From: a virus
Taxonomy: Duplodnaviria; Caudoviricetes
IMG/VR virus record: IMGVR_UViG_3300042140_000289
Location: 1-34,488 of that record
DNA length: 34,488 bases
Direction: 5' to 3' (one strand)
In this document: piece after piece, positions 1 to 34,488 of the stretch
How the letters are laid out: each line of letters begins with the position of its first letter
Position numbering within the stretch: position 1 is the stretch's first letter
Made by a program: the position numbers and the translations under genes
The notes under the pieces: generated by a model
What the model was told of the DNA's origin: nothing
Database searches by the model: none
What the model saw: the letters and a program-made list of their open reading frames with translations, nothing else

Positions 1-16
1 TTGAATTAACTTCCAG

Positions 17-99
17 TACGGGCGGTGGGACTCGAACCCACAAGGTCAAAGACCGGGAGATTTTAAGTCTCCTGCGTATGCCTATTCCGCCACGCCCGC
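17..99 (-). tRNA. trnL: tRNA-Leu, anticodon TAA (reads UUA)
   Basis: The minus strand folds as a cloverleaf: acceptor GCGGGCG/CGCCCGT, anticodon arm GGAGA-CTTAAAA-TCTCC, long variable arm GGTC-TTT-GACC, T-arm GTGGG-TTCGAGT-CCCAC, discriminator A. CCA is not encoded. Confidence 0.95.
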
Positions 100-130
100 A
101 AAAAATATAATGGTCTGTAATTTGTCGACC

Positions 131-159
131 TCTCATTATAAGCCATGTAATTTTTGCGA
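131..159 (-). promoter_or_regulatory. Conserved phage promoter motif upstream of tRNA-Leu
   Basis: Minus strand TCGCA-AAAAT-TACA-TGGCT-TATAATGAGA, with the same spacing as 9 other copies. Confidence 0.8.
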
Positions 160-185
160 AAAAAAAAATAATCTTTGTAGGGAGA

Positions 186-228
186 AACGCAGAAGCCGTG
201 TACAGTTTTTGTACACGACTTCCGCGTT
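186..228 (-). terminator. Long hairpin after cassette gene (terminator or processing site)
   Basis: Minus strand AACGCGGAAGTCGTGTACA-AAAAC-TGTACACGGCTTCTGCGTT. The mismatches become G-U pairs only on the minus strand. Related to the hairpins at 30.9-33.2 kb. Confidence 0.6.
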
Positions 229-238
229 CGTTCCCTCG

Positions 239-544
239 TCAGTTGACGTTGATGTTCTTCGGACGGACGATCGTGTTGAACGCCTTCGAAGACCACACGT
301 GGTGCTGCTCGTAGGCCACGATGAGCAGGATCCCGACGATGTTTCCAGCGACGACGACCAGCGTGTCGCGGCTGATCTGGTTCGTGTTTCGCTTCTGCGA
401 GTCACGAGCTTCGATCAGCCGCTCCAGCTGGTTGACGTAGTTGTTGTACTCGTCGGAACCCGGTTCGGTCATGTCCATGTAGTTCAGCACTCGTTGAATG
501 GCATCCTCGAGCGATGTTGACAATTCGTCCCGCTTTCGGAACAT
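239..544 (-). CDS. Small GC-rich cassette protein with one hydrophobic segment (101 aa)
   Basis: RBS AAGGAGG, GC-rich third positions, hydrophobic stretch LVVVAGNIVGILLIVAY; flanked by the promoter motif and a hairpin. Confidence 0.85.
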   Translation of the reverse strand: MFRKRDELSTSLEDAIQRVLNYMDMTEPGSDEYNNYVNQLERLIEARDSQKRNTNQISRDTLVVVAGNIVGILLIVAYEQHHVWSSKAFNTIVRPKNINVN

Positions 545-562
545 AATTCCTCCTTGTTAGGG

Positions 563-591
563 TCTCATTATAAGCCTTGTATTAACTGCGA
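563..591 (-). promoter_or_regulatory. Conserved phage promoter motif
   Basis: TCGCA-GTTAA-TACA-AGGCT-TATAATGAGA; overlaps the stop codon of the upstream gene. Confidence 0.8.
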
Positions 592-974
592 TCCTCAATA
601 GGATTGTTTAAAACTTTAAAGCAAATATGAGACTTTAATCTAAGGATTTCTGGACTATCATCCAGCTCCAAAGAATATAGCATTTCTCCAGTTTCGTTTT
701 GGCTAACCATCATAGTCCCGTCGTACTTTAAATCAGATTTTACGTACGATCGAGACGAAATTAAAAGAAAAACTCCAAGCGCAACCGTAATTAAAAGGCC
801 TAAAACCACGACAAAAATTGACCATGATAGATCAAACGCTGTTGACACGCCCAAATATAAAGCCGCCGCTCCAGGTAAAACAACCATAACAAGCGCTTTT
901 AGAAAATCATAGAAACTATTTGAAATTAAAATTAAAGGTTGACTTTTCTTTTTAAAACGCAAAGGCTCAGTCAC
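582..974 (-). CDS. Holin-like membrane protein (Dp-1-holin-like paralogue)
   Basis: Two TM segments. ISNSFYDFLKALVMVVLP resembles LSNKQYDFAKKAIQIWFP of 1328..1672. Has a soluble C-terminal extension. Confidence 0.6.
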   Translation of the reverse strand: MTEPLRFKKKSQPLILISNSFYDFLKALVMVVLPGAAALYLGVSTAFDLSWSIFVVVLGLLITVALGVFLLISSRSYVKSDLKYDGTMMVSQNETGEMLYSLELDDSPEILRLKSHICFKVLNNPIEDRS

Positions 975-1326
975 TTTTTCTCCTGTTAGTTCTTAAATCT
1001 AAAGTTGGTGAAAATTTGTGCCCCGACCTTAGCGGAAGTTCGCTTAATTCTTTCATAATCAAATCCGCTGTTCCGTTCCCGCCCAAAGTTTTATACGGCG
1101 TGTAAATATTAGCCAGTAAAACTTCATATTCTTCTCGGTTTACCCATCCTTGTGAAATGTAAACGTCACAAATATCATGAAAGACTTTGTGTGTGATACC
1201 GAGCAGTAAAATAAGCTCAGCCTCTTTTTCGCTCTGTTTCTGCGAAAAGAACTTCCAAAATCCGGCCGAAGCTCCTACGGTATAGACGCCAGTAAAAATT
1301 AAAGCCGCCCATTGATCCCATTCCAT
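967..1326 (-). CDS. Lysis-module membrane protein (119 aa)
   Basis: Start re-called at ATG 1326 after RBS GGAGG. N-terminal TM helix and YTPYKTLGGNG motif typical of holin-adjacent phage proteins. Confidence 0.7.
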   Translation of the reverse strand: MEWDQWAALIFTGVYTVGASAGFWKFFSQKQSEKEAELILLLGITHKVFHDICDVYISQGWVNREEYEVLLANIYTPYKTLGGNGTADLIMKELSELPLRSGHKFSPTLDLRTNRRKSD

Positions 1327-1327
1327 T

Positions 1328-1672
1328 TCAACCTCCAGTAAATGGCGGCTGCTTCGGCCAAAAATCAGAGTTGTTATCTTTAATTGTTTTGTTATAAATA
1401 TCAAACAAATCTGAGTCGTAAGAAGAACTATTAGGGTCAACTAAATTATCTTCTACATTTGGCTCTGGATTGGAACTATTATAATTTTTAGAACTAATGC
1501 CAAGAACAACGCCAGAAAACGTAGCGAAAGCGGCTAAAGTTCCAACTACTTTTTCAGGCGATGGAAGGCCCCATAACTGCCCAATTGTTAAGTAAAATGT
1601 ACAAAAGGCTGGAAACCAAATTTGAATTGCTTTCTTTGCAAAATCATACTGTTTATTAGATAAGTTAAACAT
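1328..1672 (-). CDS. Holin (Dp-1-like)
   Basis: Two TM helices in an LSNKxYD...P...Y...WGLP...LGISS pattern; lies downstream of the tail genes. Confidence 0.7.
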   Translation of the reverse strand: MFNLSNKQYDFAKKAIQIWFPAFCTFYLTIGQLWGLPSPEKVVGTLAAFATFSGVVLGISSKNYNSSNPEPNVEDNLVDPNSSSYDSDLFDIYNKTIKDNNSDFWPKQPPFTGG

Positions 1673-1679
1673 TTTACTC

Positions 1680-2780
1680 CTAAATCTCGTCCGTCAAAGT
1701 TGGATAAGAGCTTTCACCAGTTTCGTCCTCAATTTCAACGTGTTCAATAACTCGCATTCGTGCAGAAGTGTTATAGTCGCCACGAACAGATACAATATCG
1801 CCAACATTATAATCTGTTCGATACTTGTAAGTCTGAGACGAAGAACTAATTTTAGCGTTTGTAATTGCCACGTTGCTTTGCTGCGCAAGGGCCTCGTAGC
1901 CGCGAATTAAAAGTTTGTTAATTACTGCAGTTAAATCGGCTCCTTGCGGATAGGCACTAAACTGATTGTCAATATCTGATGCATCAACAATCATAGTTCG
2001 TCTATCATACCCAGCTTCTGCTGAGTTGATGAACTGGTCAACCCATCGACCAAGAATATAAGCGCAGTTTTTTAATTTTTTATTACTCCAAAGGTAATCG
2101 GCAGAATCGATGTCTCCGTATTCATAAGAAAATGCAACCGAAGAGCTTTTGTCTTCCCCATCATGAATAAAAATACTTAACTCATTGTTCCAGTAATTTG
2201 GGCGAACTGTTCTAATACCAAGGTTGTCAATTTCCAAAAGAGTAATGACTCCAGAATAGACTTCACCCTTTTTAATTACTCTTTCTTCGTATACTCCGTC
2301 TTTTTCAACTCCATTAACAGCTCTTACGTTTAAAAATGAGTCTTTTGGATCCCAAAGAAAATCAGTTCGAATATGATTGTTAATCAGTGTAGTTGCTTGC
2401 CACCAACTATAGTTTGCAGCCATCAAATATTCTGGAATTACCATTTCCCGGTCTACCCAGTCCTGGTTTGCGCCAACAATTCGGTTCTCTAAAAAAGTTT
2501 CAAAGCTTCTGCCAGTAATTTTGATAGTTGCCTCGGAGCCTTTTTGTTGATTAATTTCATGGTTTTCAACAATCATAACTTCTGTGCTTTCGGCGTGCGA
2601 AATTAAAGTACCAATTGGAAGAGTCTTTTGAATATCAGTATCAATTTTTGCAATTAATTCAAACTCACAAAAGTCTCGGTACCTTTCAATCCACATCAAA
2701 CTGTCCCAGCCGTTTACAAGTTCTCCGCTTAGAATATCCAATTCTACACCGGAGCATTTTGGAAACTTAAACAAGTCCAT
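1680..2780 (-). CDS. Minor tail/baseplate hub protein (Tal-like; ReqiPepy6 gp37-like)
   Basis: Second gene after the tape measure. Contains SLMWIERY..EFEL and YKYRTDYNVGDIV motifs. Confidence 0.75.
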   Translation of the reverse strand: MDLFKFPKCSGVELDILSGELVNGWDSLMWIERYRDFCEFELIAKIDTDIQKTLPIGTLISHAESTEVMIVENHEINQQKGSEATIKITGRSFETFLENRIVGANQDWVDREMVIPEYLMAANYSWWQATTLINNHIRTDFLWDPKDSFLNVRAVNGVEKDGVYEERVIKKGEVYSGVITLLEIDNLGIRTVRPNYWNNELSIFIHDGEDKSSSVAFSYEYGDIDSADYLWSNKKLKNCAYILGRWVDQFINSAEAGYDRRTMIVDASDIDNQFSAYPQGADLTAVINKLLIRGYEALAQQSNVAITNAKISSSSQTYKYRTDYNVGDIVSVRGDYNTSARMRVIEHVEIEDETGESSYPTLTDEI

Positions 2781-3632
2781 TTAGATCCCCCAGTAAGTAT
2801 GTTGGTGCCGAATATAATTCCAGGAAAAATTGTTTGCAGTAATGTAAAACTCGTTTGTGCCTGGAAAAATAATTGGCCAAACTGAATCGGCTTTTAAGCG
2901 GTCTAATAAATGAATAGTTTGTCCTTCTCTCTCCATATATAAATGTCTTTTATTGTTCAAACTTGAGAATTTAAGAACATCTAAATTTTGAAAGCCAATA
3001 ATGCCAAATACATCTCCAGGCATTACTTCAAATTTCCAATCGTAAGCCTCGTCCTGAATCTTAAAAAATGGCGTTGGCCCGCTAAAAACCACCTCAAACT
3101 CAAAGCCGTGTGGAGCTGTTGAAACATCGTCAATAATAACAGGCGTGTTTGGTGAAGCAAAATCTGTTTGCGCATAAGTAAAGTTTGGAGAGGTCAGCAT
3201 TGGGTCAATGCACTCCATTGTAAGTTGAACTTCTGGAGTGTCGGAAAAATGATTTGCTTCTAATTTAGTAACCAAACCCTTAAGCGAGGCAACAACTGAG
3301 TTTCCATCTTTAAACTGAACATCAATTGCTCCAGTTCTAGACGAAGAAATACCACGATACAGCTTATCTCTCAAAGTTGTAATCGTTTCTCCTGCGGAGT
3401 ATTTTGGGTTCAGGGAGATTCTAATAACAAGCTCTCTTTTATCCGCACTCATTGCGTAAAACTTGTTATTAGAAGAGCTCCCCAACCCATAAAATTTTGC
3501 CGTAATATCACCGCTGTCAATGCCTGCCAAAGCTTTTGCTACATAAGAATTAGTTGAGGTTGGATCCCTAAAGCTAAGATTAATTAAATGATTATCACAA
3601 GAACAATACAAGTCAATGTTTGTTACTTTCAT
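2781..3632 (-). CDS. Distal tail protein (Dit)-like
   Basis: Immediately follows the tape measure with an ATGA overlap; 283 aa; CIDP and PGTNEF motifs typical of Dit. Confidence 0.7.
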   Translation of the reverse strand: MKVTNIDLYCSCDNHLINLSFRDPTSTNSYVAKALAGIDSGDITAKFYGLGSSSNNKFYAMSADKRELVIRISLNPKYSAGETITTLRDKLYRGISSSRTGAIDVQFKDGNSVVASLKGLVTKLEANHFSDTPEVQLTMECIDPMLTSPNFTYAQTDFASPNTPVIIDDVSTAPHGFEFEVVFSGPTPFFKIQDEAYDWKFEVMPGDVFGIIGFQNLDVLKFSSLNNKRHLYMEREGQTIHLLDRLKADSVWPIIFPGTNEFYITANNFSWNYIRHQHTYWGI

Positions 3633-6600
3633 GGAATGCTCAACTCCTCTTTAGCTAAAGTAATCTGGCTCCTGGTGTTACGGTAAATATCGCTAGTAGA
3701 CAAAGCCGTCGGTGAGTAAATGTTCTGCTCAAACGTAATTTCAGTTGGGCCAGAATTAGCCGCAACTTCAGTCGCAGAGCTAGGGGCAACGTCTGTTGTC
3801 TTAGCAATATACCGGGCGTTTCCGTAAGAAAGCGAGGCCGTCATAGTGTTTGACCCCAACATACTACTTAAATAACTAGCATCTTTTTGCACGTTAGAAA
3901 GATCTAAGACTGGAGTCACCCTCGGGTTGAACTCATCAATTGACTCAAGGCCATAAACAAAGCTACTTAAAACGTTTGAAAATGCATTAACAGATGATTC
4001 AGCAAGTTTTTCAGAAGCGTTTTCGACCATTGTCGTTTTGCTAAGACCAATAACCAGCCCATCACCAACATCTTTACCAATTTTAATAAAAACTTTAGAC
4101 GGAGAATTACTATCAAATACGCCTGTAACAATACCAATGGCGCCTTGGGCAAGACTTCTCGCCTGGTCAAATACTTCTTTGGCTCTACTAGCCAAACCAC
4201 CGGTCATACCGTCAATAATTGCCCCGGCTAGACGACGGCCTTCTGTTCGGATTTCTGGAGAATATTTTTCAACAGCAGTTCTTAAACCACTAAGCAATTT
4301 AAGAAGCATTGCCCCGGCTTTGTCCGCAAAGTCAATAGCATCATCAACTAAACCGTCCAAGAAATCAACTGCAGCGTCTTTACCGGCGGTTGCCAAATCA
4401 CCAGCTTTTTGACCAATTTCATAAATTAGATTCTCAATTAAATCTGCAACAGCTGTAATTACTTTGTCCAGATTACCGCTAATAGACCCTAAGAAACTAA
4501 CTAAAGCGTCAGTTCCAGCACCGGCAATTCGTTCCGCGTTGTTACCCGCCTGAGTAATAAACTCAGTAATCATATCAGTAACGGCGCTTGCAATATTGAT
4601 AAAGCCATTTCGGATGCCATTGATCAGCTGAACAATTAAATTAAACCCAGCATCAATAATCGGCTGAATATTAAGGGCAATCCCATTGATAAACGTAACA
4701 ATAAAGTTTGTTCCGGCTTCAAGGAGGAGCGGGATCCCATTTGTCAAACCGTTAATAAAGTTTGTAAGGATGCTCAATGCCAGAGTGGTGATCATCTCAA
4801 TGTTATCGTTAATACCGTTCAAGAAAGAAGTAAGTAATTCGATCCCAATTTGAATCATAATTGGAACTTTTTCCCGAAGCAGCTTAAACCCAATGTCCAT
4901 GATCGCGCCAATTGCTTCGCCAATCTTTGGCGAAAGCTCAATGATCTTGTCAAGGATGAGCAGCAGAACGTCTCCGAACCCATTTACTAAATCTGGAGCG
5001 TTGTCTAGAAGAACTTTTATGAGCTCAATGAATCCCTCGGCAAGTTTTCGAATAAACCTAGGAACTGCTTGCGCAACCGTGTCCAGAACATCTCCAAATG
5101 TGTTTAGAGCATCTGGACCCACACGGGCAAAGATTTCTAGAGACTCAGCAAAGAGTTTTGCGCCTACCCCAAACAAAGCAAACGCAGCGCCAACAAGAAT
5201 CAAAGCCGCCCCAAGGCCGATTAGCGCAGCAAGAAGAGGCGGGAAAGCTGCAATTGCCGCGGCGGCAAGGCCAAGCACTAAAAGAACACCGGCAATACCA
5301 AGAAGGCCCTTGCCAATCTCGCCAAGGCTTAACTGCCCAACCGTGCTTAGCACTTGAGCCAACACGTAAAGAGCGGCAGACATAATAAGAATAGAGGCCG
5401 CCCCTGGGAGAGCATTTTGCATTGAGTTTGCCGCAATAACAAGAATGGCCAGTACTGCCGCCATTCCGGCAATACCCTTGATCAACTCCCCAAGTTCTAG
5501 CGAGCCAAGACTCTTTACTGCTTGCGCCATGACGTACATAGCTCCAGCAATGACCAACAAACCAAACGCCGTTGGAACAAGATTGTCGGGCAACAAAAGT
5601 GTAGCCTGAATAATCAAGAATAGAGCCGCGCCAAGGCCAACCAAACCTTTAACCATGTCGCTCCATGGCATATCAGCAAACTTTTGAACGGCTTTCTGCA
5701 CCCCAAGCAAACCAATACCAAGAAGCACAAAGTTGACACCAAGTTTGGTAATGTTCTTATTGTCCAAAGCCTTCATTGCTAGAACGAATCCAGCAAGAAT
5801 AACGCCAACTGCAAGAAGCCCTTGGCCAAGTTGTTTAAGATCCATGGACCCAAAAGCTTTAATTGGAAAGCTCAGCAGGAGCATTGAGACCGCAAGGACG
5901 CCAAGAGAAAATGCAAGTTTTACAATTCCGTCTGTATTTCCATCTAAATATTTGGCTGCAAGAACTAAACCGCCTAGACCGGCTGCAATTCCCGCCAGTC
6001 CAGTAACTAATTCTGCAGGATCTAACCTACTTAAAATAACAATAGAAACAGTAAGCGCGAGCATTGCGATACCAAGAAGAGTCATGCTACTAGCTAAAGC
6101 CATTAATTTAACAGGATTCATTTCAATTTTAGAAAGTAATGTCAGCGCGGCCACCATAGACCCAATTCCACCAGCTACGGCGCCAAGACTTGTTGCAATT
6201 TTAGTTGGCTCAATAAATGACAAAGCAATAATCGAAGCTGTAAGAACTGCCATAGCAATCGCAATCCTTAACAAAGCGTCAGCTTTTATTTGCAGCTGAA
6301 ATGCTTGAAGGGTGTTTCCGACCTCATCAATTGCCCCAGAAAAAGATTCTAAAAGATCTGAAAGCCCAGCAAATTTAATACCCTCGGTAACAAACTTTCT
6401 AATATAGAAAACAAGGCCACCAAACAAACCAACCGCAACGCCGGCCAAAGCTGGCTTAAAAACATCTGATGTAAACGCGGAAGAAATACCCTCTCCAATT
6501 CCGGAAAAGAAATTACTTATTGAAGACCCAATCCCCCCAATAAGTTCTTTGACCCCATTAAAAGCGTTTTTTAACGTATCTCCAATAGTAGAAAATACCG

Positions 6601-8458
6601 ATTTAGTTTTTTCACCAACAGTTGAAAGCCCACTAAGTTTTTCAGAAATTGTGCTAAAAACCCCAGTAGCTTTTTCTCCACCTGGAACGGCTTCTCCACC
6701 ACCAAACAAACTAGAAATTTTTTCTTTGGCGGCTGTAATAAACTCGCCAAGCTTTTGAATTCCGGTGTTAATAATACCAAAGAACCTCTCGATTCCCCCA
6801 CCTGAAACAAGCATTTCTTGAAGTTTAGTGATAAGATTACCAATGCCAGCTGCGGCTGGTGCAGCAGACCCAGCAAGGTTAAACAAAACTCCAAATAAGT
6901 TTTTAATAACACTAAAAATTCCAGAAACAACCGCAATGCCGATTTTAAAAATAGAAAATAAACCGGTAAAAATTGATTTAATTCTACCAGCAGTTTCTCC
7001 GCCAATGGAAAGCCCAGCAGCAAAGTCTCTAAATTTAGCAGAAAGAATAACTAATGTGGCAGCAGTTACTGGTGGAAAAACCTGTCTAAAAGCTTCTCTA
7101 ATAGGAGCCAAGATGGTTTTAATGCCGGCTAAAGCATATAGCAACCCTTGAAGGACTGCGTCTCTTCCACCAAAAGTTCTCCATCCACGTAACATCTCGT
7201 TTCTTCGTTCAGTAATTCCCTGAATTGAACTAGAAATTGCATTCCCGAAACCACTAAATAATGTTTTGGCTTCCATGAAGTCGCCAACAATAAGTCTAAA
7301 CGATGACGCCATTCCAGTGCCAAGAGCTTCTTTAACTACGCTTACCAGCTGAGTTGCAGTTTTAATTTCAGTTGCTGCTTTAACTGCTGTGTCTGCCGTT
7401 TTCTGAAGCGCAACAATCTGAGCATCAGAAAAGCCTTTTGCTGACAATTCTGCTGCGCTAAGATCGCCAGAAAGACCAGCTAACGTCGTGCTTAGAACGT
7501 CGGCGGTAATCCACCCATCTTGAAGGCTTTCCCGGAAAGAGTTTCCAGAATCTTCCCATTCGGTAAAGCTCTGGTCCAGTGGGACGTTGGCAATGGTCCC
7601 CATTGCCTTAGCCGTCTCAAACAAGGCGGACTTAAAAATTTCACCACCCATACCAGCATTGACAACTGAGTTCCAGTCCATCAAACTAACTTTTCCAGCG
7701 GCCAAGGCCTGCGAAAGCTGGTACATTGCGGTAGAGGCTTGTTCGGATGAAGAACCAGAAATGGCCGCTAAGTTTGCAATACCTTTAATTGAACTAACAG
7801 AAGTATCAAGATCAACACCGGCAGCGGTGAACGTGCCAATGTTTTTTGCCATTTGGGCAAAATTGTAAATAGTTTTATCTGAGTATACATTTAACTCGTC
7901 TAGCGCATCGTTAACAGTACTTAAAGTTTCACCTTTAGACTCGGTGTTTGCTAGGATTGTTTGAATAGAACTCATGTTGAGTTCGTATTCCTGGAATCCA
8001 GAAAGAACTGGGTCCAGAGTTAACGCTTTTGCAATTTGAGTACCTGCTTGAAATGCTTTGGCTGTAATCCCAGCCAAAACAGTTGCCGCGATAGTAGCTA
8101 AAGCTAAAAACTTAGTCGAAACACCATCAACTTGGAAGCTCATTCCACCGAGATCAACTCGGTTGGCAGCTGTTGTAACGTCATCTAATCCTTTAATACC
8201 ATCTCTAAGTTGGAGTTTATTATTAACTTTGTCTGCGGCAGTGCCAATGTTTTCTAAGCCTTTAGTGCTTCCCTCAAGCTTTAAACTACTACTAGTTTTT
8301 TGCGCCGCCGTAGAGACGTTTTCAAGACCTTTTGTGCTTCCTTTAAGTTCTAGTTTTTGATTAAACTTATCTAACGATCTTGACGTTTCCTCAATGCTCC
8401 GTTGAAAGGAGGCATTATCAAAAGTAATTTTGACTACGCGGTTGTCTACTCCGCTCAT
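3629..8458 (-). CDS. Tape measure protein (~1609 aa)
   Basis: Long Ala/Gly/Leu-rich helical protein with a tape-measure N domain (YSDKTIYNFAQM..NIGTFTAAGV). Start re-called at MSGVDNR, which overlaps the upstream stop (ATGA). Confidence 0.95.
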   Translation of the reverse strand: MSGVDNRVVKITFDNASFQRSIEETSRSLDKFNQKLELKGSTKGLENVSTAAQKTSSSLKLEGSTKGLENIGTAADKVNNKLQLRDGIKGLDDVTTAANRVDLGGMSFQVDGVSTKFLALATIAATVLAGITAKAFQAGTQIAKALTLDPVLSGFQEYELNMSSIQTILANTESKGETLSTVNDALDELNVYSDKTIYNFAQMAKNIGTFTAAGVDLDTSVSSIKGIANLAAISGSSSEQASTAMYQLSQALAAGKVSLMDWNSVVNAGMGGEIFKSALFETAKAMGTIANVPLDQSFTEWEDSGNSFRESLQDGWITADVLSTTLAGLSGDLSAAELSAKGFSDAQIVALQKTADTAVKAATEIKTATQLVSVVKEALGTGMASSFRLIVGDFMEAKTLFSGFGNAISSSIQGITERRNEMLRGWRTFGGRDAVLQGLLYALAGIKTILAPIREAFRQVFPPVTAATLVILSAKFRDFAAGLSIGGETAGRIKSIFTGLFSIFKIGIAVVSGIFSVIKNLFGVLFNLAGSAAPAAAGIGNLITKLQEMLVSGGGIERFFGIINTGIQKLGEFITAAKEKISSLFGGGEAVPGGEKATGVFSTISEKLSGLSTVGEKTKSVFSTIGDTLKNAFNGVKELIGGIGSSISNFFSGIGEGISSAFTSDVFKPALAGVAVGLFGGLVFYIRKFVTEGIKFAGLSDLLESFSGAIDEVGNTLQAFQLQIKADALLRIAIAMAVLTASIIALSFIEPTKIATSLGAVAGGIGSMVAALTLLSKIEMNPVKLMALASSMTLLGIAMLALTVSIVILSRLDPAELVTGLAGIAAGLGGLVLAAKYLDGNTDGIVKLAFSLGVLAVSMLLLSFPIKAFGSMDLKQLGQGLLAVGVILAGFVLAMKALDNKNITKLGVNFVLLGIGLLGVQKAVQKFADMPWSDMVKGLVGLGAALFLIIQATLLLPDNLVPTAFGLLVIAGAMYVMAQAVKSLGSLELGELIKGIAGMAAVLAILVIAANSMQNALPGAASILIMSAALYVLAQVLSTVGQLSLGEIGKGLLGIAGVLLVLGLAAAAIAAFPPLLAALIGLGAALILVGAAFALFGVGAKLFAESLEIFARVGPDALNTFGDVLDTVAQAVPRFIRKLAEGFIELIKVLLDNAPDLVNGFGDVLLLILDKIIELSPKIGEAIGAIMDIGFKLLREKVPIMIQIGIELLTSFLNGINDNIEMITTLALSILTNFINGLTNGIPLLLEAGTNFIVTFINGIALNIQPIIDAGFNLIVQLINGIRNGFINIASAVTDMITEFITQAGNNAERIAGAGTDALVSFLGSISGNLDKVITAVADLIENLIYEIGQKAGDLATAGKDAAVDFLDGLVDDAIDFADKAGAMLLKLLSGLRTAVEKYSPEIRTEGRRLAGAIIDGMTGGLASRAKEVFDQARSLAQGAIGIVTGVFDSNSPSKVFIKIGKDVGDGLVIGLSKTTMVENASEKLAESSVNAFSNVLSSFVYGLESIDEFNPRVTPVLDLSNVQKDASYLSSMLGSNTMTASLSYGNARYIAKTTDVAPSSATEVAANSGPTEITFEQNIYSPTALSTSDIYRNTRSQITLAKEELSIP

Positions 8459-8829
8459 GCTTTCACCTGCCTCCAAATGTCATTTACAATCTTTTCGAAC
8501 ACTGGCCTAATGGCTGGGTTAATATAATCAATTCCTTGAACGTAACCGCCAGTTCCAGTCCCATGACCGTACTGAATTAAAATAGCTACGTTAACCCCGT
8601 CATTTGTGTTAGTATTATACCATTCGATTCCTGGGTTGGTTTTGCTGTTGATAATTCTGTAGCCCCAAGAATCAGAAGTGAGACCGCTTTCTTCCGGAGT
8701 GTACTTTTCTAAAGCATTTACTCCCATTTTGCCATACTTATCTAAGTTTACAAAGAGGTCGTTTGACGAAAGCTTTTTTAAAAACTTTTTAGTCTTTGAA
8801 AAGTCTCCTGTGGAAGATAAAGTAATCAA
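8455..8829 (-). CDS. Neck/tail-completion protein (HK97 gp10-like)
   Basis: TPEESGLT..SW, AILIQYGHGT and YINPA motifs. Confidence 0.65.
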   Translation of the reverse strand: MITLSSTGDFSKTKKFLKKLSSNDLFVNLDKYGKMGVNALEKYTPEESGLTSDSWGYRIINSKTNPGIEWYNTNTNDGVNVAILIQYGHGTGTGGYVQGIDYINPAIRPVFEKIVNDIWRQVKA

Positions 8830-8846
8830 AGCGGTCTCCTTTCTAA

Positions 8847-9503
8847 CTAGAGAATTCCAATGTCTTCAACAATAATAAAAGCGGCTGAACCATTCTCGTC
8901 ACTCTGGATTAGAGTGTTTGGGTACGTGCTGTAGGCCTGAAGTTTAAATGATTTAGATACATTCCACCCTGCCGGCGCAATAACCACTGCACTAGAATGG
9001 GCGTGAACAACCCAGTTGTTAAAAGATGCGTGAGCTCCACCGCGAACAATGGTGTTTGGGTCGCTATTTCCAGTTCCAGTATCCGAAGGAACCAACCTAG
9101 TTACAAATCCGCTTCCTCCAAGTGCGCTAAAGGCAACGTGGCAAGTAAATTTGTAAGCCCGGCCAACGGTTGGCGTAAACGTAACCGTAGTTCCATTAAC
9201 ATTTTGCCATAAGTTAGCTGAGCCCATTGTCTGCTGAATATTATAAGAACTAAACGCAACAATTCCACGTCCGCTGTCAGAGATCTGAGATTCAACGTTA
9301 GCCACAGCTGAGTTTAACTGAGAAAGACTTACGTCTCCTGTCGGTCCCTGAACGCCCTGAGGACCTCGAACATTTCCAGCGTTAATTGTCTGGTTGTTGT
9401 ATCGAGTTAAAATTAAATCGTTTCCAATAACCTGGCCACTAACAATGGCCTGGTCTTCAATTTCCTGAATTCTTGCGGCCGTATAACCTGTAACTGTAGC
9501 CAT
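8847..9503 (-). CDS. Minor structural/fibre protein with short collagen-like stretch
   Basis: RBS AAGGAGG; GPQGVQGPTG; beta-rich C-terminus; N-terminus paralogous to 21785..22024. Confidence 0.6.
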   Translation of the reverse strand: MATVTGYTAARIQEIEDQAIVSGQVIGNDLILTRYNNQTINAGNVRGPQGVQGPTGDVSLSQLNSAVANVESQISDSGRGIVAFSSYNIQQTMGSANLWQNVNGTTVTFTPTVGRAYKFTCHVAFSALGGSGFVTRLVPSDTGTGNSDPNTIVRGGAHASFNNWVVHAHSSAVVIAPAGWNVSKSFKLQAYSTYPNTLIQSDENGSAAFIIVEDIGIL

Positions 9504-9511
9504 GACCCTCC

Positions 9512-10480
9512 TTAAAAAGAATCTGAAAGCTGATAGGTAAAAGTATCTAAGTATCTAACGTTTGCGTCTCTAATTTCGTAAGTTCCGTTGGCACTGGTAA
9601 CAACAATTAAGTTATCGCTAGAAGTAGACGCAGTCCAAGTACCGTCTCCATTGTCAACAACTTTAATGTTCGGAGCGTCTTTAACATCTTTTGTATCACT
9701 AAGAATGTACACATCATCTTCAGTAAAAATTGCATTTGCATCTTTAATTAAAAATTCACCTTCATCTACAAACATAATAAACCCTGGATATTTTGTTTCT
9801 GCTGTCCAGGTTCCGTTTCCATTGTCAGTAATTTTAATTCTAAACCAATTGTTAATATAAGAAACTAAATCGTTCATAGAAAGTAAAGATGCATTGGCGT
9901 AGTTTGTTCCGTAAAGAATGGCCTCAATTTCTTCCAAAAGCCAAGGATCTAACTCAGAAGTGTTAATCACCATATAAGCAGAAGGCCTATACCCTTCAAT
10001 GTACTCTGGTGTAGTAAATAGTTCCCACTCGAACTCAACTAAAGACGGGTCATCACTAGCGGTTGCGTAAGTTTTTTCGCTGGGAATAGCAGTAATGTTA
10101 TAAACAATATGAATTTTATATCCAGCTTCACTGCCTTCAAAATCGTTACCAATTTTTGTTCTATAACATAATGCAAATGTTTTTTGCGGTTGTTCGTTTA
10201 AATGAACACCGCTTCGAAGTTCTTCTGCGCCGTTAATTTCATCCAATTCATTTGGATATGTTACCGCAGAAAGAGTCGCTGTAAAAGTTCCAAGTTTTAC
10301 AACGTCATTAATCTTTGACCCGTCTAAAAAGACTGGCTCAGCAGATCGGTCAAGGCTTTCATTGATAGAGGTTAAACCATTCCAAGGAACTGCCGAACCA
10401 TCTGGTAAGTACAGAACGCCGTTGTCTAAACCAGACTCATAATACCTATCCCCAACCGCATCCCAAGTAATTTTAGGCAT
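9512..10480 (-). CDS. Major-tail-protein paralogue with C-terminal repeats
   Basis: Aligns along ~200 aa with 11059..11928 (TWD..G.R.YE.G.D.GVLY; WNGL; F.L.YRTK.GND; YK.H.VY; PSEK.Y.T). Two DNGxGTWTA repeats follow. Confidence 0.8.
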   Translation of the reverse strand: MPKITWDAVGDRYYESGLDNGVLYLPDGSAVPWNGLTSINESLDRSAEPVFLDGSKINDVVKLGTFTATLSAVTYPNELDEINGAEELRSGVHLNEQPQKTFALCYRTKIGNDFEGSEAGYKIHIVYNITAIPSEKTYATASDDPSLVEFEWELFTTPEYIEGYRPSAYMVINTSELDPWLLEEIEAILYGTNYANASLLSMNDLVSYINNWFRIKITDNGNGTWTAETKYPGFIMFVDEGEFLIKDANAIFTEDDVYILSDTKDVKDAPNIKVVDNGDGTWTASTSSDNLIVVTSANGTYEIRDANVRYLDTFTYQLSDSF

Positions 10481-10491
10481 TTGTCCTCCGT

Positions 10492-11034
10492 TTAACCTTT
10501 GGTCCCTAGTTCGGCTTTTCTACGAGCATTAAGCTCTTTGTTTCTATTTGAAATCTCATGCCGAGACATCTTTTTTTGTGGGGAGTTTTTAATATTGCAA
10601 ATTCTAATTAAAGAAAACAGCCGGTTTAAGTGCCATGTCTCACATTCAAACGGAATATTAAAGGCAACTAACCAATAGTAAATTAACTCGGCGGTAATGG
10701 TTTCTCCCTTTGACTTTTGTTGCGGCATAACACCAAATGTAGTAGCCGACTGTGGAGATTCAATGTAGTCATTAATTTTTTGTAAGTTTTTTTCTGAAAA
10801 TCTGTAAATAACGTTTTCGTCATCCAAATCATGCAAAAGCATACACTTAATGTAATAAAAAATTTCTTCATGGCTTTTGTTGTTTGCTGACAAGAATGGT
10901 TTTTGAAATTCTGACTCCCATTTTGACAGAGAGACCAGAGAATGCTCTAAGTATAAAACTGTGTCATTAATAGTCTCAAAGGTTTGTGTCTCTTCATCGA
11001 AAAGCTCGTCGCCTTCGACAACAAGTTTAAGCAT
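10492..11034 (-). CDS. Tail assembly chaperone (putative)
   Basis: Lies directly after the major tail gene; LEHSLVSLSKWES and WHLNRL motifs. Confidence 0.6.
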   Translation of the reverse strand: MLKLVVEGDELFDEETQTFETINDTVLYLEHSLVSLSKWESEFQKPFLSANNKSHEEIFYYIKCMLLHDLDDENVIYRFSEKNLQKINDYIESPQSATTFGVMPQQKSKGETITAELIYYWLVAFNIPFECETWHLNRLFSLIRICNIKNSPQKKMSRHEISNRNKELNARRKAELGTKG

Positions 11035-11058
11035 TCTCTGGCCTCCTGCCCAAAGTCA

Positions 11059-11928
11059 TCAGGTGAAGTCGTAGAACCAATCGTCATCGACATTAGCCGG
11101 GAAGTAGTATCCGTTGTTGGGACGAGCCGTAACAACAGTATCCTCGGTAATGACGACAGCGCCAGCAGCCTGTGCGACGTTGTTGATGTAGTAAGTAACA
11201 CCGGTAACCGACGGGATCGTAATCGTGTCAGTAGCCGAGTTATACGACGGCTCAGTCGGGGTGACCTGCACCGCGGTTCCGCTGAAGATGGAAATCACCG
11301 CATCAGGAAGGGGCAGAGACGGATCAGTCCCAGCCGTTCCGTAGAGGAAGTTTTCAAGAATCTCTAAATCACCGGAATCAACCATGGTGGAGTCAACCGT
11401 TAAGATAGAAGTAGGCCTAGCGTCAGTAACCGCAACCGGGACCGTCGTTAACTCCCAGCTAAACGTAATAGCCTCGGGCGAATCGTTGATCGTCGTGTAG
11501 GCCTTCTCCGAAGGGCTCGCGCTACAGCCGTAAACCAGGTGAAGTTTGTAGCCATAATCATCGCCATCGATGTCGTTGCCAAGTTTGGTCCTGTAGGAAA
11601 GACCAAACGTACGACGAGCCTGCTGCCCAATGGTTAATCCAGGCGCGGGAACGCCAAGACCATCAAAAGGAGCGAACTCATCCGGGTAAGTAAAGGCCTC
11701 AATAGTCCCACCGAACTCCTCGGCCGAGAAGAGGTTCAGGTACTTAACGTTATCCGCATACTGAGCGTTAGGCTCCGCGCCCGAAGGGGTCTCCGTAACG
11801 GTAACAAGACCGTTCCAAGCAACTCCATCAGTGTAAGCGCCCGAAGAATCGGGGATGTAGAGAACACCCCGGTCCACACCGGTCTCATAGATTCGCTCAC
11901 CGGCACCGTCCCAAGTAAGAACTGCCAT
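11059..11928 (-). CDS. Major tail (tube) protein
   Basis: Position after the tail terminator; GC-rich codons; tube-type sequence plus a C-terminal Ig-like domain. Confidence 0.88.
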   Translation of the reverse strand: MAVLTWDGAGERIYETGVDRGVLYIPDSSGAYTDGVAWNGLVTVTETPSGAEPNAQYADNVKYLNLFSAEEFGGTIEAFTYPDEFAPFDGLGVPAPGLTIGQQARRTFGLSYRTKLGNDIDGDDYGYKLHLVYGCSASPSEKAYTTINDSPEAITFSWELTTVPVAVTDARPTSILTVDSTMVDSGDLEILENFLYGTAGTDPSLPLPDAVISIFSGTAVQVTPTEPSYNSATDTITIPSVTGVTYYINNVAQAAGAVVITEDTVVTARPNNGYYFPANVDDDWFYDFT

Positions 11929-11940
11929 TGATATCTCCTT

Positions 11941-12246
11941 CTAGAAGTAAAGTTTGTAAACGTCGTGGTTTAGATTGTCTGCCGTGTAAAAACGATCATA
12001 AACACATGATGGCAACTCTGAAATCTTTTTAGGAATGTCGCTATCAGGGTTTCTATCAATAACTGTTAATTGATATCGCAATTTGTTTTTATACGGCTTA
12101 TTATCTGCAAAGTCAGTGCTTTCGTCGTCTCTTTTGTAAATGATACAGGGGTATTTAATTTGAACGGTAGGAGGTGGTTGAAAATATACGTAGTCGCTAC
12201 CTAAAAGATCAACTAAAAGTTCCTGAAGTTCAAGCCGTTGGGCCAT
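11941..12246 (-). CDS. Tail terminator protein
   Basis: VYFQPP...YPCIIY motif; start re-called at MAQRL. Confidence 0.7.
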   Translation of the reverse strand: MAQRLELQELLVDLLGSDYVYFQPPPTVQIKYPCIIYKRDDESTDFADNKPYKNKLRYQLTVIDRNPDSDIPKKISELPSCVYDRFYTADNLNHDVYKLYF

Positions 12247-12559
12247 TGTAAACACTCCCAAGACTGAGGATTAGGCGGGGGCTCTTGACTTCGACACTAG
12301 TCACAGTCCAAAGAACCCCCGCCCACCGCACGTATTTAATTTTAAAGAAGTGATCGATGGCATATTGATCGGCAACAATACTAATAGAGTTGCCAACCGA
12401 AATATCATTATTTAAAGATACTCCCGAATCTAAAGTTCTAGTATTACGAATAATATCTCCATAATACTGATACTCGGTAATGAGATCAACCCAAATACCA
12501 GACTCGGGTGGGTCTTCTACAGCTTCCCCGTATCCAATTTCTCCATAAAATTTAGCCAT
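12230..12559 (-). CDS. Head closure/stopper protein
   Basis: 109-aa beta-rich protein directly after the capsid gene; WTVTSVEV..PRLIL motif. Confidence 0.65.
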   Translation of the reverse strand: MAKFYGEIGYGEAVEDPPESGIWVDLITEYQYYGDIIRNTRTLDSGVSLNNDISVGNSISIVADQYAIDHFFKIKYVRWAGVLWTVTSVEVKSPRLILSLGSVYNGPTA

Positions 12560-12572
12560 CTAAGCTCCTAAA

Positions 12573-14528
12573 TCACTCCCCGACAAATGTCCAGGAATCG
12601 TTCTCGCTGCTCGGGAAGTAGTAGCCGCTTGCCGGAACTGCGTTCACAACAAACGTCTCACCCTCAGCAACCGAGTAAGGCGACCCAGCCGCGTTCATCG
12701 TCGAATCATCAGAGGCGTCCTGGTAGACGACACCCGTCTGGTTCGTGATGGTAATGTCGGAGCCGTCGAAAGCAGGCTCAGCCGGGGTAACCGCAACGAG
12801 AGAAGCAGCAACCTTCTTGACAACCATCGCCGACTTCAACTTGGTAAGCGCCCCAGAAACACGGGTCTCGATCAGGTACTTGTACTGGTTGTAATCGATG
12901 TCGAAATCGTCAAACATGCTGACGTTTCCGCCCTTATCGGCGCCAATAATGTAATCGACCGGGTTAACGAGAATGGCGACGATGTCGTCCTCTTCCTCCA
13001 TAACCTCAACCGGAACAATCTCAGCGACCCGAAGCTCGGTAGCAACCTCGTCAAGGGTCTTGTAGATACGACGACCGACCGTGTCCTTCAGAAGCAGGAA
13101 CTTGGCAATGTAGGTCTCGGTAGTGTACATGGTCGGAAGACCAGTGCCCTTCCAGTACTGGCGGTTCATCACAATGGCGTCAATAATCTCCTGCACCGAG
13201 GAGTTAGCATCATCGATGTTGACGTTAACGACAGTGGTGTAGAGCTCATGATCCTTTGCAATCGGGCGAATATTCTGCTCGTTGATCTTATCGTCGTGAG
13301 CAACGTCACGACCATCACCAATCAGAATAGCCCGGGCCAGCTCCTCATCGAGCATCAGCCGCATCTCACCCTTAAGCCAGGTGACAACGTCAAAGTCGGT
13401 GATATCGACCATGTCATCGCGATCCAGCTTCTGCTTCTTGTAGATGGTCGTCGGAGTCGTAACCCGCTTGGAGACGCCAAAGAACTCTTCCTTCTTCAGA
13501 GTACCAGTAATGTACCCCTTCGCCCTGGCCTCTTCCGGAGTGAGGTCAGCCGACATCGTCTTAACTCGGCTAAACGGGCTCTTCCGGGTCGCCGAAAGGA
13601 GCTTGTTAACCCACTCAGTCCGACGAGTGAACCACTCCGGAGTCGTGGCAATGTTCTGGGCATCCGGGAAAAGAAGATCGATGTCGGTGATACCATGCTG
13701 TAAAGCAAAGGCATCAACGGCGTCCTTAAGGGAGCCGAGCTTGGTAGCGTCGGAAACAATACCCTCAATATCGGCGTGAGAAAGCGTCCGAGGGGCCTCG
13801 GGCTTGGACTCATCGCCCTGCTCAAAAACGTTGCGGGTCATTTTATCACCTTCCTTGTCGGTGTCATTGGTAGTAACATTGTCCTGAGCCATTTCGCCGG
13901 TCTCAGTATTATTGTCTTCAGCAGAGAGAAGTGCTTCACCAATCATATAATGAAGAACCTCTTTCTGCTTATCGGTCATTGTCTCATAAACGTCTTCGAT
14001 GGTCTCTTCGTCATCGGTATTGTCTTCCGGCTCATCATCTTTAGCATCAGAAGGAGCATCTCCCTCAGCGTGCTGAAGCTCAAGACCAGTGTAAATAATA
14101 ACTTCGTCCTCTAAGGTGAACTCGTCCCCATCAGAGTGCTTAATAGTAACATTCTCAATAAGTGCGCCAGGATTTGCCCCGGAAAGAACAAGGCTAACCT
14201 CTCGAATAGCTCCGTGTAAAACCCGTCCAGTCCGCTCAATTAAGTCATTTGCCCAAATGGACAACATGTTAATGTCGCCATGCTCTAATAAATCTTTTGC
14301 GTGGCTAGCTTTACCAGAAGAATTAAAGAAACCATATGCGTAAACGCCATCTGGACGAGCTTCTAAAATTGCGTGACCAAGAACATTCTCTGGATCGTTG
14401 TGCCCGTGCTGCCAAACCAGCGGAACCTTTGCCTTATCCTGATGCTTAAAGGCGTCAGGCATAATGGTTCGCCCGTCGGTACACTTAAGCCCCGCCTTTG
14501 TGGCGTAGCCGCTAAAATCTGCTTCCAT
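12573..14528 (-). CDS. Prohead protease-major capsid fusion protein
   Basis: N-terminal HK97-type protease (PLVWQH, LSIWA, EVSLVLSGANPGA), an acidic linker, a capsid domain, and a C-terminal Ig-like domain. Has an internal in-frame RBS+ATG at 13841. Confidence 0.9.
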   Translation of the reverse strand: MEADFSGYATKAGLKCTDGRTIMPDAFKHQDKAKVPLVWQHGHNDPENVLGHAILEARPDGVYAYGFFNSSGKASHAKDLLEHGDINMLSIWANDLIERTGRVLHGAIREVSLVLSGANPGALIENVTIKHSDGDEFTLEDEVIIYTGLELQHAEGDAPSDAKDDEPEDNTDDEETIEDVYETMTDKQKEVLHYMIGEALLSAEDNNTETGEMAQDNVTTNDTDKEGDKMTRNVFEQGDESKPEAPRTLSHADIEGIVSDATKLGSLKDAVDAFALQHGITDIDLLFPDAQNIATTPEWFTRRTEWVNKLLSATRKSPFSRVKTMSADLTPEEARAKGYITGTLKKEEFFGVSKRVTTPTTIYKKQKLDRDDMVDITDFDVVTWLKGEMRLMLDEELARAILIGDGRDVAHDDKINEQNIRPIAKDHELYTTVVNVNIDDANSSVQEIIDAIVMNRQYWKGTGLPTMYTTETYIAKFLLLKDTVGRRIYKTLDEVATELRVAEIVPVEVMEEEDDIVAILVNPVDYIIGADKGGNVSMFDDFDIDYNQYKYLIETRVSGALTKLKSAMVVKKVAASLVAVTPAEPAFDGSDITITNQTGVVYQDASDDSTMNAAGSPYSVAEGETFVVNAVPASGYYFPSSENDSWTFVGE

Positions 14529-14542
14529 TTTGACTTCCTTTC

Positions 14543-15754
14543 CTAAGATTCAGCCACGTCGTTTAATGGCGGTTGTTGTGGCATGTTGCTATTGACCAGC
14601 TCGTCGGCTTTTGGATCCTTAGATGGAGGAATGCCAATAAACCCACGAATTTCGTTTGAAGTTAGAATTTCGTTTCTTGTAAACTTATCCGCAATGTCAG
14701 CAAGGTCACTAACAGAAACAAGCTTGAACGGATCTTTAAAGTATTGAATTCGTTCACCATCGGAAGTTCCAATTGGTCCAAGGAAAGCCCTCTGCATGGA
14801 TTCTACAATTGCGTCTGCAATTGGCTCGATAGACCTACTATAATAGTTTCGCATGGCTTTTTCATCCGCCGTGCTGTTCATAATGTCTTCGGTAATCCCC
14901 AATTGGCCGTAAAGCATACCAGTTAAGTACTCAATCTGTTTTAACAAATTGTTTTCAGCTGGGCGGTTTAACTGTGTAATCTTTTCGGTTCCGTCAGTAT
15001 AGGCAATTCCGTACTGGCTGCCTTTTAATTGGAATTCAATATCTTCTCTTCGCTTTTCTGCTTGCTGCCGCCTAGCTTCAGATTTTACAACGTAAGGCAA
15101 CTGAATAATTAAATCTAACTTGCCGGAACTAGACTGCTCATCAACAACGTCAAGAAGCGTAAGTTTTCTAATCAATCGCTGTAGCGTAGAGTTTGGTTCG
15201 TTCATAATTGCGTATAAAGGATTCTCGACAATAGCTACATAGCGCTTTTCTAAAGTAATTTCTTCTCGTTCACCACGAGCTTCATTATAAAGGTTAATCC
15301 GAACATGTCGAGGATACCAAGCTACAACTTCGCCAACTCTAAGCGTGTAGATGTCAAATTTTTCTCTTGTCTGAGGATTGTAGTTGGTATCAACTGGGAC
15401 TAAAGCGGCGCAGCCTTTGTCAAACATTGTCATAACAATGTCCTGCCGAAATGCTCTAGGCCCCTGGTCAATATTTGCCTCTAAAGTCAAAGCGGTGTTT
15501 AAAGCGCTTTGCATGTCTTCCATATATCGGCCATTTGCGTCGAGTTTAACATGTTTAAAATTAAAGCTCGCCACGTCAATGCTCATTCTTGTGTAGATTG
15601 AAGTGACAATTGACTTTTCATTGTAGTAATGAAACCTACTTCGATCGGGCCTGATGCCATAACTAGGACCATTGTGATAACTTGTTGGATCCCAAACTTC
15701 ATAGTTGTCTCTAAACGCGTTCCAAGCGTTTTTAAATCTATCTAAAATTGGCAT
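14543..15754 (-). CDS. Portal protein
   Basis: 403 aa between terminase and protease; C-terminal ILTSNEIRGFIGIPP..ADEL typical of HK97-type portals. Confidence 0.9.
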   Translation of the reverse strand: MPILDRFKNAWNAFRDNYEVWDPTSYHNGPSYGIRPDRSRFHYYNEKSIVTSIYTRMSIDVASFNFKHVKLDANGRYMEDMQSALNTALTLEANIDQGPRAFRQDIVMTMFDKGCAALVPVDTNYNPQTREKFDIYTLRVGEVVAWYPRHVRINLYNEARGEREEITLEKRYVAIVENPLYAIMNEPNSTLQRLIRKLTLLDVVDEQSSSGKLDLIIQLPYVVKSEARRQQAEKRREDIEFQLKGSQYGIAYTDGTEKITQLNRPAENNLLKQIEYLTGMLYGQLGITEDIMNSTADEKAMRNYYSRSIEPIADAIVESMQRAFLGPIGTSDGERIQYFKDPFKLVSVSDLADIADKFTRNEILTSNEIRGFIGIPPSKDPKADELVNSNMPQQPPLNDVAES

Positions 15755-15795
15755 TAATGCATCACCTCCTTAAGTTACGGCGTAAATCTTACTTA

Positions 15796-16005
15796 TTAAG
15801 CCCCTTCTAAAGCGGTAATTCGCTGATCAAAATCAAATAAAGCTGTAAAAATACTAGTAAGGGCTTCGCTATTCGCGGAGAGAAGATTCTCGTAAACACC
15901 CGGCTCAGTCTCAACAAAAAGTGCAATACTTTCAAGTTTCTGATGCTCCCGAGGCTCTCCTAAACTGGAAAGGATCACCTGAGTGGTTTTCTGATGCTCA
16001 TTCAT
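15796..16005 (-). CDS. Hypothetical protein (69 aa)
   Basis: ATGA overlap with the terminase stop; RBS AAGGAGG. Confidence 0.65.
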   Translation of the reverse strand: MNEHQKTTQVILSSLGEPREHQKLESIALFVETEPGVYENLLSANSEALTSIFTALFDFDQRITALEGA

Positions 16006-17747
16006 TCAAAAGCCTCCTTATTGGCTTTATAGGCAATATATGCGTCCATCATAGCGGACACATTATCAATTTTTTCGTCTGCTCTTTTTTTTAATAACTT
16101 CCTATTACCGTTGGTATCTTCCAGAGTAACTGCATTCCCCATGGCAAAGGACATTAAATCTTGATCAAAGATTAATGCTCTTTCTTCAGCTAGGATTTTT
16201 AGCTCTCCTAGAGGAACTGATTCGGTTTTTGCCCCCTGAATAACTTTTTCAATTCCATATGGTCCGTTTTCTGCTTCCCAACGAGCTACAAATTCTTTTG
16301 CATTGTAGGGGTCAAAGCCTAAGCACCTAACGTCGTATTCATTTTGAACAATAAATGCGTCAAGGTCGTCGTAAACTTCCATCATATCAAGAACGTTTCC
16401 TTCTAAAACCTGAAGACTTCCTTCATTGATAAAATCATCGTACTTTGCTCGCATGGCGCCAGGTAGTTTCATTAAAGTAAGACTTGTGATGTAACTTCTA
16501 GTTTTAATTCCAAACGCGCCATTATTTAATGGAAATAAAAATGTAAAAGCACAAAAGTCGTCGCCCTGTGAAAGATCAGCACCTAAAGCGCAGGGTACAG
16601 TCCAGAATTCTCTAGACCTGTGGGGGATAGTTTCTTCATAAGTAAAGAAATATGTATACCCCTCCATTGGTATACCAAAACGCTTTGCTAGAATATCATT
16701 CCTAGACGCTGGAGCTTTTTCAGCTCTTTCCACGTCCAAATGATAAACATCATATGTGACGGTTTTACCTAGATTTGGATTTGCTTTAACCCACGTTGCT
16801 GGATCTGAAACTTCTTCAATGTCGTCTAGTTTATAATGCCAGATTGAAACGTGCGGTGCTTGATACTCACCTTTTAAAATATTAGCAAGCTCCATTTTAA
16901 TTGTATCGCCAGACCCGTTTCGCACCGTTCCCTCAGAACTAATTGCAACAATTAAATAGTCTTCCATCTTAGAAGCGCCCTGTTCAATAGCCCCAACAAC
17001 ATCTTCTCGAATATCCCCAGAAAGCCACTCGTCGATGGTAGAAACTTTTGGCCTAAGTCCTTGGAGTTTATTAATTGCCATCGGTCTAACTTCTAGAAGG
17101 GACCCAGTCAAAAAGTTTTCAACACCCTTTTTTGTAGAGGCTAACTTAACGCGTTCAATTTTTGACCCAGCTGTGTTTCTAATTGAGCCCTCAGTTAAAA
17201 ACTTAAATAAAGGACCTCTTGCCCTTGTCACCGCAGTTCGAATTGGAGACATTACCTCATCAGCCTGCTTCATAGTTGGCGCTGTTGTTACCTGGTGAGT
17301 GGTAGAAGTGTCTACGTTAAGAAAATAGGCTTGAATACAAGCTCCATACATTGATTTTGCGGCCCCTCTGGCTACAATCAAATACTGTTTTGTAACCAGC
17401 CGCTTTTTAACCAGCTTCTTAACGTATTTTCCTTCTTTTCCATTTTCACCAGGTTGATAGACGCTCCGCTCAACAAAGTAATACCAACCAAAAATTTGTT
17501 CTGCCCATAATTTGAAGGTGTCTAATAAATATAAATCGCTTCCATCGGTTAAGGTCAATTCCATTTCACAGTATTTAATAAAACCTTCTACTGCTTGATC
17601 ATCATAATAAATATTTTGGTTGGAAATTAAATCATCAATCCGATTCATCTCCAAAGAGATTTCTCTGTTTACTGGAATTTCGCCTGAAAGTACAGAGTCT
17701 CTAAACTCACCATAATACTTTGGGGTTGCGGTGTTTGACAGGGCCAA
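16002..17747 (-). CDS. terL: Terminase large subunit
   Basis: Walker A VARGAAKS, Walker B TIDEW, nuclease motifs GADLS..DD and KIDNVSA; TTG start after AAGGAGG. Confidence 0.95.
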   Translation of the reverse strand: MALSNTATPKYYGEFRDSVLSGEIPVNREISLEMNRIDDLISNQNIYYDDQAVEGFIKYCEMELTLTDGSDLYLLDTFKLWAEQIFGWYYFVERSVYQPGENGKEGKYVKKLVKKRLVTKQYLIVARGAAKSMYGACIQAYFLNVDTSTTHQVTTAPTMKQADEVMSPIRTAVTRARGPLFKFLTEGSIRNTAGSKIERVKLASTKKGVENFLTGSLLEVRPMAINKLQGLRPKVSTIDEWLSGDIREDVVGAIEQGASKMEDYLIVAISSEGTVRNGSGDTIKMELANILKGEYQAPHVSIWHYKLDDIEEVSDPATWVKANPNLGKTVTYDVYHLDVERAEKAPASRNDILAKRFGIPMEGYTYFFTYEETIPHRSREFWTVPCALGADLSQGDDFCAFTFLFPLNNGAFGIKTRSYITSLTLMKLPGAMRAKYDDFINEGSLQVLEGNVLDMMEVYDDLDAFIVQNEYDVRCLGFDPYNAKEFVARWEAENGPYGIEKVIQGAKTESVPLGELKILAEERALIFDQDLMSFAMGNAVTLEDTNGNRKLLKKRADEKIDNVSAMMDAYIAYKANKEAFE

Positions 17748-17762
17748 TTAATTCCTCCTTTA

Positions 17763-18335
17763 TTAAACCAAATTCCTATACTGCTTTTCTAACTTAGCTC
17801 GTTTGACTGATTTCTCAAGCGCTTTGTCGGAGAGAGCCGAAGCCGGAGATCGACCAGTCCTCTTAAATGCAATATCGTCAAGAGCAGCATTGACCTGGTT
17901 TGTCATCTGCTTTTTAAACTGGTCTTTTCCGATTTGAATAGCGACATCGCCAAGAAACTTTGCTGATTCTGTAGCGAATCGCTTACCTCTAGATACGCTC
18001 TCCGTTTGCGACTTTGCGCTAAGCTCTTTGAACTGCTGCTCCAGCCGCATTCTTTCAACAGCATCTTTAAGTTGTTTATCACTAAGGCTTTTAACACTTG
18101 GTTTTGGCGGAGGCTTAGCCCAAGCTGGTTTTCCAGACTTTGCGGATTTCTTTTTTTCTTTTCGAACTCCCCATTTCATGCCTTTGACCCCGGCATGATT
18201 CAGAAAGTTTTTTGTAAAATCGACCGCTTGAGCGAGTTCATCTTCGGTGTCTGGAAGAAGTTCAAAGGAAATAATTTTTCCCATGCTATCGTATCTTGCT
18301 TTTACTTCAATTTCAACGCTTTCGGGATCTAACAT
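17763..18335 (-). CDS. Basic protein with HxGxKGMKWG motif (putative internal virion protein)
   Basis: Acidic N-terminus, then FLNHAGVKGMKWGVRK and a Lys/Arg-rich remainder. Confidence 0.75.
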   Translation of the reverse strand: MLDPESVEIEVKARYDSMGKIISFELLPDTEDELAQAVDFTKNFLNHAGVKGMKWGVRKEKKKSAKSGKPAWAKPPPKPSVKSLSDKQLKDAVERMRLEQQFKELSAKSQTESVSRGKRFATESAKFLGDVAIQIGKDQFKKQMTNQVNAALDDIAFKRTGRSPASALSDKALEKSVKRAKLEKQYRNLV

Positions 18336-19104
18336 TTCCTTCCACCACCTTCCATGTTAACCCAGTATCTGAAACGTCGTATTTAAACTGCAGAGTCTTT
18401 TTGCTTCGGCTACTTCCGACCATTTTCTCTGAGTTTTTATTTAAAACTTGGGTGGCCATTGCTGACATTTCATCGTTATACTTTTTTAAAAGTTTTGGGT
18501 CGCCAGAAATGTTTTTGTTTTTGTATTGCGGCTTCTCATTGATTAATTTAATGTTTGCATTAATTTCTTTGCCGGATTTATTATAGATTTTTCTAATAGT
18601 TTTACTTTTTGTGGCTTTTTTTTCCCATTTTTTGTCAGCTTTTCTTACTTTCCTTCTAGCTGGGTTTGTCTTTTTAATTTGGCGGCGTTCTTTTCTAACG
18701 CCCCATTTCATACCTTTAACACCAGCATGTTCAAGAAAGTTTAAGCCTTTTTCTTTTAAAGATTCCTCAATATTGCTTTGAGCTAACTCTTGATCGGCCA
18801 ACTCTTGCTTCCTTTTTCGCGCTTTAGCGGCAATAGCTCTAGCTTCCGCCTCGTTCTGCGGAACTGGCTCACCCCAAGCTGCAGCAGTAAGAGCAAACCT
18901 AGTAGGGCGACCTTTTTCGTCTTTTAGCGGTGGATAATTATCCTGGCCATAAAACCTCAAGGCCCAGCTAATCCAACGCTTTTTATCAGACGTGCTCGCT
19001 TTCGAGTAATTTTTGACTCCTGGCTTTAAATTACCACCAAAAGCTTTTCTACCAGCAGCTGTTAATCCACCTTTTGGGTTTTTTAAAGGTTTTTTATCAC
19101 TCAT
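18313..19104 (-). CDS. Basic two-domain protein with HxGxKGMKWG motif
   Basis: N-terminal KNPKGGLTAAGRK domain (DUF6321-like, from memory), then FLEHAGVKGMKWGVRK. Confidence 0.75.
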   Translation of the reverse strand: MSDKKPLKNPKGGLTAAGRKAFGGNLKPGVKNYSKASTSDKKRWISWALRFYGQDNYPPLKDEKGRPTRFALTAAAWGEPVPQNEAEARAIAAKARKRKQELADQELAQSNIEESLKEKGLNFLEHAGVKGMKWGVRKERRQIKKTNPARRKVRKADKKWEKKATKSKTIRKIYNKSGKEINANIKLINEKPQYKNKNISGDPKLLKKYNDEMSAMATQVLNKNSEKMVGSSRSKKTLQFKYDVSDTGLTWKVVEGNVRSRKR

Positions 19105-19445
19105 GGTAATTCAACCTCCCGAAAAACGTTTAGACGCCACTCAAACTCTTTGATCTGGTTGTCCATTGCCTCTAGTAAAAATGAAGTTCCAGGTGGGTCA
19201 AACAAAACTCTACACTTTAAAAACACAAAAGACTTAACCATATGAAGCTGTTTGTCAGGAAGGCCTAACTCATCCCACTCAGAAGTTTCGTCTTGAATAA
19301 AGAATCCGCCTTCTTCTCCTACACCAAGCTGAGCCAGTGAAGAAAAAGTTGTATTAATAAACATAATAATGTCGGGGTCAAAAGCAGTATAACTTTCGCC
19401 AATACCTAAGACTTTTTTAGTACTAATCAGAATGCTATTCTCCAT
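19101..19445 (-). CDS. Head-to-tail adaptor (putative)
   Basis: SIL.STKKVLG..FD.DI...IN and FDPP...EWRL; gp6/gp15-like size. Confidence 0.6.
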   Translation of the reverse strand: MENSILISTKKVLGIGESYTAFDPDIIMFINTTFSSLAQLGVGEEGGFFIQDETSEWDELGLPDKQLHMVKSFVFLKCRVLFDPPGTSFLLEAMDNQIKEFEWRLNVFREVELP

Positions 19446-19462
19446 TTGAACCTCCTTTCAGA

Positions 19463-19870
19463 CTACCAGAGTTTTGTATCTCCAGGTTTTCTTTGCGAGA
19501 AAGCGGGTATTAATAGGTTTTTGTTTCCGTAATGAATGGCATTATGCGTGGTTTTTGTGGTGGTAATTAAAAACTCTGGATCTAGTATCCATTCTTCTCC
19601 ATGCAGAATGTCTTCTTTGATTATTGGATTTATGTGATGAACTAGAAGATTGCTATGAATTTCGTACCCTTCAACGCCCAAATCACACCCTTGATCACGC
19701 AAAATAACGTGATCTCGAGCGGATTTCCACTCATATGATTGATAGAATTCTTGGTTTAAATAGCGGTCAAATCCAAAAGTTTGAACGCCAATAGACCCAT
19801 TTAACTTTAAATACTCAAACCTGTCTTCAAAACTATTTAACCTGTTTAGCTCTGAATATGTTCGTTCCAT
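19463..19870 (-). CDS. HNH endonuclease (terminase-associated, HK97 gp74-like)
   Basis: W...R..VILRD..C, VHHINP and THNAIH; close to the terminase. Confidence 0.85.
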   Translation of the reverse strand: MERTYSELNRLNSFEDRFEYLKLNGSIGVQTFGFDRYLNQEFYQSYEWKSARDHVILRDQGCDLGVEGYEIHSNLLVHHINPIIKEDILHGEEWILDPEFLITTTKTTHNAIHYGNKNLLIPAFSQRKPGDTKLW

Positions 19871-19874
19871 ATCG

Positions 19875-21788
19875 TCACAAACTATCTAAAAACAGCTCAA
19901 AGTGCCTTTGCGGCATCTGAGTGTATGGAGTGTCGTGAGCTTTATTTGAAATGAAAGCCGAAGCAACAATGTTTTTACTAGCTAAAGCAGTTTGATACAT
20001 AAACATGTGTTTAGCTGGTACAACCCCATCAAATTCACCATGAACCAAGCCAATTTTTGGAATCTTAGACGACGCCTGAGCGGAAACCATACTGGAAAGT
20101 GAAGACCCTTCAGTTTCTACCTGGGTAAGCGGGTAATCGTAATCGTTTCCGTAAAACAAGTTAGCGGTAATCTTTAATTTACCATAAGGAGCCACTAAAG
20201 TTTCTCCTCCACTAGCAAGTGGGCCGTAATCCGGATCGCTAGCGTCATTGTTGTAGGCCCACCACATATCGGATGGAGTTGCCCAAGTATATGCGCCTTT
20301 AAAAATTGGATCCGGTGTATTTGATCTACCGCCCCATTCACTGTTAACCGTTAAATCAAATCCGTTTAGATTAGATAAATCTCTACTGATTGCTGCAGCC
20401 TGAGCTAAATACGCCCCAGCTGAATGCCCAGTTACAATTACACGGTTGTGATCCAAAGCATAATCTTCTTGCTCTTTAATCCATAAAGCCGCCAACTTGA
20501 CGTCCGAAATAAAACTAGGGAACTTTCCAGACCCCTGATTTGGCCAAGCGGGTTTGGCAATGTCAAACAAGCTTAACTGCCACGCAAAGATGTAGTCAAT
20601 GCTAACAACAGCATAACCTTTTCGAAGAAGCCAATAAACCCAACCGTCATGAACGTCACCTCTTACTCCAGCGGAGAAGAATCCTCCATGAACATACATA
20701 ACTACTGGCCAACCATTAGCCGGCGCGGTTCTTGTTGGGATCCAAAGAGTAAGAGCCCTGACTGATTTGCCTGGATCGTAGTTTAAATCATGAACTGTGT
20801 AGTTTGATGTTGAATATACAAACTCTCTTGACCTGTCATGCCAATTGTTTTTGTCTGATGTGTTCACAACTCCAGACTCGACAACGCCTTCTTCAAGTAC
20901 TGGAACTTCTTGACCATCGACCATTTCGTACCAGGTGTTTACTGGAGTTTGATAATGTTGATCTGCTGTTCCATCCAGGTTATACGTATCAAAAACTTCA
21001 AGATCCCCAAACCACCACTCTTGAATATAGCCACCAGCACCACATTTAGACGGATGCCGTCCAAGCATAATACAATTTGCGTCGATGCTTGCGGGGTTAC
21101 ATGTAACAGTGTACCAAGGAGTTCCAGTGTCTGCCCACTTCCAAATCTTTAGTGTTACTTTTGGAGCAACGTTCTGAACTTGAATTTGAATTCGCCAAGT
21201 AAACCCCGTAGTGATCTGATTGTTAGTTGGCGGAGTTGTTAGATTAATCGCATTTGTTTCGCCTTTAAAAAATGGTTGATTTACTCGAGTAAACCCTCCG
21301 GTAGTAGTATACCTATTTAACATTAAACTAAATCTATCAGTTTGAGAATAATCAGTTCCAGACACATTCATGAACGTAATCATGTGTGGATAAGTGTCAC
21401 TATAAAAAAGAGATAATGGATTTGAGTTTGTTGTCACATAAAATCTACACGAGTATTCGGTTAACGGAGAAATAAAACCATCTTCATTAACGCGAGAATC
21501 TCCAAAACGCCAGTAATTTCTAGCAGGAATGTTTCGCTCTGCATAATCAGTAAAGATAATTCCTCTAGAAAATGGTGTCCGTCTATTTGCCGATACATGC
21601 GAATTACCATAATAAACTTTTGAAGGTCTATAATCAGGAAAGAATGGAGGAGTTAGATCATTGATTGAAGGATTTGTCTGAAAACCTTCAGAAGGTTCTG
21701 GGCACTTTGGCGCTCCTTGCGTAGGGTGGCACCAAGTTGGGGGAGCAAGAGGCACGTCTTCTGGGTGGAGTCCTAAAATTTTTGTCAC
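19875..21788 (-). CDS. Alpha/beta-hydrolase (esterase/lipase) with N-terminal beta-sandwich domain
   Basis: HGGFF oxyanion motif, GHSAG nucleophile, candidate Asp in HGEFDGVVP and His in AHD. Confidence 0.8.
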   Translation of the reverse strand: MTKILGLHPEDVPLAPPTWCHPTQGAPKCPEPSEGFQTNPSINDLTPPFFPDYRPSKVYYGNSHVSANRRTPFSRGIIFTDYAERNIPARNYWRFGDSRVNEDGFISPLTEYSCRFYVTTNSNPLSLFYSDTYPHMITFMNVSGTDYSQTDRFSLMLNRYTTTGGFTRVNQPFFKGETNAINLTTPPTNNQITTGFTWRIQIQVQNVAPKVTLKIWKWADTGTPWYTVTCNPASIDANCIMLGRHPSKCGAGGYIQEWWFGDLEVFDTYNLDGTADQHYQTPVNTWYEMVDGQEVPVLEEGVVESGVVNTSDKNNWHDRSREFVYSTSNYTVHDLNYDPGKSVRALTLWIPTRTAPANGWPVVMYVHGGFFSAGVRGDVHDGWVYWLLRKGYAVVSIDYIFAWQLSLFDIAKPAWPNQGSGKFPSFISDVKLAALWIKEQEDYALDHNRVIVTGHSAGAYLAQAAAISRDLSNLNGFDLTVNSEWGGRSNTPDPIFKGAYTWATPSDMWWAYNNDASDPDYGPLASGGETLVAPYGKLKITANLFYGNDYDYPLTQVETEGSSLSSMVSAQASSKIPKIGLVHGEFDGVVPAKHMFMYQTALASKNIVASAFISNKAHDTPYTQMPQRHFELFLDSL

Positions 21789-22024
21789 GCATACCTCCGA
21801 CAGATTTTAGTTCCATCGGGAAGTCCTGCCGCAGACTCACCTGCATCTAAGAATACAACTGACTCTCCAGATGGCCCAGGTAACCCTCGAACATTACCGG
21901 CGTTAATAGTATTGTTATCTTTTGTAACTAAAATTAAATCATCCGCCTCAATATAGGCATTAATTAAAATGCCGTTTTCAATTTCCTTCATTCTTTCTGC
22001 AGTTAAACCAGTTACCGTGGCCAT
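21785..22024 (-). CDS. Small structural protein, paralogue of the N-terminus of 8847..9503
   Basis: MATVTGLTAERMKEIE...DLIL....N.TINAGNVRG is shared with 8847..9503. Confidence 0.75.
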   Translation of the reverse strand: MATVTGLTAERMKEIENGILINAYIEADDLILVTKDNNTINAGNVRGLPGPSGESVVFLDAGESAAGLPDGTKICRRYA

Positions 22025-22040
22025 ACCAACCTCCTTTGGC

Positions 22041-22247
22041 CTATCCGATACTCCAAGCTAAAGCTTCGTGCTCTAAATGCGCGGAGTTTGTGTGCACAGC
22101 GTTGGCCGCATCAGAAATATCAATTAAGTTCAAAACAACCATTAACGTTGCCAAAGCTCCAGCGCTATCTAAAGATTGATACCTAGGGTTTCCTGTGTTT
22201 TCAATGGACAAAATATTACCCTGCCCATCACTCGTTACTACTTTCAT
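22041..22247 (-). CDS. Hypothetical protein (possible fibre chaperone)
   Basis: 68 aa; overlaps the stop of the collagen-like gene. Confidence 0.6.
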
Positions 22248-23503
22248 AAGGAACTCCTAACAAAAACGCAAGGCGGTTGAGTGCCGTTGCCTGGACCGGC
22301 TGAGCAAAACTGTGGTAATGCTCCGGTTACATTGTCTTGAAACTTTGTTCCGTTTAACGTAGCCATAGCGTCTGGAACTTGGTATCCTAAAATATGAGTA
22401 GTTTGAAAGTCTGCGTGCCCATTAGTTTGTTGAGCAACGCACGCTAACCAGTAAAGACCCGGTTCTAAAAGTAAATTGATTGTAATTACTTTAAAGTCCG
22501 GATCACTAGTCAGATCAATAGTTCCAGCATCTAAAATAAGTTGATAAGGCGAATCGTCTGTTGATGAACTAGAATATACACCAAGACGAGCAACAGACCC
22601 TGCGCCGATAGACGTTGAGTGTGTGTGGTTCATGCCGATTCGATCAATAATCATTGACCTAGTCACGTACATAGGCGTGTACCAAAGCCTATTGTTATTC
22701 GTTTGACCATTTCCAGAAGTAGTAGCAGAAGGAGAAGTGTACTGGCCATCAATAAACATTGCCGGAGGTTTAGGAGGATCCGTAGAATTAATTACAATTC
22801 CTGGGTCTCCTTCTGTATAATTTGGATTTAAGTCAATAGTGATGTTGTCGCCGGCTTCAATATCTAAGATACTTAAAGATCCCCCGACACCAGCAATTGG
22901 GCCTCTACTAATAACCGCGTACATCTCACCAAAAACTGGAATATTGTTAGGCGTTAATACGACCTGCCTGTACTGATGGACGATTAGCTGCTGATCATCA
23001 CCATTGAAAAGAATGCCGCTAGTTCCAGCGTCTAGAGTAACATCTCCGTCTTCTGCAACGTTAATAACCCACCACTCTTGGCCGTAGTGTGTTAACGATA
23101 CAGTATCAGGAAATGTAATTACACAAGATGCCGCAACAATGAGAACCCTTGGAATGCCAGTAATAGTAGTGTCTTCAAAAATAAATTCAACGTTTCTAGA
23201 CTGTAAATACTGCGTATGAGGATGACCAACAGTTAAGTTTAAAAGCTCGGCATGATCGTCAGTTCCTGCAGATTCTCCAGGAGGACCTTCTGGACCCTGC
23301 GGACCTTCTGGCCCTTGGGCTCCTGTAGGACCGGCTGCTCCAGCAGGACCAGCAGGACCAGCGGGTCCAGTAGCTCCAGCCGGTCCAGTAGCTCCAGCCG
23401 GACCGCTTGGGCCAACTGGGCCAGACCGAATGATAGTAATTGCGCCAGTCGCAGGATTCTGAAGAATCCTTTGCGTTCCGGCCTCTGAAAATGGATCGCT
23501 CAT
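22244..23503 (-). CDS. Collagen-like fibre/minor structural protein
   Basis: About 17 consecutive G-X-Y triplets near the N-terminus (~23272-23422), then beta-rich domains. Confidence 0.8.
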
Positions 23504-23820
23504 TCTGTAACCACCCCTTGAAACAGGACCTTTAACGGCTCACTAAAAATACTTAACGGTTCATCGCCGGAGATTCGTTTTAAATCCATAAAACCATAGG
23601 TTTTAGTAACGTTTGTTAAATCTTCACTGTTTAGAATTAAAACTAACTCTCCGTCCGTGCCATCGGTTGCGTACTCAACGGTGAACGTCGCCAATAAATC
23701 AGAGTCTAAACTTTTTTCAGATCTAATTTCACTGGTGATTGTTTCACCAGAAACGTCAAAGGCTAAACCGACGGCGACATAATTTGTCCGATTCAAATGA
23801 ATCACTAGTTGATCGTGCAT
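23500..23820 (-). CDS. Hypothetical beta-rich structural protein (106 aa)
   Basis: Translationally coupled on both sides (TAATG and ATGA overlaps). Confidence 0.65.
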
Positions 23821-24152
23821 TAGTACTCCTCGTCTTCGGTCAAAATATCTTGCCCAGCGTAAGCTCGCATGGCATTTAGAGCCGTCTCATACAACTCTTC
23901 AACTCTTTTAGCCGAGGCCATGTGCTCTACTTTTGCATTTAATAACTCGTTTTCTCTAGACAAGCGCTCTTGTTCTAAACGTTCTCTAGTAGAGCCGAGC
24001 TTTAAATAATGACTAATTACCTGAGCGGAGGCGGTTCCTTCCATTAATTGTTTTTCCGCCAAATCTACAGCAAGAGAAACAAGCTGAGTCTCTCTTGCTT
24101 CCGGCGTTTCAGCAGGCTTTCGCTGCTTTTGCGTTTGTCTTTTTGCAGGCAC
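23820..24152 (-). CDS. Terminase small subunit (putative)
   Basis: 110-aa helical/coiled-coil protein near the putative cos site and upstream of HNH/terL; GTG start after AAGGAG. The function is inferred. Confidence 0.5.
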   Translation of the reverse strand: MPAKRQTQKQRKPAETPEARETQLVSLAVDLAEKQLMEGTASAQVISHYLKLGSTRERLEQERLSRENELLNAKVEHMASAKRVEELYETALNAMRAYAGQDILTEDEEY

Positions 24153-24185
24153 TTGTTTCTCCTTTCTGTAGAGTTGTTACATAGT

Positions 24186-24253
24186 GTGGGCCCGGCACAA
24201 GTGGCTCAAGCCCAGGAGGACGGGCGAACACTTAAAGACTTGCCCGGGCCCAC
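24186..24253 (-). other. GC-rich branched stem-loop between endolysin and putative terS
   Basis: Perfect 10-bp outer stem GTGGGCCCGG/CCGGGCCCAC, with an inner GCCC/GGGC hairpin. Confidence 0.6.
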
Positions 24254-24257
24254 GAAT

Positions 24258-24977
24258 TTAGGAAGTGGCTTTTGCCGTCTGCTTCATGGCACGAGCAACA
24301 AAGTCCTGTGCTGCGCTCTTAGGAATGGTCATAAAGCCAACTGATTTACCAGGCTCCACAAGCTTTGCAAACCCTACTAAATCAAGCCCAGGAAGAGGAA
24401 TGGTAACCGCGCCAAACTGCGCAAAGAAACCGACGCCATCTACTGCAATATACATGTCTGCCTCCTTAACATCAAACGAAGAGTTTGATGGAAGATTTGA
24501 ACTGTTGTTGTAAACCGGCCGGCCAAACCCGGCAATATTATACCTATGTCTGGAGCGAACCATAACTTCGCCGCCGTTAGATTGATTCTTCATTGAGGTG
24601 TTTCCCTCAATTGTGTCTACGTAAATACCTCTTGAACCAGTGACAATACCAACGTGGTCAATAACTCCGTTGTTTTCAAAATCAAAATAAACAATATCAC
24701 CCGGCTCGCACGGTCCATTATTATGCATCCATCGGTTTAAAAGTTTATAGTTGTGAACTCCAGAAGGAGTGTACACCGAAGAAGGCTCAGTGTTTCCAGA
24801 TCCACTTTTTGTAACTGAAAACCCTGCGTCAATTAAAACACAATCGGTAAAACTTCCACACCAAGGTTGAAACTGGTAGCCAGTTCGCTTACCAAAAATA
24901 GTTTCATTACTTCTTGGACCTTCTCTATACCCAATCCACTTTCTTGCCTGATTAACCACATCGTTTCTAGTTGGCAT
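24258..24977 (-). CDS. Endolysin, CHAP domain (239 aa)
   Basis: PWCGSF (Cys), DHVGIV (His), TIEGNT; start re-called at MPTRND after RBS GGGAGG. Confidence 0.88.
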   Translation of the reverse strand: MPTRNDVVNQARKWIGYREGPRSNETIFGKRTGYQFQPWCGSFTDCVLIDAGFSVTKSGSGNTEPSSVYTPSGVHNYKLLNRWMHNNGPCEPGDIVYFDFENNGVIDHVGIVTGSRGIYVDTIEGNTSMKNQSNGGEVMVRSRHRYNIAGFGRPVYNNSSNLPSNSSFDVKEADMYIAVDGVGFFAQFGAVTIPLPGLDLVGFAKLVEPGKSVGFMTIPKSAAQDFVARAMKQTAKATS

Positions 24978-25040
24978 TGACAACCTCCCTAAAGATCTAA
25001 ACACTCTTAGCGCCTCCAACCCCAAAACTTTTTTTCAAAA

Positions 25041-25115
25041 TCTCCCCCGGGGCCAAAAAATGTGGTCCGGCGATGAAGGGAGGGGGGTAATTTTAAAGAC
25101 CCCTCCCCCCCTTCA
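25041..25115. other. Candidate cos/packaging site
   Basis: G-run/C-run inverted repeat at 25074-25115, GC-rich 9-mer CGCCGGACC (minus strand, 25064-25072) and a CCCCGGGG palindrome, located in the intergenic region just ahead of the lysin/terS genes. Confidence 0.45.
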
Positions 25116-25128
25116 AAGCCTGACTAGT

Positions 25129-25374
25129 TTAATAATCAACTTCTTTTGAAACTTTTCTATAAAGTCCAGAAATATTTTCTTCAACAATCTCATCAATTGC
25201 TAATTCATTAGCGATATTCTGATCAACTTCTGATAACTCATTAGACGTGAAGGTGAGCCTGGCCAGGAGGGAAGAGGTGTTGTACCCTGCCGCCACATCA
25301 TAAGCAAACCATTCTTTAAAGTTTTCAAAAGGATCGAACGGATTGTCGACAGTTGTTAACATGGAACGTTTCAT
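25129..25374 (-). CDS. Conserved-looking acidic hypothetical protein downstream of the polymerase
   Basis: MLTTVDNPFDPF..F.EW..YD...GYNT motif. ATG 25374 has better RBS spacing than GTG 25380. Confidence 0.75.
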   Translation of the reverse strand: MKRSMLTTVDNPFDPFENFKEWFAYDVAAGYNTSSLLARLTFTSNELSEVDQNIANELAIDEIVEENISGLYRKVSKEVDY

Positions 25375-25386
25375 CTTCACTCCTTT

Positions 25387-28065
25387 CTACTCTCCACCTT
25401 CAACAGCCAAGTCTAATGTTGACAGTGAGACGCCAAGCTGTTGAGCTACCTCAGCTCTTGTGTAGCCTAGAGCTAACATAGACTCAGCTCGCTTAGTCTT
25501 TGCTGATGTCATCTTAACTTGAGTTCTTGGTGTTGCAAGTTCTCTAACAACATCCATGTCTGCATGTCTAAGTATCTCAGTAAGTTTGTGATTGCTGATA
25601 GCACCAGCTTGAATAGCTTCCCATTCTTTTGGTGTTAACTTAATGTCTTGCTTCTTAGCGCCTGTTCTATTCCTAGCTTCGTTTAAGGCCTGGGCCTTAA
25701 GTCTTTTCTCATGCGCTTTATCTAAATTAGGATTAGCATCTTTCTTAGTCTGAAGAACAGAGTTAGCTAGTAGCTGTGCCTGCCGTTCCCTAGGTGCGTT
25801 TAACTGGGCGAGGGTTAGCTTATTATTTAAACTATCAACTTCATTCTTATAAACCTTGTTAGCTGAAGGTGAGTACTTAACGGAGGGGGTCTTAACTGAC
25901 TCTCTCCTGGCTTCGTTAGCAAGGGCCTTTAGTTTATTAGAATGATCGGCGTAAAGGTTTTCAATCCTTGTGCCGGACGAAAGAGTACGGGCGTCTTTAG
26001 TAATACTAAGCCTCTCTACTTTAGTAGTTAAAGGTTGCCCTGTTCTCCAACTAACTTCACCCGTTGGTTCGAATACCCGTTCACCAGTATCTTTATCAAT
26101 GGGGCCACCTTTAGCCATCGACCTAGCTTTAAACTTAGGGACGCGTTCTTGTCCCTTTGCCCTAGAGATTAAGGTCGAAGCTCCACCAGGAGGACCACCA
26201 TCCGGTTTGGCCTGGTACTTAGCTCTTAGATTCTTAATACCATTATCAATCTCAGATTGTTTATAGTTTAGCCTGTGCTTTTCTGCATCAATAACAACCA
26301 TTGAATGTCTAACGGCGGCGGCAAGCTCTGTGGTTGGGGCGCCTTTAATAGTCATGTCTGTAATTAAATTAGATATTTCGCCCATTTGCCGTTGAGTGTT
26401 ACTCATCACCTTCATTCCAGGGTATTCTTTATATGTAACCCTTGGGTTGAAGTTTTTTAAACCTTCAAGAGCAGCGGTAGACGTTATCTTTCCGTTGTTA
26501 TTAGGAATGACTAATACCGTGTCCCCGTCAAAGTCAGCGCCTGATAATCTTTCTGCAACTTTTGCGTTGATACCCACCGCATCTAAAGCATCACCCAAAA
26601 TGTTTTTTGATTCTTTGTGTTTGTTATTAACTTTTAACTTTGGAATCTCAAAAGTACCGCCATGTGGGAATCTAATCAAAACTACTTCTTCACCGTTTTT
26701 ATAGTTAGGCGCATAGATTTCATTAGGTTTTAAAGACTTAATTGGCATAATCACATGATAAGCCTGTCTTGGTAAGCTAGCGGCAGATAAATGTACGGAT
26801 GCGGCGTCAGTTCCATCAGCAAATTCGTCTAAAAGTTTTTTCCTGACGGCTGGATTTGTCAACTGTTTAATTGTGTTTAAATCATTGACGCGTCTTTCAT
26901 AAGTCATGTCCAGCTGTTCTTTAGCTAACTGTGGAGTTTGTTTTGACAACACCTGAGTCGAGATGGATTTAGACCATTTCCCCCATTGACCCTCTTCTGT
27001 TAGAATGTTCATAACAGAAGTTACTTTTTGTTTGCCATCCTTGGTGGGCTTAGTTATTTGTCTACTAACTGTAGCGCCAAAAGGATTGTCCGGGTCATCT
27101 GAGAGTGGTTTTAAAACGTCTAACTTATTTGTGACTTCTGATTTAGATTTGTTTGTATTAAACACAACGTCAACGCCATCAGGTAAATCATTTTTATAGA
27201 TTGCCATGCCCTTCATATAATGTGAATTACCAACCTGAATTCTTACCTGTGCGTACCTAGAGCCTCCTATAGAAAGATCTTCTACACCAGGTCGCATATA
27301 AATAACTCCGTCAGCTTCTTCTCCGCCGTCTTCTTTATAATTGATAGCAATTCTTTTTGGATTTAAAGGTAGAGGTGGCAGCATACCCAAAATAGTTTTA
27401 CCAGTATCGTCTAAATGAATGTTTGGCGCTTTGATGTTGTAGCGATTTTTACTTACATCGCCAAAGGTTGTTCCCGGAGGAGCCAAGACTTTGAAGTTTG
27501 TTTCAAAATCAGTTCCTAACTGTTGAACTTTAATGTTAGTGTAAACATTATACCCTTCGCTTTTCAGAATTTGAAGGGCAGTATTAAGGCGCTCTTTACT
27601 AACATTCAAATAGTTCTCAACGCCATTACCAACATCAGTCAAACCATTTTTATCAACAAACTCTCTTAAGATTGATGCGGTTTTTAAGGTTAAATCTTCT
27701 TTGTCTTTTAATCCTGGTGCTAAAAGGGTTCTAACTGTAGACTCTGGGATCCCCATTTGTTTCCCAATAGCCACATTACTCATACCTTTGTCTTTAAGTC
27801 TTTGCGCGGTTGCTTGATCGGCTGCTTTTTTTTCAGATTTTGCTAACGACTTTGCCGCCCTTAATTCTGCGGTTGTCATGCCAAAGCCCTGCGCGATTTC
27901 GGTTTCTTTTAATCCATCTTTTTTTAACTTTGCGACGGTATCTAAAAAATCCCTGTTGTTTGACGTGACAAAGGAGTCGCCTCCACTACCCCAAGGGTAC
28001 CTACCTGATTTTCTAATAATACCATAATGAGCAAGATATTCTTCTTCTTCAATTAACACAATCAC
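25387..28065 (-). CDS. Putative single-chain two-barrel RNA polymerase (YonO/cellular RdRP-like) with three HTH motifs
   Basis: Motifs in the expected order: ADGVI, QVR...MKG, LIRFP, LSGADFDGD (26521-26535), MGEISN, HSMVVIDAEK. Two N-terminal HTHs and one C-terminal HTH. Confidence 0.78.
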   Translation of the reverse strand: MIVLIEEEEYLAHYGIIRKSGRYPWGSGGDSFVTSNNRDFLDTVAKLKKDGLKETEIAQGFGMTTAELRAAKSLAKSEKKAADQATAQRLKDKGMSNVAIGKQMGIPESTVRTLLAPGLKDKEDLTLKTASILREFVDKNGLTDVGNGVENYLNVSKERLNTALQILKSEGYNVYTNIKVQQLGTDFETNFKVLAPPGTTFGDVSKNRYNIKAPNIHLDDTGKTILGMLPPLPLNPKRIAINYKEDGGEEADGVIYMRPGVEDLSIGGSRYAQVRIQVGNSHYMKGMAIYKNDLPDGVDVVFNTNKSKSEVTNKLDVLKPLSDDPDNPFGATVSRQITKPTKDGKQKVTSVMNILTEEGQWGKWSKSISTQVLSKQTPQLAKEQLDMTYERRVNDLNTIKQLTNPAVRKKLLDEFADGTDAASVHLSAASLPRQAYHVIMPIKSLKPNEIYAPNYKNGEEVVLIRFPHGGTFEIPKLKVNNKHKESKNILGDALDAVGINAKVAERLSGADFDGDTVLVIPNNNGKITSTAALEGLKNFNPRVTYKEYPGMKVMSNTQRQMGEISNLITDMTIKGAPTTELAAAVRHSMVVIDAEKHRLNYKQSEIDNGIKNLRAKYQAKPDGGPPGGASTLISRAKGQERVPKFKARSMAKGGPIDKDTGERVFEPTGEVSWRTGQPLTTKVERLSITKDARTLSSGTRIENLYADHSNKLKALANEARRESVKTPSVKYSPSANKVYKNEVDSLNNKLTLAQLNAPRERQAQLLANSVLQTKKDANPNLDKAHEKRLKAQALNEARNRTGAKKQDIKLTPKEWEAIQAGAISNHKLTEILRHADMDVVRELATPRTQVKMTSAKTKRAESMLALGYTRAEVAQQLGVSLSTLDLAVEGGE

Positions 28066-28070
28066 CCTCC

Positions 28071-28631
28071 TCAGAATCTGTCAGAGTTTCTCATTTCTTC
28101 GATTTGTTGGTCAAAGTCAACAATGATATCCATGATGTCAACAATTGTCTCAGCATATGGCTCAAAAGTTCTAACGTCTTCGCCTTGATAGATTCTCAAC
28201 TCAATCTCAATATCAAACGGAGAAATAGAGTACTCTAAACAAAACAAAGCCGCATAAACTTCAAGTTGTTTTTCTTTTGTCGGAGTAATCCCAGTTTTCA
28301 AATCATGAATTCGTAATTTGTTTCGTCTAAAAGAAATTGTATCTGCTGTACCAAAACAGTTATCGGAATAATATAACGCTTGTTCGCAATTCATCTTATA
28401 GTGTATAGCATCATTAACATATGTGGATAAAGATTTGTTTGACCTAGATAACTTTACCCCTAACCTAATTGCCTCATGGGCAAGATCGTGTAAATCAGAC
28501 CCTCTTCTTGCGGCTTGGGCAGCGACAAATCTAGACTCTAATTTTTCATAATTGTAGTTAACCCAACTATAGTTACTCGGGCTCAAAAAGGCGTGCTTGC
28601 CTTGTAATTCCGAATGCCGATTGAAGAGCAT
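28071..28631 (-). CDS. PD-(D/E)XK (Cas4/RecB-like) exonuclease
   Basis: LSPS, RGSDLH, GTAD, DLKTG and QL..YA motifs. Confidence 0.8.
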   Translation of the reverse strand: MLFNRHSELQGKHAFLSPSNYSWVNYNYEKLESRFVAAQAARRGSDLHDLAHEAIRLGVKLSRSNKSLSTYVNDAIHYKMNCEQALYYSDNCFGTADTISFRRNKLRIHDLKTGITPTKEKQLEVYAALFCLEYSISPFDIEIELRIYQGEDVRTFEPYAETIVDIMDIIVDFDQQIEEMRNSDRF

Positions 28632-28893
28632 CTAAAACTTCCTCCTCGTTTTCCGGAAAAATAAATGCTGAAAACGACATTCCGTTTAACATGTCAACAT
28701 AATAGTTTTGGTTTGGCCGAATTGGAGCATCAGCATGTGCTTTAACTTCTAACATCGCCCAACTATCTTTATAGAGAATAATTAAATCTGGAATCCCTTG
28801 CACGTAAGTTGGGTCGTTTTTAATGACCAAACAGCCCGGTAAAATTGATTCCAGTTTTTTGATGAGATAGTGTTGATAGTCTTTTTCCAGCAT
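28573..28893 (-). CDS. VRR-NUC / Holliday-junction-resolvase-like nuclease
   Basis: EKDYQ, GIPDL, LEVK and RPNQ motifs. Confidence 0.85.
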   Translation of the reverse strand: MLEKDYQHYLIKKLESILPGCLVIKNDPTYVQGIPDLIILYKDSWAMLEVKAHADAPIRPNQNYYVDMLNGMSFSAFIFPENEEEVLDALQSAFGITRQARLFEPE

Positions 28894-28934
28894 TTTCCTC
28901 CTTTAAAAAAAATAATGTGAAAAAGTCACATTCC

Positions 28935-28963
28935 TCCTATTATATACGATGTATTTTATAAGA
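28935..28963 (-). promoter_or_regulatory. Variant copy of the phage promoter motif upstream of the nuclease-polymerase operon
   Basis: TCTTA-TAAAA-TACA-TCGTA-TATAATAGGA with exact spacing; followed by hairpin AATGTGA/TCACATT (28914-28932). Confidence 0.6.
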
Positions 28964-28972
28964 CAGTATACG

Positions 28973-29488
28973 TTAAGCAAAATAATAGGAGCAATCTGTT
29001 GGGTAGATGCTTTCTCCTGTGTGAGTTGACCTGAGGACGTCTGAGAACAACAATCCTTCAGATAACCCAGCTTCAATAATTGACGGATAAACAACATCTG
29101 TTTGTGCGTTTACTGTTTTGTTAAAGTAGACGTCTGGGTATTCGTTTGTCATTTGCCTGGCGTACATCTGAGCAAACCACCTAGGCCTCCAGGCCAAGTT
29201 ATTTGCACTGACGTGAGTTTTATTTCCATCTAAAACAATAACTGTATTACAATAAACGTTCCGTTCGTCTCCTTCGTCAAACGGAAGTGGTACAAATGCC
29301 TCCGCAACCAAAACTCTAATGGACCTAGTAACTCTGTACCCTTCTTGATTAACCAACGTTACTTTTAAATCTCCTTGCAGAGTCCTACTAAGGGCCATAA
29401 ACTTTTCTGCTTTTCGATTGTAAACACTGCCGTAGTTTGAAATAGAATAATTTTCATAGTTTTCAATTGGGTGCCAAACTTCTTCCAT
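28973..29488 (-). CDS. NUMOD4/HNH-like DNA-binding protein (HNH apparently degenerate)
   Basis: EVWHPIENY..YSISNYG (NUMOD4), LVAEAF, DGNK..NNL.W; start re-called at MEEVW after AAGGAG. Confidence 0.75.
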   Translation of the reverse strand: MEEVWHPIENYENYSISNYGSVYNRKAEKFMALSRTLQGDLKVTLVNQEGYRVTRSIRVLVAEAFVPLPFDEGDERNVYCNTVIVLDGNKTHVSANNLAWRPRWFAQMYARQMTNEYPDVYFNKTVNAQTDVVYPSIIEAGLSEGLLFSDVLRSTHTGESIYPTDCSYYFA

Positions 29489-29504
29489 TTTTATCTCCTT
29501 TTTT

Positions 29505-29704
29505 TTGTGCGTCAAATGTCAAAAATTTTTGCAAAAAACTTTTTTATAATTTGTAGATTATACGCTTACTATACACCCATATAAGTCGTATAATATTAAT
29601 AATAATAAAAAGTTTTTAGGTCGTTTTTCTCAGATATGACGCAGCCCAGAAATTCCTTTATTTTAAAGGGTTTTTAGCGTACTGAGCCACGTCATATCTG
29701 AGAA
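29505..29704. repeat. AT-rich intergenic region with inverted repeats (candidate replication origin)
   Basis: Perfect 15-bp inverted repeat TTCTCAGATATGACG (29627-29641)/(29690-29704) and an imperfect palindrome at ~29534-29617, next to the helicase. Confidence 0.55.
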
Positions 29705-29712
29705 GTTTAACG

Positions 29713-30903
29713 CTATACGTCAAAGACCGGGCCAAACTTTTCGTTATCCTGTATAAATTTTCGTTCATTAAAGTTCTTTTTTGAAGTCAAAGATTCTTTG
29801 ATTGCTCGGTCAATCACAGAATTTGACGTAAGTACATAGTAGTATAACTTCTTATAAGGCGTGTCAAGACGGTCAATTCTACCTTGTGCTTGGATAAAGT
29901 TCTTGTAAGAATAGGTCATAGAGTATAAAACCATAGCATTAGTTGTGGTACAGTTCCATCCTTCTGCGCCGGCGGTGTATTGAACTAAATAAACCCAGGA
30001 GTCTTCCACTGGAATTGGGTCTTTTTTATGCCCATTCCATTCATATACATTTATTTCGTCGGAGAGAGTTCTTAGGATATCTAGCTCGTAATTAAAAGTG
30101 TAAAAGATTATAAGTTTTTTATGACACTTTATAAGAGTTCTAATCATATCCAGTCTAGAAGGATCTGTATTAACAATTCTTCGTATCAAACGAAATAGTT
30201 CAGACACGTCTTTTACAGGCCGCTCTTCGTAAACATTCCATCTTTCTTTGTATGCGATATCAAAGAGATGTTTGTCATAGTCAACATCAATATAGTTTAT
30301 AACTCGAACTGTGTTTTTAATAAACGGCATCTCGACTAGGACATCATTACGAAGTACTTCCAAATGTGCTTCATTTAAATACTTTCTAATTTTTGGATAC
30401 TTGGAGAATGGCTCATAAACCACGTGTTTCATTTTGAATTCAGTTGCGTTTTTGTAAAACCCATTAGCGACAAAGACTGGAATATAATCAATCCATGTGT
30501 CACCAGGAGTAGCGCTTAAAAGAACCCAAGAATTGTTTTTGGCAATCTTTAGAAAGCTTTTGGTCCAAGCTCCAGATCCAACTAATCTCTGCTCGTCAAA
30601 GACAAAAAAGTAATCTTTGTAATCTTCAAATTTTTTGATGTTGTTCCACGATTCAATAATGATCGCGCCAGAACAAGTAGCTTCTGGGTCTGGACTAATA
30701 CCAAATCGTGCTGCTTCCCTTTCCCATTCAAGACTATCTCGTTTTTTTGCCGTCGTAATTACGCAAATATCCTTAGGCGCTTCTTTCTCCACGTAATACC
30801 CAAGAACCGTAGCAGATTTACCTGTGCCAACACCTCCCCATAAAATCTTTCCACTCGACAGTTGATTAATAGCAAGTTTTTGATGCTTCATCAATTCAAT
30901 CAT
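29713..30903 (-). CDS. Superfamily-2 (SNF2-like) DNA helicase
   Basis: GVGTGKS, FDEQR, SATP, AEGWN and QAQGRIDR motifs. Confidence 0.9.
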   Translation of the reverse strand: MIELMKHQKLAINQLSSGKILWGGVGTGKSATVLGYYVEKEAPKDICVITTAKKRDSLEWEREAARFGISPDPEATCSGAIIIESWNNIKKFEDYKDYFFVFDEQRLVGSGAWTKSFLKIAKNNSWVLLSATPGDTWIDYIPVFVANGFYKNATEFKMKHVVYEPFSKYPKIRKYLNEAHLEVLRNDVLVEMPFIKNTVRVINYIDVDYDKHLFDIAYKERWNVYEERPVKDVSELFRLIRRIVNTDPSRLDMIRTLIKCHKKLIIFYTFNYELDILRTLSDEINVYEWNGHKKDPIPVEDSWVYLVQYTAGAEGWNCTTTNAMVLYSMTYSYKNFIQAQGRIDRLDTPYKKLYYYVLTSNSVIDRAIKESLTSKKNFNERKFIQDNEKFGPVFDV

Positions 30904-30924
30904 TTAATCCTCCTTTATAAAAGA

Positions 30925-30966
30925 AAAATGAAATGCCCTGTAAGTCAATACAAGGCATCTCATTTT
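30925..30966 (-). terminator. Cassette hairpin
   Basis: Plus strand AAAATGAAATGCCCTGTA..TACAAGGCATCTCATTTT; starts 3 nt after the TGA. Confidence 0.65.
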
Positions 30967-30968
30967 GA

Positions 30969-31262
30969 TCAGATCTTGACAAGGTAGTCAGAAGTGATCT
31001 GCTCTTCGCTGATGTCAAGTCCACCATTGATCTCACACAAGAGGTCGATGATCCGTCCGACATTGTTCCAAGCTTCCATGTCTTTGTCGGTCACGTTAGC
31101 GATACGCAATGGTGTTGACGGGTCCCAAAAGGTTCCGGTCTCTTCCATGTGACGCTTTTGCGCGGCAAAGAACTCAAAAGCCACAAGATTATATCTTAGG
31201 GCAACATCATCCTCAAGGATGAGATGTAGGGGACTTCCCAAAAACGAGTATACAGATTGCAT
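30969..31262 (-). CDS. Cassette protein (97 aa), unknown function
   Basis: RBS AAGGAG; promoter motif upstream, hairpin downstream. Confidence 0.8.
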   Translation of the reverse strand: MQSVYSFLGSPLHLILEDDVALRYNLVAFEFFAAQKRHMEETGTFWDPSTPLRIANVTDKDMEAWNNVGRIIDLLCEINGGLDISEEQITSDYLVKI

Positions 31263-31285
31263 CTATCTCTCCTTATTAGTAGGTC

Positions 31286-31314
31286 TCTCATTATACGCGT
31301 TGTAATTATTGCGA
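31286..31314 (-). promoter_or_regulatory. Conserved phage promoter motif
   Basis: TCGCA-ATAAT-TACA-ACGCG-TATAATGAGA. Confidence 0.8.
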
Positions 31315-31318
31315 GAGA

Positions 31319-31364
31319 AAAAGTGTGATGCCTTGTATTGGGTAATACAAGACACCGCACTTTT
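31319..31364 (-). terminator. Cassette hairpin
   Basis: Minus strand AAAAGTGCGGTGTCTTGTATT-ACCC-AATACAAGGCATCACACTTTT. Confidence 0.65.
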
Positions 31365-31369
31365 GAGTG

Positions 31370-31609
31370 TCACAGTCGATACCCGAGGGGGTGGTTCCTG
31401 ATCGCCTCCACGCGCCGCTCCGACTCCTTCCGGCGGCGGGCGAGCTGGACGCGGTGGGGGATCGACAGCATGTACCGACCCGCTCGGTAGGTACCGTAGC
31501 CGATGATGGCTCCGATAGCTGCGCGAGCGAGCAGGCTCATGCCGTCGTCCGAACCGCTTCCGGACTCGCCGTTGCCGGTCGTGTCGTTGTTGGTCGTGTC
31601 GTTGTTCAT
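31370..31609 (-). CDS. Cassette membrane protein (79 aa)
   Basis: Start re-called at MNNDTT after AAGGAG; hydrophobic core and Arg-rich tail; very GC-rich. Confidence 0.8.
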   Translation of the reverse strand: MNNDTTNNDTTGNGESGSGSDDGMSLLARAAIGAIIGYGTYRAGRYMLSIPHRVQLARRRKESERRVEAIRNHPLGYRL

Positions 31610-31642
31610 GGTCTCTCTCTCCTTTGGTAGGGGTTGTTTAAC

Positions 31643-31671
31643 TCTCATTATACGCTTTGTAATTCTTGCGA
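31643..31671 (-). promoter_or_regulatory. Conserved phage promoter motif
   Basis: TCGCA-AGAAT-TACA-AAGCG-TATAATGAGA. Confidence 0.8.
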
Positions 31672-31676
31672 GGCAA

Positions 31677-31720
31677 AAAGTGAGATGCCTTGTATTGGGT
31701 AATACAAGACACCGCACTTT
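31677..31720 (-). terminator. Cassette hairpin
   Basis: Near-identical to 31319..31364. Confidence 0.65.
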
Positions 31721-31724
31721 GAGA

Positions 31725-31970
31725 TCACTTCAGATTGATCATCATGATTGCGATATCGAAGTCAGCGAATCGCACCGCCTCTTTGATCGTGACCTCTTTC
31801 CTCATAGCAAGAACTCCGTACTCGATCAGGATGGCCATGGTTTCTGGATCGTTGGTGATCTCATCAAACCTGGACTCTCCGTGATAGAACAGGGTTTCTT
31901 TCCAGTATTGAAAGCCTCGATTGTTTTTGCAGGGATTCTTCAGAAGTCGAATGTAACGCATGTAACGCAT
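31725..31970 (-). CDS. Cassette protein (81 aa), unknown function
   Basis: RBS AAGGAG; flanked by the promoter motif and a hairpin. Confidence 0.8.
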   Translation of the reverse strand: MRYMRYIRLLKNPCKNNRGFQYWKETLFYHGESRFDEITNDPETMAILIEYGVLAMRKEVTIKEAVRFADFDIAIMMINLK

Positions 31971-31989
31971 GTTTCTCTCCTTTGGTTGG

Positions 31990-32018
31990 TCTCATTATAC
32001 GCCTTGTAATTGATGCGA
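31990..32018 (-). promoter_or_regulatory. Conserved phage promoter motif
   Basis: TCGCA-TCAAT-TACA-AGGCG-TATAATGAGA. Confidence 0.8.
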
Positions 32019-32022
32019 GAGA

Positions 32023-32068
32023 AAAAACGAAATGCTTTGTACCTCCTAATACATAGCATCTCGCTTTT
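32023..32068 (-). terminator. Cassette hairpin
   Basis: Plus strand CGAAATGCTTTGTA..TACATAGCATCTCG flanked by A/T runs. Confidence 0.6.
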
Positions 32069-32080
32069 GAGGGTAGTACC

Positions 32081-32269
32081 TCAGGTCGGGTTGTTGGTGG
32101 ACGACTCGTCGTCGACGATCATCTCGATCGTCTTCCGCTGCATCCGCTGCACCATCCAGTTCGCGGTGGTCACCGAAGCCACGTAGGCTCCAGCGATCAC
32201 GCCGATCCGGATGGCGAACTGAGCGAACGGCAAGACGCCGGGGATGGTGTCGTTGGTGTCGTTGTCCAT
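32081..32269 (-). CDS. Cassette membrane protein (62 aa)
   Basis: Start re-called at MDNDTNDT after AAGGAGG; one TM-like segment. Confidence 0.8.
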   Translation of the reverse strand: MDNDTNDTIPGVLPFAQFAIRIGVIAGAYVASVTTANWMVQRMQRKTIEMIVDDESSTNNPT

Positions 32270-32296
32270 TTCAGTCCTCCTTGATAGGTTGATAAC

Positions 32297-32325
32297 TCTC
32301 ATTATACGCCCTGTAATTCTTGCGA
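32297..32325 (-). promoter_or_regulatory. Conserved phage promoter motif
   Basis: TCGCA-AGAAT-TACA-GGGCG-TATAATGAGA. Confidence 0.8.
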
Positions 32326-32328
32326 GGC

Positions 32329-32374
32329 AAAAAGTAAGATGCCTTGTAATTAGCTACAAGACACCCTACTTTTT
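32329..32374 (-). terminator. Cassette hairpin
   Basis: Plus strand AAAAAGTAAGATGCCTTGTA..TACAAGACACCCTACTTTTT. Confidence 0.65.
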
Positions 32375-32377
32375 AGA

Positions 32378-32602
32378 TCAGTCCTTCTTCTTGGCCTTCT
32401 TCTTGACCTTCGATTCGACTTCGAGCTTCGTCTTGTCGTTTCGGCGGATCAGTTCTCCGATCTTACGCATGTGCCACCGGACAATCGTGACTCCACCGAT
32501 GCTGCAAAGAGCACCGATAATCACGATTCCAGCGACAGTCACAAGATCTTCTGAAGTGAACGCTTCCTCTTCGTTGACGCTCTGATCGGTTTCGTTGGTC
32601 AT
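32378..32602 (-). CDS. Cassette membrane protein (74 aa)
   Basis: RBS AAGGAGG; acidic N-terminus, TM helix, Lys-rich tail. Confidence 0.8.
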   Translation of the reverse strand: MTNETDQSVNEEEAFTSEDLVTVAGIVIIGALCSIGGVTIVRWHMRKIGELIRRNDKTKLEVESKVKKKAKKKD

Positions 32603-32628
32603 TTATTCCTCCTTGAATTAGGGATTGG

Positions 32629-32657
32629 TCTCATTATAAGCCTTGTAATTTATACGA
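32629..32657 (-). promoter_or_regulatory. Conserved phage promoter motif
   Basis: TCGTA-TAAAT-TACA-AGGCT-TATAATGAGA. Confidence 0.8.
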
Positions 32658-32662
32658 CGAAA

Positions 32663-32703
32663 AGATGAAATGCCTTGTAGGGGGTCTACAAGACATCTCA
32701 TCT
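32663..32703 (-). terminator. Cassette hairpin
   Basis: Plus strand AGATGAAATGCCTTGTAG..CTACAAGACATCTCATCT. Confidence 0.65.
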
Positions 32704-32726
32704 GAGCTTCCCTGAGTCTGGGTGAC

Positions 32727-32873
32727 TCAGCCGAACTTCCTGGCGTAGGCAGCACGGGACTGGCTCGAGCTCAGCGCATCGAGGAGCTTCGCGGCCGCCA
32801 TAACGGCGAACGAGCTCACGATGATGATCTTGACCGGGTCCTTGTCGTACTCTTCCTTCAGTCGGTCCAACAT
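32727..32873 (-). CDS. Cassette protein (48 aa), not in ORF track
   Basis: MLDRLKEEYDKDPVKIIIVSSFAVMAAAKLLDALSSSQSRAAYARKFG; RBS AAGGAGG; GC-rich third positions. Confidence 0.8.
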   Translation of the reverse strand: MLDRLKEEYDKDPVKIIIVSSFAVMAAAKLLDALSSSQSRAAYARKFG

Positions 32874-32898
32874 GTTTCCTCCTTGATTATAGGGTTGG

Positions 32899-32927
32899 TC
32901 TCATTATACGCTTTGTAATTCCTGCGA
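32899..32927 (-). promoter_or_regulatory. Conserved phage promoter motif
   Basis: TCGCA-GGAAT-TACA-AAGCG-TATAATGAGA. Confidence 0.8.
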
Positions 32928-33095
32928 CTACTCGTCCCCCTGAGCCTCAAGATACGCGTAAAAGATCCACTGCTCAAAGTCAGTCAACTTTTCAGCAGGC
33001 TTTACCGACATTTTGAATGCCGTGTTAAGTCCCCACGCCGCTCCAAGAAACGTGCAAAAGAGAAACGTTACCAAATAACCGATGAACTTGAACAT
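32928..33095 (-). CDS. Small membrane protein (55 aa), not in ORF track
   Basis: MFKFIGYLVTFLFCTFLGAAWGLNTAFK...; RBS AGGAGG; lacks its own promoter motif and hairpin. Confidence 0.75.
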   Translation of the reverse strand: MFKFIGYLVTFLFCTFLGAAWGLNTAFKMSVKPAEKLTDFEQWIFYAYLEAQGDE

Positions 33096-33112
33096 TTTAA
33101 TCCTCCTAATTG

Positions 33113-33156
33113 AAAAGTGAAATGCCTTGTATATTCATACAAGACACCTCACTTTT
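33113..33156 (-). terminator. Cassette hairpin
   Basis: Plus strand AAAAGTGAAATGCCTTGTAT..ATACAAGACACCTCACTTTT. Confidence 0.65.
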
Positions 33157-33158
33157 GG

Positions 33159-33335
33159 TCACTCTCCGTTGTGGATGTGCACTTCGACCCAGGGGCCAGA
33201 GCGCGAGATGAAGTAGACGGCCGTGAGCCCCACGAGGCTGACGAACATCACTGCCTTGCGGCGGTTTGCTCGTGCTTCGCGGATCTCTGCGGCGGTCCGC
33301 TTCGACTCCATCTGGTCGATCAGTCGGTTGTACAT
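33159..33335 (-). CDS. Cassette membrane protein (58 aa)
   Basis: Start re-called at MYNRL after AAGGAGG; TM-like AVMFVSLVGLTAVYFI. Confidence 0.8.
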   Translation of the reverse strand: MYNRLIDQMESKRTAAEIREARANRRKAVMFVSLVGLTAVYFISRSGPWVEVHIHNGE

Positions 33336-33353
33336 AATTCCTCCTTGGTTAGG

Positions 33354-33382
33354 TTCCATTATATACCTTGTAATTTCTACGA
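33354..33382 (-). promoter_or_regulatory. Conserved phage promoter motif
   Basis: TCGTA-GAAAT-TACA-AGGTA-TATAATGGAA. Confidence 0.75.
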
Positions 33383-33553
33383 CCGTCGAGCCAAGAGATC
33401 GATCAGCGGGATCAAAGCGTCGGGGGCCTCAGCTCCCAGGGCGTAGATCTCGTCCAACATTCTGCTGGGAATGCTCGAGTTGAACACGTGGAACCAATCT
33501 CCGTACTCTGCGACCCACCGAGAGGACTTTTGGTTAAAGTACAAGTGCAACAT
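33377..33553 (-). CDS. Hypothetical protein (58 aa), not in ORF track
   Basis: MLHLYFNQKSSRWVAEYGDWFHVFNSS...LLARRS; RBS AAGGAG. Confidence 0.7.
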   Translation of the reverse strand: MLHLYFNQKSSRWVAEYGDWFHVFNSSIPSRMLDEIYALGAEAPDALIPLIDLLARRS

Positions 33554-33574
33554 TTAATCTCCTTAGTCGTGGAT

Positions 33575-34091
33575 TAGATGAGCAGTTTTACTTCATGCTC
33601 AGGAAGGTTTCCGTCAGATACCCTGTCGGTACGACCTAGCGAATAAGCCCCGCTAGGCGAACTGAGCAGTTTAGAGTCATACTCAGGACTAGGCGTTTAA
33701 GGTCAGCCAAAGACCGTAATGTGATGGAGTCTCAGTCCAAAACCCACCACAAGTTTTGGTATTATTTATAGTCTAATCCCAGGACTTTTTTGGTTAGTTA
33801 CGCGTTCCGATCTTTGCCCCCCAATAAGAGAACAAAGCACGCAACCGGGCTTCTAGCGGACACTAGAAGGATCACCAAAAAGGTTTTTTGTTTAACGAAT
33901 TCTTTTGTGGCCAAACAAAAGAAACTGCTGTGTTTTCCTTCACAGTCTATCTAAGGCGGCCTGACATGCGGGGCTCCGCACCAGACAGTAGAGCTCTTCA
34001 AATCAAGGAGAGAGAGGAAGGGTTTTGATTTGAATCTCTTAGCGCCTTAACGCTCTGAGCCTAAAGCCTATTTATAGTCGCTCAGTCGACT
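33575..34091 (-). ncRNA. Candidate structured non-coding RNA or long structured leader
   Basis: No ORF >=60 aa across ~540 bp; many hairpins, long-range stems and repeated pseudoknot-like units. Family not recognised. Confidence 0.45.
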
Positions 34092-34322
34092 TTAAGCAAC
34101 GTCATCAGTAATATCGATGAACTGAAGCTTTTCTCGGCCATCAATGACAACAAGCCTGAGAAGATAAATTCCAGGCTCGGTGATATGACCTTTCTCAATT
34201 GTCTTCTCAAGAAGCGTTGCAACTACTGGCGCTTCAAGAGTCCAAGCAGGAGGGCTAAAATCATACCCAGTCTCTCGAATCCAGACAATATAACCAAGTT
34301 GATATGACGTTGCTCCTAGCAT
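34092..34322 (-). CDS. Hypothetical protein (76 aa)
   Basis: RBS AAGGAG; TAATG coupling with the upstream gene. Confidence 0.7.
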   Translation of the reverse strand: MLGATSYQLGYIVWIRETGYDFSPPAWTLEAPVVATLLEKTIEKGHITEPGIYLLRLVVIDGREKLQFIDITDDVA

Positions 34323-34488
34323 TAATTCTCCTTAGCAACCGTAATAATTCGTGTTGGAATGTCTATCATTCGTGCAATCCTAATGAGAACTTCGTCGTTC
34401 CCAATATCAACAAACCGGATAACGTACTCTCCAGGTTCGTCAATATTGCCGTCCTCAATAGCTAATTCAATAAACTTAGAAAAAACTG
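34322..34488 (-). CDS. Partial hypothetical protein (5' end outside window), paralogue of 34092..34322
   Basis: Open frame ...IELAIEDGNIDEPGEYVIRFV...KEN*, similar to LEKTIEKGHITEPGIYLLRLV. Confidence 0.65.
   Translation of the reverse strand, partial: VFSKFIELAIEDGNIDEPGEYVIRFVDIGNDEVLIRIARMIDIPTRIITVAKEN

Follow-up and report, generated by a model that had tools for sequence, protein, structure and literature searches.

The window analysed here comprises positions 1 to 34,488 of IMGVR_UViG_3300042140_000289, a partial contig of a phage (Caudoviricetes). On its minus strand are ten 29-bp copies of an element described in an initial annotation as TCGYA-N5-TACA-N5-TATAAT. An array of small-gene cassettes contains the copies at 33354..33382 (which overlaps the stop codon of the ORF at 33377-33553 and heads the ORF at 33159-33335), 32899..32927 (heading the ORF at 32727-32873), 32629..32657 (32378-32602), 32297..32325 (32081-32269), 31990..32018 (31725-31970), 31643..31671 (31370-31609), and 31286..31314 (30969-31262). 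A variant copy at 28935..28963, with TCTTA as its first box, heads an operon encoding a VRR-NUC protein, a Cas4-type exonuclease, a predicted RNA polymerase, and an 80-amino-acid ORF. Just after the tail and holin genes, the copy at 563..591 heads the ORF at 239-544, and the copy at 131..159 is located 35 nt upstream of a tRNA-Leu(UAA) gene (16..99, minus strand). The five copies from 32657 to 31286 are located directly behind terminator-like hairpins of one family, TGTCTTGTA...TACAAGGCA, also on the minus strand: the hairpin at 32659..32712 abuts the copy at 32657, 32326..32380 that at 32325, 32019..32070 (a diverged member) that at 32018, 31672..31726 that at 31671, and 31315..31368 that at 31314. 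Another member of the family is found at 33105..33162 on the same strand, and a terminator-like hairpin at 30920..30972 (minus strand), before the helicase gene, closes the array. The layout of the cassettes is terminator hairpin, motif, RBS, and small gene, and the window shows clear duplication of both cassettes and hairpins. In addition, the minus strand contains a long hairpin with a T-run (160..240) between the ORF at 239-544 and the copy before the tRNA gene, and a short hairpin with a T-run (28900..28938) directly behind the variant copy and before the VRR-NUC gene, which is possibly an attenuator of the polymerase operon.

When both strands of the window were scanned for the pattern with up to two mismatches allowed, ten matches were obtained, all on the minus strand; nine were exact, and the one at 28939-28963 had one mismatch. 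Shuffled windows gave 0.17 matches on average, and ten matches were reached in none of 100 shuffles, in agreement with the number, strand, identical spacing, and starts given in the initial annotation. Each 29-bp copy consists of the 25-bp core and four downstream bases, which are GAGA in eight of the ten copies. A matrix built from 158 sites in other genomes and then scored across the window gave 30.0-39.6 bits for the nine copies and 15.7 bits for the variant. Because the next best site in the window scored only 5.1 bits, a hidden copy is excluded between 592 and 28,938, and the initial observation that the virion gene block of about 24 kb carries no copy was borne out. The copies had also been described as lying just upstream of an RBS or the tRNA gene. 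In eight copies the hexamer is followed after 11-22 nt by a Shine-Dalgarno sequence and after 22-37 nt by a start codon, one copy precedes tRNA-Leu, and the variant copy is followed by the hairpin and T-run that precede the VRR-NUC gene. All ten copies have the perfect TATAAT hexamer, as had been noted together with the absence of TTGACA at 17 bp. The latter statement can be refined, since in place of the -35 element of the sigma70 family (TTGACA-like, 16-18 bp upstream) a weak 4-of-6 match, TTGCCT, is present at 18 bp in only two of the ten copies (31647 and 32301).

The third gene of the operon headed by the variant copy (25387..28065, minus strand) encodes an 892-amino-acid protein of PHROG 4291, which is predicted to be a single-chain two-barrel RNA polymerase with N- and C-terminal HTHs (residues 93-120 and 859-884) and is our candidate for the reader of the motif. 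It contains DFDGD at residues 511-515 (nucleotides 26521-26535), and the sequence SGADFDGD, with the DxDGD metal-binding loop, is invariant in all 119 aligned proteins. A search of the PDB by sequence profile gave no polymerase match for this protein. An alignment-based model (pLDDT 81.8; the single-sequence fold was poor, with a pLDDT of 42.7) was similar to QDE-1 (E 2e-9, Z 17.6), RDR2 (Z 18.1), and the Thermus phage gp64 RNAP (Z 13.7), and model residues 226-729 align with all three, suggesting a two-barrel core in one chain. The fold searches, which mainly covered residues 226-729, gave no sigma-region-2-like match. The orthologue in phage 1706, orf75, is labelled 'structural protein' in GenBank EU081845 (annotation only), and the N-terminus of the polymerase resembles, weakly, the DUF7211-type LAHYG tag of head-module proteins (Pfam E 0.1), with individual HMM matches of the tag to head proteins at E of about 0.1-10. 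The conserved acidic 80-amino-acid ORF behind the polymerase gene (PHROG 4303; 25129..25371, minus strand) is possibly a cofactor of the polymerase; a complex prediction for the two proteins scored 0.01, which speaks neither for nor against binding, and an Atlas search for the ORF gave no match at 0.9. A putative 9-nt cos overhang (25064..25072, minus strand) was recognized because it resembles the ends of the genomes of cultured relatives. A cos-adjacent copy was considered as a late promoter and rejected, as its register fits 9 of 12 isolates and not the window, and the hexamer is absent. Because a 97%-identical polymerase is located on contigs of up to 44 kb, the window probably lacks about 10 kb of the genome.

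Judged by its gene sequences, the window belongs to a phage from the Lactococcus 1706 / AM-AU-AW-BI-CC-DJ-EL lineage (Koert et al.). It contains the lineage module of helicase, HNH, VRR-NUC, exonuclease, HTH/RNAP, and small conserved ORF, as well as that of HNH, TerL, portal, and fused protease-capsid, and its TerL is 60-83% identical to the TerL of 16 relatives. Throughout the lineage the element has the form (T)CGCR-N6-ACA-N5-hexamer-GA with rigid spacing, the CGCR box being at -30 to -27. Two invariant boxes had been proposed from the window, and the upstream boxes are indeed fixed in the relatives, but the middle box that never varies is ACA rather than TACA, and the purines that follow the hexamer form a fourth conserved part. 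The 6/5 spacing was found at 149 sites on the coding strand and none on the opposite strand, and every one-base shift gave 0-1. The initial annotation had proposed a motif scan of related genomes and a check of co-occurrence with the DFDGD gene. When contigs were selected by the motif first, the 892-amino-acid polymerase was encoded in 31 of 35 viral contigs and in 22 of the 23 that are at least 90% complete, and the four motif contigs without it are 66-91% complete, each with the lineage capsid-protease. This co-occurrence does not set the polymerase apart from other lineage core genes, such as the 80-amino-acid ORF. The 23 near-complete contigs contain 148 motif matches and 0 control matches; within each genome the motif matches are all on a single strand, which is the polymerase strand in 22 of 22 cases. 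Five bacterial MAGs (16.7 Mb) contain 14 exact matches and 0 control matches, all 14 on contigs with phage genes of the lineage, and the motif is absent from the host-type contigs of these MAGs. A copy at the place of the variant, before the polymerase operon, is present in most relatives examined; in Vardy no copy is located directly before the VRR-NUC gene. In Lactococcus P118, ACA-N5-TATAAT-GA is kept and the CGCR box is missing.

Of the bases in a sigma70-family -10 element, the A at -11 is the key one. In a scan that ignored the -12 and -11 columns, this A was kept at 117 of 125 sites in 11 actinobacterial isolates versus 21 of 54 sites in 15 clostridial loci, the host labels of which rest on MAG bins except for FP_oengus; antisense matches numbered 0 in both sets. 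The five sites of FP_oengus are four CTTTAT and one TTTTAT, with the -11 A in none, and 1706 has TATAGT at 7 of the 15 gene gaps examined. As far as the sequences of the relatives go, the hexamer is not conserved as a sigma70 -10 element, and the upstream boxes stay fixed. The sigma70 geometry behind the initially expected start, 6-7 nt after TATAAT, may not hold. RNA stems starting at +1 were found in 31 of 211 cases versus 11-18 with shuffling, and neighbouring windows were likewise enriched about twofold, so that this test is unspecific. Start-site assignment from RNA stems was dropped, with strict ungapped stems giving little signal and the enrichment not being position-specific, and so was a folding-test figure of 36/211 versus 7, in which a control averaged over shuffles overstated the effect.

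We consider it probable that the ten copies are promoters of early and replication genes that are read by the predicted polymerase of the phage itself, without host sigma. The initial annotation had suggested that these promoters form a class served by a phage factor, plausibly the 892-amino-acid DFDGD protein, and this is supported by the co-occurrence, the rigid spacing across host phyla, the predicted fold, and the 'structural protein' label in 1706. The fused HTH domains would contact two boxes separated by one turn of the helix, CGCR at about -29 and ACA at about -19. The AT-rich hexamer would be the melting region instead of a sigma70 -10 element, and RNA may start at the conserved purines that directly follow the hexamer, or close to them. 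The polymerase would probably be packaged in the head and then injected. It would begin with the small-gene cassettes and the tRNA gene and go on to its own operon, where transcription from the variant copy would be dampened by the hairpin that follows. With no copy among them, the virion genes would depend on read-through across cos or on a different class of promoter. More tentatively, and with reservations that keep us short of favouring it outright, the lineage might inject a cellular-type RNAP of about 100 kDa that recognizes double-stranded promoters alone through its fused HTHs, reading two boxes one turn apart, melting an AT-rich hexamer that mimics a -10 element, and starting RNA right behind it.

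It is unlikely that host RNAP reads the hexamer as a -10 element while a phage DNA-binding protein on CGCR/ACA replaces the -35 contact, as MotA/AsiA do, an alternative that had been raised in the initial annotation. The window by itself is compatible with the host enzyme, as ten perfect TATAAT hexamers, mostly followed by GAGA, would also suit a strong -10 and discriminator; TATAAT is also the commonest hexamer in the actinobacterial isolates (81 of 125 sites), and a perfect -10 with a box near -30 is the geometry of T4 middle promoters in the available text of PMC2988021. The activator could be the HTH parts of the 892-amino-acid protein, the 80-amino-acid ORF, or a gene in the 10 kb or so that probably lies outside the window. 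However, this alternative is weakened because the relatives drop the -11 A (missing at 33 of 54 clostridial sites) yet retain the upstream boxes. Furthermore, T4 middle promoters need an excellent -10 and have a spacing of 12 +/- 1 bp (same text of PMC2988021), whereas the spacing here is invariant, a single activator would need to suit the RNAPs of both Actinomycetota and Bacillota, and an intact catalytic polymerase would be left without a promoter. Neither the MotA box sequence nor the stringent -10 of T4 middle promoters was found, and the 29 window ORFs scanned against PHROGs, from a partial genome, include no MotA or AsiA homologue.

Very unlikely, in our judgement, are ordinary strong host-sigma promoters with upstream boxes that are left over from cassette duplication or serve host factors as contacts. 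The perfect hexamers, the weak -35 in two copies, and the duplication of cassettes and hairpins would fit such promoters, and the motif of Vardy has been described as holding a sigma70 -10 (PMC9671010), but across host phyla the hexamer drifts and the upstream boxes do not, the host-type contigs of the five MAGs gave no motif match, and duplication within a genome cannot explain conservation across genomes whose polymerases share 38-56% identity. Little probability is likewise given to dual use, in which host RNAP would fire the TATAAT copies first and the phage polymerase would take over or the HTH protein would regulate. The first polymerase on induction of temperate members needs host RNAP, which counts against a reading by the phage enzyme only; FP_oengus, which is temperate, encodes an integrase, and some P23-45 middle genes are transcribed by both phage and host enzymes, as stated in part of PMC10770324. 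Against dual use, the sites of FP_oengus, the temperate member examined, are without a usable -10, and therefore a host-driven start would come from elsewhere.

With regard to reading by the phage polymerase, a precedent that counts in its favour is P23-45, where ChIP-seq and start-site mapping have connected the single-chain RNAPs with promoter motifs of their own, according to the available text of PMC10770324. The gp96 virion RNAP and gp64 non-virion RNAP of that phage are, in the same text, also single-chain two-barrel enzymes with a phage-specific motif before early genes; they differ in belonging to another family, in their motifs, in the fusion of gp96 to the tape measure protein, and in having promoters mapped experimentally. 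The HTH domains predicted within the 892-amino-acid enzyme are a further difference from gp64 and gp96. The SPbeta YonO protein, a DNA-dependent RNA polymerase, is likewise a single chain of about 100 kDa with a two-barrel core; it transcribes late genes, whereas the motif here marks non-virion genes, which counts against an early-gene polymerase, and its promoter is left undetermined in the portions of PMC5467207 available. The likeness to T4 middle promoters is one of geometry only: in both, a phage-specific box near -30 replaces the -35 and is combined with a TATAAT-like hexamer. The box sequence, the second box at about -19, the rigid spacing, the drifting hexamer, and the phage-encoded polymerase all differ from what the available sections of PMC2988021 describe.

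An intergenic motif of 50 bp or 43 bp has been reported for Gordonia cluster DJ in Vardy (PMC9671010) and Mossy (PMC11008172) and, in the accessible parts of those reports, in Conley (PMC10868162) and Fazel (PMC12750149). In the gene 39-55 region of Vardy, five MEME hits with TATAAT were described (PMC9671010), and we found eight matches to the pattern of the window at 31,412-38,166, spanning this region. Both are intergenic, TATAAT-bearing repeats before small genes that follow the tail module, and the two elements are very likely identical, as judged from the matches and the printed description and not from the figure logo. In the accessible text of these reports, the motif is described for cluster DJ alone and interpreted as a translational start signal or as a sigma70 -10, and that text holds nothing on a lineage-wide range, the loss of the -11 A, the copy before the polymerase operon, or a link to the polymerase. 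The published polymerase prediction shares with the 892-amino-acid protein the family (PHROG 4291), the gene module, the DxDGD, and the terminal HTHs; it assigns no target sequence, and 'promoter' and 'TATAAT' have 0 occurrences. The accessible portions of Klyczek 2017, Pope 2017, a Microbacterium phage paper (PMC7302621), Cornuault 2018, and a 2026 Rhodococcus paper contain no passage on the motif. In the literature searched, the motif was found for cluster DJ only and the link to the polymerase in no report; repeats or virion proteins may be described in Summer et al. 2011 (ReqiPepy6/Poco6), Garneau et al. 2008 (1706), or supplements. Motif and polymerase are each in print separately, the motif for cluster DJ.

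The link between motif and polymerase bears on sigma-independent promoter recognition by single-chain two-barrel RNA polymerases. No experimental test of the 892-amino-acid enzyme family was found in the literature consulted, and the family is now paired with a sharply defined 29-bp candidate site. Because the site occurs in cultured phages whose hosts are common laboratory bacteria (Gordonia, Arthrobacter, Streptomyces, and Lactococcus), the question is directly testable. If the proposed reading is true, annotations such as 'sigma70 -10' and 'HTH DNA-binding protein' would be corrected in some 250 phage records, and an orthogonal polymerase-promoter pair could be supplied for Gram-positive hosts. 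On the more tentative reading, host-independent early transcription would help to explain how the lineage spans Actinomycetota and Bacillota. A very widespread lineage, in which the polymerases form at least 7,999 clusters, would then use a minimal two-barrel transcription system that needs no sigma factor and has a 29-bp promoter of defined sequence.

This work indicates that the element TCGYA-N5-TACA-N5-TATAAT is a real, partly described class of putative promoters, and comparison of sequences makes it fairly probable that this class is read by the predicted single-chain polymerase of the phage, the 892-aa ORF at 25387..28065 (-). Ten copies were found in the window, where 0.17 are expected by chance. 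All of them are on the minus strand; nine match the pattern exactly and the tenth differs from it at one position. This confirms the starts listed in the initial annotation (131, 563, 28935, 31286, 31643, 31990, 32297, 32629, 32899 and 33354), each being the lower coordinate of a 29-bp copy that includes four bases downstream of the hexamer (GAGA in eight of ten). A weight matrix built from 158 sites of other genomes was run over the window, and its ten best sites were these copies (15.7-39.6 bits). Since the next-best site reached 5.1 bits, 592-28,938 contains no weak copy, and the claim that the virion gene block lacks the element held. As had been proposed, the copies lie upstream of ribosome-binding sites or a tRNA: eight are followed within 37 nt by a Shine-Dalgarno sequence and start codon, one lies upstream of tRNA-Leu, and the variant copy (28935..28963, minus strand) heads the VRR-NUC/exonuclease/polymerase operon. 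Five copies adjoin terminator-like hairpins of one family, so that cassettes of hairpin, motif, RBS and small gene form an array at 30.9-33.4 kb.

The window probably represents some three quarters of a ~44-kb genome, and near-identical DNA was found in freshwater and lake DNA sequencing runs from 11 studies. Relatives of the 892-aa ORF, all below 60% identity, occur in 250 phage records (in 249 over at least 80% of the ORF length), from phages of Arthrobacter, Gordonia, Streptomyces, Lactococcus, Curtobacterium, Rhodococcus, Microbacterium and Faecalibacterium. Together they form the lineage described by Koert et al., which was scanned in 15 named records, in the greater part of 1706, and in loci from IMG/VR and MAGs. 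ACA-N5-TATAAT was present in 13 of the named records, and the other two, Scap1 and FP_oengus, have hexamer variants. In the relatives, the copies start directly after the tail genes, are oriented with the genes and are absent from the virion block; in most of them one copy stands ahead of the polymerase operon, and none was found directly before VRR-NUC in Vardy and P118. The shared core is CGCR-N6-ACA-N5-hexamer-purines, and its 6/5 spacing was found at 149 coding-strand sites and no opposite-strand site, while any one-base shift gave at most one site. Two-base shifts gave 5-18 sites, which are presumably the same sites re-read through CGCG or ACAC repeats.

The co-occurrence with the DFDGD gene that the initial annotation had put forward as a check was observed. 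A motif-only scan covering about a ninth of IMG/VR gave 157 loci, the first 80 of which, reduced to one locus per contig of at least 38 kb, yielded 37 contigs. Among the 35 examined, 31 encode the polymerase, including 22 of the 23 that are at least 90% complete; the four without it are incomplete and carry the capsid-protease of the lineage. The 23 near-complete contigs, each of which has at least one copy by construction, hold 148 matches on one strand per genome and no control matches, and the motif strand was the polymerase strand in 22 of 22. Five MAGs (16.7 Mb) yielded 14 exact matches, every one of them on a contig with lineage phage genes. Therefore, the element travels with the phage lineage and not with the hosts. 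Co-occurrence alone, however, does not single out the polymerase among the lineage core genes.

The protein itself is a plausible candidate. Its alignment-based model (pLDDT 81.8) matches QDE-1, RDR2 and the Thermus phage gp64/gp62 polymerases, all 119 aligned proteins share SGADFDGD without change, and HTH domains are predicted at both ends. The orthologue in the original GenBank record of 1706 is labelled a structural protein, reportedly on the basis of virion mass spectrometry. Phage P23-45 offers a precedent, since its virion polymerase has an early promoter motif of its own (PMC10770324). A DUF7211-type tag (L-x-H-A-G-V-K-G-M-K-W-G) occurs in two basic head-module ORFs (E ~1e-10), and a weak half-match (E 0.1) lies at the polymerase N-terminus; the regions concerned are 17763-18335, 18313-19104, 12573-14528 and that N-terminus. 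In relatives, ORFs with a similar tag lie in clusters around terL. A six-frame scan of RosaAsantewaa, Scap1 and Siphovirus 29632 found the polymerase N-terminal tag in short or unusual open frames, and these records may have misannotated starts or splits.

The decisive comparative point on the identity of the reader is, at the level of sequence, the hexamer. Its -11 A is the base flipped out by sigma70-family factors to open DNA. Sites were scored without the -12 and -11 columns in 11 actinobacterial isolates and 15 clostridial loci (two of which overlap by 1.4 kb, and whose host labels come from MAG bins except for FP_oengus). The -11 A was kept at 117 of 125 actinobacterial sites versus 21 of 54 clostridial sites, with no antisense hits. 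Clostridial hexamers were TTTTAT (13), CTTTAT (7), TGTTAT (4) and others; FP_oengus has CTTTAT four times and TTTTAT once, and TATAGT stands at 7 of 15 gene gaps examined in 1706. Less probably, host RNAP with a phage activator could read the element, as in T4 middle promoters, which depend on host sigma plus a phage activator and require an excellent -10 (PMC2988021). In contrast to that stringent -10, the -11 position of the lineage element drifts while the upstream boxes and the spacing are fixed, which would fit a reader that the phage encodes and that melts the DNA by means of its own.

Several observations count against reading by the phage polymerase. TATAAT is perfect in all ten window copies, as first noted, and two of them have a weak -35 at 18 bp. 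Furthermore, the CGCR box is missing from P118, the first round in temperate members has to be driven by the host, and YonO is described as transcribing late genes (PMC5467207). Placement of the start site from RNA stems gave a signal that was not specific. The drift of the -11 A in relatives, the co-occurrence and the predicted fold nevertheless support the initial proposal of a phage factor, plausibly the polymerase, as the reader.

A motif that is very probably this element has already been published for Gordonia cluster DJ, and the polymerase prediction separately. For Vardy, a 50-bp MEME motif was read as holding a "sigma70 -10" (PMC9671010), and the motif is in print again for Mossy (PMC11008172), Fazel (PMC12750149) and Conley (PMC10868162). 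Koert et al. (bioRxiv 10.1101/842583) described the lineage and proposed the HTH protein as a YonO-like polymerase, and the available portion of their text does not mention promoters. Our literature search, whose coverage missed two key papers, found no paper joining the motif to the polymerase or extending it beyond DJ. The proposed pairing of the motif with a large polymerase family makes sigma-free promoter recognition by that family directly testable.

Seven terminator-like hairpins in 30920-33162 share the pattern TGTCTTGTA-loop-TACAAGGCA, and TACAAGGC, which forms the middle of several motif copies, recurs in their right arm; since A-runs precede and T-runs follow them, the hairpins may be bidirectional. 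Directly behind the copy that heads the polymerase operon there is often a hairpin and T-run (at 28900-28938 in the window, and upstream of VRR-NUC in relatives, e.g. loci L098, L105, L108, L109 and L143), a possible attenuator or small RNA. GC3 is 0.54-0.92 in the motif-cassette genes (239-544, 30969-33553) and 0.31-0.38 in the replication and most virion genes, with 0.58 in the capsid and major tail genes; this contrast suggests that cassette and high-copy genes have their codons tuned to a GC-rich host. Some motif copies, in Vardy (32524), CastorTray (31102) and Poco6 (42669; record coordinates), precede short structured RNAs that resemble tRNAs, have a GGTTCGA T-loop-like sequence and lack a gene annotation.

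Just before the cos overhang, at the right ends of 12 cultured relatives (W01-W10, W12 and W14), CGYR occupies a G/C hairpin loop in nine, in the exact register of the first promoter box and mostly followed by ACC instead of ACA, and therefore the cut falls one base after the purine position of the promoter. It is off by one base in two more isolates, and the arrangement is not conserved at 25064-25100 of the window. The window has two related major-tail-protein-like ORFs (9512-10480 and 11059-11928), as does Vardy with genes 25 and 27. Between the helicase and HNH genes, 29520-29700 is AT-rich and non-coding; it contains TATAAT hexamers that face each other as well as long A/T runs, and is a possible origin or host-type promoter.

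What the first reader, a model, noticed from the sequence alone, without database searches (positions are those of the whole stretch)
25387..28065. Cryptic single-chain two-barrel RNA polymerase with built-in HTH domains
Seen, in order: EADGVIYM (~27310), AQVRIQ....YMKGMA (~27205-27250), LIRFPH (26665-26673), LSGADFDGD (26521-26535), MGEISNL and HSMVVIDAEK. Known: these parallel the DG, QxR..KG, RxP, DxDGD, LGxIxN and S.AVD..K motifs of cellular RdRPs (QDE-1 family) and SPbeta YonO, and DFDGD is the Mg-binding loop of multisubunit RNAP beta'. Also seen: HTHs GLKETEIAQGFGMT, GMSNVAIGKQMGIPESTV and a C-terminal GYTRAEVAQQLGVSLSTL, which would lead automated pipelines to label it just an HTH protein. 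Inference: a compact, sigma-independent DNA-dependent RNAP. It either reads the tripartite promoter (three boxes, three HTHs) or, like YonO, transcribes the late genes.
Basis: partly seen in the sequence, partly recalled or inferred. Interest (0 to 1): 0.92.

Follow-up and report, generated by a model that had tools for sequence, protein, structure and literature searches.

The report
Self-contained, probably packaged phage RNA polymerase
This phage gene encodes a single protein predicted to fold like the catalytic core of cellular RNA polymerases, with four predicted DNA-binding modules attached; the family is already predicted in print but I found no bench test of it, and it likely reads a repeated phage-specific promoter and is likely carried inside the virus particle.

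Summary
ORF 25387-28065 (-) carries all quoted motifs; the catalytic residues are invariant or nearly so in 146 aligned sequences, and a confident AlphaFold model matches QDE-1, RDR2 and Thermus phage P23-45 gp64 (Z 13-16). It is not cryptic: it is PHROG 4291, the Lactococcus 1706 ORF75 family, called YonO-like in 2010 and described with its HTHs in a 2021 preprint. This scan has also found it repeatedly on other genomes. I found no bench test.

The three-box motif lies only before early genes and the polymerase's own operon, travels with the gene (22 of 22 near-complete genomes), has no -35 element, and lacks the -10 consensus in all 14 FP_oengus copies. Packaging is likely: 1706 ORF75 is annotated 'structural protein', the N-terminal peptide also heads head-module proteins, and one relative is fused to a portal. 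Additions here: a fourth, winged-helix domain, so the 'three boxes, three HTHs' match fails, and box 1 recurring beside cos in relatives. Verdict: new member of a known, untested family; easily testable.

The parts
25387..28065 (-). Single-chain two-barrel RNA polymerase gene (PHROG 4291; 1706 ORF75 family), 892 aa
27982..28035 (-). N-terminal peptide aa11-28 (L-x-H-x-G...S-G-R-Y-x-W-G): conserved but predicted disordered; related to DUF7211; candidate capsid-loading tag
   Evidence: S20, G21, R22 in 146 of 146; pLDDT under 50; DUF7211 E 0.14; same peptide on head-module proteins of G002 and G016
27856..27957 (-). HTH 1 (about aa37-70)
   Evidence: three-helix arrangement in both models; VIA rows over this part Z about 6
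27721..27828 (-). HTH 2 (about aa80-115)
   Evidence: Pfam HTH_23 and Sigma70_r4_2
27436..27714 (-).
   Evidence: best VIA match TFIIIC eWH 5aim_B Z 8.2, rmsd 3.8, 86 aligned; most of the top 50 rows are winged helices at Z 6-8; no Foldseek match at E<=0.001
25876..27387 (-). Predicted polymerase core (about aa227-730) with both barrels
   Evidence: VIA Z 16.1 RDR2, 15.8 QDE-1, 13.7 P23-45 gp64 over about 350-370 residues, rmsd 4.2-4.9
26521..26535 (-). Catalytic loop DFDGD (D511, D513, D515)
   Evidence: 146 of 146 and 120 of 120 sequences
25399..25506 (-). C-terminal HTH (about aa854-889)
   Evidence: Pfam HTH_7 E 3e-4; model
28935..28963 (-). Divergent copy of the three-box motif upstream of the nuclease-exonuclease-polymerase operon
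   Evidence: 18.5 bits; equivalent copy in 22 of 40 relatives at 12 bits or more against 0 of 40 inside the gene
28573..28893 (-). VRR-Nuc-type endonuclease gene, first gene of the polymerase operon
   Evidence: PHROG 93; same order in GenBank relatives
28071..28631 (-). Cas4/RecB-like exonuclease gene directly upstream
   Evidence: PHROG 3953
25129..25380 (-). Conserved 83-aa gene directly downstream, last gene before the predicted genome end
   Evidence: PHROG 4303; same position in relatives
25073..25114 (-). G-tract / loop / C-tract element next to cos; in relatives the loop carries promoter box 1 (CGCR), here a degenerate TCTTT
25064..25072 (-). Predicted 9-base cos site (3' overhang), by position and likeness to the ends of isolated relatives
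31286..33382 (-). Seven copies of the three-box motif (31286, 31643, 31990, 32297, 32629, 32899, 33354; 29 bases each) before small non-structural genes, several right after terminator-like hairpins
131..591 (-). Two more copies (131-159, 563-591) just after the lysis genes, at the start of the small-gene region
17763..19104 (-). Two basic head-module genes (18313-19104, 17763-18335) bearing DUF7211, the relative of the polymerase's N-terminal peptide
   Evidence: Pfam E about 1e-10; pI 10.4 and 9.8

Best explanation
The gene encodes a one-chain protein predicted to be a two-barrel, DNA-dependent RNA polymerase that is likely loaded into the phage head through its N-terminal peptide, would enter the cell with the DNA, and likely uses its predicted HTH and winged-helix modules instead of a sigma factor to start transcription at the three-box motif found before the early genes and before its own operon. 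Steps: (1) catalytic motifs and their conservation: shown. (2) Two-barrel fold: predicted with high confidence. (3) DNA rather than RNA template: inferred from the dsDNA phage context, the DNA-binding modules, and YonO and P23-45 gp64. (4) The motif CGCR-N5-TACA-N5-TATAAT-GA as its promoter: inferred from position, strand, co-occurrence and loss of sigma-A features. (5) Packaging: inferred from annotation, tag sharing and fusions. (6) Late genes: all phage genes here run the same way and the polymerase operon ends just before cos, so late transcription would come after circularisation, by read-through or from the box-1 element next to cos; this is the weakest step.
For: Fold: AlphaFold2 mean pLDDT 87.5, pTM 0.78; Foldseek top rows are QDE-1 (E 5.5e-8), P74-26 gp62 and P23-45 gp64 (E 8e-7, 2e-6) and RDR2; VIA Z 12-16 for these, then about 10.5 for Rpb1-type chains. 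All eight residues listed as invariant in two-barrel polymerases have counterparts by motif order (D252, R275, K285, R465, P467, D511, D513, D515). Promoter: de novo search recovered the same spaced motif in the window and in Mudcat, Gravy, ReqiPoco6, 1706, P118 and FP_oengus; in Scap1 it came only from a profile scan. All 83 curated copies are on the sense strand, none before the late operon (one antisense 14.5-bit hit in the window was left out). Of 56 viral contigs of 35 kb or more picked by the exact motif and searchable, 51 carry the polymerase, 22 of 22 among those at least 90% complete. In 185,579 prokaryotic species genomes a 19-base version occurs in only 14 stretches of 12 genomes, 6 of which hold the polymerase. 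The best -35 match is near background (4 of 6 in 15 of 83 sites, none 5 or 6; random positions 13% at 4 or more), an extended TG occurs in 1 of 83, and TAnnnT is missing in 14 of 14 FP_oengus and 2 of 6 Scap1 copies. Packaging: GenBank labels 1706 orf75 (39% identical over the full length) 'structural protein', as it does orf7, which carries two DUF7211 copies. The polymerase-type peptide heads three head-module proteins beside the terminase in G002 and G016 (E 8e-16 to 2e-10). Three distinct long proteins carry the polymerase core, without the tag, at the end of a low-complexity polyprotein, one beginning with a portal domain (P0170, P0184, P0270).
Against: No activity, binding or transcription-start data. 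67 of 83 copies keep a TAnnnT hexamer, most as perfect TATAAT, and 2 of the window's 10 have a passable -35 (TTGCCT, 18-base spacer); two genome announcements read the motif as a sigma-70 promoter. Co-occurrence within one lineage does not show a functional pair. The contigs were selected on the TATAAT form. The 'structural' label in 1706 also falls on orf62 and orf71, small mid-genome genes without the tag, so it may include co-purifying proteins; I could not read the source paper. The DUF7211 match of the polymerase peptide is weak by itself (E 0.14; profile of the peptide against DUF7211 proteins E 0.2-5), and DUF7211 has no tested function. The fusion proteins are single-contig sequences, and two other long hits (P0271, P0272) look like chimeras. 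A folded 100-kDa enzyme would have to unfold to pass a siphovirus tail (general knowledge). In this window the cos-side element lacks CGCR.
Confidence: 0.48

Rival explanations
1. Same enzyme and promoter, but not packaged: host sigma-A polymerase first reads the TATAAT hexamer of the motif, including the copy before the polymerase operon, and the new phage enzyme then takes over the same promoters.
For: 67 of 83 copies keep TAnnnT; a copy sits before the polymerase operon in 22 of 40 relatives, usually with TATAAT; temperate members such as FP_oengus (integrase) must restart transcription without a virion.
Against: Needs a separate reason for the invariant N-terminal peptide shared with head-module proteins and for the 'structural' label of 1706 orf75; FP_oengus copies, including the one before its polymerase operon, lack TAnnnT.
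Confidence: 0.22
2. A YonO-like late polymerase: the three-box motif is read by host sigma-A polymerase, perhaps with a phage activator as with T4 MotA (recalled), and this enzyme transcribes only the structural operon, from the element beside cos.
For: YonO transcribes late genes. The gene is second to last before cos in the isolated relatives examined, the place of a late regulator. A conserved element flanks cos in 41 of 48 sequences. Consensus TATAAT is common.
Against: The cos-side element shares box 1 with the early motif (CGCR at 21-24 bases from the final AT in 26 of 40, against 2.8 +/- 1.6 in shuffles), which suggests one reader for both. The motif loses sigma-A features in FP_oengus and Scap1 yet keeps its spacing across two phyla. 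A late-only enzyme has no need of a head tag.
Confidence: 0.22
3. Not a transcribing enzyme: an RNA-dependent polymerase, as its PHROG and RefSeq name says, a primer maker, or a DNA-end or core protein with a retained fold.
For: Closest solved folds are QDE-1 and RDR2; PHROG name; neighbours are nucleases and a helicase.
Against: Four predicted DNA-binding modules; a complete invariant active site; the related phage enzymes YonO and P23-45 gp64 are DNA-dependent; these phages encode their own primase-polymerase.
Confidence: 0.06

Closest known systems
Lactococcus phage 1706 ORF75 / FP_oengus AUV56548 / 'HTH DNA-binding domain protein' of actinophage clusters AM, AU, AW, BI, CC, DJ, EL (PHROG 4291; PMC2919709; bioRxiv 10.1101/842583)
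   Same: Same family: PHROG E=0 over aa4-889, 250 GenBank phage records at 38-57% identity, same gene order, same motifs and terminal HTHs as described by Koert et al..
   Different: Nothing essential. The texts I read do not link it to the repeated motif, to packaging, to a winged-helix domain or to the cos-side element.
YonO of Bacillus prophage SPbeta (PMC5467207)
   Same: About 100 kDa, one chain, Asp triad; the 2010 survey lists the 1706 family among five YonO-like families.
   Different: A separate family; YonO transcribes late genes, and its promoter and cofactor needs were left open. I made no direct sequence or structure comparison with YonO.
Thermus phage P23-45 gp64 (non-virion) and gp96 (virion) polymerases (PMC10770324)
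   Same: Single-chain two-barrel phage polymerases with their own promoter motifs before early genes; fold match to gp64 Z 13.7, rmsd 4.9, 358 aligned.
   Different: P23-45 uses two enzymes and packages one by fusion to the tape measure protein; here one enzyme has fused HTH modules and a short tag. About 14% identity in the structural alignment.
QDE-1 and RDR2 (eukaryotic RNA-silencing polymerases)
   Same: Best structural matches (Z 14-16) and the same motif order.
   Different: No terminal HTHs in the matched region; 10-17% identity; eukaryotic RNA-silencing role.
50-bp / 43-bp intergenic motif of Gordonia cluster DJ phages Vardy and Conley (PMC9671010, PMC10868162)
   Same: Mid-genome repeated motif with TATAAT in the same phage group; Gravy, a DJ phage, has 11 copies of the motif described here.
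   Different: Read there as a sigma-70 promoter, with no link to the polymerase gene.

Membership tests
Two-barrel RNA polymerase superfamily | DxDGD metal-binding loop | tested here: met
   D511, D513, D515 in 146 of 146 and 120 of 120
Two-barrel RNA polymerase superfamily | The eight invariant residues (four Asp, two Arg, Lys, Pro; QDE-1 D709, R738, K743, R962, P964, D1007, D1009, D1011) | tested here: met
   Counterparts by motif order: D252 (144 of 146), R275, K285, R465, P467 and the triad (146 of 146); matched by motif, not by residue-level superposition
Two-barrel RNA polymerase superfamily | Two double-psi beta-barrels in one active site | tested here: met
   Predicted model aligns to QDE-1, RDR2 and gp64 over aa227-730, spanning both motif groups; a prediction, not a solved structure
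Two-barrel RNA polymerase superfamily | Template-directed NTP polymerisation | not testable with these tools
   needs purified protein
PHROG 4291 / 1706 ORF75 family | Full-length homology | tested here: met
PHROG 4291 / 1706 ORF75 family | HTH domains at both ends | tested here: met
PHROG 4291 / 1706 ORF75 family | Position: after nuclease and exonuclease, before a conserved small gene and the genome end | tested here: met
YonO (SPbeta family proper) | Sequence membership of the SPbeta YonO family | not tested
   No YonO sequence was fetched; the 2010 survey treats 1706 as a separate family
YonO (SPbeta family proper) | Transcribes late genes only | tested here: inconclusive
   The repeated motif is before early genes; a box-1 element flanks cos in relatives; no transcript data
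Cellular RdRP (Pfam PF05183) | Pfam RdRP above the gathering cut-off | tested here: not met
   13 bits against 23.8, E 0.042
Cellular RdRP (Pfam PF05183) | RNA template use | not testable with these tools
   needs enzyme assay
Virion-packaged RNA polymerases (P23-45 gp96, phi14:2 gp66) | Present in purified virions | tested here: inconclusive
   Only the 'structural protein' label of 1706 orf75; source paper not held
Virion-packaged RNA polymerases (P23-45 gp96, phi14:2 gp66) | Own promoter motif before the earliest genes | tested here: inconclusive
   A motif with the expected place and spread exists; its reader is not shown
Sigma-70/sigma-A promoter (for the motif) | -35 hexamer or extended TG | tested here: not met
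   Near background in 83 sites; TG in 1 of 83; 2 of the window's 10 copies pass a 4-of-6 scan
Sigma-70/sigma-A promoter (for the motif) | TAnnnT -10 hexamer | tested here: inconclusive
   10 of 10 in the window, 67 of 83 overall, 0 of 14 in FP_oengus
DUF7211 (PF23847), for the N-terminal peptide | Pfam match above cut-off | tested here: not met
   12 bits against 27, E 0.14, first half only; the peptide nonetheless occupies DUF7211 gene slots in G002 and G016

The most novel reading that the evidence does not exclude
One tagged 100-kDa protein runs the whole transcription programme of a large phage lineage spanning two bacterial phyla: it is loaded into the head by a short interchangeable peptide, is injected through a siphovirus tail, reads a rigid three-box promoter with its own four DNA-binding modules and no sigma factor, and starts the late operon from a variant of that promoter placed beside cos, so that late genes come under its control only once the genome has circularised.
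Probability: 0.25. Interest if true: 0.82.

Novelty: new member of a known kind. Interest (0 to 1): 0.48.

Why it matters
How a two-barrel polymerase finds and opens a promoter without sigma or basal factors was left open for YonO. This family offers a compact enzyme with fused DNA-reading modules, a candidate promoter, natural promoter variants (FP_oengus, Scap1, 1706) and 250 sequenced phage records, many on laboratory hosts, so the question becomes directly testable. If it works alone it would be an orthogonal transcription system for Actinobacteria and Firmicutes and would help explain how one phage lineage moves between phyla. The polymerase identity itself is not news.

Tried and rejected
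Sequence search of solved structures found nothing with the single protein and only HTH-level or designed-repeat matches with profiles. No match in plasmids. NCBIfam gave only sub-threshold HTH hits. A test for 5' hairpins as a guide to the start site gave a signal only in FP_oengus (4-bp stems starting at the last hexamer base in 5 of 14 sites, 0.3 expected) and none in 198 pattern-picked sites; this was post hoc and is not used as evidence. A degenerate tRNA-like element starts 2 bases after a hexamer in FP_oengus: too weak to use. One RNA run held 5% of the words; laid as contigs, its deepest piece covered 31346-31636, between a motif copy and a terminator, but contigs cannot show starts and it is one study. 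The de novo search in Scap1 returned terminator-like sequence rather than the motif. Long hits P0271 (DNA polymerase joined to the second half of the enzyme) and P0272 (first half joined to tape measure protein) break inside domains and were rejected as probable chimeras. Foldseek on the N-terminal model gave no match at E<=0.001. 'Three boxes, three HTHs' was dropped because a fourth module is predicted and no box was assigned to any module. The host of this phage was not determined. No complex prediction was run. Paper searches for a bench test or virion proteomics found none; the library lacks most subscription journals.
Full report
Context. The window is a 34.5-kb virus record, about 58% complete, of a siphovirus whose genes nearly all lie on the minus strand: small genes, helicase, HNH, two nucleases, the 892-aa gene, a small gene, endolysin, then terminase, portal, protease-capsid fusion and tail genes. 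This is the layout of the lineage that joins Lactococcus phage 1706, Faecalibacterium phage FP_oengus and several actinophage clusters.

Observation. I aligned the protein with 145 of the 150 best 50%-identity representatives, leaving out five of odd length. The Asp triad, R465, P467, Q273, R275, K285, D593 and K596 are invariant in 146 of 146, and D252 is kept in 144. The family is large: 2164 representatives at E<=0.001 and 903 at 1e-30, and all 8000 candidates scored.

Fold. AlphaFold2 on an 81-sequence alignment gave pLDDT 87.5 and pTM 0.78, with residues 1-36 mostly disordered. The Foldseek rows shown at E<=0.001 are QDE-1, P74-26 gp62, P23-45 gp64 and RDR2, followed at weaker E-values by gp96, Rpb1 and beta-prime chains. 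VIA gives Z 16.1 (RDR2, rmsd 4.2, 354 aligned), 15.8 (QDE-1) and 13.7 (gp64) over aa227-730. A separate model of aa35-216 shows two HTHs and then a helix-helix-helix-hairpin domain whose matches are mostly winged helices (best Z 8.2, a middling score). With the C-terminal HTH this makes four predicted DNA-binding modules, not three.

Already in print. PHROG 4291 and several RefSeq records call it 'RNA-dependent RNA polymerase'; FP_oengus calls it 'putative RNA polymerase'; most SEA-PHAGES records say HTH protein. Ruprich-Robert and Thuriaux 2010 (PMC2919709; passages and section 8 read, supplement not read) list the 1706 protein as one of five YonO-like families. Koert et al. (bioRxiv 10.1101/842583; parts 1-3 of 4 read, supplements closed) report an HHpred RdRP match at 95.68%, HTHs at both ends and DxDGD. 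Ten paper searches showed no bench test; unseen supplements and subscription papers could hold more. Earlier notes of this scan reach the same family on at least 16 other genomes; they are leads, not support.

The three-box motif. Nine copies lie on the minus strand, none expected by chance, and a tenth, weaker one precedes the polymerase operon. A de novo search found the same spaced motif in six of seven named relatives, and a profile found it in the seventh, Scap1. The 83 curated copies are all sense-strand and sit before non-structural genes. In 40 of the polymerase-bearing contigs, the best site within about 2.5 kb upstream of the gene scored 12 bits or more in 22, against 0 inside the gene and 1 antisense. 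An exact-pattern scan of viral contigs returned 161 loci from 15 of 64 parts of the collection. I took one locus for each of the 58 contigs of 35 kb or more; 56 could be searched and 52 matched, one of them (G020) only over 89 residues and not counted, giving 51 of 56 and 22 of 22 among records at least 90% complete; the five without are 60-69% complete. In prokaryotic genomes the pattern is nearly absent (14 stretches in 12 genomes; 6 of the 12 hold the gene). The -35 position is near background and TAnnnT is lost in all 14 FP_oengus copies. Against this: 67 of 83 copies keep TAnnnT, two window copies have a passable -35, two genome announcements read the motif as a sigma-70 promoter (PMC9671010 whole text, PMC10868162 one passage), and kinship alone can explain co-occurrence. 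I put about 70% on the phage enzyme reading this motif.

Packaging. The first 30 residues are predicted disordered yet contain invariant positions and resemble the first half of DUF7211, which marks two basic head-module proteins in this window. In G002 and G016 the proteins in those gene slots carry the polymerase's own version of the peptide (E 8e-16 to 2e-10 among 3084 frames), so the two forms appear interchangeable. GenBank labels 1706 orf75 and the DUF7211-bearing orf7 'structural protein'; I recall that these labels came from virion mass spectrometry, but the paper was not held, and two untagged mid-genome genes carry the same label. Of five longer relatives found, three are polyproteins that end in the polymerase core, lack the tag and share a short motif near their start; one begins with a portal domain. 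The other two look chimeric. I put about 55% on packaging.

Late genes. No motif copy precedes the late operon. The polymerase gene is second to last before the genome end in the isolated relatives examined, and the window has a cos-like 9-mer at 25064-25072. Directly before cos, 41 of 48 sequences have a G-tract, loop and C-tract; among 40 distinct ones, 26 carry CGCR 21-24 bases before the final AT, against 2.8 +/- 1.6 in 2000 shuffles, and the early motif has it at 22. This window has TCTTT there, and TCTTA in its operon copy. The element may be a late promoter, a docking site at the DNA end, or a terminase site; I cannot tell which.

Mechanism and rivals. Most likely (0.48): a packaged, sigma-independent polymerase that starts at the motif, amplifies itself through the copy before its operon, and reaches the late genes after circularisation. 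Rivals: the same enzyme unpackaged and started by host sigma-A (0.22); a late-only enzyme like YonO, with the host reading the motif (0.22; YonO from PMC5467207, parts 1-2 of 5 read); a non-transcribing role (0.06). The closest worked-out precedent for a single-chain two-barrel enzyme with its own early promoters is P23-45 (PMC10770324; abstract, passages, sections 11-12). Other papers were seen as passages only and added nothing on the enzyme.

Verdict. The feature is real and correctly identified in kind. It is a new member of a family already predicted in print and, as far as I could search, untested. Interest 0.48, for testability and for the packaging and cos leads rather than for the identification.

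Noticed in passing
window 25073-25114 (-) and loci L268-L307: Conserved G-tract / CGCR loop / C-tract element directly before cos, sharing box 1 and nearly the spacing of the early promoter motif (26 of 40 against 2.8 expected).
   Followed up: partly
proteins P0170, P0184, P0270: Polymerase core without tag and without most HTHs at the end of 1.8-kaa low-complexity polyproteins that share a short N-P-x-Q-A-R-V motif; P0170 starts with a portal domain. Possibly a second phage lineage that captured the enzyme as head cargo.
   Followed up: partly
proteins P0125, P0138: Full-length polymerase with an extra N-terminal 2H phosphoesterase-like domain (2'-5' RNA ligase superfamily; E 3e-6 in P0138, 0.006 in P0125).
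   Followed up: no
window 12573-14528 (-): The protease-capsid precursor has repeated hydrophobic-x-His words in its N-terminal and linker regions (10 in all), like the first residues of the tag; possible cleavage sites, not tested against chance.
   Followed up: partly
L267:1895-2482, 4227-4796; L266:354-791: Head-module proteins flanking the terminase carry the polymerase-type peptide in place of DUF7211.
   Followed up: yes
window 30918-33155 (-): Repeated terminator-like hairpins directly upstream of motif copies, forming promoter-gene-terminator cassettes of about 330 bases.
   Followed up: partly
L085 (FP_oengus) 2283-8243: Several motif copies are followed at once by short hairpins, and one by a degenerate tRNA-like element, hinting at a start site right after the hexamer; not seen in other lineages.
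   Followed up: partly
window 16-99 (-): tRNA-Leu(TAA) gene 36 bases after the hexamer of the motif copy at 131-159.
   Followed up: no
window 9512-10480 and 11059-11928 (-): Two major tail protein paralogues of the same PHROG 2645, as in relatives.
   Followed up: no
window 19875-23503 (-): An esterase-domain gene and a collagen-repeat fibre-like gene lie between endolysin and terminase, outside the tail module.
   Followed up: no
G067 (L264), G062: Single bacterial assemblies hold two and three copies of the polymerase gene on separate contigs, probably several phages of this lineage binned together.
   Followed up: no
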